Shown: positions 1-62,906, numbered from the whole stretch's first letter. The stretch is DNA of 62,906 nt, filler included, from Octopus bimaculoides (GCF_001194135.2; 3 parts of 3 records of this genome joined end to end with filler, not necessarily neighbours in it), one strand, 5' to 3'. The notes: generated by a model from the letters alone, not told the origin. Made by a program: numbers and translations.

Positions 1-479
1 CATCCATCAAACTGGATATAAAGCTAGGCTTTCTGCCTTGAACTATCAATCTAATTGTTTTGTTTTGTTTTTTTGTTTTTTTTTTTCTGCACTGCAATTT
101 TAAAGTACAGCTCACAAATGTTTTTATGGTTTTCAGGGGCCATCAGGACTTGCATGTCCCTATAAGCCCCACTTGTTCACGTATTGTTGTTTCTACTTCT
201 GTAAAGGTAATGATGAGTGAATGGTTAGCTTCACCACCAAAGTCCCTAATCATAACTCTTGTATTCTTTCATACCCTATATTTCAGCATCAATCTGTGAC
301 TAGTTGTATGATGTACTAATTCTGGCAATTTCTTCACTTTGTACATAATCCCATATTCATTCTCTACCACCGTAACATCTTATCTCAGAACCTAATAAGT
401 CAGAACAAATACCAAAAGGCATTTTGTCCAATGCATTAATAATTCTGCTAATGCTATAATAATAATAATAATAATAATA

Positions 480-1212
480 ATATTAATGGTTTCAAATTTT
501 GCCACAAGGGCAGCAATTTTGAGAGAGGGGGTTGAGTCGATTACATCGACCCCAATGTTCAACTAGTACTTATTTTATCAACCCTGAAAGGATGAAAGGC
601 AAAGTTGACCTCAGCGGAATTTGAACTAAGAACGTAGTGACATACGAAATACAGCTAAGCATTTTTCCCAGCATGCTAATGATTCTATCACCTCACCTCC
701 TTAATAATAATAATGATAATAATAATAATAATAGCAGCAAATATGATAATCCCTTCAACTATAGGTACAAGGCCTGAAGTTTTGGGAAGGTGGCTAGTCA
801 ATTACTTCTACTCCAGTGTTCAACTGGTACTTATCTTATTGACCCTGAAAGGATGAATGGCAAAGTTGACCTTGGTGGAATGTGATCTCTGAGAGTAAAG
901 ACAGAAGAAATGCCACTGAGCATTTTGCCCAGCATGCTAACGATTCTGCCAGCTCACCATCTTAACAACAATAATAATGATCCTTTCTACTATAAACATA
1001 AGGTCTGACATTTTTGTAGAGAGGGGGACTAGTTGATTACATCAACCCCAGTGTTTCACTGGTACTTAACTTATTGACCCCCCCCCCACAAAAAGATGAA
1101 AGGCAAAGTCGACCTCAGCAGAATATGTACTCAGAATGTAAAGATGGATGAAATGCTGCTAAGCATTTTGCCTGGTATGCTAATGATTCTGCCAGCTCGC
1201 TCGCTGCCTTAA
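480..1212 (-). mobile_element. Three head-to-tail copies of tRNA-derived SINE family A, separated by (AAT)n tails
   Basis: The body ...GATTACATCGACCCC...GAAAGGATGAAAGGCAAAGTTGACCTC...GAACTCAGAA...GCTAAGCATTTT...GCTAACGATTCTGCCAGCTC recurs three times and matches other copies in the window; many CpG positions are decayed to TpG/CpA. Confidence 0.85.
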
Positions 1213-1309
1213 ACCTTTGAGCCCTGACTTCCTGAACCTTATTTGACCATATACCTGGCACTACACCGGTGCTATGGTATAGAACAGTGTTATGGTATAG
1301 AGAAAAATA

Positions 1310-1760
1310 AGCCATCCACCGGTAAACCTCTGGAACAGACTAACCAGCTCATTTTCGTCAGCACCCAGAGTCTCCCCGAGAACAACGTCGCACTTCCCTA
1401 CCATTAATCCTCTATAAATTTCTAAAGCAGAGCATCCACCGAACCCATTGCCAGACTGGTAGAGGGTTGTGAGCTTCTGACGACATTCTAGGTACTCAGA
1501 TTGATCTTCGGAGTTCCTTCAAGATGCTAATTTTTCAACCTCAGCTTGTTTGCCCACTGAGGGATGTGGGCCTTGGTAAACCCTAGGATGACTTATGCTG
1601 TATAATTTAGATCAGGTTTGCATTCTCATTTGGGTCTGTTCCATTTTAATCAGACTGGCAAGGATTGGTTATTCGGCACTACACAACACTGGTTTGCTTA
1701 AAGAAACTTAGGGAGGATGGTCTCCACTTATGGGTGGAAGGATATTAGCAAGCTTCATGT
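1310..1760 (-). mobile_element. Decayed L1/Tx1-clade LINE ORF2 fragment
   Basis: Homologous by eye to 40050-40200 (CAGCTCATT..CGTC...TCTCCCCGAGAAC...); minus-strand translation gives ...YRGLMVGKCDVVLGETLGADENEL..., matching the fragment at 39.9-40.5 kb. Confidence 0.55.
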
Positions 1761-1767
1761 TTGGTGA

Positions 1768-1800
<33 letters not shown>

Positions 1801-1802
<2 letters not shown>

Positions 1803-2010
1803 GGTGGAGAGCTGGCAGAATCGTTAGCACACCAGGCAAAATGCTTAGTGACATTTCATCCATCTGCACATTCTGAGTTCAAATTCTGCCAAGGTCAACT
1901 TTGCTTTTCATGCCTTCAGGGGTCGATAAAATAAATACCAGTCATGTGCTGGAGTCAATGTTATCGACTATCCCATCCCACCACATTTCAGGCCTTGTGC
2001 CTATAGTAGA
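1801..2010 (+). mobile_element. SINE family A with (ATT)n tail
   Basis: AAGGTGGAGAGCTGGCAGAATCGTTAGCAC...TTCTGAGTTCAAATTCTGCC...GGCCTTGTGCCTATAGTAGAAAGGATTATTATT; reverse complement of the copies at 480-1212. Confidence 0.85.
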
Positions 2011-3458
2011 AAGGATTATTATTATTATTATTATTATCACCACTACCACCATTATTATTATTACTGTAGTTGTAATCTGTGTTGTTTTTTATGGAGTTGT
2101 TGCTGTCTTTGTTGTTCTTTTCATCGTTCTGGCTATCTTCTGTAACCACTCCATGGTCAATATATCAAGCAAACAAAGGAAGCAGGTATTGATAGAAAAA
2201 GAACACATCTTATTCATAACTGCATTGTTTCTTTTCAGGTAGGCTGACATCTGACTGTTCAAAGATGGTGTATAAAACACCTTCCCAGGGATATCATTGA
2301 AATAAGAACAGGGAATCAAAACTAAATTTTAGTCTTGAAACATTGGTAGAAGACTGGTAGAAAAAAATGAAAATTTTGCTTTAATGCTATTTGAAGTCGG
2401 AAATGAAGCTAGCCTCCTAACCCATAAAAATCTTTGTGTGCTGTAAGGGAATAATATGCTTTATACAAATAAGATACCAATAAGAATACATGGAAATTTA
2501 GCTTTGACTTTCTCCTTCTTATGTTATATTTATGCTTCATTTTTATCAACCTGAGACTTAAAGAAATATGTTTAGTTTTAGAAACAATTGATATTTTTAA
2601 TTATTTAGTTATTGAAACATATTTCTTACATTATTTTAATATTCTCTGCTTGTTTTTTGTTTCTTTTTTTCAGCCCCACTTTTCCCAAATCCCCTTAAAG
2701 CGGTTTTTCAAAAAAGAATTTTAACAAAAACTTAAATAGGCTTCAGTGGTTTTTTTTTTAATGTTTATTCTTAAAATAACATTGTTGCTATTGTCTAAGT
2801 TTTAGCTGTAGTCGGAAATAAATTGGACTGCAGAGATTTGGTTGGATAGGTACAGTTATTACAAATATGTTGTTAGGTAGCAAAGAAAATATCTCAAAAT
2901 GAGATTAAGCTAAAAGTGCACAAGACGCTACTGACTTGAGTTACTATCTGTAGTTAAGGTGGCTGGTAATCAATAGATTTGTCTCAGTAATGAGCCAAAA
3001 TCTTACTGCTAGTAGCTGAAATATGCATTATGAGATTGAAATAGTTGCTATGGCTGGCTTTCAACAATTCTCTGTTGCTAATTCTTATTTTGGAGATATG
3101 TTTCTACTGATTTTTCAGTTTTTATTGAAATTTCAAGAAAGTTTTCAATCTGTTAATGGATTGTTATAGTTTTAATAGCCAATTAAATTTGATTTGGATG
3201 GTTAAATATTTTTCGTATTATGATTTAATGTCTCAAACTACTTGTATCTGCAAAAGAGTTTCCTGGTTGCAGCCCATACTGTTTCCAGGTTCTTTTGAAA
3301 TTAACAACATTTTCTCATATAAAGCATTCATAAGAATCTAATAAAATTTTGTAATATAAAGGATCTGTGTATCTGTATGACTTTTCCATATTCTTACTTC
3401 AATATATACATCAGAACTTCACAGAAAACTGAAACAACTATATTAAGTCAGATCCTTC

Positions 3459-3540
3459 AGCTTCAACAAAATGACTATTTAATCCTTTGGTTTCAACAAA
3501 ATGACTATTTAATCCTTTGGTTTCAACAAAATGACTATTA
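3459..3540. repeat. 30-bp tandem repeat, about 2.7 copies
   Basis: TTCAACAAAATGACTATTTAATCCTTTGGT repeated directly. Confidence 0.9.
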
Positions 3541-3738
3541 GAAATACAATGATGATAAAGTGATTGACAAAAGAACTACATTATTCAATAATTTCTATTT
3601 GGCAGCTTTTGTTGTCAAGCTTCATCCAAAGATATGAGCATCACCTTGTTAAGTAAATATAAACATGGGAATTTCTTTTTCCTCATTTGATTTTGATAAG
3701 ATTATTTGCTTAGATTTACTTGTGATTAAGCTTATCTG

Positions 3739-3741
<3 letters not shown>

Positions 3742-3830
<89 letters not shown>
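3742..3830. repeat. (GT)n microsatellite
   Basis: Perfect dinucleotide run. Confidence 0.98.
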
Positions 3831-3831
<1 letters not shown>

Positions 3832-6318
3832 ATGCATTGAGTGGCCGTAAATAAATTGGAAAGATATGTGGTCATCCAACAAGTTTAAAAATCAAAAACC
3901 TATTAAAGACAGATGAGTACATTGAGAGCTAGTGATATTCATGTCTTAGAGAGGAGCTGGGTATCACTAGGATAACCAAACGCACAAAATCATTTACCAA
4001 TATTATTTTATATAAGACCAGTCAATTGCATAAAGAAAGCCAAGAATGAAAAGAGTGAAAAAGATTGATTACAAAAAATGCCCCAACATCCAACAGTAGA
4101 AATGCTATAGGAGAATTATATACAAGGTGCCGCCGATGCTTGCACCTAGCCACATTTGCACCTTTATGTGTGAGTGTGTGTCTATATATATATATATATA
4201 CACGCACACACTCATGTCCAACCCATGCCAGTAGAGAAGACAGATGTTAAATGATGAATATGGGCTTCTTTCAGTTTCCAGTTACCAACTCCAGCAATAA
4301 GTATTTGGTTGGCCCATGGCTGTAGGAGAAGACGCTATCGGACTGAACTTAAAACCACATGGTTGGGAAGCAAATTTCTTAACCATCATTTTTGAATCTA
4401 CTTTTCGAAACTTGCATGGGTCAAATGGAATTTACTGAGGCAAATTTTTGATAACCAGATTCCTTTCTTGTTGCCAAACCTTGCTTATTTCCAAATCTGC
4501 TAATATTTCCTCTTAGACATCTTTTCTCAGAAAACTTGTAATGACACCATTTGTATGACACTTACACTTGCATACAACTGCACACACACACACATGACGT
4601 GCGCACGTCATCATCATTATTGTTGACATTATTTTTACATCTGCTTTTCCATGTTGGCATGGGTTGGATGGAACTCTATGAGACTGTTTTAAAGCTAGAT
4701 GCCAACACTTGCATGTTGCTTTTTGCAACATGCAAGAATACAATGTACCTATTTTAAAACCAAGATACACATGTAGACATATACCTTCACATTACTCTAT
4801 GTGATAATTTAACATATGTGGTTGTCACAGTGGCATTGAAACTTTCATGTAAAAATTCAAGTGTGGTAATAGTTTACATAGGCTCCTATAGCTAGTTCCA
4901 TATTTTTTTCCTGTTTTTAGCATTGCCACTTAGCATTTAGAAATGTTAAATAGGTTGAAGTCTTATTTGCTAAACTGTCTCATATTAAACACTTTTCACT
5001 GGTGGTCTGAGAGAGGTGAAACACAAGGAAATAGTATGGAATATTATTGCCTCTTTTATAAATGAGAAATAAAAATAATAAAAGATATTTGTTAGGGGTC
5101 AAATTGAAAAATAAGTTATCTAAATAGTTATAATTTTCTAATAAATCTTGTATGATGGTTGTTTTGTTTCCATATTTATCTTGAATAGGTAAGGTGGATG
5201 AGAGGAAAATGTAATTTTTTAATTACTTAATTACTTAAACTGGATTAAGCTCACATAATAATACAACACCTAGAAGAGGTAGATAATAAATGAACAAATG
5301 TTTGTTGTAAAAGACTCTGTTTGAATCAGACCAAATCACTACACATGACATCAATACTCTAGATATTCTCTTATCTACCCATGTGTTGATTAAATCACTA
5401 GAAAGGAATATATTGTAGGTATATGATTAAAGTGATAGAGTACTGAATTAAAAGTTATATCAAAACACTTGGCAAGATATATTGTTCTTTTCATCTGAAT
5501 AATCAGAAAGGGGAATAGGTTCAAATTATCTTCATTGCTGAATTATTACTATTAAGAAAGCAATAAAGATTGCTGCAATAATGTGTGAGAAAAATTGCAA
5601 ACCTATCAAACCCCTCTCTGCATGAACAAATATAAAGACAACTGATTTACTGATCTGAATTTTTGTCTTATTTCCTTTTTATCACACTGATCTTCTGTGT
5701 ACTTTCAAATTAGTGGTATATGTTGAGTTTCTGGCGTTTGGATGTTTTTGTTTTGATATTTTAAAAAATTTTATTTCCTTTATTTTTGTAACTTAAATTG
5801 TAATGGCAGCTATGTCGTGCTGTCATGTTACATTCAGAGAACGGAAACGGTTCCAAAAGGAGCTGTGATAACCATTACATTGAATCATTTGGTGGGAATT
5901 ACACAGAACATGTCTAGAAATTCTTTTTCTTATAGTTTAAACATGTATATCTCTTGGTGTTTGTTCATGTATAAGGATCAGGGAAGATAGAAGACAGTAG
6001 GTTATATGTATCTGTGAAACAATTGAAATTATTCCAGTTTTGTTTTTATATGTTAATGTTTGTGTAAGCAGCATTATGTAAACAATGTTTACAATGTGCT
6101 TTTATAATTGGTATTTAGGTCCTGATTTTGTTATATAATGTTAGGATATTCGAAACTCACAGAAATCCTTTTTATTCTTTATGCACTGTTTTTTTTTACA
6201 CTGGTTTTGACTCAAAGTTTTGGTTTGCTATGTTTAAACATTTTACAAAGATGCCAAAGTTAAATCCTATTGGAATCACAGGCTTGTGTTTCTTCAAGTA
6301 TTCTTATACAACTTGCTC

Positions 6319-6359
<41 letters not shown>

Positions 6360-6414
6360 NNNNNNNNNNNNNNNNNNNNNNNNNNNNNNNNNNNNNNNNN
6401 NNNNNNNNNNNNNN

Positions 6415-6460
<46 letters not shown>

Positions 6461-9235
6461 TCTCTTTTTATCCTTTCTTATATAAATATGTATTTGAAAT
6501 GTTTCAACACCATTTTAAACTTTGCTTCTTATTGAATTTTCAGCATTTTCTTCAGTTGTTGATTTCTTTCAGATACTTAGCTTTTGAGATATTTTCCACC
6601 TTTTGACTATGATTCTTATATGATTATTTGTATATTATGATTGCCTTAATATTCTTGATTCTTTTTCTTATGTTATGATGTTAAAGTTGATTTCTGGTAA
6701 TGAATTATTTGACGAAATATCTACTGAGTTTTCTAGGAAAATATATACATTTGTATGCCAATCTTTTGTCCCCGCAAGCCACAGAGATCTGATATCTATT
6801 GTTAATGGTTTAGTGAACTGAGTTAAATGTACAAAAGCATAATGAAACATCAGGAATGTAACAAATTGTTCATAAGTTGATAGTACAATTATCTGTTCTG
6901 CTTTTTCATTTCTATTATTTACTTAATATTCAGATAAACAAGACTATATCTAAAACTTGTATAACTGAAGAATGAAAATGGTGCTGTATATTGTGTTGGT
7001 CAATATAAAATATGTTAAAATGATACTTCGGTGAGGGAGTAGTCTTTTGGGTTTTAGAGTCTTAGATATTCTGATTGTAAGACAAAATATTTTTAATATC
7101 TTCAGTAGACACTTGTCTTTTCTTCCCCACCTCAGATTTATTTCTTATTGTTTTCTGAATATGAATAAATTTTCAGACATAAAAAAACCCATTTCAACAT
7201 TTCAATATGTTATTTTAATGTAATATTTTTATAAAAATACTTGTTTTGCTGAAATCAAACAGATGTGATGTATGTTTTCTTGTTGTGGAATATATTTTTC
7301 AAAGGTTAAAAATGATTTGTGTGTGTGTAAAATAAAATTTTGCAAATAGATGTTCTAGAATAGTTTAATAATATAAATCTGCTGGAGAGGTAGTGGATTG
7401 GCAGAATCATTAGAGTATTGGACAAAATACCAGTATTTGTTCCAGTTCTTTATGCAGTTGCCAAAGTGCATCAGCCCTTGAATTTTTTTCGGTCAAAATT
7501 TGTGGCGTAGAGAAGGGAGACTTGCTGCAGCATAGGCAACTGCTGCTTTTCTATAGAACCCCAACCCTATGCCCTGAAGAACTTTTTAGGTGTAGATACA
7601 TGGTCAACCTTGACAAACAGCTACAGACATGTAACTTTGAGAGGACATTTGTTTTAGTTATGTATGTATATATTCTGAGTTCTGATATGCAAGATAATTA
7701 AATATCTTCAAGCAATATGTGGTAATGGTTTATTATGATTTATAATTTTTCTTTTTTAGATAAACACCCTCCTCCACCACATACACATACACACTGTAAA
7801 TCTACTTTTGATTTGGGAAGAGTTTTCTTGAAATTCTTCTAGTGCTTTGATAAGCATTTTACAGCTGTCATGAGCCCTTTAGCAGTTTATATAAACTTGA
7901 TGGTGGTTTTAATTTCAGCTGAAACCTTGTTTATATACACAATTTGATCAATTTAAGATAAATTGGAATGAAACCAGAAATATTAGCTCACTCAGAATAT
8001 GTTGATTTAGTTAAAATTTGACTCATTAATGTGTGTGTGCACACATATATGCTTGTGTATGCATGAGAAAGAGAGAGTGGGGGATGTTGAATATTGCAAT
8101 TAAAAACTAAGGTAGGCAAAGATTATATTAAAATTAGAGAGTAACAAATGCAGTAATGCCTTTTCTTAAATTTGTGTGTTATATAAAATAAGGTAAATAT
8201 ATTTTTAAAAAAAGAACATTGTTTAATATCACCCAGGAAATAATTAGAAAAACCCTGTTGTTTGTAGCTTGTGATTCAAGTATTTAAAAACTGTTGTGAT
8301 TATATTAATAAAAGAAATTAAAGGTAAATATATTATGGTATTGGAGATGGGTCACAAACCAACACTCACCAATGTCATTAGTCTTCCTTACCTAACACTA
8401 AATTCTCTCTTGATTTTTTTCTTCTAGCTTCTTGTAGCTCCTCGTTTTCTTTTTTTTCTTTTTGGTTTTTCTGTCTATATGTTTCTTCTTTTTCTTGTCT
8501 TTTTCCCTTTCCCTTGCCACCTTCTTCTCTCATAATACATGCAAAATCAATATCAATGGAAATTGTTTCTTAAATAATCACAATGCAAACTAATTGGCCA
8601 GAAGTTCAGTACCTTGACTGAATCACCGCTACATTTTGAAAACAGTAAAATGATTTACCAAATTAGCCTGAATCCAAAAAGGGGAATGGTAGGGAGTAAG
8701 ATGAAATATTAGTTTTTTGTTAGGATTTAATGATTTAGGCAAAAAGTTGCATGAAAATCAGGTTGTAGTTTTGCAACCTTGACTGGTACATTAAGTTGAG
8801 CCCAGAGGGATGAAAAGTAAAGTTGTACCTTGGAGGGATTTGTACTTAGAATGTAAAGAACTAGAATAAATACTGCAATGTAGTTCTACCAACACTTTAA
8901 CATTTCTGTCAATCCACCTTCCAATAATGATATAATTCTACTAGTTATATTCTTTTATTCTGTTATTATTTTACCGGTTCCATTCATTGGACTATAGCCA
9001 TGCTACAACATAACCTTAAAACGTTTTGATTATATTAAACTCATTGCTTTGTTTGGTATGTATTTTATCAGTCTTAGAAAGAGGTAAAACAAAGTCGAAT
9101 TAGATGCGATTTCAACTTAATATATAAGGGATATAACCAAATACGAGAAGCTATTCTTTTCAATGCACCACTGATTCTACCATCCACCTGATATACAAGT
9201 ATGTATGTATATTTATATGTGAGTTTGTATATGTC

Positions 9236-9792
9236 ATCATCATCATCATCACCGTTTAACATCTGCTTTCCTTGCTGGCATGGGTTGGACAGTTTGACTG
9301 AGGACTGGCAAGCCAGAAGGCTGTACCAGGCTCCAATCTGATCTGGCAAGGTTTCTACAGCTGGATGATCTTCCTAACACCAACCACTTTGAGAGTGTAG
9401 TAGGTGCTTTTTGCATTCCACCAGCATGAGGGCCAGTCAGGTGGTACTGGCATTGACCACGCTCAGATAGTATTTTTTACGTGCTACCGGCATGGGAGCC
9501 AGTCAAGCAGCACTGGCAATGGCCATGCTTGAATGGTACTTTTTATGTGTCACCAGCACAGGAGCCAGTCAGGTGACACTGGCAACGACCTCACTCGAAT
9601 AGTGTTTTTTACGTGCCACTGGCATGGGACCAGTCTGGTGGCACTGGAATCGACCACATTCGTATGGTGCATTTTACATGCCACCAGCATGGAAGCCAGT
9701 CTGGTGGGACTGGCATTGGCCACGCTCGAATGGTGCTTTTTACATACCACTGGCATGGATGCCAGTCAGGCAGTACTGGCATCAGCCATGAC
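9236..9792 (-). mobile_element. Retroposon 3' end with (CAT)n tail, followed by a 66-bp tandem array (about 6 units)
   Basis: CATCATCATC...TTTAACATCTGCTTTCCTTGCTGGCATGGGTTGGA, with related heads near 4610 and 11770; from about 9409, units TTTTACGTGCCACC(G/A)GCATGGGAGCCAGTCAGG..GCACTGGCA..GACCACGCTCGAATGGTGC repeat. Confidence 0.7.
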
Positions 9793-12759
9793 AAGTATGT
9801 ATATACTGCATAGCAGTGAGGTACGGCAGTTGAAAGTGGATTTTGTGCAAAGGCTGTGAAGAAAGAGGTGAACATGCTCTGCTCTCCTGGAAGTATATTA
9901 TTACTGTACATGAATGATGGAGCATAAATGGGCTGCAAGTAAAACAGAATAGAGAAGGAATTATTTGTAGTATGCAAAAATGAGATGGTTGAGTTGGTAT
10001 GTATAATAGCTGATTGAAAAAAGGGCCAACCAATCCAAGTGGAGAGAATATGCAGAAAAGAAACCCTGAAAAAGGCATGTTGAATAAAAATGAAAGTTGA
10101 TCTCAGAATGCTGACCATGAAGCAGAGGATAAGGTACTGCAGCAAATGATAAGATGTTGTTATAGATGACCCATCCAACCAAAGCAAGCATCAGCAAATG
10201 AATGTAAAACAATAACAGATGATGATATATATTCTTTTGAAGATCTTCTATATAGACTCTGTTAGTAAATTTTACCCATAAAGCCTTGGTCAATGCAAGG
10301 CTATGATAGAAGCAATTTTCCCAAAGTGCTTCACAGTGACATCAAGCATTGAACCTCTTGAGCCCATAATACGGATAGTTTCAAATATAAGTATCAGATC
10401 GCAAATTTTGTGGGTAGGGGATAGAAGTGAAGTTCACCTTGGTAGGGTTTTAACTCAGAACAAAAAGAGCCTTAACTAAATGCCACAATGAATTTTGTCA
10501 ATATATATTATATTTTGTGCTTTGTATCTATCACCCATCCATATGCTCCATAATGTATAGAGGGGCATGTCATTGCTGAAAGTAGAGGTTCTGATAGCAA
10601 ATAATTGTGGATGAGTAGAAATCCTTCTCTAGGCTATTATAAAGATGGATAACACTACTATTATTACTATTTGAAATACAAATCCAATGCCATCTCAGTT
10701 TCTTATTGTAATTATGGAAACATTCAGTTGGATAGATGGTCATCTGCAGACTATGACTAACCAAGGTATACATTGTTCTTCTTCACCTGAGCATGTTCAT
10801 CAGAGCAAATTTTCTCCCTGAAATACAATTATCAACTTCATTATTCTGTTCATTGACTCACTTGCATAGCAGTGATGAAATTCTTGTGGAGTTATAAAAA
10901 CCATTATTAATGTTACTAAACATAGAATGGTCACTTCTTGCTTAATTTATTCTAGAGTTTGCCATTGGTAGTATTTCTAATTGTTTGCATTCTTATTAGT
11001 ATTGTAGTTCTTTAGTCTTAACTTAATATGGATGAAATGATCATAGTAATTCAATTTGAAATATTGACTCATTTTGTTCTAATATTTGTTTTATTTTTTG
11101 CCAGTTACTATAAGAAAACATGAAAGTCACATATATATATATATATATATACATACCTATACGCAGAAAGCTGGATAGATTGATAGATTTAGAAAAGAGT
11201 AGGAATTGTTTATATTGCTGGAAATTTATCTATATTACTGTCTGAAAACAACTGTGCATTCTTCTGCTCATGTCATTTAATTGAATTCGGTTTTGAATAT
11301 ACTGACTCAAAAATTCTTTCAAGGGTGACTGATTTCTTTCTTCTCGATTTACTTTGGCTTTTCACCAATATGAATCATTTCTTCATTCTCTCTTTTCATC
11401 TCTTTTCTGTTTCAATCATAATAATTTTCTTAACGATTCTTCTTTTTCCCCCATCCTGTTTTTTTTTTATATCTATGATTTGCAAATCTCATATATTTTC
11501 ATAATAGATAATATTTTGTCGATATTCAATTTCTTCATTAGTGTACATATTTTATTAGCATGAGTGGTTAAAGTGTGTGATAAACATAGAAAAATGTTAG
11601 CTCAGCATAAATCTTCATCAGCAGGAATACATTCTGTAAGACCCTATTGTTGCTTGGTACTTTAATGCACAAGTTGAGGACTTAGTAATTTTGCAGTATA
11701 GTGGTTCTGTGTAAAAGATTGAGTAAGCATAAAACTTTTACAGTTCTGTTATTATTATGCAGACGACGATGATCTTCCATGCTGGCATGAGTGGGATGAG
11801 ATTTATTGAGGCAGTATTCTATGACCAGATGCTTTTCTGGTTGCCCACCTAAATTTCAAATGGTCTGCCTACATGGAAATCACCATACCTTATCTGCATC
11901 TATGAAGGAATGAAACCAATTTATCATCTGTTCCATAGCCTTCAGAAAACAGCTGGTTATCTACCAATCGGGTGTGTACAGAAGCAGATTGATTTCTGTC
12001 TTGAAAAGTGAATGGGTATTAAACTCTATGCTTATTTCTCGACAGGAATGTGTGCTCCAAACATAGATAAGTTCAGGCTGAGACCAGAGAAAGCATGAAG
12101 AAGCATGTTATGGAAAGCTGCATCTGAAATAGCTAGCTTGTATGTAATGTCAGTGAATGTGCATATACATGTAGCATGTACATAGTAAAGGTATATTGAG
12201 GTATGTAACTGACAAGTATTAGCTACTCAATCATGAGTGTGTTACTTTTGATAGACTGGTTGTTATTATCAGATCGATAATAAGCTATAATTTAAAGGAG
12301 ATTTTGCTGCTAATTATAATAGGTTGAACAATGACAAAGAAGCTACTGGTTGTTACTTAGCCACAGGCCAGCCCTGATGGAGTAGACTTATAATCAAAGT
12401 CTGTAACCATTCCTGTATGCAAGAGACAGAGGATAATATTATCCAGTGTGTCTTTTTCTGAGATGATAGAATACAGTTTGAGAGAGATCTAATTGTTGTT
12501 TCTAGCAAGTTGGGTGACTATGTTGGGACTCCCTTATCAGCTTGTGAGGACCTTCAAATTACATTCAGACAATACCTTTGTCATTCTAAACAGAATAAGA
12601 GCAGTATCAAATATTATTTTCCTAGATATTTATCAGATATAAAATAGATAAAACTGTATTCAATTTACTTGCTGAATTTTAGATAAGATAGAAAAAATTA
12701 TGAAAATATTCCTGTAAATTTGTGTGGTACTGCATCACCTTCAGTCTGCTAGGTTATAG

Positions 12760-13769
12760 GGTGATGCAGTATTTCTATGTGATGATGCAATTCTTACAGT
12801 ATATTGCATCATATTTCAGAAGAGTATAAATATGTGATAATTTCTTTACAAGTCTAGGATTGGCTCGAAAGCTGCTTAGCAAGAAAACTACTTTAGTTGG
12901 AACAATTAGAAAGAACAGAGTTGAACTTCCAAGTGCTTTCACAAGTGGAAAAGAGAGAGAAATCAATTGCACAATATTTGGATTTCAAAAGGATTCTACG
13001 ATCCTATTTTATTGTCCCAAGAAACATTATGTAGTCACACTTATGAGTACAATGCACTCTCAGGCTTCAATTGATTTAAAAAGTGCTGAAAAGAAACCTG
13101 AAGTTATAACATGTTACAGCGAAACAAAAGGAGGAGTAGATACCCTAGATAAGATGGAAAGGACATACACTTGCAAAAGAATGACTTGAAGATGGCCTAT
13201 GGTTATATTCTACAACATGATTGATATAAGTACAGTGAATGCTTCCATTGTTGCTAAACAGCTTCACTTGCAAAGTTTCAAGGATAAAAGAAGACAGTGC
13301 CTAATTCACTTAGGAAAGAAACTTGCTGAAGTTAATGCTAAACAAGAACATAACAAACAATCTTCTAATTCTGCTAACATTTCTCAACCAAGCAAGAAAA
13401 GAAGACAATCTTCAACCTCATTTGAGATTCTTCAGCCAAAGAAAAAAAGACAGGAAAACTTGTACTACATGTAAGAATTGTAATATCCATGTTTGCTAAG
13501 AACATTCCAATGTTGTCTGCATTCACTGCCATGAAGAGCTGTAATTCTGTATTTTTGTAATTTTTAAAATTTATAATATATTCTGTAAGCTGTATTTTTT
13601 TATTAAAATTTGTGAGAAATAGTAATTCTTCATTCGTCTGATACCATATATAATGTAGCTAAGAAATAGTGGTAGTTTGAATATAATTCAATTAAAGGAA
13701 AAATATTGGGTCCATTGAACCCAGTAGGTAATTAGTGACATACATTTTCTCTGGGATACCAAGGGTTAA
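12760..13769 (+). mobile_element. 5'-truncated piggyBac transposon remnant (PGBD4-like transposase C-terminal half, right TIR, TTAA)
   Basis: Translation CDNFFTSLGLARKLL...LVGTIRKNR...KKPEVITCYSETKGGVDTLDKM...T*RWPMVIFYNMIDIS, then a Cys-rich tail (TCTTCKNCNIHVC*EHSNVVCIHC); ends ...GATACCAAGGG-TTAA at 13766-13769; two in-frame stops. Confidence 0.9.
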
Positions 13770-16700
13770 CATCAACTGGTTACTGGATGCACTTATGTTT
13801 AAAGTTGAAATAGACAGAAAATTTTATACTTAAACAAAGCATTGCATTGATCCATATTTTAGCAACTGCTAACAGATGAAAGATAAAACCAACTAAATAT
13901 GTCAAAATATGTGGCCTTATGTACCTTTTAGAAATCATTGTTTTTAATATAGTTAGGGGTTATCTATAAATTTATTTTGTTAATCCCCTTTCAAGTAAAC
14001 CTACTAATTTCATTGATAAACTTTAAAATGTAAATAATTTCAAGATGGCACTTCAGGATGGCAACAGTCAAATGACTGAAACAAGTAAAAGAATAAATTT
14101 ATGTAAATATTTTCTGGCGTTAATAACATGATGGAATTTATTTTTATATACAAGGTATTAAATCTGATTTATGAAAATAATGAAAAGACTTTTATAGGTA
14201 CAATCTAAGCAAATCAAAGTTGAAATATAACATCTAGTTGTATTATAGTAAGCTGTTATTCTTTTAATATATATTGAACATATTTTATCATTTCAGTATT
14301 TGTTTTAAAACCAGCATTTGATGAAACTGAAGCATTTGTACATAGGAAGCATTTGTACTCCTCAAGTTTTCATGATATATCATAAAAATAATTATTTAAA
14401 TTCCAATTAACATGATTCAAACTTATGTAAAGCATGACTTTCAATCAATTTGTGTTAAACACAATAACTTAATTTACTATTGTGCTTATTTAGCAAAAAA
14501 AAAAAGAAGAAGTGTTAAATATCTTTTTTATTCTCCTAATTACTCATCTATAATAAATCTCATTAATTTCATATGATTTTTGAACCTACAAAAGCATATT
14601 CTGGAAAATTATTTTTGAGCATCATTGTTATGAATGTAATTTATACTTCAAATGATGTGGAGTTGGTTGAGTTAGAAAAGCTTTACTGTATACCTTTCAT
14701 TACTACCCTGTCCTGAATTCATATTCCACCTAGAATAATGTTTTGCCTTTCATCCCTTTGCGAGCAAGAGAGTAAGATCCTGTAACTAACTCTAGCCCAT
14801 GACCTTCTAAAATTATCATCATGCCTACTTGGAAGAATATAAATAAAAATAACAAAACAATATCTGTGATATTAAAACCTCAAAAATCTGGCATTAGAGA
14901 TTGCTAAAGTATTTTACCTTAGTATTTCATTTTATGTTGTATTTTATTTATTTGCTGTCCAGCATTTTTGCAAATTGTTTGTACTTAATTTAATAATTTC
15001 CTTTTTATCAGTGTTACTCCTTGGATGAATTAATCATGTGACAGTCTCCATTCTTGGTTTTAAATTATATAACTGAAGTTCTTGAGAAAGGCTTGAAAAA
15101 GAAATGGGTGCGAGTGGAACTCAACTTTTTTCTATTTCGTTTACTTTCTTTTCTAGATATGAGATGTAATATCTCTTAGAAAAATAGCTAAATCTCATTC
15201 TAATTACACCCTACCATCTTAAGTAAACAAAGATACATTAAAAATGTTAGTATCTACTATACAAAAAGATGACATAGCATTAGCTGAAATGCATTTGATC
15301 ATGGGCCTACTTTATCAAGCCTTGTCCTGGAATTAAACAAAAGCAATTTATAAATTCTAGGCTTTTGTGTGTTTATTATGCACAAAATATTCCGCATCTT
15401 AGACCTCATGTTGTACTACCACAAATTAGATTTTGATATGCATAATAACCAACTGGTTGTTGAATATGCAAGAATTAAATAACTGTCAAAGAACAAAAAT
15501 TTACTGTGAAATATAAACACAAAATCCATATACTCTAAGTTTATTCTTTATTTATTTAACTATTAGATTTCTGGTTATTATTATAATACTCAAATATAGT
15601 TAGAGAGTATCCATTTTGAAAACAAATTAACTCTGTCCCATCCAGTCAGCTGAGATAGGAACTAGTTAGTTTTTAGCTATGATTCATTGTCGATTTCCTT
15701 TGAGGTCTTTGAATTAATTAACATTTGGAAATTTGGTAGCTGTCTGAGTTTTTTTAGTCTTTTGTTATTTCATTAACCATGATTCTTTTCTTAACTAGCC
15801 ATAAAAATACTTATAAATAACATTGTTAATATCATTCAGGAAATAATTAGAAAAGCCCTGTTGTTTGTTACTTGTGGTTCAAGTATTCAAAAACAGTTGT
15901 GATTATATTAATAAAAATTTATTTCCAGATTATCATTACTGTGTAAGTGTATCAAACAGTCAATATTATGACACATTCTAAATTTGGCCAGAGTGAATTT
16001 AATTATAGTTTACTGCTAAATTTTTCTTTGTGTAGTCTGGAATTGCTATGAAGATGATCTGTTCAACTTAGATGTAGTTTATTATGTTAATTTAATGTAA
16101 TTGTCTTGGAAATTTTAGATTCATAAGGATGGTGTTTTACTTTATTTTCAGTTGCATAGAACTACTGAAACGCTCAGTTTCTCTTCACTCGGAAATTTTC
16201 TATTACAAGTTAATTCCTCCAAAGGAACTGCTAGTTATTGTAAGGTAAAGTCAACTCCAATGGGATTTGAACTCTGAATGTAGAGGAACAAGTCTAATAA
16301 TGGTTTTACTATTCAAATGTGTCTTTGGACTTTTATTTATCTATATTAGACTGATTCTATAAACTCCTGATTCATGCTATATACATTAATAAGTTCATAC
16401 AGGCTTTTGTGTGTATGTACTTTATCTTATCTTAAATAAAATGTCAAATATCTGCCAGTTTTCACTCACTCGACCACATCAGTTAATTCTAATGTTGCAT
16501 TTGCTGTAGTCATTTGGGTGTTTAAACTACTTTTAATGACATCAAAAGTTGAAGTTGTAGCATAAGGTCTACTATAATACAGATTTAGCTAAATCTTTAA
16601 TGTGATACTATATTATGATTTATCATAGTGATTTGACATTGATGGAATAAATGTTAACTTGTCTGTCAAGTTTAACAAAGTATTATACCACACTCCTTGG

Positions 16701-17096
16701 TTTGACAAAATATGGAGGACAAGACTGTAAATGTAGTTTGGTAATATAGATGTCAATTCCATGTGGCTAGAGAGTTTATTCTTTGAAATTTATTTATTTA
16801 CATGGAATTTATATTGAATATTGTACAATAGTGATAAGATCCAGGTAAGCTGGTTTACAAAGCAGTTAAAATTACTTGTTGATCAATTCTACTTCATATA
16901 CGATATATATATTCATATGTAATACACATTCCCTGCCAGATTTTAAAACCTAAATAGAAGGGTGTATTATACACAAAGCAAAATGGTGTTTGACTCCTTC
17001 CTCAGCAAGGGTATGAAACCCTCCTTCAGATAGTAATTGAGGCAGATTTTTCCACAGCTCTTCTTGTTTACTTCTTAACATTTGTAATGTTGTGCT

Positions 17097-17311
17097 ATTC
17101 CTTTAGCATTTAGATTACTCTGTAAAATGTAATGCTTCTTTATACACATTATTTTGAATTAATCATACATTATCTCATAGCTTTGAGATTTCAACGATAT
17201 GATTGTTTATTTTAGAATGACATTATAGTGTAGGTGTGAGAGGCTGATTTGAGCATAAAACATGTTGAATATTTGGGCCAGATATGGCCAGTTTAAATGA
17301 TAAAGGGTTAA
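17097..17311. mobile_element. Short non-autonomous element with piggyBac-type ends (MITE)
   Basis: Left end CCTTTAGCATTTA; right end TAAATGATAAAGGG followed by TTAA at 17308-17311 (imperfect inverted repeat). Confidence 0.65.
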
Positions 17312-17699
17312 GTTATGTTAATATCTCTAATGTTAAGCTTTTACCAGCTTGAGGGTATTTTCAACTTCATTGGTCAAAATAAGTGTTACTTCTTCCAACA
17401 TTTGTGATGGTGGAAGCTGGTGTAAAATGTTTTACATGCCTCTTTCATCTTTCTTTTGTCTGTCACCTTGAGCCCTTCCTTGTTCTTAAGCACTGTCACC
17501 TCTGACCTATAAAGTGTCATCTCTCTCCTGCATCTCTTTTAGATTCTCCTTTCCTCTATAGCCCACAACAGCTTCTTCAATCTATAATTCTTGAATCTTT
17601 TTCCAAATGTTGTCTTATCATTTTGCAGAGAACAGAGTATTCAAGATGATCTTCCATGTTCCTCTTCATAGTTTTCTAGCTGACTCCTAATGTCCTGAA

Positions 17700-18135
17700 A
17701 GTGCATCACATCAAGTCCCTTTAATGTCACTGTTCTGCCTGTATTCTTATACATAAGTCAGATGTGAGCAGATGTGGACTACTGTGGAGAGGGCAGAACA
17801 TCAATTGATTATGGCACAAAGGATCATGGAAAGATCTATGCTAGGAATATCATTATGAAAGCATAACCAAAATGAGATAATTCAAGATTAAAACAGAGTG
17901 AATGGTGGGATAACTGAATACTGAATGCACAAGTTCCGCTGGCAGATATGTCACAATGTTCACAAACAACAGATAGACCCATGCAACTGTCAAGTAGTAT
18001 CAGAGAAAAAGCCATTTAAAGGCCTCCGTGATGGTGAGGTGATGATTTAGTTAAATGATATGAGCCAGAATGAAAAAGAAGGGCACAATCAAGAAAGAAT
18101 TGGAAGCATATTATGACCGACTAGTGGTGTATAAC
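17700..18135 (+). mobile_element. Decayed RTE-clade LINE, C-terminal ORF fragment
   Basis: Broken translation ...VLPV...EHQLIMAQRIMERSMLGISL...KFRW...; resembles the RTE C-terminal pattern MER.MLG.SL...I.NE.IR...K.RWAGH. Confidence 0.6.
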
Positions 18136-18288
18136 AATATCTGATAGTTTGGTCAATACAAGTGGTCAAACATAGTAACTATTAAGCATTTTCCCTCTGT
18201 TGAGTGCATTACCATATTTAGGTTGGCATGAGAAAAGTAAATGAATAATACATATTGTTAAAGCTGATGTGTAATGAATATTTTAAGA

Positions 18289-18291
<3 letters not shown>

Positions 18292-18361
<70 letters not shown>
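18292..18361. repeat. (ATT)n microsatellite
   Basis: Perfect trinucleotide run. Confidence 0.98.
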
Positions 18362-19859
18362 GTTAAATTCAAATTACGATGAAAGTAAACAAACAAATGA
18401 AGTTTGCTTTAGAAGCATTGAGATGTCTTAGAAAGTTAAAGAAGTGATTTTTTAAATTCTCAAACACAGGATAATGCTAATAATATAACCTGAACAGGAT
18501 AAACTAGCCCTAATTTGCAGAAAAAAGTGTTGGTGGCCATTTTCTGCACATACCTCCTTCCCATAGAATTATTGCCATTATCATATCATTCAGTACAGAA
18601 AGCCAGAATGTTATACTTTCATTATTGAAAATACTGCTTAAATTATTTAATGTGTAGGTTAAATTAATAATGGCTTAGCCATAACTCTCAAGTAGTTATG
18701 ATCTGATTGCTTGTATTCCACTTTCATAGTTGTTTTAGGTTCCTATGGAGTCCCAAGCAGACACATATATCCTCCTGACTCCCTTACTTTTGACCCAATA
18801 GAATATCAAGGATGTGACAGTTGGAGAGAGAGTGAGAGAAAGAGATAGTGGGGAAGAGAGAGAGAGAGTTGGACCAGCAGTTGGCTGGAACTCATTTTCA
18901 GCTAAGAAAGCTTGAATAAATATTGATTAATAATCAATATAGATAACACAACGATACTGTCATTATCAAAATATAGATATTTACTGGAAATAAAATAGAA
19001 ATATTTCTGTTCCTGAAATACTGTAAATACTATAACCAAACATCACTATGTACTATTTTATTGACAAAATGAAAATATTTGATAATAAAATTATTTAAAT
19101 GTGAAAGCTGATTAAAAATCAGTGTTCACATTCTACATTATGTCTTTGATCTCTTTCTGTCCAGGAATTATAGTAAATGTAGCTAAACGCTGCTAAAAAA
19201 GTGTGTATTACATATGAATAAACACAATATTGCTCATACTGGCAATACTTGGCTAAAGTCAACAGCTTGTAGAGGAATGGGCTGTGCCAAGATGACTTGC
19301 CTTTAATACACCACATGAAGAAAGAACATTTGGCTGCAACCAACAAAGTATTAAGGTTTATTTGTTGAATGCCAGATAACCAGCCAAAGGGTTAATTCAT
19401 ATCCTGCTGATGTTGAAACTGCATCATTTCTGTGGTCAAGATATTTAGCAATCAGATGGCCAAATAAAAGAGTAACATAATGTCGTAACTACTTGTCATT
19501 CAGCAGTGGGAGCATTGTAAAATTGAATGGAGTTTTTAGTGGGCTGTTATGTGGATAGATGTATGTATGTGTGTGTATGGGTATATGTGTGTATATGCAC
19601 ATGTATGTAAGCATATGGATATGAAAATAAACAGATCAACATAGACGGATAGATACATAGGTTTTATGAACAGACAAGCACACATACGCAAATGGAGACT
19701 GAAACACATGACCATATATATACACACACACTTTACTTCACACAAGGTCACATATGGAGACATGTGTCCACACATATGGAGATGCACATCCATAAATACA
19801 AGCATGGTACATAGTTGCAAAACACACACACAGACATGCACACACAAACAGACAGGTGC

Positions 19860-20127
19860 ATACATATACAAACACACGCTCACACACACACACATACATA
19901 AAAAAATACGCAAACACAGACATGCAAGCACATGAATATGCAGAATACATACATACAGATGCACACGCATACATATATATATATGCATATGCATACACAC
20001 ACATATATACATACACACACATGCATACATACATACATTCATACATACATACATACATACATACATACATACATACATACATACATACATGCATGCATGC
20101 ATGCATGCATGCATGCATGTATGTATG
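19860..20127. repeat. Compound (CA)n/(CATA)n/(CATG)n microsatellite
   Basis: Directly visible; it produces the MYVC/HTYI pseudo-ORFs. Confidence 0.95.
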
Positions 20128-20455
20128 TGAATTGTTAGAAAGGATCATAAAATACAGAACCCAGTTTGCACAAAAACTGTTAGCCGGGAGCTGCACAAGG
20201 CCGGATTTCATGGGAGGGTAGCAATCAGAAAACCACTACTTTCAAAAACAAACGTTGCACTTAGAGTGGAGTAAAAACATACAAAATTGGTCCCTAGAGC
20301 AGTGGAAAAATGTTATTTTCTCGGGTGAGTCATCCTTTACCTTATTTCTGACCACTGGCTAAGTATAAGTGTGAAAACAGCCAAAAGAAACATCTGACCC
20401 AGACTGCCTTCTTCCAACTGTCAAATATGGAGGAGGATCTGTGATGATCGGGGGG
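20128..20455 (+). mobile_element. Tc1-like transposase remnant, truncated by gap
   Basis: Translation TVSRELHKAGFHGRVAIRKPLLSKTN...LEWSKNIQNWSLEQWKNVIFSGESSF...DPDCLLPTVKYGGGSVMI matches the Tc1 W..VIFSDES and PTVKHGGGSVM motifs. Confidence 0.85.
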
Positions 20456-20555
20456 NNNNNNNNNNNNNNNNNNNNNNNNNNNNNNNNNNNNNNNNNNNNT
20501 TAATTAATTAANNNNNNNNNNNNNNNNNNNNNNNNNNNNNNNNNNNNNNNNNNNN
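20456..20555. other. Artificial scaffold-join spacer 44N-TTAATTAATTAA-44N
   Basis: Exactly 100 bp; identical structure at 41013-41112; the 12-mer places stop codons in all six frames. Confidence 0.92.
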
Positions 20556-20601
<46 letters not shown>

Positions 20602-21378
20602 TTTGTATTTATGCATGTTAATATATATATGTTTGTAATGCAATATGATCGTTTCATGCAACTCTATTTGATTGAACAAAGCAATCCTTACATCAGTTTG
20701 AAATGCAGAGCAATCTTCAGCTGCACAAAGACATAGAAGTTAATTAAATTAGAACAGGTAAAAATCAAGATTTATTAGATTTTTATGACTATAACAACTA
20801 TGATGTCTGCCTGCTCCCTTCCTACCCCTAACAGATACTGCCCTCTGTTCTCTCAGCCTTGGATATACAAGGGATTTGATAAACTAGTCTATAAATGAAA
20901 ACTGGTCCCATAAAAACAAAAAATATCAATGACAAGCAGAGTATGTAACAATATATACCTTCTTGAAAAGCTTAGTAACTTTTATGCTAGAGTGAGACAG
21001 CATGTTTTTTTTTTCTATCTCCTTAATTTCTTGGATATTTTAGGTATAAATATACTAATGTGTCCATCTGTTCTAATTTAATTAACTCCTATGTCTTTGT
21101 TCTGTATTTTAAGTTGATGTAATGATTGTATTGTTCAATTAAATGGAGTTGCATGAAGTGATGAAAGTTGAATTACCTCTCGATATGCTTGTTGCTCATT
21201 TTGATTTTAATCACCTAATTTTAATCACTTAATATGTATATATGTTTTTGTATTGTATGTCAATTTATTTGTCCTTAAATGTATTACATAATCTCACTTA
21301 CATAACCAAGCCATTTCCTCAGGCATCCTGATTCTATTGACTGGTTGATAGTCTGAGAATGTAGCCGGTACTCCTCCT

Positions 21379-21560
21379 TACCACCCTGTAAGCCGAATTC
21401 CAATTACAGTACAATTGATATAATTGGCACAATCATTGGGAAACTTAATATCCATTTCCACAGTAAAGTTGCACGAGAAAACTGTAATCTACAGAACCCC
21501 AGATAATATATCCTATTTTTTAAACTGTTTGGTCTAGTAATTAAATATATGGAGGTGGGT
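21379..21560 (+). promoter_or_regulatory. Conserved upstream block of paralog A (putative promoter)
   Basis: GCCGAATTC...TAATTGGCACAATC...TAAAGTTGCA.GA...CCCCAGA is shared with 29615-29800 and 36635-36810; TATAAAT occurs in B (29782) and C (36798), and degenerate TAAATATAT in A. Confidence 0.5.
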
Positions 21561-21750
21561 ACATGTTCGTGTGCACAATTCCTGATTACAGATTGTTTCT
21601 GCCTTTCAATTCAACATTTTTTCTTACAGTATATTGATCAACCTGGTGGTCTAGTAGAAGACATTTATTCAATGTGGTGCTGCGCAATGGAATCCAACTT
21701 AAACCCACGTTATTGCAAATATTACCACACATATAGTGTATAATATTGCA

Positions 21751-21757
21751 ATGTTGT
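21751..21757 (+). CDS. Paralog A candidate coding exon 1 (ATG TTG T)
   Basis: GTAAAT donor is positionally conserved in all three copies (21758, 29977, 36961), giving 148-153 bp introns; a phase-1 join yields MLFTIFLWITLSNG-C, a signal-peptide-like start. Confidence 0.35.
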
Positions 21758-21910
21758 GTAAATGCCAAGACTTTGAAAACTCAATAAAGAAAATCGTTGG
21801 CCAAGCATACACACGCATGAGCTCATTCAAAAAAGACACATTACATAATTAAACGCATAAATATTTATAACTAATTATTTAAATAACTTCTTATCCATTC
21901 TATATTTCAG

Positions 21911-22058
21911 TTACTATTTTTCTGTGGATAACATTGAGCAATGGTTGTTTGCAAACAGCTGTCGGTGAATTTATGAATTGTACAGCGAAATTAAATATCT
22001 CAGTCTCACTAGAAACGAATAGAATCGCGTTAAAACATCAGATGAGTGTGATATGCAA
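21911..22058 (+). CDS. Paralog A exon 2, Cys-rich secreted/surface protein
   Basis: TATATTTCAG acceptor and GTAATT donor; phase 1-2; xTIFLWITLSNGCLQTAVGEFMNCTAKLNISVSLETNRIALKHQMSVIC; same boundaries and cysteines in B and C. Confidence 0.85.
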
Positions 22059-22226
22059 GTAATTTAACATTTTATTAAATACAAATTATTCAATTTATTG
22101 TTCACTGCTTTATAATTCAGCCATAAGTCAGGCAGAGTAAGTCACACAATAAAATAAGATTGATATGAGGATAGGTAGAATACTAAAATGTCTGACATTT
22201 GTTTTCTTCTTAATGATAAACATGGT

Positions 22227-22532
22227 GGAGGCGCAATGGCCCAGTGGTTAGGGCAGCGGACTCGCGGTCATAGGATCGCGGTTTCGATTCCCAGACCGAG
22301 CGTTGTGAGTGTTTATTGAGCGAAAACACCTAAAGCTCCACGAGGCTCCGGCAGGGGATGGTAGCAAACCCTGCTGTACTCTTTCACCACAACTTTCTCT
22401 CACTCTTACTTCCTGTTTCTGTTGTGCCTGTAATTCAAAGGGTCAGCCTTGTCACGCTGTGTCACGCTGAATATCCTCGAGAACTACGTTAAGGGTATAC
22501 GTGTCTGTGGAGTGCTCAGCCACTTGCACGTT
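22227..22532 (+). mobile_element. Young tRNA-derived SINE family B (3' end lost in gap)
   Basis: GGAGGCGCAATGGCCCAGTGGTTAGGGCAGCGGACTCGCGG...GGTTTCGATTCCC (A-box/B-box-like); near-identical to 27026-27410 and 42854-43221; absent at the equivalent intron position of copy C. Confidence 0.9.
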
Positions 22533-22991
22533 NNNNNNNNNNNNNNNNNNNNNNNNNNNNNNNNNNNNNNNNNNNNNNNNNNNNNNNNNNNNNNNNNNNN
22601 NNNNNNNNNNNNNNNNNNNNNNNNNNNNNNNNNNNNNNNNNNNNNNNNNNNNNNNNNNNNNNNNNNNNNNNNNNNNNNNNNNNNNNNNNNNNNNNNNNNN
22701 NNNNNNNNNNNNNNNNNNNNNNNNNNNNNNNNNNNNNNNNNNNNNNNNNNNNNNNNNNNNNNNNNNNNNNNNNNNNNNNNNNNNNNNNNNNNNNNNNNNN
22801 NNNNNNNNNNNNNNNNNNNNNNNNNNNNNNNNNNNNNNNNNNNNNNNNNNNNNNNNNNNNNNNNNNNNNNNNNNNNNNNNNNNNNNNNNNNNNNNNNNNN
22901 NNNNNNNNNNNNNNNNNNNNNNNNNNNNNNNNNNNNNNNNNNNNNNNNNNNNNNNNNNNNNNNNNNNNNNNNNNNNNNNNNNNNNNNNNNN

Positions 22992-23049
<58 letters not shown>

Positions 23050-23062
23050 GTTTATATATATA

Positions 23063-24227
23063 TACAGGGTGCGTAAGCTATTTGAGAATTGATTTGTGAT
23101 TATAAAAAAGAAACAGATATATAATAACAGATAATAACTTTACTTATCAAAAACTGCTATGAGGATAAAAATAAACCTTCTTTTCTAAAACAATATTCAA
23201 TAAAGCCACCTTCATCTTCAGCAACTGCTTCTATATGAGATCTAAATCATCTACATGCTCGAATTAAGTGGCCCTGATTCATTTTGGACATTACTTTGAC
23301 TATGGCAGCTTTCATAGAATGTTTGGTGTTATAGGCGTGTTCATTGACTTCTCTCTCAACAATGCTCCACATGTAATAGTCCAATAGATTGAGATCTGGA
23401 GAATTAGGAGACCAAATGTTAGGGGTTATGTGATCATGGGAATTTTCATCCTTCCATTCTTGTGTTACTAGAGCCATATGCAGAGTCCTTCTGAAGCACA
23501 TATGGCCTTCTATTGCATACACTGTCTATCCAGGGCTTAACAATTATTTCCAGGACCTTAATGTAGGCGGCAGAGTTAACTCTAAGACATTGTGGAAAGA
23601 AGTAAGGAGGTATCACATGTCCTTCATTGCTGACAACTCCTAAAATCATGACAGTTGCAGAAAATTGTGTATGCATAACACTTGGAACTTCAGAAGGGTC
23701 TAAACATAATCATCTGTCATTTCTTCTGTTAACTTTTTGATCTTGGTCGAAGTTTTTCTTGTTTGAGAAAAAAACCAAATCAAATCATGGATTTTTCAGT
23801 TTGCCTTAGATCTGATATAGTGATTTTCTTTTGCTTTTTCTGACAAATTGATTTTTCCCCATCATGTAAGACATATCTGATTCGTGAACAACCTTTCTGA
23901 TTGTTCCTTCTGACACATAGAGATCTTTTGCAATTGACCTCAAAGACTTTCTGGGATTGTAATCAATAATCTGTTGAACTTGCTGGATAAATCCAGATGT
24001 TCTGATGATTTCAGAGTGTTTAGAATTCTTTTTATGCTTTGATGCTGGTGATACATTTCCATCTTCAATTTCTAGCTCCTTACAAATTTTGTAACCACAA
24101 TAACAGCATGACTCTTCGTTTCTTGAGTAAGCTAAGGGTCTGCCATTGTTATTTTCTGAAACAAAGATTATACAGAGATAGAAAAAATGCAGCAATGACC
24201 CCAAAAATGTATGTCCCCCAAATACCT

Positions 24228-24230
<3 letters not shown>
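23063..24230 (-). mobile_element. Near full-length decayed maT (DD37D-type) Tc1/mariner transposon in intron 2 of paralog A
   Basis: Minus-strand fragments NPRKSLRSIAKDLYVSEGTIRKVVHE; ATVMILGVVSNEGHVIPPYFFPQCLRVNSAAYIKVLEIIVKPW; WSPNSPDLNLLDYYMWSIVEREVN...KAAIVKVM; frameshifted; begins TA-CAGGGT at 23063. Confidence 0.85.
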
Positions 24231-24271
<41 letters not shown>

Positions 24272-25462
24272 TTATTTTATTCCACACGGGTAGAAATATA
24301 GAAAAATGAAGTTAAAAGTGCACTGGGATTCGTTTAGATTTTTTAGTTTTAAATTTTTAATGACAACCAGTTTCACAAATTCCTCTGATTTTCAAAAGTT
24401 GACACAGCTATGCTGCAACTGTTTTTCTTCTAATAGTATCTGCGTTCATAGATACAAACCATAACTATACAAGTATTGGGCTCCATAGAAACAACTCCTG
24501 TCCACTTTATCATATCACAGAGTTAGAGAGCCCGGTTTGGGAACTGGCACTAGACATATTCACTCAACCGTGTCAACCTTAATTTACGGCGCAAAACATA
24601 TAGCAACATGATATTAACACATGGACATAGCGGGGGAACCGACAAAAAATTTCTAAGGCTAATCACGTGGTCTCTACCACATCTGACATAAATTTCAGAC
24701 AGTCTTCATTGTTTGGGATTGGCACTTGACATATTCATTCAATCATGACAGCTTTAACTTACGACACGAAAGATAATGTCACTTGACATTCAAGAACGGA
24801 CACAGCAGGAAACTTACAAAAGTTTCTAAGCCTAATCACGTGATCATACTCGGCCTGTCAGAACGTATCCAAAACTGAAACTAATTTCAGTTATGTCCTC
24901 TCAATAAAAATACGAGAATCTTTGAACTCCAAACTGAATCAATACAATTGCAACATAGCTCCACGTCTTTTTATCTCACCCTTTGAAAATCAGAGAAATC
25001 TGTGAAACCGGTTAAGTCTTTAAAAATTTACACATACAAAAAGCGTAGTAATATCTGTTTGAGTAGCTGATGATAGGAATGCAAATATTTTTATGTTTGA
25101 CTGTGAATTTCTTACATCTTAGTCTCGTTATTTTGGATTGGCCTTTATTCTTGTAAAATGGAAAGTGTTTCTGGGGATATTGTTTGTTTTTCTTCATAGG
25201 CAACCTAATTAAACTTGGACAAGGCTTAGATATTAGTGTCTAGATCTAGGAGGTTCAGTGGCTTATAGCTTACTGTTTCTTTATTGGTAGGGTCAACAAA
25301 TAAGGTATTCCATCCAGTGAGAGATAAATATCATTTAACATACACAGAATTTAAAAAGCACCCGCACACACATGTATGTATGTATGTATGTATGTATGTA
25401 TTCATCTATCTATCTATCTATCTATACGTACATCTGTCTTCTAAATTTATTTCTTTTTCTAG

Positions 25463-25608
25463 AATGGGACCAAACGACAAACAAGTATTCCAATCTTGCT
25501 TCGATACTTTAAAAAGATGTGATCAATTTATGATAATCGCAGATACTCTTGGGACAAATATCATGAATTTTGTTGAGGCCAGCGAGAAACTGTGTGGAGA
25601 CGAAGACG
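25463..25608 (+). CDS. Paralog A exon 3
   Basis: TTTCTTTTTCTAG acceptor, G|GTAAGA donor; phase 2-1; MGPNDKQVFQSCFDTLKRCDQFMIIADTLGTNIMNFVEASEKLCGDED. Confidence 0.88.
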
Positions 25609-25880
25609 GTAAGATTTAGTTTTATTCTTGTTAAGGTTCTTTTTCTTGTCATTGTTAGTTAAGGAATACAAACGGGTAGCTTTCCTGTTTCACAGCTGTC
25701 GTCCAAAGTATGACCATCGGTATACCTTCTTTACTAATTGTTTTGTTTTTGTTCATAATTAATACAATTGTAATTGATATTTTGCCTTATAATTTCAAAT
25801 ATAATTAAATACGCCACCTTAATCAAAGGTTATTTCTTTAAATTCCAATAGTATATATAAGAAATTATATTTACTTTTAT

Positions 25881-25923
<43 letters not shown>

Positions 25924-26105
25924 TACATACATACATACATANNNNNNNNNNNNNNNNNNNNNNNNNNNNNNNNNNNNNNNNNNNNNNNNNNNNNNNNNNN
26001 NNNNNNNNNNNNNNNNNNNNNNNNNNNNNNNNNNNNNNNNNNNNNNNNNNNNNNNNNNNNNNNNNNNNNNNNNNNNNNNNNNNNNNNNNNNNNNNNNNNN
26101 NNNNN

Positions 26106-26136
<31 letters not shown>

Positions 26137-26700
26137 AAAGTTTTAAATTTTTACATTTAAGAGAGAGATTTGATGCTAATATCCATATCAATGTTATTTA
26201 TTCCTAAGGAGTCTAATTTAGATTTTTTGCGGTGAAATCTCCTGCTATATTGGTAACGATTACATAGTTTACTATGAAATATTATATACAATCACATAAT
26301 CTCCTAATCCCACATCGTTCTCTCTGTACATGGAAGTCCTGATACACGTTAACTTTATCATAAGTGATATTACTCTTTGATATCAGTCAGATTAAGAAAT
26401 AACTCTATAGATACAACCCTAAAAAGCAATTACTTCTCCGACAGACTGGCAAAGTCGAAGTTGCAAATACTACTCCGCCTCATCACTCATTCCTTCTATC
26501 TTTATAACAGCAATTCTTACTTATCTGAAATACTATATTCTCTATCACACTTGTGAAATATTTACTGCGTACACACACGCTAACACACGGACATAAACAC
26601 ACATGTACATACACAAATATACTTATAAACAGACATATGATTTAAAGAAACTCTAAATGAAATAGTAATTTATAGCACATTTTACTTCAATCTATTTCAG

Positions 26701-26872
26701 TTATACTTGATAATATGCCGTGTTTAATACCAAAGATAATGGCTGTAGCAACAAATACATCAACGAATGAAACAAAGGAATTTCAGCAGCTCTACAAGAA
26801 AGGGAATGACTTATTTATGCAGGTGATGCTAAGAAAAATTTTAAGAGAAGAATACAACAGGAAATATTGTCC
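26701..26872 (+). CDS. Paralog A exon 4
   Basis: TCTATTTCAG acceptor, CC|GTATGT donor; phase 1-2; ILDNMPCLIPKIMAVATNTSTNETKEFQQLYKKGNDLFMQVMLRKILREEYNRKYC; same 172-bp length as B exon 4. Confidence 0.88.
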
Positions 26873-26923
26873 GTATGTAGAGAAAACTTGTTTCGATTAT
26901 TTAATGATGCTTCAGTGATGATT

Positions 26924-27410
26924 AGGCGGCGAGATGGCGGTATCGTTAGCACGCCGGGTGAAATCTTTAGTGGTATTTCATCTGTTGCAACGTTCTGAGT
27001 TCAAATTCCGCCGAGGTCAATTTTGGGAGGCGCAATGGCCCAGTGGTTAGGGCAGCGGACTCGCGGTCATAGGATCACGGTTTCGATTCCCAGACCGAGC
27101 GTTGTGAGCGATTATTGAGCGAAAACACCTAAAGCTTCACGAGGCTCCGGCAGGGGATGGTGGCGAACCCTGCTGTACTCTTTCACCACAACTTTCTCAC
27201 CTCTTACTTCCTGTTTCTGTTGTGCCTGTAATTCAAAGGGTCAGCCTTGTCACACTGTGTCACGCTGAATATCCTCGAGAACTACGTTAAGGGTACACGT
27301 GTCTGTGGAGTGCTCAGCCACTTGCACGTTAATTTCACAAGCAGGCTGTTCCGTTGATCGGATCAACTGGAACCCTCGACGTCGTAAGCGACGGAGTGCC
27401 AACAACAACA
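26924..27410 (+). mobile_element. Composite SINE insertion: family A 5' part fused to a full family B copy, flanked by an 11-bp duplication
   Basis: CAGTGATGATT at 26913-26923 and 27409-27419; SINE A head 26924-27025 and SINE B 27026-27410; the empty site in paralog B has one copy (GAGTGATGATTG, about 34263). Confidence 0.8.
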
Positions 27411-28109
27411 GTGATGATTGAAAGACGTGGAAAAGTGTTAATCCAATTAGATTCAAACCTCAACGCCCTATAATCGGATCTCACTGAGGTTGATTTCCAT
27501 CTCTCCTGCGCAGTATGATGAATATGTTATATGCTATAATATATGCTATAATATATGCTATAATATGCTATATGTTATAGATATGCTATATGCTATAATA
27601 TATAAACCCTCTTCTACTAAGTATTAACATGTTACTTTTGAAAAGAATTTTTCATATTACAATTGTAATGTTAATATCCACGTTGTGGATACTGATGTAC
27701 GTGTCACTGCGAATGTCCTCTTCATATATGTCTGTGAAAACATGCGGACTACATGTCGATAAACCCACACAGACAGACAGACAGATATGTAGATAGATAG
27801 ATAGATGTTTAATATGCACACAAAAAGAGAAGCGTACATATGTAGTTGAAAAAGTCTCTACATTGAACGTGGAAAAGCGTTCTCTACATTTGTCGAGTGT
27901 TCAGGAGTAGGCTAGATATAAATGTACACGTTTTATCGTAAGGATAGTAGAAGTAATGTTGGTGGATACGTTCAGGTACTAAGGACAATTGTTAAAACTA
28001 GGGTGAAGTACGCAGTGGAATTCCATACGTGTTTCAATAATACTCAGCACCATTTCACAAAGCCCACATAACACAACAATAAATGTCAGGATATCATTAC
28101 GATCACGTA

Positions 28110-28330
28110 ACACCGAACTTGTAAGCCTCTGAACTCGTCAAATTTTAATCGCATTTGGAGTACTATTGAAAGGGAGACTAATCGGTATCTTCAGAATACC
28201 ATAGCTTCACTAAAAGCGGCCATCTTCCAGGTGATATCCAAAATGAATAAGAATCATTTAGTGCAGGCATATCAATGATTCCTGATTCCATTGATGTAAA
28301 AATCGAAGCTGAAGACGGATTCAGAGAAAA
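28110..28330 (+). mobile_element. Old maT transposase 3' remnant in intron 4 of A (shared with B at 35431-35600)
   Basis: Translation ERETNRYLQNTIASLKAAIFQVISKMNKNHLVQA aligns with EREVNEHAYNTKHSMKAAIVKVMSKMNQGHLIRA of the 23-24 kb element. Confidence 0.65.
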
Positions 28331-28727
28331 ATCCTATAAGAAATCTTATCGAAAAAGTGTACACAATTTTCATTAAAATACATTTGGCTTTTGATAGATT
28401 AAAGTTGTTTTATTACTTTCCCAATTATATTTATTAGAAATAAAGTTTGTGAGGGGTATTTGAAAACATATGCTACACTTCTTGTTGAATACCTCATCGA
28501 ATTACCCAATTTTCAAAGTTGGGATATATTTTATGAAATGAAAACCGGAAGTGATATCTGGAGAATAAACTGAAAATTTTATAATTCCATTGTAGATATG
28601 TAATCTTATTTTACCCATTAAATATTCATTGCTCTTTTTCTGGTATCATATTGTACGGAATTATCTATTGTTATTGTGCTTTGTGAAAACTAAAATGAAA
28701 CTTCAAGATGATATTTTATCTTTTCAG

Positions 28728-28938
28728 ACTTTTGGTAGAGGGAATTGAAAAAGTGGCCGATTTTAGGTGCCCAGAAAAGTTTACTAAAATAATCCAAAAC
28801 TACGCCTATGATATAATGTCTGACACATGCAGATCAATCAACAATATTGCTTCATCTGGTATAAAATCACTTCCAAATATTTCTTTCGTTTCCCTTGCTG
28901 TTTCGAATCATACTTTTTTGCGATTAGTTACAAAGTGA
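28728..28938 (+). CDS. Paralog A exon 5 (probably terminal)
   Basis: TATCTTTTCAG acceptor; LLVEGIEKVADFRCPEKFTKIIQNYAYDIMSDTCRSINNIASSGIKSLPNISFVSLAVSNHTFLRLVTK*; an alternative donor at 28859 (GTATAA) cannot be excluded. Confidence 0.8.
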
Positions 28939-28989
28939 AGCTCGGTGACTTATGTATCGATTAACTCCATCACCACAAAGTGCCTAAAT

Positions 28990-29285
28990 CAGAAACCAAA
29001 GGTTATTCCCATGCTGCTCATTGATGAGCATTCTGATAACTAACTAGATTGGCATCAAAACTGTCCCTCATTCTCTATACATTCTAGATCTTGCTGGCTG
29101 GAACTTTTGGTTATTCCCCAAGCTGAACGAAGAGCTTAAGGGCAATCATTTCGAAGGTGAAGAAGGCTGTAACAAGAGTCCTCGACACCCTCACATTGGA
29201 GGAATTCCGTGGAACCTTCATGAAGTTACTGGAGCACTATATGTGCATTGAAGTCAGAGGATCTTATATTGAAGGGGTTTAGTTT
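28990..29285 (+). mobile_element. Mariner transposase C-terminal remnant downstream of A (shared with B at about 36290-36530)
   Basis: ...TTTTGGTTATTCCCCAAGCTGAACGAA... (FWLFPKL), VTRVLDTLTLEEF and CIEVRGSY motifs typical of mariner C-termini. Confidence 0.65.
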
Positions 29286-30125
29286 TCTACTTCTTTGGAA
29301 TTAATAAATGCCTCTCCTGAAAATGTCCGGAAATTTATGGAATGCAATTTGTACCTACCATCATATAGATAAACATATATCTACACTCTTCCAGACAGAT
29401 ATATATTTATATGTGTGTGTAGATTTTGTAGGAAACATACTACACTTGTTTCACTTTATAGCTTTGTATTGCTAGTTATTTGTTGTTAAATGTATTACAT
29501 AATCTGAAGTACATAACAAAGCCATCTCGTCAGGTATTCTGATCAGTTGAATTTTGAGCCATCCTTGTTCTCTTGAGTGGTTGACAAACCGAGAATGTCG
29601 GTATTTATCCTGACTACCTTGTAGGCCGAATTCACAGTACAGTACTAATGAGTTAATTGGCACAATCATTGAGAACCCTACTCCTCATCTCCACGATAAA
29701 GTTGCATGACATATCCGCAGTCTCCAAAACTCCAGATAACAATTAAATATCCTATTTTTAAATTGCTTATTTTCTCCAGTGTATAAATGTGTGGAGGTGG
29801 ATACGTGCTTCTGTGTACAATTCCTGATAACAGATTGTTTTTGCTTTCCAATTCAAAAATATATAACCAAAACTTATTGATCAACTGAAATAGATTCAAT
29901 GTGGTGCACAATAGAATCGAACCTAAACCCCTGTTATTGAAAATATTACCACACAGTTGTAATGCTACAATCTTCTGTAAATGCTAAGATGTTAAAAACA
30001 ATAGAGATAATCGTTGACCACACATGCCCATGCACAAACACACTCAAAATAGACACACATTACATAACTAAACGCATAAATGCAACTAATTTCTTAAATA
30101 ATTATTTACCCATTATACATTTCAG

Positions 30126-30267
30126 TTACTATGTCTCCACAAATACCATCGAGCAATGGTTGTATGGGGGAAGCTATCGATAGATATCGGAAGTGTCTGT
30201 CGGATTTAAATCCGAATCTCAGCTTGCATAAACTCTCGCCAAAAGGACAAATGGAGTTCATGTGCAA
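30126..30267 (+). CDS. Paralog B exon 2
   Basis: CATTTCAG acceptor, AA|GTAATT donor; xTMSPQIPSSNGCMGEAIDRYRKCLSDLNPNLSLHKLSPKGQMEFMC; the 6-nt length difference from A preserves frame. Confidence 0.82.
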
Positions 30268-30552
30268 GTAATTTGACATTTTATTAAATACTAATCTAAT
30301 TGTTTACTGTCTTATAATTTATGAAATCTTGTACCTATGATAGAAGTCAGTCAGATTAAGTTCCACAATAAAATGAGATTGATATGAAGATAGCTATGGT
30401 ATTTATATTATTTATTTAAAGGACACAATACATAATAGCTTCATATGTTCAGAAATAATAGCTTCATATGTTCAGAAATATCTCAAACATTCATCAGACA
30501 CAAACCACATATCATAACGAACGGTACATTATATATATGCGTGTGTGTTTGT

Positions 30553-30611
<59 letters not shown>

Positions 30612-32078
30612 NNNNNNNNNNNNNNNNNNNNNNNNNNNNNNNNNNNNNNNNNNNNNNNNNNNNNNNNNNNNNNNNNNNNNNNNNNNNNNNNNNNNNNNNN
30701 NNNNNNNNNNNNNNNNNNNNNNNNNNNNNNNNNNNNNNNNNNNNNNNNNNNNNNNNNNNNNNNNNNNNNNNNNNNNNNNNNNNNNNNNNNNNNNNNNNNN
30801 NNNNNNNNNNNNNNNNNNNNNNNNNNNNNNNNNNNNNNNNNNNNNNNNNNNNNNNNNNNNNNNNNNNNNNNNNNNNNNNNNNNNNNNNNNNNNNNNNNNN
30901 NNNNNNNNNNNNNNNNNNNNNNNNNNNNNNNNNNNNNNNNNNNNNNNNNNNNNNNNNNNNNNNNNNNNNNNNNNNNNNNNNNNNNNNNNNNNNNNNNNNN
31001 NNNNNNNNNNNNNNNNNNNNNNNNNNNNNNNNNNNNNNNNNNNNNNNNNNNNNNNNNNNNNNNNNNNNNNNNNNNNNNNNNNNNNNNNNNNNNNNNNNNN
31101 NNNNNNNNNNNNNNNNNNNNNNNNNNNNNNNNNNNNNNNNNNNNNNNNNNNNNNNNNNNNNNNNNNNNNNNNNNNNNNNNNNNNNNNNNNNNNNNNNNNN
31201 NNNNNNNNNNNNNNNNNNNNNNNNNNNNNNNNNNNNNNNNNNNNNNNNNNNNNNNNNNNNNNNNNNNNNNNNNNNNNNNNNNNNNNNNNNNNNNNNNNNN
31301 NNNNNNNNNNNNNNNNNNNNNNNNNNNNNNNNNNNNNNNNNNNNNNNNNNNNNNNNNNNNNNNNNNNNNNNNNNNNNNNNNNNNNNNNNNNNNNNNNNNN
31401 NNNNNNNNNNNNNNNNNNNNNNNNNNNNNNNNNNNNNNNNNNNNNNNNNNNNNNNNNNNNNNNNNNNNNNNNNNNNNNNNNNNNNNNNNNNNNNNNNNNN
31501 NNNNNNNNNNNNNNNNNNNNNNNNNNNNNNNNNNNNNNNNNNNNNNNNNNNNNNNNNNNNNNNNNNNNNNNNNNNNNTCACAGTTGTTTCGACACATCTA
31601 GCATCGATTCCTGTTGGGTGGGACACTCAACAACTGGTCCAAGAGCATCCGGTGGTGCAGAAGTATCTCGTCGGGTGATAAATAAATACAACTCGCTAAA
31701 ATGACTGTTCTGCAATGTAACTTTCCCTTTTGTAGAAAGAAAAGCAGCCAAACGGAGGAAATATCTACATTTATATAGAGCAAAAATAAAATCACAGATG
31801 GCACAAAGAGAAACGAACACGCAATCCAGCGAGAAAAGTATTAAAAATAACCGTTAACAAATATGGATGTATAAACGCCCTCGAGCAAGCTGCATGGCGC
31901 GGGTATACTCGCTCATACAAGCATCCGCATAAATGTGAGCATACGCACACGTGAGGTTTGGTGCACTCATGATCACAAAGCGCGTTAGTTATCTACTTAT
32001 CTACATAAGAATGGGGAGGTTAGAAGTAAACTTAAGTCAACCATTCCTTAAAATATATTAAGTTAAATTAGCGGTTAC

Positions 32079-32330
32079 TCAAAATTCACTCTTACTGCAT
32101 TGTGCGAAAGTACATTTATATGCGTGTAGACATCTCGAGAGTTGTTCAAAGATTCTATCAATTATCTTCTCGTTCGTCCACAGAATAGGCAGGGATTCCT
32201 CGGAGTTAAAACGGCATCTTTTGGAAATTATATTGTATGGTTTCGCATACCTTACTATGGGCCAATTAATGCTGTACTTCTTTTTATACTCCTTCAATCG
32301 CCATACAAAATCTGCCAAAGATGTTGAATG
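32079..32330 (-). mobile_element. Penelope-like element remnant (C-terminal end of GIY-YIG endonuclease region)
   Basis: ORF DFVWRLKEYKKKYSINWPIVRYAKPYNIISKRCRFNSEESLPIL...EQLSRCLHAYK resembles the PLE terminal pattern W.LK....Y.I.W.I...A.PY....KRC.LC..EK...LS.CRH..K. Confidence 0.6.
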
Positions 32331-32408
32331 TCTCTTATTTTATCCTTCATTTTATAGAATACACACACACACACACACACACTCACACACACACACACAC
32401 ACACACAC

Positions 32409-32443
32409 ATTTCCGACGAAGAGCTGTGCTCGAAACGTTAACA
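32409..32443 (+). ncRNA. Degenerate minimal hammerhead-ribozyme-like motif (PLE pLTR)
   Basis: CCGACGA-A-GAGC-TGT-GCTC-GAAACGTT; the core has a U4>C change and stem I is weak. Confidence 0.4.
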
Positions 32444-32870
32444 ATACTCTTCTTTCACTGAGTGTCAAATTGATATATTACTTGTAGATGCCCTCACGTT
32501 GGTGTTTTTTTTCTTTCTTAATATATATAAGAATCCATACAAACCAAAGGTTATTGTTAAATAGAAAAAGTGAAAACAGCACGAAAGTGTTGTGTTTTTT
32601 ATTTTTTTTGTTATATATTTGCTACATTAAGTGACTTTTATGTGTATGACCATCTTCTCAATTATTAAATTTTGAAAATCAACGGATATGGGATAAAAGA
32701 AATTGGAAATTTAAAACTGTTCTCATAATTTGGGCATAGTTAACAAAATGGTATATACATGAATATATATATATATACGTTATACGTATGGCTGTATGTA
32801 TTTATTCATGCATGTGTGTATATGTATATGTATGTATACATTTTTCTTCTACATTTATTTCTTTTTCTAG

Positions 32871-33019
32871 GATAGCAAAATCAGAAGACAAATATCAACT
32901 CACTCTTTGCTTCACCCATTTTAAAACTTGTGAACAATTTAGCAGGACCGTAGACATTCTTGGATTTGAAATCTCACGTTGGATGGAGACCTTCGAGAAG
33001 CTGTGTCAATACGAAAACG
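32871..33019 (+). CDS. Paralog B exon 3
   Basis: TTTCTTTTTCTAG acceptor, G|GTAAGA donor; IAKSEDKYQLTLCFTHFKTCEQFSRTVDILGFEISRWMETFEKLCQYEN. Confidence 0.88.
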
Positions 33020-33285
33020 GTAAGATTTAGTTTTCTTCTGGTCATTTTTGGTGAGGTAATATAAACTTGCAGCTTCCCAGTCTCACAGTTGTCGTCCAAA
33101 GCATGACCGTCAATTACTGGTTGTTTTCATTTGTTGTTTTCTTATCTAAACACAATTACAAGGGGGATTTTGTATTTTAATTAAAAATATTATTAAAAAC
33201 TCTGTTAACCGAAGGATTTTTAAACTGCCAATATTACATACAAAACACATTATGTTTACTTTTACGCACACATGCACACACATAC

Positions 33286-33337
<52 letters not shown>

Positions 33338-33774
33338 ACGTATTATGTATGTATGCATGTGTGCATTTATGTAGGTATACATGTATATTTTTCTTAGAGT
33401 TTAATTTAAATTCAAGCTGGCCGCTAACAAAGTGGCATGATTTACTGAGTTAAAAGAGTTCCTGATGCTTGTAAATATATGGTTGAGCTGGTGTGTTGGT
33501 TTAAGCGTCGATGCATACACCCAAGTGTGTGCATCTATTCACTTAAGAATCTCAGATGGAGAATTTTTGAAATGTCTCACAAATCTTCACTGTGTCACTA
33601 ATAGATTGGATTTGGAGAATCTGCGTCAGTTTATTTGTTCCTTTTCCGTGCAGCCGTGTATTTTTTTAGGTTTTTGCGCAAATTTGAAATTTCCTTTGGC
33701 TGTGCGCGGTTATAACAGCAATTCTTCCTAATCTGAACTAGAACAATTTCCATAACACCTACGAAATATTCGAT

Positions 33775-33828
<54 letters not shown>

Positions 33829-33914
33829 NNNNNNNNNNNNNNNNNNNNNNNNNNNNNNNNNNNNNNNNNNNNNNNNNNNNNNNNNNNNNNNNNNNNNNNN
33901 NNNNNNNNNNNNNN

Positions 33915-33969
<55 letters not shown>

Positions 33970-34050
33970 TATATTTATGTACTAACTCAAGATTTAAAGA
34001 AACCCTAAATAAAACGGTAATTTACAGTACTTACCTTCAATTTGTTTCAG

Positions 34051-34222
34051 TTTTGCTTGAGGATATGCCATGTTTCTTACAAAATATAATGAATCTATTT
34101 AACAATAATTCAAAGAATGAATTAAAGGAATTTCAGTTGCTCTTCGAGAAAGGGAGACGCTTATTCATGCAGCAGGAACAAAATGAAATTACAAGAGAAG
34201 AATACTACAGGAAATATTGTCC
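34051..34222 (+). CDS. Paralog B exon 4
   Basis: TTTGTTTCAG acceptor, CC|GTATGT donor; LLEDMPCFLQNIMNLFNNNSKNELKEFQLLFEKGRRLFMQQEQNEITREEYYRKYC. Confidence 0.88.
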
Positions 34223-34768
34223 GTATGTAGAGAAAACTTGTTTTTTATTATTTAATAATACTTGAGTGATGATTGGTAGACACGGTAAAGTTTTAATGCA
34301 ATTATATTCAAGGCTCAACGTCCTTAGTTCCGATCTCACTGGAGTTGACTTCCATCTCTCTCGGTCGGTATAATAAATAACAGCAATATACACCCTTTTC
34401 CACAACGTTTTTGTATGTTATTTATGAAAAGGAATGTACATTATCGATTATAATATAATTATCCACGCAGTGTTACTGAAGTGCGAGTGCTCTTCTTCAG
34501 TAACAAAATCTCTTATACCATCCATTCCCCAATCGGAATTTACCTTCGTATAAATAAAGATTAAATGCATTTTCTGCATTTTATATATAGGAACAGAAGT
34601 TCCGTTGAGAGAATAGACGATTGAAATTATATTTGTTACTGGGGAAATCCAACCACGCTGAAACACGTATCCGATTGTCCGATGAAGTCCCTCAGAGCCC
34701 GACTCGATGCGTTTTTATACACATATAAATTTCCTTATTATATTTCCTTATCATAAGAGTCATAGAAA

Positions 34769-34963
34769 ACGTTGAGGTGCCGAATACGTTGAGGTGCCGA
34801 ATACGTTGAGGTGCCGAATACGTTGAGATGCCGAATACGTTGAGATGCCGAATACGTTGAGGTGCCGAATACGTTGAGGTGCCGAATGCGTTGAGGTGCC
34901 GAATGCGTTGAGGTGCCGAATACGTTGAGGTGCCGAATACGTTGAGATGCCGAATACGTTGAG
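34769..34963. repeat. 17-bp minisatellite (ACGTTGAGGTGCCGAAT)n running into a gap
   Basis: At least 11 units with only G/A variants at two positions. Confidence 0.95.
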
Positions 34964-35982
34964 NNNNNNNNNNNNNNNNNNNNNNNNNNNNNNNNNNNNN
35001 NNNNNNNNNNNNNNNNNNNNNNNNNNNNNNNNNNNNNNNNNNNNNNNNNNNNNNNNNNNNNNNNNNNNNNNNNNNNNNNNNNNNNNNNNNNNNNNNNNNN
35101 NNNNNNNNNNNNNNNNNNNNNNNNNNNNNNNNNNNNNNNNNNNNNNNNNNNNNNNNNNNNNNNNNNNNNNNNNNNNNNNNNNNNNNNNNNNNNNNNNNNN
35201 NNNNNNNNNNNNNNNNNNNNNNNNNNNNNNNNNNNNNNNNNNNNNNNNNNNNNNNNNNNNNNNNNNNNNNNNNNNNNNNNNNNNNNNNNNNNNNNNNNNN
35301 NNNNNNNNNNNNNNNNNNNNNNNNNNNNNNNNNNNNNNNNNNNNNNNNNNNNNNNNNNNNNNNNNNNNNNNNNNNNNNNNNNNNNNNNNNNNNNNNNNNN
35401 NNNNNNNNNNNNNNNNNNNNNNNNNNNNNNAAAGGGAGACTAGTTGATATCATCGCAATACCATAGCTTCAATGAAAGCGGCCATTTTCCAGGTGATATG
35501 CAAAATCAATAAGAACTGTTTAGTGCAGGAATGTCAATGATTCCAGTCCTGCATTGAAGCAATCACCGAAACTGAAGATGGATTCATAGAAAAAATTTAT
35601 TTAAAAATTCATCGAAAACAATGCGCACAATCTTTTTTATTAGAATACGTTTGGTTTTTTTGCTACATTAGATTTGTTTCATTAGTATACCAAATATGTC
35701 TTCAAGTGCCTCTAGCGCCCTGTATTTTCTGATAAATTCCATACTTTTTTTTTTTTTTTTAGTATGTCATACCATTTCCAAAATTTCAAACTTGGATTAT
35801 ATTTAAAGAACAAACAAAAATTTCATAATTCCATTATAAATATGTTCATCCTATTAAATTTACATTGCTCTATCTCTCGTATCAATAAAATATTGTTGTC
35901 GTTGTTTTTAGAGCCATTTCCTGTTCTGAAACATCTTTGGAAACTAAAATGAAACTTCAAAATGTTATTTTTACTTTTTCAG

Positions 35983-36175
35983 ACTTTTGAAAGATGGAAT
36001 TGGAAAACTGACCGACTTTAATTGTCCAGAAAACTTTATCAAAATAATTCAGAACAACAGCTATTATATTATGTCTGACAAATGTAGATCTATCAACAAT
36101 ATTGGTTCATCTGGTAAAAAATCACTTCGAAATATCTCCCTCATTTCCTTGTTGTTTAAGAATTTTTTCTATTAG
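35983..36175 (+). CDS. Paralog B exon 5 (probably terminal)
   Basis: TTACTTTTTCAG acceptor; LLKDGIGKLTDFNCPENFIKIIQNNSYYIMSDKCRSINNIGSSGKKSLRNISLISLLFKNFFY*. Confidence 0.8.
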
Positions 36176-37108
36176 CTAAAAGTTATTAGCAAAAAAAAAA
36201 GTGACATACGCATCAATTAACCCCATCCCCATAAAGTTACTAGCTTCGTGCCTAAATCGGAAACTATGCGCAAAATTTATGCAAAGTTTGTTCTCAAGCT
36301 ACTCTGTGATGAACATCCTGGTAACCAACTACATGACAGAGATGGGCATCAAAATTGTCCCTCGCCCTTCCTACAATTTAGGCTTTGCTTCTTCTAGCTT
36401 TTAGTTATTCCCCAAGCTGAACGAAAACCTTAGAGGTAATTGTTTTGAAAGTGAAGGAAGCTGTGTCAAGGGTCCTGGCTATCTTCACTTTAGAGGAACT
36501 CTATGGGGTGTTCACAAAGTGACTGGAGCATAACGAAACCATTTCGTGAGGCAATTGGAGTAGTTAAAGTTTGAGCCATGTTTGTTCTATTTAATGGTTA
36601 AATGGTTAAGAATGCCGCCAGGATTTCTTCTAAATACCCTGTGAGCCGAATTCACGTTGGATTATATCTGCGTTAATTGACTTAATCGTTGAGAACCCTA
36701 CCACTCATCTCCACGGTAAAGTTGCATGAAATAACCGCAATCTACGAACCCCCAGAAAACCGTTAAATATCTTTAAAATTGCTTGTTCACTCTAATATAT
36801 AAATATGTAGAGGTGTGTATTTGTGTTTACAATCTCTGGCTGTTGATTTTTCTGCTTTTCAAATCAACAATCTATACTTAGAACTTATTGATCAACCCAG
36901 AGATCTAGTAACACACGTTATTGCAAATACTACCTCTCGAACATAATGTTGCAATGTTGAGTAAATGCTAAGATTTTAAAATCAGAGAATTGTTGTCCAC
37001 ACATACTCATGCACAAGAACACTCAAAAAAGACATACATTTTATAACTAGGCGCATAAATACTTATAGCTAATTCTTTAAATAACTGCTTATGCATTTTA
37101 TATTTCAG

Positions 37109-37244
37109 TTAATATTTTCCGGTGGATACCAATGGGTGACGGTTGTATGGAGAAGGATATCGGTGAATTTCAGAAATGTACATCGAAATTAAGTTTTACG
37201 GCGGGTAAACTTAGCCTAAGAAATCAGATCGAATTGATGTGCAA
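37109..37244 (+). CDS. Paralog C exon 2
   Basis: TATATTTCAG acceptor, AA|GTAATT donor; xNIFRWIPMGDGCMEKDIGEFQKCTSKLSFTAGKLSLRNQIELMC; in-frame length change. Confidence 0.83.
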
Positions 37245-37749
37245 GTAATTTGACATTTTATTAAATATAACTTCTTAATCTAATTATTCACTGCCTTATA
37301 ATTTATAAAATCCTGTACCTGTGTTGGAAATCAGTTAGAATATGTTAAACAAAGAATAAGATTGGTATAAGGTTGACTAGAGTATTTAAACATTAGAGAT
37401 TTGTTTACTTCTTTACAGTAAACATGGTAAACTACGTATTTGCTTCAAATTTTTGCGTAAGGCCAGCAATTTCGAGGGTGCTACCAGAATCGTTAGCTTG
37501 CCGGGGAAAATGCATTGCGGCATTCCATCCGTTTTTACGTTCTGAGTTCAAATTCTGCCGAGAACCACTTTAGTTTTCATCCTTTCTATAAATTATGTAA
37601 CAGTTGAGCACTTACGTCGATGTAATGGACATACCCACCTCCCAAGAAATAGCTGGTCTTGTGGTTAGGGCAACACCGCTTGGTACATATATATATATAT
37701 CATATATGCATAAAACTAAGAAGCAAATTATGTGAAACACGGACACAAA

Positions 37750-38030
37750 CTATTTACATACATACATACATGCATACATATATACATGCATACATACATG
37801 CATGCATACATACATACATGCATACATACATACATACATACATACATGCATACATACATGCATGCATACATACATCCATACATACATACATGCATACATA
37901 TATACATGCATACATACATGCATGCACACATACATACATGCATGCATACATACATACATACATACATATATACATGCATACATACATGCATGCATACATA
38001 CATGCATGCATACATACATACATACATACA

Positions 38031-38060
<30 letters not shown>
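37750..38060. repeat. Compound (CATA)n/(CATG)n microsatellite
   Basis: Directly visible. Confidence 0.95.
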
Positions 38061-38062
<2 letters not shown>

Positions 38063-39344
38063 GTAGAATAAGAGATAGGAAGGCTTTGGTACAATATTAA
38101 ATGTTTGATAAAATGATTAGAAATGGTTTTTCTGACAGTTTTTTCACTTTGATAATTAGATATTTACAAAAGATGATTCTGATCGGAGTTTCTTGCTTGA
38201 AGGCGGTATTCAAACTGATAATTTAGAGTCTATTTTTTTACTTAAATTGGGGGTATTTGATTACAAGCACAAACATATACAANNNNNNNNNNNNNNNNNN
38301 NNNNNNNNNNNNNNNNNNNNNNNNNNNNNNNNNNNNNNNNNNNNNNNNNNNNNNNNNNNNNNNNNNNNNNNNNNNNNNNNNNNNNNNNNNNNNNNNNNNN
38401 NNNNNNNNNNNNNNNNNNNNNNNNNNNNNNNNNNNNNNNNNNNNNNNNNNNNNNNNNNNNNNNNNNNNNNNNNNNNNNNNNNNNNNNNNNNNNNNNNNNN
38501 NNNNNNNNNNNNNNNNNNNNNNNNNNNNNNNNNNNNNNNNNNNNNNNNNNNNNNNNNNNNNNNNNNNNNNNNNNNNNNNNNNNNNNNNNNNNNNNNNNNN
38601 NNNNNNNNNNNNNNNNNNNNNNNNNNNNNNNNNNNNNNNNNNNNNNNNNNNNNNNNNNNNNNNNNNNNNNNNNNNNNNNNNNNNNNNNNNNNNNNNNNNN
38701 NNNNNNNNNNNNNNNNNNNNNNNNNNNNNNNNNNNNNNNNNNNNNNNNNNNNNNNNNNNNNNNNNNNNNNNNNNNNNNNNNNNNNNNNNNNNNNNNNNNN
38801 NNNNNNNNNNNNNNNNNNNNNNNNNNNNNNNNNNNNNNNNNNNNNNNNNNNNNNNNNNNNNNNNNNNNNNNNNNNNNNNNNNNNNNNNNNNNNNNNNNNN
38901 NNNNNNNNNNNNNNNNNNNNNNNNNNNNNNNNNNNNNNNNNNNNNNNNNNNNNNNNNNNNNNNNNNNNNNNNNNNNNNNNNNNNNNNNNNNNNNNNNNNN
39001 NNNNNNNNNNNNNNNNNNNNNNNNNNNNNNNNNNNNNNNNNNNNNNNNNNNNNNNNNNNNNNNNNNNNNNNNNNNNNNNNNNNNNNNNNNNNNNNNNNNN
39101 NNNNNNNNNNNNNNNNNNNNNNNNNNNNNNNNNNNNNNNNNNNNNNNNNNNNNNNNNNNNNNNNNNNNNNNGACAAATATGATGTTTTTACACCTTTTTA
39201 CCAGAAGAGAGAATTTTTTTCTATTACGGTAACTGCAATGAATTTGCGTTTAGAAGTTGAAATACGTCACAAGCATATTTTAACTAACCTAAAGTTCGCT
39301 TGCGCCTCAACACCGCTTGGCACAGATATTAATGTAATGTGTGT

Positions 39345-39380
<36 letters not shown>

Positions 39381-39556
39381 GTGTGTGTGTGTAGGTGTGT
39401 CTGTGTGTGTCTATGTCTGTGTGTGCGTGCGTGTGTGCGCACGTATCTCTGTGTCTGTGTGTCTATGTAGACACATGGAATATGCATGTATGTATGCATG
39501 TATGTATGTATGTATATATGTATGCATGTATGTATTGATTTTGTTTCTTTTTCTAG

Positions 39557-39702
39557 GAAGGGATCAAAGACCAATGAGCTACTTCATTCTTGCTACGATA
39601 ATTTAAAAAAATGTGATCAAATTAGGACGATCTCAGATCTATTAGGGATAAATATCTCCCGTTTGACGGAGACCGACGAGAAGCTGTGTAAAAACGAAGA
39701 AG
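39557..39702 (+). CDS. Paralog C exon 3 (exons 4-5 missing beyond the scaffold join)
   Basis: TTTCTTTTTCTAG acceptor, G|GTAAGG donor; KGSKTNELLHSCYDNLKKCDQIRTISDLLGINISRLTETDEKLCKNEE. Confidence 0.87.
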
Positions 39703-39861
39703 GTAAGGTTAAGTTTTCTTCTTGTTAATGCTTTCTTCTGGTCATTGCTGGTTAAGCATTACAACCTAGAAGCTGTCCACTCCAACACTTGTCGTACAGA
39801 GCATTGCCGTCAGTATATATCTTCGTTAATAGTTGTTTCGATTTTTGTTCATATCTAACAC

Positions 39862-40560
39862 AATCGTGAGGAGATCTTAATACTCGGACGCTGGACGAGA
39901 GCGTGCAGAACAATTTGGTCGCCCGGCGCGCACCTCAGGCAGACCCGGCTGACAGACCTTCCATGCTTGTAGTGTGGAGCAAGCAATGCCCTCACCCAGT
40001 CAACGATTTCTGGAAACTATCCATGGGCTCCGAACTGAAAGTCCTTCAGCTCATTCTCGTCGATACCTAGAATCTCCCCGAGAACGTCATCACACTTTCC
40101 CGCTACTAAGCCTTATATAACACCAGAGTGGAAATCCTACCGACTGCATTGACGGGCTGATAGGCGATTGTGAGCGCCTAACGACACTTTAGGCGCCAGG
40201 TGCTCTGCCTCGGTGTATGCTTGATCCAGGACTACAGCTCAGTCAAAGAGACGAGCTGTGAATAATCCTGTTTTACAAACGGCGACCACACCTACTCACC
40301 GTCAAAGAAACACTGAAGAAATCGTAGCCTCGGTGCATATCTGTGCATCAGCAGCCATGGCATGACCAGTCCTCCATTCAGGGTATTTTGACAGCAAATG
40401 GCGCGCCTTGACCAGTGGAACGCATCCGTTCCAAAGAAGTGGGAAGAGTATGCGCTCCAGTTTGGTTGGACGTAAACCGGAGCAAGACACGACAGTCAGG
40501 TTGTAGTGTATGACGGAAGCGATGTGAGGATTCATCACTTTCACCCGGCCTTTCAGAGAT
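39862..40560 (-). mobile_element. L1/Tx1-clade LINE ORF2 3' fragment inserted in intron 3 of paralog C
   Basis: Minus-strand LERILFPLLWNGCVPLV..., GKCDDVLGEILGIDENELK and YKHGRSVSRVCLRCAPGDQIVLHALVQ (degenerate CxxC...H zinc finger); absent from intron 3 of A and B. Confidence 0.7.
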
Positions 40561-40963
40561 AGGTTTCTCTCTATTTATGGCTGAGATTGGCTACCCTGCT
40601 CGTGACTTTGTCCTAGTTCTTGTACACATAGAATTCTGGACCAAACCAGACCCCCCCCCCAGCATTTTAACTGATTCTCTGTCGATGGGCCACACTACAG
40701 GCCTAGTGCCTTCTCATGGTCAATTTTTGCTCCTATATTCTTTTAGAACAGTGCTTACCAAGGCTATGTACCGATACGGTTCTCCTACGTCCAAGATACA
40801 ATCCTAAACAGCAATTACTTTGCCGACAGTGTGGTAAATGTCGATGTTACAAACACTACACCTCTTCACTTTTTCCTTTTGTCTTTATAACAGCATTTCC
40901 TGCGAATCTCAACTTGTATGTTCTCTATTACACCTGCGAAATATTCACTGCGTACACGCGCGT

Positions 40964-41012
<49 letters not shown>

Positions 41013-41112
41013 NNNNNNNNNNNNNNNNNNNNNNNNNNNNNNNNNNNNNNNNNNNNTTAATTAATTAANNNNNNNNNNNNNNNNNNNNNNNNNNNNNNNN
41101 NNNNNNNNNNNN
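41013..41112. other. Artificial scaffold-join spacer 44N-TTAATTAATTAA-44N
   Basis: Same 100-bp structure as 20456-20555. Confidence 0.92.
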
Positions 41113-41148
<36 letters not shown>

Positions 41149-42109
41149 CATCTATCTCTGCTCAGAGATACTCTATGCGCTTGCAACAAATAAAATGAGA
41201 TACAAATCGTGATTTGAATCGCTGAAAAGATGCAGATCAGAATAGATTTGTTTATTTTTATTGCATGACGGAAGTATTAATGTGGAAAAGATTATCGTTA
41301 TCTTCATCATTTATTTCTGTACATTACATTATTTAATTGATTTATTTTAAAATCGTTTATATGAATTATAGATAGAAAAGAATTTAAATCATATCCTTGA
41401 GAGATTTCACTTGCTATGTAGTTTAGATATAAACTAATTCTATCTCCTGCTACCCAGTACTTTCGATACTATTCACAATAAACCATTATTTATCTGTTTG
41501 GTCGTACATGATAATTTAGGATTTGTAATATTCCATTGTTAAAATATTAACTGCATACAAGGAAAAAAAAACGTATTTTAGTGGTTAGTAACAACTTCAC
41601 AAGAACTTCGAGTTCAATAAATATACTCCACAGGTGATCCTATTGTCATTGCATTCCATATATAATGACACTGGCGTTTATTGTTTCCATTGCGAAATAG
41701 ATTAGTTTTCACTTAAGCTATCAAACATGGGAGTTTTGAAAGGAAACGGTGCAAATAAGTGTAGATAAAATGATCGAAAGCTTTGGCTAATATTTAATAA
41801 TTCGATGGTGGAATAAGTTACATACAACAATAAAGAGTTGTTGTAAATGAGTAAATGCATTAGTTTCACTGCACTCAACTCTGAGTTACAATTTCACCAG
41901 GGGGTAACTTTGTCACTTTGTCTTTCATCTGTCCGTTCGGGATGAGATAAAGCATGGTCATATCGCGTATCAAAGCGAGAAGTTGGCCCCTTATCCCACC
42001 GTTGGCTTTGATCCTAAATAGCAAATCATTTCATAAGTAGCCTTACATACATACATACATCATACATACATGCATATATACATACATACATCCATACACA
42101 TATACATAC

Positions 42110-42154
<45 letters not shown>

Positions 42155-42380
42155 TATATAAATATATATTTGCATACATCTCTCTCCCTCTCTTTTTCTC
42201 TCTCTCTTTTTCTCTCTCTCTTTAATATATATATTTGTGTGTGTGTGCGTGCGTACATGTATTCATATCTATCTACTGCTCTATATATACACACATATGC
42301 ACACACTTAAATGTATATATATGTGTGTGTGTGTGCATGTGTACATGTGTGTGTGTGTGTATACACATAGATAGATAGAG

Positions 42381-42427
<47 letters not shown>

Positions 42428-42853
42428 GTTTCATGTGAAGTTTCAACTGTTTTTACTTAATGGACATTACTTTAAACATTTATTGGCTAGATTTGTAAGC
42501 AGAAGATAAAAGAACGTAACCAAATAACGCAAGGACAATTTTCCCCGTGATTTCCAATCTCGGAAGCTCAAACGATTCGTCCTGAAATTATTATCAACAA
42601 GAACAACAACAACAGCAGCTGCAGCAACAAAGAGAGAATTGAGAATGATACATAATATTAACATCGGTGCAAAGCCGTACATTTTTGCTTAAGAAGTCCT
42701 GGGCTCAATTATATCGATTTTAGGAATCACTCGATATATCTTAAAGACGGAGAGGTTGAAAGTAAAAGTCACCCGTTGGTTGTAAACCAATGTGACTGAA
42801 GGATCTTGAGGTGATTTTTTTCCTCCGTGGCTCTAATGGTACTAGAAATATGA

Positions 42854-43221
42854 TGTTGTTGGCACTCCGTCGCTTACGACGTCGAGGGTTCCCTTTGATC
42901 CGATCAACGGAACAGCCTACTCGTGAAATTAACGTGCAAGTGGCTGAGCACTCCACAGACACGTGTACCCTTAACGTAGTTCTCGGGGATATTCAGCGTG
43001 ACACAGTGTGACAAGGCTGACCCTTTGAATTACAGACACAACAGAAACAGGAAGTAAGAGTGAGAGAAAGTTGTGGTGGAAGAGTACAGCAGGGTCCGCC
43101 ACCATCCCCTGCCGGAGCCTCGTGAAGCTTTAGGTGTTTTCGCTCAATAAACACTCACAACGCACAGTCAGGGAATCGAAACCGCGAGTCCGCTGCCCTA
43201 ACCACTGGGCCATTGCGCCTC
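42854..43221 (-). mobile_element. Full-length SINE family B
   Basis: Reverse complement of 27026-27410, apart from a short deletion; possible TSD ACTA(G/C)AAATAT on the flanks. Confidence 0.9.
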
Positions 43222-43604
43222 TACACTACAAATATACTACGCTAACAATGACAATAAAAAAAAATTATTGATTTTAAATTTTCACACTAAGTCATCAATT
43301 TCAGGTGATTGGGTAATTAGTTCTCGACTGGTACTTAATTTGTGCCAAAATTTGTAATTTATGGCATTAATCTACACAGTTAAGTAGACTTAGATATTTG
43401 AAGATTATTGTCCCACGTAAATGAACGAACAGGCGTCATTTGGTAAGGAGTTAATGAAAGCTCAACCTGTTGTAGCTTTCGATGACCTTTGAAACAGAAT
43501 CTGCAAGATAACATTGACCAGATTGCGTGAAGGGTCCTTTTAGTTTTTCATGTGTTTGTTTATGCTGTTAAACCCCAAGTCCGTCGTGGTTAAGCATATC
43601 TGCT

Positions 43605-44050
43605 TTTGGTTTTAAATTTTGACACGGGGCCAGCAGATTTTGAAGAGAGGAAGTCGATTACATCGACCCTAGTACTTAACTCGTACTTATTTTATCGACC
43701 CCCGAAACAATGAAAGGCAAAGTCGACCAAGGCAGAATTTAAACTCAGAACATAAAGACAGACAAAATGCCGCTAACCATTTTGTCCGTTGTACAAGTGA
43801 TTCTGCCAGCTCGCCACCTTATATGAGAACAAATTATAGCTTTCATATTTTGGCACAAGGCCAGTAATTTCGGGGGAAGGGTAACTGATTACATCGACCG
43901 CAGTGAGCAACTGATATTTATTTAATCTATCCCCAGAAAACGAAAGGCGAAACCGACTTCGGTGGAATTTGAACTCAGAATGCAAAGACGGACAAAATTT
44001 CGTTAAGCATTTCGCCCGGTGTGCTAACGATTCTGCTACTCTCACGCCCT
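43605..44050 (-). mobile_element. Two tandem SINE family A copies
   Basis: Same body as 480-1212, with most CpGs retained. Confidence 0.85.
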
Positions 44051-44384
44051 ATAATAATAGATTGCTAAATACCATTTTTATTTATGTACCATCACATGTT
44101 TATACCATTCTCTTTACTACAAGCAGTTATATCTATACAACATATATAACATATTTGTCCATTTTATCGCTTTTCAGAAACGTCTTTACTTGGTATGGAC
44201 TATCTCACAAGATTTCATCCCCACTTGCTTCAAACAGCAGCATTACTAGCCGCCATTTTCAAAGTGGGTTCTTTTGTGTTTTGTTTTTGTTTTTTGTGCT
44301 AGCTGACCTTATCGACTAAAGTGATGTTCTTATCTGTCTGTATTTATTTTATCGATTTATATATATATATATATAATAATAATA

Positions 44385-44560
44385 TTATTAGGGACAAAAT
44401 CCAAAATTACAGGTAAAAAACTCAATTAAAATCAATTTATAAAAAATTAAAATTAAATTGAGCCTTATAGATAAAGTATATATAAAATATATATAATTTT
44501 AGGGAAAATAACCAATTTTCAAGAACTCATCGATGAAAATCCCCTATCACATATAGAAAA
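44385..44560. repeat. AT-rich interspersed repeat module (second copy at 59425-59560)
   Basis: TAGGGACAAAATCCAAAATTACAGGTAAAAA(A)CTCAATTAAAATCAATTTATAAAAAATTAAAATTAAATTG occurs in both places. Confidence 0.75.
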
Positions 44561-44829
44561 ATTAATATATATATATATATATATATTGACTCGTACATTT
44601 ACACATTTTAACAAAATACCAGTCCTTTAAGCATAAATGTAGGCGCGGACCCAGACATCTAAAGCGTACAATACATATTCACATAAATGCCCACACATAC
44701 ATACAGAACGTATAAATGTACATACGTACATATATAAATATACACATCTATGAATATATATATGTATGTATTAATGTTTTAAAGTCAAAACGGTGCAAGT
44801 AAGTTAAAATATTAAAACTACAGGTCGAT

Positions 44830-45700
44830 GATTAATGCTCATTACCTGGTATTTCAATATTTCAGGGTTAGGTCCCCTTCTTCAGAAAATATACGCAGAA
44901 AAGGTGTTGATAACTCACCTTTCTGCTCTGTAGCATGTATACAAGAAACGTTGTTTGGCGTTGCTGTAGCAGCCTTTCGGTTACGCGCAGCTCTGGTCTG
45001 TTATTTATTTGCAGGCTGTACTTGTTGATTAAAATAGCTTCTTTTATTCTCAAGCTCCCAGTATTACTTTCTATACCTTCAATGGAAACTTGGATGCCTT
45101 ACTTGTGGCATTTCTGTGGCTGGCTGCATTTTTTAAAAATATTTTATATATGCTTTTTTACAGAAGAAGCATTAGGACAGAGGTATCTTTTAACCCGTAT
45201 ATGAACTTCTCTGATGCTGCTTCCGACGTAGAATTCGGTATATTCGCTACATATGATTTTATACATCACGTAGGCCCACAAGACATATATATTCAGGTCT
45301 GATCTGGTAACTAGGCAATGTAGATAAGGTTTTGTTTTGTGTTGGCCTGTTTTTAGTTAGGAACCTTCTCAAGGAAGGTCCAGAATGTTCCAGTCGTAGA
45401 TTCAATCCCTTAGCGTTTAGTGAAAGTGCATGGACTGTCACTCTCCATCGAGAATTTTCTGAATTGTATGGCGTTGGGGTTTTTGTTCCTGCCCCGCTAC
45501 ATTTACTACGCACCCATTGGACCTCGTTTCGAACCTGGGTCATCTTATCCCTGACGAGCAGGGATGAATTATAATGTACAAATAGACCCTGGTATGCAGC
45601 TTTCCTGTAAGAGTTAGTAACAATTGAGCTCTTCACTGTGATTTTGAATTCAAAGTTAAGCAAAGATAAGAAACCATTGCTTTTGAGATGCTCGATTTCA
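44830..45700 (-). mobile_element. Decayed Penelope-like element (RT C-terminus plus GIY-YIG endonuclease)
   Basis: Minus-strand TNSYRKAAYQGLFVHYNS...KCS; YKIICSEYTEFYVGSSIREVHIRV (GIY-YIG-like); RIKEAILINKYSLQINNR. Confidence 0.75.
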
Positions 45701-46467
45701 AATTCTATTTATTTCGATATTGTTGAACATATTGCAAATTCATATTTTTAAAAGTCTCCTTGCGATATGATGCTTACATGAGAATGTCATCAACGTATCT
45801 GACAACAAAGTCCCAACAATGACAGTTTATGTGTGCCTCGTATACTAACCGGTCAATGTATATATAAGATGACCAGTAGGCCAGATAAGTTTGACCACGT
45901 CAGTCAGCAGTCCAGATATTATTTGCTTGTAAATGGACCCTTCGACCGGCTTCCAGGCAGTTTCTGTCTCCTAAATTCCCTCACATAGTATTGGTCGGCT
46001 CGGAGTCACAGTAAAACCGGAACTGAACCCGAAACCACGTGGTTGCAGGCAGAGTTCCTTTAACACGCAGCCATTCCTACGCCCATATAAACATACACCA
46101 GCAGCACGCATGCGCGCACATTCTCGTCTGCAAACTTTCCGTCTATTAAATTTCAGAGGGTTGCAATTGCAATAGAAGATACTCGCCCTTGGTGCCACGC
46201 AACAGGGACGACTCCAGAACGATGGCACCCTGTAGCTTGGAATTTTACATCTTAGCTACGATCTTCTGCCTTTCAGATGATACTTTTATTACCATTACTT
46301 CTCAAGTCATTCATATCACTCTTTTAGTTACGTGGCTTCAATTCCAACATCCATTTCCTTCTTAAAAGCACGAATGTTATAAAGCCGTTGCTCTCTTATT
46401 CTCTCTCTCCTTCTCATTCTCTCATTCTCTCATTCTCTCATTCTCTCTCCCCTTCTGTTTCTCTCAT

Positions 46468-46534
<67 letters not shown>

Positions 46535-46547
46535 TCGTGTGTGTGTA

Positions 46548-46619
<72 letters not shown>

Positions 46620-46861
46620 GTTCAACATAAAATTGCAGTGCATTTTATTTCTTTTTATGTATTTTTCACTGCAATTTTTCACATGCAACTTTTTTCTCGA
46701 ATTTTTTTTACTATATGCAAACACACACGCACACGCACGCGCGCGCGCATACACGCACGCACTCACACATACATACACATACGCACACACACTCACACGC
46801 ACATATATTTACATGAGAGATTGTGAGAGAGCGAGTGACAGAAGTATATAAAGAGAAAAGT

Positions 46862-46954
<93 letters not shown>

Positions 46955-48019
46955 GCTGGTAGATACATACATACATACATACATACATACATCTTTCTCT
47001 CTCGATATATATTTGTATATATGCTTCTCTGTCGCCCCCTCTTTCTTTTAAACGAATAGGTTAATCAGGAAAACGGCAACAGGAAATCCCTCCAGTCTAC
47101 ATTCCCAAAGACACAATGGCAGATTTATAGCAAACTTACCACCGGAAACTGTCGAGTTTTTGCAAAAATACTGCCAGTAAGTATGTTTAAGTATATATAA
47201 GATGGTCTGTGTATGCATATGCGAGTGTATATACGCACACGTGTGTATTTATACGGATGTATGTAGCTTTTTTGAAATTTTAGTTGAAGAAACATTTTGA
47301 AAATAAGGCATTAGATGGGAGATTATTGAAATGGAGGAATGGTTACTTCGTTATTTCATTATTATTTATTCCAGTGTAGTATTCTAACGTTACACTACTA
47401 CATTGATTTAATTAAATTCAGCTGAATCAACCAGTTACAAAGGAGTTATTGTAACTTGAGAAATATCACTCCGGGAATATTTCATAATTAAATTTTGAGA
47501 CCAGTCAACATACGAACTAACAAAAAAATCTTTGAGTCAACGAGGGAACCGAACCACTATGCAGTCACTCAATCTTCTAGAAATAGCAGGCAAATATCCT
47601 TCTAATCATGCACCGCTGTATTAGGAAAACAAAACGACGCAAGTGCCTGTTTGTTTAAGAAGCTTAGTTCCCAACCATGTGGCCTTGGGTTCAGTACGGC
47701 ACATTGGGTAAGTATTTTCTATTATTGTCCCGGACTGATCAAAACCTTGTGAATGGATTTGACTGACAGAAACTGAAAAAATACGCGTCGTGTATATACG
47801 TATATATGTATCATGGTAAGAGGTTTTCTTCCCTACTATTAATCAACGCCTCTGTACTTCTATCCCAGTACATCTCTATACGCATCCATATACATGAGTC
47901 GCTCCCTACCGGTTTCACGTCTCAAATATTACAACATTCCCATCTTGTTTCTAACACTTCCCCTTCTTTTATGTTTTCAATGACCATCTTTCTTACTTGC
48001 CGTTTGCTCCTCGTTTTAT

Positions 48020-48055
48020 TCTTCTGATGACGAACTAACATTCGAAACGTTAAGA
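48020..48055 (+). ncRNA. Minimal type I hammerhead ribozyme motif, PLE pLTR-like
   Basis: TCTT-CTGATGA-C-GAA(CTAACA)TTC-GAAACGT-T-AAGA: intact core, stem I TCTT/AAGA, stem II GAA/TTC, palindromic ACGT stem III. Confidence 0.55.
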
Positions 48056-48377
48056 CGCATTCTTAAACATTCCACCAAACTAGGACCACATTCGACAAAA
48101 TTTCATCTTCCTGGACTGTTCTTTTAACTGCTTGCTGTCTTTATATCCTATATAAGTATCTAAGTGTATAACCATCTTTAACTATGAAGACGTGTATTTA
48201 TTCGCAGATACTTAAATGTTTCCGACAGTAATTTTCATGAGTTATTCCAGAGAAGAACTATATCATTCTCAGAAAGTATTTTATGCAATGAGATATAGTT
48301 TCTCAAAAGTTAAAGATTGTTGGTTAAAGAACACATGATAGTCTTAGTGACAGTATAAACGCAAACCTTTCCATAGG

Positions 48378-48784
48378 TACTCTTTTACTCTTTTACTTGT
48401 TTCAGTCATTTGACTGCGGCCATGCTGGAGCACCACCTTTAGTCGAGAAAATCGACCCCAGGACTTATTCTTTGTAAGCCTAGTACTTATTCTATCAGTC
48501 TCGTTTTGCCGAACCGCTAAGTTACGGGGACGTAAACACACCACAATTGGTTGTCAAGCGATGTTGGGGGGACAAACACAGACACACTAACACACATACA
48601 TATATATGTATACATATATACGACGGGCTTCTTTCAGTTTCCGTCTACCATATCCACTCACAAGGCTTTGGTCGGCCCGATGCTATAGTAGAAGACACTT
48701 GCCCAAGGTGCCACGCAGTGGGTCTGAACCCGGAACCATGTGGTTGGTAAGCAAGCTACTTACCACACAGCCACTCCTACGCCT
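48378..48784 (-). mobile_element. Full-length tRNA-derived SINE family C
   Basis: TACTCTTTTACTTGTTTCAGTCATTTGACTGCGGCCATGCTGGAGCAC...CCCAAGGTGCCACGCAGTGGG.CTGAACCCGGAACC...CACAGCCACTCCT; related copies at 59085-59752, 51905-52320 and 45880-46085. Confidence 0.88.
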
Positions 48785-48904
48785 AGTTCAACATTTTATA
48801 TCGATTTGCTCCATAATCAATTGCATTCTATCAAAACACAGGTGTAGAGAGCTTAAGAACAAATAATAAAATCACCTCATTTAAATTAATCAATAGCATT
48901 ATTT

Positions 48905-49105
48905 TCAATTTTTCAGCACAAGGCCAGCAATTTCGGAAACGTGAGTAAGTTGATTACATCAATCCCATGATCAACTGGGATTGATATTATTGTCCCACCC
49001 CCGAAAGGATGAAAGACAAAATTGGTACGCGTTAGTATTTGAACACAGAACGTAAAGTCGAAAGCATTTTCTCCGGTGCAATAACGACCCTGCCAACTCG
49101 CTGCC
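48905..49105 (-). mobile_element. SINE family A
   Basis: GCACAAGGCCAGCAATTTCG...CCGAAAGGATGAAAG...AACTCGCTGCCT. Confidence 0.75.
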
Positions 49106-49304
49106 TAATTAATCAATATTATTCAAACTTATACAATTAATTCGATTAAATTAAAAATACAACACGTCACTTCTTAACTACTTTCTAGATAACTTTTTTT
49201 TCTTCTTCCAATATGTGAAATACGCTGCAGTCCAACCATTTCTTTTCCAAATCAGTACAGCACTTTCTTTACCAATATTTTCATTATATCATTTGTCGGT
49301 TGAG

Positions 49305-49335
<31 letters not shown>

Positions 49336-49797
49336 TTCTGCTTTCCGTGTGGGATTTAAAATGTTCGCTTATGTTTTCCTCTTCGTATCCCACAGCAGTA
49401 GACGTCGTGTCCATCGAGCCTTTGAATCCAAATCATTTCCAAAGGAATTCCCACGACTTGACTGCCTTTTACTTCTGACTGTATTTCCAGATATTCTTAT
49501 GCCTTTTAAATCATTTATCCCAAGAGTTTTTCGTTTTTGTTTATAGCGGAGAGCAACTTCATTGTTACACACACATCACCTTACATTTCGCTCTCTTTCT
49601 CCAGATATATGTGTGTGTGTGTATGTATGTATGTATGTATGTATGTATGTATGTATGTGTGTGTGTATTTATCTATATATCTATATATCTATCTATCTAT
49701 CTATCTATCTACCTATCTATTTATCTATCTATCTATCTATCTATATATCTATATATATATATATATATCCCCCCCTCTCTCTCTCTCNNNNNNNNNN

Positions 49798-49828
<31 letters not shown>

Positions 49829-50368
49829 CTCCTCCTCTTTCCTTCGCTCCATATCTCATACCACCTTTTTCCATCTCTATTTTCTTTACGCTTACGATAC
49901 TTTCATAGAAACGTTAATATTTGATTTGAACATACCTGAAAATATTTCCAACAAAAGGACATACATTCATGCGATGCCAAAATTAATTAAGCTACAGTAA
50001 CACATTTTTGGAAGAGCTATCATTGTATGGCGAACAAATCAAATTAAGTTTCGATATGTTCTGTACTAATAAAGAGATTCGTGTGTTGACAGGAATTCTC
50101 ACTAGAAAGCTTTTGTATCATTTAGAATAAAAGAAACAAGAAACAGAAGCAAAAAACCCCAACACGATAGAAATATTTATAAGTGGTGGTTGAGGATTCA
50201 ATAGAGATTCCGCCTCTTAACAAGTTTCAATATAATTTGGTTACACCTGTTTGAAATAAACAATAATTACAAAGTCTTCAAAATCACTCACCTTCTCTTT
50301 CGTCATTTACCCTCTGTCACTTCCCATCACATTTCCTCTTAACTCTTACTCACTCTTTTGTCTCTCTC

Positions 50369-50412
<44 letters not shown>

Positions 50413-50755
50413 CATTCTCTGTTGCTCGCTCGCTTGCTCGATTTCCTTCTGCCTCGCTCTTTCGCTGGAATAAGACTCATATTCTCAGACATATCGTGAG
50501 TTGACTTTATACCGTGCATAGCAGGTGAAAGATCAGGTGACGCTATCGATTTAATACTTCTACACGTTTTTCATTTAATGGGAGGAATCGAGAAATCGGA
50601 CCTCAAAGATTATATTACCCTAGCGATAGTGTCTCATGCATGTTATCCTTGGAACCATTCCAAAATCTAAGTGTACATCCATCCTTGATATAAATACCTA
50701 ACTTTAAAGGTATGAGCATGCATACATCACAGACACACACAAACACATATATTAA

Positions 50756-50987
50756 TATTGGGTTGTCCGGAAAGTTCGTGCCGATTTTTAAAGGAAAGAA
50801 AAAGGTCAATAAATACTTGCCATTACATTTTTAATCAACCAAATATAAAACGTTTTGTTGCACAATGCATCTCCATCTTTCCTTTAACTTCAAAATACCC
50901 TCTTCCCAGAATTGAGGTGGATTCATGGCAAATAAGTCGAAAGGTAAGCTACTATAAATAGGCACGATCTTTCTAGACAACCCAATA
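50756..50987. mobile_element. Mariner-derived MITE with 27-bp TIRs
   Basis: Left TATTGGGTTGTCCGGAAAGTTCGTGCC vs right (reverse complement) TATTGGGTTGTCTAGAAAGATCGTGCC; internal minus-strand WEEGILKLKERWRCIVQQN (mariner C-terminus). Confidence 0.88.
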
Positions 50988-51293
50988 TATGCCCCTATAG
51001 TTATATATATACATATATATACTTAAAAAGAGTAAATTTAGCTATTTCACTGTGCATTGGAAAATGATGAACAGACTTAATCGATTTTCACACTTACTGG
51101 GTTCGCATCCGAAGTATCTACATCAAATTGACAAATCCCTGAGAAACAAGGAGCCAATCTGTTTATATACGCAACAATCCAGTCACCGTAGAGGACTGGC
51201 GCTATTAGTTTCACACGCTGTAATTGTTTAACACTATTTAAAATCAGAGGACTGTCAACTGGGATATCAGTCCACACAATGTGAAGGCATGAT

Positions 51294-51489
51294 ATATGAG
51301 GGAGTGCTGAAAAGTTCTTGACTTTAAGGGCATAGCGACCTAAACTTCCTTGTTTTTTATAGGGGCTTAGAAAAATTGAAGGACCGCCACAATGAATGTG
51401 TGAATCTGAGAGGGGAATATGTTGAATAAGACTATAATTAACTGATCCATCTGTATTTTTCATTTACCCAAAGCCAGCACCCTTCGTAT
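51294..51489 (+). mobile_element. Second mariner-derived MITE
   Basis: Ends TATGAGGGAGTGCTG / CCAGCACCCTTCGTATA; internal KLKDRHNECVNLRGEYVE*. Confidence 0.7.
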
Positions 51490-51519
51490 ATATCCCACAC
51501 CTCTCTCGCTTTCTCTCTA

Positions 51520-51582
<63 letters not shown>

Positions 51583-52919
51583 NNNNNNNNNNNNNNNNNN
51601 NNNTATATATATATATATATATATATATATAGCGGACAGTTCTGTGATTGTAAGATCTACAAAAAAAGTACTCTATCTGGTGAGAGATAGATATTATTAT
51701 TATTATTACATAAACACAATATATGCTTTTATGTGCTACTGTTAGTTTCGTGTGCTGAGAGCATGCTAGACAGTATTCTTAATACGTCTGGTGTCAAAGC
51801 ACAATCTTCAGGCACTGCCTGGCATGCTCTCAGCATATGAAACTAATAGTAGCACATAAAAACATATATTGTGATTATTAAATAATGTATGTGTGTATGC
51901 GCGTGCGCGTGCGTGTGTCTTTTACTTGTTTTAGTCGTTAGTTTGTGGTTATATTGGTGCACTATTTGAGGGCTTTAGTCAAACAAATCTACACCGGTAC
52001 TTCGTTTTAACTCTAGTACTTATTCTATCAGTCTCTTTTGCCCAACCGTTAAGTTACGGTGTTGTAAACAAACGAACACAGGTCAAGTGGTGAGGGACAA
52101 CCACAAACAGAAAAACACACACATACATACGTACATACATACATACATTCATTCATACATACATACATACATGGAGTACCACACATTTTCCCCTCTACCA
52201 AACTCACTGATAGTTTATTTGGTCGGTCCAAGACATTTACCCAACGTACCACGCTGTGGGATTGAACCTGAATCCTCATTGTCACCATGCGAGCTACTTA
52301 ACCTCACAATGGTGCCTGAGCCTGTCTCGGTATCAACTTGATACCCATTGCAGATTCTTGCTATATTTAATAAGTAACTTAATAAATTGTTTCTATCTCC
52401 GATCATTAAGTCTGGAATGACAAAATAACTGTACTGTTCTATTTTCGTCTATTTTGACTATAAGTATGAACACTTTTGTTTTGTAAACACAAATTTACTG
52501 ACAGAATGCAAGTATGACGACACATATTGAATCATACTCATAATTGTGCAAATTACATCGTAATTATCAACCTCAGACTAGTAATTAAAATGCATTTAGA
52601 TAAACATATAATGAGAAGTAGTTGTGGGTATCAAGTTTCATTCTTGGAACCATGGCAGGATGCGTGATGAAGTCATTATTATATACGAGATTTATAAATT
52701 TAAGCTTTCCTTAAAAGCTTTAATCACATAAGTTTTGTCCTGTTAAATATAGGTTATTTTGGAATTAATGTAGTTTAAGAAACTTTTATGAATTGCAGAT
52801 TAATGCGCTGTCGATATAATCATCACCACCACCACCAGCAGCAGCAGTTAATTTCTGTAATCAATAGTGGTACGCTAAATTTTTAAGCTCCATTTCTGCA
52901 TTCATTGTGATGGCATGTG

Positions 52920-53400
52920 TGCCACAATTACCCTGTGAACTGTTCCAGCAGATTGAAAGCTTCTGGTAGATCCCCTATACTGGATAGGTCACAGGATATG
53001 GGCCACATCTTTTCAGAGGTACAAATGTGTATGCATAGTGCCAACATCACTACCTGCGGGAAAAAAGCAATGTTACAGTGTTATGTCTCAAGCTACTGCT
53101 ATCTAGCACCTTCGGATGATCTCTACTCAACCGTTACACAACTGCTACTCGATTGCTACTCAACTGCTACTCAACACTCCGGCCACGGCCAGATTACCTC
53201 TATTTATGTCTTGGGAGATCCTACTTCTTCGCTTAGGAGCGTCGACACAACATACAGACTCATTGAAGACAATTCTAAGACAAAAAGATCGGGGAGGTGA
53301 AAGCCTTCCTGCAAGGAAACATGCTAGATAATGGAAAGAAGCAGAAAAGATAGCTCAAAGTCGAGACCAAAGAAGAAAAGTCGTCGATGGACTGTCCTAA
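52920..53400 (+). mobile_element. Decayed RTE-like LINE 3' fragment
   Basis: ARLPLFMSWEILL...TDSLKTILRQKD and WKEAEKIAQSRDQRRKVVDGL resemble RTE C-termini. Confidence 0.45.
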
Positions 53401-54129
53401 AATGGAGCAAAGAGCTTCGGTAAAATTTAAGAAGCTTCTTTAAATACAAAAGTTCTCACGGCTGTCATCAAAGACAGTCTCATAGTAACAAATTAACACG
53501 TGTGCTAAGATACATTTCTCATTTATATTTTCCAGGTGTATCTAAAAGTATAAAATAAGAAATATGACTTGTTTCTAAAATCCACAATTATTTGAAAAGA
53601 TAGACTTAAACACAAATTAAGAAAAAACTATATCCCGGTATAATGACTTGCTATTAAATGTTATTTTCTGAAAGTCATACTTAATCATTCAGAAAACTGC
53701 AAGTCACCACCATTGAGATAAAACCAAATTAAACTCTAAATTTAAACAATATATATTGCAAGCGCCTTGGGTATATATTGTAAATTGTTATATCTAGTGT
53801 AACGCTGTCATTGAAAACTGAAGCATATCTCTTTCTCTTGAGAAGTGTGAGCCAAGGAATACAGCTGTTTTTGGCCCATTATGCATGGCAAAGAAATATC
53901 TTGTTAAAAATTAAGGTGTACAGCTGATCAGGAAAAGATGAATTAGTTTATGAGATTTCTTAATGTGAAGAGATTCCTCTTTTGGCGATGCTAAAATATT
54001 TTGAAGTACTTTCCTTTTGTGATTTATATGCTTTCCTCTAATTCTTTATCGCGGGAGAAGTTTCGAGTCCCCTAGTCATTCAATATCTATTGATTAATTT
54101 AAGTAAAAACTTGAAGGAGAATTACTCAT

Positions 54130-54600
54130 CATACTAACAGAAAAATAATGCAAAATACCAATGACATTGACAAGAACAGTACCTGCTTGAACCTGTGATA
54201 ATTGCTATGTGTCTCACTTTGAAAGTTATACTTTTCCTATGCAGGAACAAGAGACTGCAAAAAAGTATCTGATTAATAAGAGAGATAAGGATTCCTCTGG
54301 ACATTAACGCTGTGACATAAAATGTCAATTGTAACATACCAGCGTAAAAAATATCACCCACATCATCAGCAGCCGTCCAAAAATGTCCGCAAAGATATTA
54401 CCTTTCAATAAGACATGACATTGTCGCTAAGACCATCTGCAATCTCGTCTACAGAAATGATCGCTCTGGTAGCCATACCGAAGGCACATCAGTACTAAAA
54501 TGTACCTCCAGCTTTAAAATTGAATACAAGAGAACCATTCCAATCCGGTGTAAAAGTCATGCGCTGTTGTAGCGCTCAATTGGCTAGCTGAGATGAATAT
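54130..54600 (+). mobile_element. Decayed R4/Dong-clade LINE fragment (CCHC/RLE region)
   Basis: SHFESYTFPMQEQETAKKYLINKRDKDS...CDIKCQL*...ITHIISSRPKMS...RHDIVAKTI matches the R4-type QEQ...C..C...HI.S.C...RHD.VAK pattern. Confidence 0.7.
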
Positions 54601-55283
54601 ATCGTCAAAAATTTGAGGAAATAAGAAAGCTATGAAGAACAAGTGAGAAACGTACAGGCCTTATATACAGGTAATAGATATTCATATGTAACTTTTATCA
54701 TAGGTACACGGGACAATTTAATAAAAATATCTTTATAAAATAACCTAGAACTGCTGAGGATCTTCAAGAAAGAACAAAGCATTCGTATTCTCCAAACGCA
54801 ATTGATTAATGGTAAAATATTCCTCGGATTCTCTTCTTGAAGCTCGTGGAGTAAATATAAGCGCATAATCACATTTAAGTATGAACTCACGTTCACTCAC
54901 ACACGTACAAAGAGCAAATAAAGACACACACACACTTAAGCATAAATTAGCTACGCAGACAGCCTGAGTGTAAGTTTATCACTTAGACACGCATACACAC
55001 ATATATATACACAGGCTTACATACACACACTTTCACAAATTCCCGTATCCATAAACTATAAGAGCCGTCTTGACATAAACAAAAGAGATTTGCCATTTTG
55101 TTATTGAACGAGTTGAAATCTGTGAGGGGGAAAAAAACTTAAATAAATCTCAAAGAACATTCACAAACACGTATACATGCATACACACATATGTACATAC
55201 GTACACATAGAAATGAAAAGAAGGTAAAGAAAGACAGTGAGAAAGGGGAAATGCTACTTTTATAATCAGACACATGGCCATAG

Positions 55284-55332
<49 letters not shown>

Positions 55333-55403
55333 TGGATAGATAGATAGATAGATAGATAGATGGATGGATACATACATACATACACACATACATACATACA
55401 TAG

Positions 55404-55447
<44 letters not shown>

Positions 55448-55458
55448 TCATACACATA

Positions 55459-55490
<32 letters not shown>

Positions 55491-55497
55491 GAGATAG

Positions 55498-55539
<42 letters not shown>

Positions 55540-57284
55540 GGGGAGAGGGAGATGCAGGCAGTGAATTCGATGCCATTCATATCAATATATTCGAAATTCT
55601 CTATTATCACAATTAGGCGCCTGGATATCGATCACAATTACAGGAGACTAGTTCATATTGAATGTAATGAGAAAATTCAGCCAAAGAAAAAATCCGGAGG
55701 GAACTGTCAAAAGCTCTACCTGCCTTCTTTTATAAATTAGCGGAGTGTTCAAACAGTGTTTATTTCTTTTTCGTTTTCTTGATGGAAAAGCTTGCGTGAG
55801 GTCTTGTCTAAATGAGTATGTTCGAACGTTTGTCTTTTTATGTAGGCATATGTGCGTTTTCGCGTTATATTTGTGCTTGTGTTTCTTGTTACCCGAATGT
55901 AGGTATAATTATGTGAGGTCGATGGTGTATGGATGTATACAAACCTATATCTACCTACCTATATATATATGTATATATATGTATATATATGTATATATAT
56001 GTATATATATGTATATATATATATATAATNNNNNNNNNNNNNNNNNNNNNNNNNNNNNNNNNNNNNNNNNNNNNNNNNNNNNNNNNNNNNNNNNNNNNNN
56101 NNNNNNNNNNNNNNNNNNNNNNNNNNNNNNNNNNNNNNNNNNNNNNNNNNNNNNNNNNNNNNNNNNNNNNNNNNNNNNNNNNNNNNNNNNNNNNNNNNNN
56201 NNNNNNNNNNNNNNNNNNNNNNNNNNNNNNNNNNNNNNNNNNNNNNNNNNNNNNNNNNNNNNNNNNNNNNNNNNNNNNNNNNNNNNNNNNNNNNNNNNNN
56301 NNNNNNNNNNNNNNNNNNNNNNNNNNNNNNNNNNNNNNNNNNNNNNNNNNNNNNNNNNNNNNNNNNNNNNNNNNNNNNNNNNNNNNNNNNNNNNNNNNNN
56401 NNNNNNNNNNNNNNNNNNNNNNNNNNNNNNNNNNNNNNNNNNNNNNNNNNNNNNNNNNNNNNNNNNNNNNNNNNNNNNNNNNNNNNNNNNNNNNNNNNNN
56501 NNNNNNNNNNNNNNNNNNNNNNNNNNNNNNNNNNNNNNNNNNNNNNNNNNNNNNNNNNNNNNNNNNNNNNNNNNNNNNNNNNNNNNNNNNNNNNNNNNNN
56601 NNNNNNNNNNNNNNNNNNNNNNNNNNNNNNNNNNNNNNNNNNNNNNNNNNNNNNNNNNNNNNNNNNNNNNNNNNNNNNNNNNNNNNNNNNNNNNNNNNNN
56701 NGACGGCGTATTTTGGTAAAGTAATTTCACCAACTACGAAACACCAGATTCATTTGACAGCCTCTCTTCTACATTTTATATTTCATTTGTCTTTCTATGT
56801 ATTTTTGCTTTTACATTTTAGTTCATTTTCATGTGGATGTGTTTGTTTTTAGTTCTCTTGTTGTTTGTATTGTATATGTGTGTGTGTTTGTGTGTCTTTT
56901 TTTCTGTTCTTTCTCACGCTTTTTTTTTTGTTTTTCTTTATCCGGTTTTCTTTTTTGCATTTTGGAATAAATCATAACAGTAAATAGTGGAATGTTTAGC
57001 CTGAGGTGAGCAGCAGTCATATTCATTGAATACTGAACTGAGATAAAAAATTTTGGAAACAAAAGGAAAAAATTTTACAGCATTCAACGTCGGAAAGCGA
57101 TCACAAGACTTCATAATAACGGTATTTCGCGAGTGTGGTTACCAGAATTGCATCTACTTCGACTTCGACCACGATGCTATGAGGTAGGAAGGATGTGTTG
57201 TAGCGGTGTGGAACGAAAAGTTCTAATGAAAGATAAAGACACACACATACACACATACACACACGCGCACCGCACTCACACTAT

Positions 57285-57963
57285 AATCTTTTCGGCAATA
57301 AGCACGAGACCTGAAATTTTGTGGGAGGAGACTAGACGATTAAATTGGCTCCAGTGTTCAACTGGCGACTTATTTTATCGACTTCGAAAGGATGAAAGAG
57401 AAAGTCGACCCAGGTGCCATTTGAACTCAGAACATAAAGTCGGAAGAAACGCCGCTAAGCATTTTGTCCGGCGTCGTAACGATACTGCGAAATCGCCGCC
57501 TTACACACACACAAAATAATGATTTCAGATTTCGGCAGAAGGGCAGTAATTTCGGTGGAGGGAGTAAGTTGATTACATCGACCCCAGTGCGTAAGTGGTA
57601 CTTAATTTATCGACCCCGAAAGGATGAAAGGCAAAGTTGACCTCGGTGGAATTTGAACTCTGAACGTAAAGAAGGACGAAAAACTGCTAAACCTTTTGCA
57701 CGGCGCGCTAACAAGCACATACACATACACACACACACATAAAATAATTATTTCTACTAAAGGCACAAGACCTGAAATTTGAGGGGTGGGGATTTGTCGA
57801 TAATATCGACCGCCAGTGTTTCACTGGTATTTAATTTATCGACACCGAAAGATTGAAAGTCAAAGTCGACTTCAGCGGAATTTGAACTCAGAACATAGCG
57901 ACGGGCAAAATAACGCTAAGCATTTTGTCCAGCGTGCTAACGATTCTGCCAGCTCACCACCTT
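57285..57963 (-). mobile_element. Three tandem SINE family A copies (two further decayed copies at 58370-58895)
   Basis: Repeated GATTA.ATCGACCCC...GAAAGGATGAAAG..AAAGTCGACC...GAACTCAGAAC...GCTAAGCATTTTGTCC. Confidence 0.85.
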
Positions 57964-59084
57964 ACCACCTACCCACCGGCCATCCATGTATTGATGAAGT
58001 GGAAGAGATTGCGTAGTATTTATTCCTTAGGCACTGAATATAAATTTAGGTTCCGAAATGAAATTATCACAGGTAAAATTATCACAGCTCCGAGAATCGA
58101 AACAAGATCGTGGTCTCGCTCAGCTCATTCCGATCTTACTGCTTCTTTGATGATGAATAGCTGAGAGCATCTTCCTGACCCCTTGTCTCGTTAGAAATAT
58201 CAAGTGTTTCATCCTCCAATATCCTACTGTCTTAAAGATAAGATATGACACTACTGGATAATCTAGTCATAGATATACAATGGCAGAACCTCAAGTCGGA
58301 ATGGTCATGGCTGGAATGTCTTTAGTCATATGTCTGCTTGACCAGGATTGACGTGGAGTAAGCAATAACAATAATGGTTTAGATTTTGGTAGTAGCCAGC
58401 CATTTTCGAGCGGATGAAGTAAGTCGATTTAACTGAACCCAGGGCTCAGCTGGTACCCCTTTTACTGCTCCTGAATGGAATGGAGAGTAAAATCTATCTT
58501 GGAGGACTTTGAACTCATAATGTAAAAATCCAGAAGAAATACCTCAAAGCATTTTGTTCGACGCTCTAACAATTTTACCGGCTCGCCACCTCGGCATTTT
58601 TTCGGAGTTAATAAAAGAAGTACTAGTTAAACACTAGGGTCGAGGTATCCGACTTGTTCCTTATCCTCAAACTGCTGGCCTTGTGCGAAAATAAGGAATA
58701 AATTTAGCACAAGGGTGAGGACGTGAGATAATTGATTACATCGACGCCAGAACTTAACTGGCGTTTATTCTGATAACTCCGAATGGGATTAAAGACAAAG
58801 TTCACATCAAACGCATTTGAACTCAAAAGTTAGAGCCGAAAAAATGCCGCTAAGCATTTTGTCCGGTGCGGTAACGATTCAGCCGGCTCACTGCTATAAC
58901 GACGATCATATTTGTCACTAGACAGAGATTATGTATATTTTCGCGAAGTCTGTCGTCTATGTCTTTCGATAAGTTAGGCAGTAACCTTATGTATTTTCCT
59001 AAGCAAAGTAACAACCTGGTTTCTAGCTTCGACTGGGAATTGAAACTGCATCACTGTCATTTGTCACAAGACATGAATTTATAA

Positions 59085-59752
59085 TACTCTCTTTACTCTC
59101 TTTTACTTGTGTCAGTCATTTGACTGCAGCCATGCTGGACCACCACCTTTCGTCTAGAAAATCGACCCCACGACTTATTCTTTGTAAGCCTAGTACTTAT
59201 TCTATCGGTCTCTTTTTACCGAACCGCTATGTTACGGGGACGTAAACACACCAGCATCGGTTGTCAAGTGATGGTGGGGGGACAAATATAGACNNNNNNN
59301 NNNNNNNNNNNNNNNNNNNNNNNNNNNNNNNNNNNNNNNNNNNNNNNNNNNNNNNNNNNNNNNNNNNNNNNNNNNNNNNNNNNNNNNNNNNNNNNNNNNN
59401 NNNNNNNNNTTTATATATATATAATTATAATAATACTAGGGACAAAATCCAAAATTACAGGTAAAAACTCAATTAAAATCAATTTATAAAAAATTAAAAT
59501 TAAATTGATAGTGGATTTTCATCGATGAGTTCTTGAAACTTGGTTATTTTCCCTAAAACTATATATTATATATATATATATATACATATATACGACGGGC
59601 TGCTTTCAGTTTCTGTCTACCAAATCCACTCACAAGGCTTTGGTCGGCCCGAGGCTATAGTAGAAGACACTTGCCCAAGGTGCCACACATTGGGACTGAA
59701 CCCGGAACCATGTGGTTGGTAAGCAAGCTACTTACCACACAGCCACTCCTGC
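59085..59752 (-). mobile_element. SINE family C interrupted by a gap and the AT-rich module
   Basis: Both halves match 48378-48784. Confidence 0.85.
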
Positions 59753-59929
59753 AATATGCATCTTTATTTATTTAATGGGGACATTTACTCACTGATAGTG
59801 TTGTACAACTCTTAGAAATTATTTTGGTGTATACCCAATAAGATAAATAAGCGGAAAGAATATATCTTCAATATTCAAAAATAAAGGAGAAATTATGTGC
59901 GCATTTTAGATCTAGTATACTTATAATGA

Positions 59930-61010
59930 ATCCGCTCCGCTTCACCGTCGGATTGGATAGAGTTGCTCGAAGCATCACGGCTCCTTTCAATGTCCAGTAT
60001 CAGGACGATGCAATGAAAGGCGGGCCCGTAGAGAGTGTCTTCGATCTGTGGTTGCCGCTCTGGTAAGGATCGGCCTCGAGATAAATTTGTCCAAGTCGTG
60101 AACATCAAGTACAACGCAGAGACCTTCGTGGCCTCCGTCTGAGACATGCGATCATTATTTCACCAGATGAAGAGGATGTCCTTATCCTTGGTTCAGCGAT
60201 GCCCCCGCCTGCCATTCACTCTACCCTCAGGTTTAGGCTTCGCGGGCTCGAAACTCTGAGAAGCAGATTGAATGATATCGATGCCCATCATGTATTCTTC
60301 CTGTTAAGGAACTACTTCATCATGCGGAAGCTTTTGTATACCTTGTGCAGTAACCTTGCAACGGCCATGCATCTCTTCTCACACAGATTTCAACACCTGT
60401 ATCCAACCGGTCACTAAATAGGTATGTATCGTCCTGTTTGACGACGTTGGATGGCAACAAACAGGCCACTTTACTCGTCAGATATGACGGCCTCGGCCGC
60501 CGGTCTCCGCTCTCAGTGGTCCTAACAGCATATTTCCCTTGTCGAGTTATTGTCATGTCCTCATCAACAAGGTTCTCCACAAAGTAGCTGAACTTATTGT
60601 GATAAGGGAGCACGAGCGTCTTACGCCAATGGAGCCAGCTTGGTCTCTGCTCTGCGTACGTCCCATCCTTCTGTTCCCTTTGTAGAGGTCCGCTCCTCCC
60701 AATACAAATGATACGCTATCCAGTGCAGCATGATCTCGGAAGAGCTGATGAGACGACTTGATCAGCACCGTCTGGCATGCTTCTGCTCGGCTTCTCAGCC
60801 CCACAGCGGTGTCTGGCTCAACACAGCGCCGTCACTCTCGACTGGCACTCAGTTTGATAGCGACTATCTGCGCATCGTCGTTTCCTTAAGGCTTGGCCTC
60901 CAGATCTGTCAGCCTTGCAAATGCCGCTGCAGAACCACTGTTTATTCTTTCGGCCTCCACCCATTGTTGTGCTATTGTAGTGTTAGCCGCATTCCCTTTG
61001 TAACAAGAAT
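59930..61010 (+). mobile_element. Decayed CRE-like (RLE-type) non-LTR retrotransposon fragment, RT domain 5 to zinc finger
   Basis: VQYQDDAMKGGPVESV...IGLEINLSK; LRSRLNDIDAHHVFFLLRNYF..KLLY; SASQPHSGVWLNTAPS...LRIVVSLRLGLQICQPCKCRC...FGLHPLLC; frameshifted. Confidence 0.7.
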
Positions 61011-61184
61011 TGATTACTTCACAATGTCCCTTGAAAAGCTAGTTTAAATAGCGAAAACCGGTTGGATATCACTACATCCATAAAATACGTATATATATTT
61101 TAAAATTTCTTTATAAAGAGATATTAAACTATGAGAAACGAAGGGATTTGTCTTGCACCTTTTATATTTTCCACATATTTTCAA

Positions 61185-61219
<35 letters not shown>

Positions 61220-61486
61220 NNNNNNNNNNNNNNNNNNNNNNNNNNNNNNNNNNNNNNNNNNNNNNNNNNNNNNNNNNNNNNNNNNNNNNNNNNNNNNNNN
61301 NNNNNNNNNNNNNNNNNNNNNNNNNNNNNNNNNNNNNNNNNNNNNNNNNNNNNNNNNNNNNNNNNNNNNNNNNNNNNNNNNNNNNNNNNNNNNNNNNNNN
61401 NNNNNNNNNNNNNNNNNNNNNNNNNNNNNNNNNNNNNNNNNNNNNNNNNNNNNNNNNNNNNNNNNNNNNNNNNNNNNNNNNNNNNN

Positions 61487-61531
<45 letters not shown>

Positions 61532-62342
61532 TAGACAGATGGTTCTACACTCGCAAATATTGTCTACAAGCGAAGTAAATCGGTGCAAAGCTTATGTACA
61601 TGTAACTTTTCACCGTTGTCTCCATCGAGAATCCAGCGTCGAAGCTGTGGCTCTTTGAAACGAATCAGCCTCCCTTTTTATGGCAAAATTACTCATAGCT
61701 ATCAAAATAAAGATGGTGTACATATATATATATTTCACAATTTGTTAACATTTACCATTCGTAATATGCGATTCGGCGTCAATAAGAGTCAACAAAATAC
61801 AGCCGAATCAATAACACTTTGCTTTATTTGTAGATAAATTCCACATTAACATGTGGTTTCCTTTGTAAATAGCGCAACTCCGACAAAGAATAAATTCTAA
61901 AGTGTAATGCATAAACAAACTTATATTTAAACAACATATATGTCAACATACAGACAATTTATAACCCGTAGATGACAGATCGAACTGGGTGCACATCTGA
62001 ATTTAATGCTCTTCATGGTTACCTATGCTTCAATGTGTGTGAGTGTGTGTGTGTGGGGGGGGGGCTGTTTGTATGTGTGTGTGTGTGTATATATACATGG
62101 GTAGAAAAATATTTCTATTACTCCATTTCATATAATTTTCTCACATTTTTTGGCCTTTCCTTTTTGATATACACACCCATGCACGGGCACACGGTCTAAC
62201 ATACGCATGCACTCACACACACACATCTTACATAGTGCATAGAAATATATATATATATATATATATACACACGCATACACATACACATATGAATAAGAGT
62301 GTGAGATAGTGGCACAAAGAGAGAAAGAAGTGTGTATGTATA

Positions 62343-62385
<43 letters not shown>

Positions 62386-62673
62386 CTGCATGTTTGTGTA
62401 CCTGAATGTACGTATCTGAGTGCGTGTTTTGTGTATGTATGTATGTATGTATGTCCGTGTAAGTATGTGTACATGTTTCCGATTGGAAATTCAGAGTTTG
62501 TTTTGATCTACCACTTGACTGATGGCTAAGTTATATCTAGAAAGAGAAACATCAAGCATCTTATGCTCGTCCATCGACGTCTAACAATAACCGTCCGCAC
62601 TTTAATGTCCAAGAAACTTTCAAACTGTTATTATTATTATTATTATTATCTTTTTATAATAATAATAATAATA

Positions 62674-62676
<3 letters not shown>

Positions 62677-62742
<66 letters not shown>

Positions 62743-62906
62743 GTTCAGTAGTTTTATTTTTATAGCGTGCCTTCACTTCACTACCGAGCGCAGCTGTGTG
62801 CGCCTTGGGTATGTGCTGTGGTTTATTGCGATGCTCTTATGGTTACTGTATTGAAGGTGTTTTGCGTAGGATGTGTGCAGTGCCCAGTAGTGCAATTTTC
62901 TGTATC
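62677..62906 (-). mobile_element. R4/Dong LINE 3' end with (AAT)n tail, running off the window edge
   Basis: Minus strand IQKIALLGTAHILRKTPSIQ*, then a short 3' UTR and an (AAT)n tail. Confidence 0.8.

What the first reader, a model, noticed from the sequence alone, without database searches (positions are those of the whole stretch)
21379..41012. Hidden tandem cluster of three paralogous genes for Cys-rich secreted or cell-surface proteins
Seen: ten exons with canonical GT-AG sites, identical intron phases (1,2,1,2), open frames and only in-frame indels assemble into paralogs A (21911-28938), B (30126-36175) and partial C (37109-39702) in a 7-8 kb head-to-tail unit. Spliced A is about 225 aa with Cys spacing C-x10-C-x24-C-x12-C-x6-C-x24-C-x11-C-x48-C-x14-C-x19-C. 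B keeps all ten Cys (only x22/x13 differ) and C keeps its first six. Several N-x-S/T sites are present. Inference: a lineage-expanded extracellular family that I cannot name. It loosely resembles DUF19 (PF01579)-type helical Cys proteins, but that assignment is a guess.
Basis: partly seen in the sequence, partly recalled or inferred. Interest (0 to 1): 0.82.

Follow-up and report, generated by a model that had tools for sequence, protein, structure and literature searches.

The report
One octopus gene, three repeated modules
The three "hidden paralogous genes" are three copies of a four-exon cassette inside one already annotated octopus gene (Octopus bimaculoides LOC106869700), which encodes a fast-evolving, cysteine-rich surface protein of unknown function found so far only in octopods.

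Summary
All ten exons, the AG/GT sites, the phases 1,2,1,2 and the ten-Cys spacing sit at the stated coordinates. All six assembly gaps lie in introns.

The interpretation needs correcting. The piece is 100% identical to O. bimaculoides chromosome CM046613.1 and lies inside RefSeq gene LOC106869700 (XP_014771027/8), so it is not hidden. A, B and C are internal modules of that one gene, not three genes.
- The only start exon (MNRVLHQYIFV) lies about 11.9 kb upstream of module A, beyond a 9.4-kb gap. B and C have none.
- A phase-1 GT donor inside exon d (TCATCTG|GTAWAA) joins each module in frame to the next exon a.
- In B and C the former signal-peptide segment has lost its hydrophobicity. In A and B the former GPI-like tail and poly(A) signal have decayed. 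Module C's last exon, outside the window, keeps a strongly hydrophobic tail.
- O. sinensis and O. vulgaris orthologs have the same three-module layout.

Against O. sinensis, reading frame, splice sites and 23/23 Cys are kept, yet dN/dS is about 1.3 and exons diverge faster than introns.

Each module is predicted all-helical (pLDDT 84) with no PDB or Pfam match. The DUF19 label was not reproduced. Relatives were found only in Octopus and Argonauta.

The parts
20556..21910 (+). 3' part of intron 0 of LOC106869700. The start exon (MNRVLHQYIFV, phase-1 donor G|GTAAGA) lies outside the piece, about 11.9 kb upstream of exon a and beyond a 9411-N gap.
   Evidence: Piece = L002:20573-41029 at 100% identity; exon 0 at L002:10001-10033. 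No exon-0 homolog anywhere in the piece on either strand.
21321..29236 (+). Duplication unit A. It runs from about 590 bp of intron-0 sequence upstream of exon a to about 300 bp past the relic stop codon.
   Evidence: blastn block boundaries between units.
21911..22058 (+). Module A exon a. It supplies the end of the signal peptide (VTIFLWITLSNG) and Cys 1-3. Acceptor phase 1, donor phase 2.
   Evidence: 100% match to XP_014771027/8.
25463..25608 (+). Module A exon b (Cys 4-6). Donor phase 1.
   Evidence: O. sinensis ortholog L003:9919-10064 with AG/GT kept.
26701..26872 (+). Module A exon c (Cys 7-8). Donor TGTCC|GTATGT, phase 2.
28728..28858 (+). Module A exon d as used in the gene models (Cys 9-10). 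It ends at the internal phase-1 donor TCATCTG|GTATAA, just after the codons for 'SS'.
   Evidence: Protein junction ...SINNIASS|VTMSPQ... in P0004/P0013. Donor position; conserved in O. sinensis.
28859..28938 (+). Relic of the ancestral terminal-exon tail of module A (GIKSLPNISFVSLAVSNHTFLRLVTK*). It is intronic in the gene models. Hydrophobicity is lost, but the open frame is still kept in O. sinensis.
29545..36530 (+). Duplication unit B.
30126..30267 (+). Module B exon a. The former signal-peptide segment is now a polar linker (VTMSPQIPSSNG), followed by Cys 1-3.
32871..33019 (+). Module B exon b (Cys 4-6).
34051..34222 (+). Module B exon c (Cys 7-8).
35983..36113 (+). Module B exon d as used in isoform X1 (Cys 9-10). 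It ends at the internal phase-1 donor TCATCTG|GTAAAA.
   Evidence: Junction ...NNIGSS|VNIFRW... in P0013.
36114..36175 (+). Relic tail of module B (GKKSLRNISLISLLFKNFFY*). It is degenerate and is frameshifted by a 1-bp indel in O. sinensis, so it is treated as non-coding.
36562..41012 (+). Duplication unit C, cut by the piece edge. Exon c is predicted inside the next assembly gap (L002:41030-42204). Exon d, with an intact hydrophobic tail, is at about L002:43343-43543.
37109..37244 (+). Module C exon a (linker VNIFRWIPMGDG plus Cys 1-3).
39557..39702 (+). Module C exon b (Cys 4-6). RefSeq isoform X1 reads on into the intron here (GKVKFSSC*, to about 39728).

Best explanation
The window holds most of one gene, Octopus bimaculoides LOC106869700.

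Origin. The ancestral family gene has five exons: a tiny start exon, then exons a-d. It encodes a single module of about 190 aa, all-helical with ten Cys, between a signal peptide and a GPI-type C-terminal signal. The neighbouring paralogs LOC106869697 and LOC106869698 still have this structure. A segment running from about 0.6 kb upstream of exon a to about 0.3 kb past the stop codon was then duplicated twice in tandem.

Why the copies splice in frame. Exon a has a phase-1 acceptor. The terminal exon contains a latent phase-1 GT donor in the Gly codon of 'SSG'. The cassette is therefore phase-symmetric (1-1), and the copies join in frame to give: signal peptide - module A - module B - module C - GPI signal.

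Decay in the internal copies. The former signal-peptide segment became a polar linker. The former GPI tail, stop codon and poly(A) signal became intron sequence and are decaying.

Function (inferred). The product is probably an N-glycosylated, lipid-anchored protein on the outer cell surface. Its disulfide-stapled helical scaffold is conserved while its other residues are replaced at or above the neutral rate. I therefore favour a surface binding or recognition role towards a changing partner (microbe, gamete or conspecific cue).

Shown versus inferred. Shown: the anatomy, identity with the annotated gene, module orthology, splice-site conservation, and the substitution and indel patterns. Inferred: actual use of the internal donors in vivo (this rests on gene models from three species, not on reads I could inspect), the GPI anchorage, and the function.
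For: Identity with the annotated gene:
- The piece is 100% identical to CM046613.1 inside the gene that encodes XP_014771027.1.
- P0004 and P0013 contain module A and module B residues identical to the window translation, joined at ...ASS|VTMSPQ... and ...GSS|VNIFRW....

B and C are not separate genes:
- No exon-0 homolog exists in the piece. Only 1.19 kb and 0.93 kb separate each relic stop from the next exon a.
- The O. sinensis (P0003) and O. vulgaris (P0012) models have the same three modules and the same junctions.
- All AG/GT sites, including both internal donors, are conserved in the gap-free O. sinensis locus.
- Maximum hydrophobicity of the exon-a N-terminal segment is 2.97 in A (read with exon 0), 0.13 in B and 0.70 in C.
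- Tail hydrophobicity is 3.1-3.5 for terminal modules and 1.5-1.7 for the A and B relics.
- ATTAAA lies at +74 and +88 after the C and D stops. It is absent at that position after the A and B stops.
- The B relic tail is frameshifted in O. sinensis.

The modules are coding and fast-evolving:
- Exon indels are all in frame where 10.4 frameshifting indels are expected (P = 3e-5).
- 23/23 Cys are kept and no stop codon appears; both together occurred in 0 of 20,000 simulations.
- dN/dS against O. sinensis is 1.31. Second codon positions change most.
- Exon divergence is 13.5% against 8.1% in alignable non-coding sequence.

Ancestral structure:
- LOC106869697 and LOC106869698 each have five exons and a single module.
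Against: - I could not inspect RNA-seq or Iso-Seq reads. Automated pipelines do sometimes fuse tandem duplicates, and two of the three models come from the same pipeline (Gnomon).
- Both O. bimaculoides isoforms are visibly distorted. X1 ends by reading into an intron. X2 skips B exon d and C exons a-c. The likely cause is that C exon c is hidden in an assembly gap.
- The A relic tail keeps its open frame in O. sinensis with 4 synonymous and 2 non-synonymous changes. This could mean that a one-module isoform ending there is also made.
- GPI anchorage rests on sequence features alone. No dedicated predictor was available.
Confidence: 0.85

Rival explanations
1. One reading: three separate paralogous genes, each transcribed and translated on its own, in a head-to-tail cluster.
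For: Each unit read alone gives an open frame that ends in its own stop codon. The family does form a true gene cluster at a larger scale: LOC106869698, LOC106869697 and LOC106869700 lie in a row on the same strand.
Against: - Exon a starts at a phase-1 acceptor in all units, so an upstream coding exon is required. None exists for B or C.
- The only in-frame Met near the start of B is not conserved in O. sinensis and would give no signal peptide.
- The signal-peptide and GPI-tail segments of the internal units have lost their hydrophobicity, and the poly(A) signals are lost.
- The B tail is frameshifted in the ortholog.
- Three species' gene models join the units.
Confidence: 0.04
2. Only exon 0 plus module A is a working gene, ending at the A relic tail. 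B and C are dead partial duplicates, and the fused database models are annotation artefacts.
For: The A relic tail ORF is conserved with a synonymous-biased pattern (4 syn, 2 non-syn). An AATAAA lies 365 bp past the A stop. Gene-prediction pipelines are known to chain tandem duplicates (general knowledge).
Against: - B and C have kept open frames, all Cys, all splice sites and only in-frame indels since the O. bimaculoides/O. sinensis split. The intron indel rate predicts about 10 frameshifts, and the simulation gives P(no stop) = 6e-4.
- This pattern requires that B and C are translated, and they can only be translated through upstream exons.
- The A tail is not a plausible GPI signal.
Confidence: 0.06
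3. Alternative cassette use: exon 0 is spliced to A, B or C in different transcripts, or the internal donor competes with polyadenylation. The locus would then make a set of one-, two- and three-module isoforms rather than a single product.
For: All exon-a acceptors are phase 1 and compatible with exon 0. RefSeq already lists two isoforms that differ in module content. The A relic tail is conserved as an open frame.
Against: - Exon 0 joined directly to B or C would give a very short hydrophobic core (YIFV plus a polar segment), so a poor signal peptide.
- The two RefSeq isoforms are better explained by the assembly gap that hides C exon c.
- The O. sinensis and O. vulgaris models contain all three modules in series.
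Confidence: 0.15

Closest known systems
O. bimaculoides LOC106869700 (XP_014771027.1 / XP_014771028.1; UniProt A0A0L8HMP3 / A0A0L8HMR4) and its orthologs O. sinensis LOC115218675 and O. vulgaris CAI9731999.1
   Same: It is this locus: 100% DNA identity, and modules A and B are identical residue for residue. The orthologs share the three-module order, the junction positions and all Cys.
   Different: The O. bimaculoides models are incomplete at module C because exon c lies in an assembly gap. None of these entries has a described function, and no paper in the searched library cites them.
Single-module paralogs LOC106869697 and LOC106869698 (O. bimaculoides), O. vulgaris P0002 and P0006, and Argonauta hians GAB1608877, GAB1601547 and GAB1611258
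   Same: Same ten invariant or near-invariant Cys, the same five-exon structure and phases where checked, a signal-peptide-like start and a hydrophobic C-terminal tail.
   Different: They have one module each, and 19-57% identity to module A.
DUF19 / T20D4.11-like domain (Pfam PF01579), a nematode extracellular Cys-rich domain
   Same: Both are secreted, Cys-rich, expanded in one lineage and of unknown function. UniProt labels the three multi-module octopus proteins 'DUF19 domain-containing protein'.
   Different: No PF01579 hit at E <= 10 for ten family proteins or for an 11-module concatenate. The family profile retrieves no nematode protein at E <= 1e-3. From memory, DUF19 has about 12 Cys in about 130 aa, against 10 Cys in about 190 aa here.
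GFR-alpha / GAS1 (GDNF receptor family, Pfam PF02351)
   Same: The resemblance is in architecture only and is recalled from memory: tandem all-helical domains with five disulfides each, tethered by a GPI anchor.
   Different: No Pfam hit. No GFR-alpha structure appears among the top 50 listed Foldseek PDB matches; the best match of any kind has E 0.79 and TM <= 0.26. The module here is about twice as long as a GFR-alpha domain.

Membership tests
Octopod LOC106869697/698/700 family (uncurated) | Significant full-length sequence similarity to family members. | tested here: met
   E = 3e-77 and 4e-71 for module A against P0001 and P0002. The profile search gave E of 1e-222 to 5e-07 for eight Octopus and Argonauta proteins.
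Octopod LOC106869697/698/700 family (uncurated) | Ten conserved Cys in a module of about 190 aa. | tested here: met
   Eight Cys columns are invariant and two are >= 90% conserved over 11 modules. A and B have all ten; C has its first six before the piece ends.
Octopod LOC106869697/698/700 family (uncurated) | Exon structure: start exon of 11 codons, then exons a-d with phases 1,2,1,2. | tested here: met
DUF19 (Pfam PF01579) | Match to the PF01579 profile at or near the gathering score. | tested here: not met
   hmmscan against Pfam-A (2025 copy) at E <= 10 gave no PF01579 line for A, B, P0001-3, P0005, P0008, P0009, P0012, P0013 or the 11-module concatenate. Caveat: HMMER's filters drop most hits above E of about 0.1.
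DUF19 (Pfam PF01579) | Reciprocal detection: the family profile finds bona fide DUF19 proteins. | tested here: not met
   hmmsearch of 1.84 billion representatives returned only octopod proteins plus three low-complexity or repeat hits at E <= 1e-3.
DUF19 (Pfam PF01579) | Label given by a public database. | tested here: inconclusive
   UniProt names A0A0L8HMP3, A0A0L8HMR4 and A0AA36BDF9 'DUF19 domain-containing protein', but names the single-module paralogs 'Uncharacterized protein'. The basis for the label could not be reproduced here.
DUF19 (Pfam PF01579) | Profile-profile or fold similarity to DUF19 models. | not testable with these tools
   No DUF19 alignment and no AlphaFold DB library were available. 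The PDB holds no match to the module model.
GFR-alpha/GAS1 (Pfam PF02351) | Match to the GDNF/GAS1 domain profile or to the solved GFR-alpha fold. | tested here: not met
   No Pfam hit. Foldseek against the PDB gave a best E of 0.79.
GPI-anchored surface proteins (a class, not a homology family) | N-terminal signal peptide. | tested here: met
   MNRVLHQYIFVVTIFLWITLSNG|C has a maximum mean Kyte-Doolittle score of 2.97 over 10 aa, followed by small residues. No dedicated predictor was run.
GPI-anchored surface proteins (a class, not a homology family) | C-terminal signal: small omega-region residues, a short spacer, then a hydrophobic tail with no charges that ends the protein. | tested here: met
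   The module C tail (outside the window) is SSGIKSLPNISFISLLFLILLFVTS, with Kyte-Doolittle 3.32 and no charged residue in the last 14. The same holds in P0001, P0002, P0003 and P0005. The criterion is not met by the A and B relic tails.
GPI-anchored surface proteins (a class, not a homology family) | Biochemical proof (PI-PLC release, lipid label). | not testable with these tools
   This needs an experiment.

The most novel reading that the evidence does not exclude
The module is a fold with no detectable relative outside Octopoda. The three-module gene records how a tandem duplication turned a signal-peptide segment into a linker, and a GPI tail with its 3' end into an intron, by waking a latent donor inside the terminal exon. 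The protein would be under diversifying selection as a surface recognition molecule (immune, gamete or chemotactile).
Probability: 0.35. Interest if true: 0.5.

Novelty: new member of a known kind. Interest (0 to 1): 0.3.

Why it matters
- It corrects the scan. The locus is not an unannotated gene cluster but part of RefSeq gene LOC106869700, so the 'hidden genes' claim falls away.
- The gene shows step by step how a phase-symmetric cassette duplication builds a multi-domain surface protein. The intermediate relics (decayed signal-peptide segment, GPI tail and poly(A) site) are still readable, and single-module paralogs sit next door for comparison.
- The family is restricted to octopods as far as HMMER can see. 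It has no curated family and no solved-structure relative, and it keeps its Cys scaffold while the rest changes at or above the neutral rate. That makes it a reasonable candidate for octopod-specific surface recognition biology.
- The current O. bimaculoides models of the gene are truncated by an assembly gap and could be corrected from the O. sinensis ortholog.

Tried and rejected
- Start exon. I searched the piece for a start exon in six frames with up to 5 mismatches, and by blastn and blastn-short with the LOC106869697 exon 0 plus 150-bp flanks. Nothing was found. A 14-nt match at 29477-29490 has no ATG or open frame.
- Pfam. Scans of single modules, full proteins and an 11-module concatenate gave only sub-threshold, mutually inconsistent hits: UPA_2, Cbl_N, CotJB, DUF6916, SCVP, ANIS5, and CPG4 at E 5.3. 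I treat these as noise.
- Solved structures. The PDB sequence search hit only designed coiled coils, at E >= 8e-4. Foldseek against the PDB, with the pLDDT-67 model and again with the pLDDT-84 model, gave nothing below E 0.79.
- Second word-indexed protein search with the 11-module profile. No new relatives and no Pfam-annotated hits.
- Literature search for the LOC, XP and UniProt identifiers. No papers. A search for DUF19 papers returned only a Pfam enrichment table.
- Rfam and tRNA scans of the piece found nothing.
- A transposase-like remnant downstream of exon d looked mariner-like from memory, but had no Pfam support, so I make no claim about it.
- dN/dS among the paralogous modules is 0.6-1.1. 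That cannot separate neutrality from selection, so I replaced it with the ortholog comparison.

Full report
**1. Checking the observation**

The piece (20556-41012) has 35.8% G+C and six N runs. A self-comparison shows three head-to-tail units at 66-78% identity, with blastn E-values down to 1e-127 and start-to-start spacings of about 8.2 and 7.0 kb.

I translated the conserved blocks and placed splice sites independently.

| Module | Exon a | Exon b | Exon c | Exon d |
|---|---|---|---|---|
| A | 21911-22058 | 25463-25608 | 26701-26872 | 28728-28938 |
| B | 30126-30267 | 32871-33019 | 34051-34222 | 35983-36175 |
| C | 37109-37244 | 39557-39702 | beyond the piece | beyond the piece |

- Every exon has AG before it and GT after it. 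The phases are 1 (acceptor of exon a), 2, 1, 2.

**2. The assembly gaps**

- All six gaps fall in introns, so no reading frame runs across a gap.
- The O. sinensis ortholog (L003) has no gaps. It is colinear with the window across five of the six gaps, and none of its exons maps into a gap.
- The first gap (22533-22991) lies upstream of what L003 covers. The exons on either side of it are joined in frame in the O. bimaculoides and O. vulgaris proteins.
- Most gaps abut microsatellites or a 17-bp minisatellite, so they are ordinary repeat-induced assembly breaks.
- O. sinensis introns are much longer in places (for example 9.7 kb against 1.9 kb). The estimated gap lengths should therefore not be trusted.

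**3. What the locus is**

- The first homology search found only two single-module proteins, from O. bimaculoides (LOC106869697, 233 aa) and O. vulgaris. They show what a complete protein looks like: 11 codons from a separate start exon (MDGILPRYIFV), then exons a-d, ending in SSGIKSLPNISLISLLFLILLFVIS.
- A full HMMER profile search then returned a 431-aa protein (P0004) and a 533-aa protein (P0003), with two and three copies of the module. A cluster look-up identified P0004 and P0013 as XP_014771028.1 and XP_014771027.1. These are isoforms X2 and X1 of O. bimaculoides LOC106869700. It identified P0003 and P0012 as the O. sinensis and O. vulgaris orthologs.
- The piece is 100% identical to L002:20573-41029 on chromosome CM046613.1, inside that gene. 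It is bounded by a 9411-N gap on the left and a 1175-N gap on the right.
- The proteins read: exon 0 (MNRVLHQYIFV, L002:10001-10033), then module A up to ...SINNIASS, then directly VTMSPQ... (module B exon a), then ...NNIGSS, then VNIFRW... (module C exon a).
- In the DNA, these junctions use a GT inside exon d: TCATCTG|GTATAA at 28858 and TCATCTG|GTAAAA at 36113. Both are phase 1, which matches the phase-1 acceptor of the next exon a.

**4. Why one gene rather than three**

- The piece contains no homolog of the start exon on either strand. The spacers between a relic stop and the next exon a are only 1.19 and 0.93 kb, and contain nothing like a start exon.
- The first 12 residues encoded by exon a, together with exon 0, form the signal-peptide core in module A (Kyte-Doolittle 2.97). 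They have become polar in B (0.13) and C (0.70).
- The tails downstream of the internal donors in A and B have lost the hydrophobicity that terminal tails keep (1.5-1.7 against 3.1-3.5). The ATTAAA found about 80 bp after the C and LOC106869697 stops is missing after the A and B stops.
- The B relic tail carries a 1-bp indel in O. sinensis, which shifts its frame.
- Both internal donors and all other splice sites are conserved in O. sinensis. All three species' models chain the modules at the same residues.
- B and C are clearly still translated (section 5), and they can only be translated through upstream exons.

The two odd O. bimaculoides isoforms have a simple explanation. C exon c lies in the gap just beyond the piece and is not found anywhere else in L002. 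As a result X1 reads into the intron after C exon b (GKVKFSSC*), and X2 jumps from B exon c to C exon d.

**5. Selection**

- Among the paralogous modules dN/dS is 0.6-1.1, which does not discriminate between neutrality and selection.
- Against O. sinensis, for nine orthologous exons (435 codons): dN = 0.164, dS = 0.125 and dN/dS = 1.31. By module the ratio is A 1.14, B 1.54 and C 1.35. Protein identity is 71%, and 23 of 23 Cys are conserved.
- Second codon positions change most: 61, 70 and 53 differences at positions 1, 2 and 3.
- Exons differ at 13.5% of sites, against 8.1% in 11 kb of alignable non-coding sequence.
- Exons carry three indels (6, 6 and 12 nt). Non-coding sequence carries 109, of which 88 are not multiples of three. 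At that rate 10.4 frameshifts were expected in the exons (P = 3e-5).
- With the same number of random substitutions, P(no stop) = 6e-4 and P(all Cys kept) = 5e-5.

The frame and the disulfide scaffold are therefore under constraint, while the remaining residues change at least as fast as neutral sequence. That pattern fits diversifying selection. The excess of dN over dS is not significant on its own, and the intron estimate is biased low because only alignable blocks were counted.

**6. Origin**

- LOC106869698, LOC106869697 and LOC106869700 lie in that order on the same strand within about 110 kb. The first two have the five-exon, single-module structure.
- The sequence TCATCTGGTATAAAA, which codes for SSGIK, is also present in the terminal exon of LOC106869697. 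A near-identical TCATCCGGTATAAAA is in the terminal exon of module C. The donor was therefore latent before the duplication.
- The duplicated segment runs from about 590 bp upstream of exon a to about 300 bp past the stop codon.
- Each window module has its own ortholog in O. sinensis, so the triplication predates the split of the two species. The Argonauta proteins found are all single-module.

**7. Protein family and fold**

- With an 11-module alignment, AlphaFold2 gives an all-helical model of module A: nine helices, mean pLDDT 84.4 and pTM 0.79.
- Foldseek against the PDB finds nothing below E 0.79 (TM <= 0.26). A sequence search of the PDB hits only designed coiled coils.
- Pfam-A gives no significant hit.
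I could not reproduce it, and the family profile does not retrieve any nematode DUF19 protein. I leave DUF19 membership as not supported; it has not been excluded at the level of fold comparison.

**8. Function**

Nothing is known and no paper cites these genes. The protein has a signal peptide, sequons, five probable disulfides per module, a GPI-type tail and rapid non-scaffold evolution. From these I infer a lipid-anchored surface glycoprotein that binds a changing external partner. This is inference only.

**9. Verdict**

It is wrong on the main claim, because these are three modules of one annotated gene, not three hidden genes.
- Novelty is modest. This is an annotated but uncharacterised member of the broad class of lineage-specific Cys-rich surface proteins, with an instructive duplication history.

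Noticed in passing
window 22222-22532 and 27026-27410; also L001:29101-29492 and L003:36900-37305: An interspersed repeat of about 310-385 bp, 97% identical between its two window copies and 90-95% identical to copies elsewhere in O. bimaculoides and O. sinensis. Its 5' end looks tRNA-derived (box A/B-like, ...TGGCCCAGTGGTTAGGG...GGTTTCGATTCCCAG...), so it is probably a SINE. ARAGORN calls no tRNA there. The insertion at 26924-27409 is specific to module A's intron c/d. A second tRNA-like head at 26920-27025 recurs at 37489-37562.
   Followed up: partly
window 34731-34963: A 17-bp minisatellite (GAATACGTTGAGGTGCC, at least 11 copies) runs straight into the gap at 34964-35430. The O. sinensis ortholog has only about 190 bp between the flanking matched blocks, so the stated gap length (467) is probably wrong.
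   Followed up: partly
window 25886-25941, 30546-30611, 33780-33828, 33915-33965, 37683-38282, 39330-39470: (CA)n, (TG)n and (CATA)n microsatellites flank most of the assembly gaps, which probably explains why the short-read assembly broke there.
   Followed up: no
window 28859-28938 against L003:15195-15274: The relic tail of module A keeps an open frame of the same length in O. sinensis, with 4 synonymous and 2 non-synonymous differences. The binomial P is about 0.03 if 24% of sites are synonymous (my own rough estimate). This is odd for sequence that is intronic in the gene models, and it may mark an alternative terminal exon that gives a one-module isoform.
   Followed up: partly
window about 29075-29260 and 36340-36530: Downstream of exon d in units A and B there is a conserved stretch whose translation (…WLFPKLNEELKGNHFEGEE…) reminded me of the C-terminus of a mariner-type transposase. 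Pfam gave no hit, so this is unverified. It is absent downstream of LOC106869697 and lies at the unit junctions.
   Followed up: partly
L002:41030-42204 (just right of the piece); window 39703-39728: RefSeq isoforms X1 and X2 of LOC106869700 both look like artefacts of the gap that hides module C exon c. X1 ends by reading into the intron (GKVKFSSC*). X2 skips B exon d and C exons a-c. The O. sinensis model gives the likely true three-module product.
   Followed up: yes
L004, L001, L002 (CM046613.1, about 46.53-46.64 Mb): At a larger scale there is a real tandem gene cluster of this family. LOC106869698, LOC106869697 and LOC106869700 lie on the same strand, about 12 and 18.5 kb apart.
   Followed up: partly
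window exons against L003: Exons diverge faster between the two Octopus species (13.5%) than alignable intron sequence does (8.1%), and second codon positions change most.
   Followed up: yes
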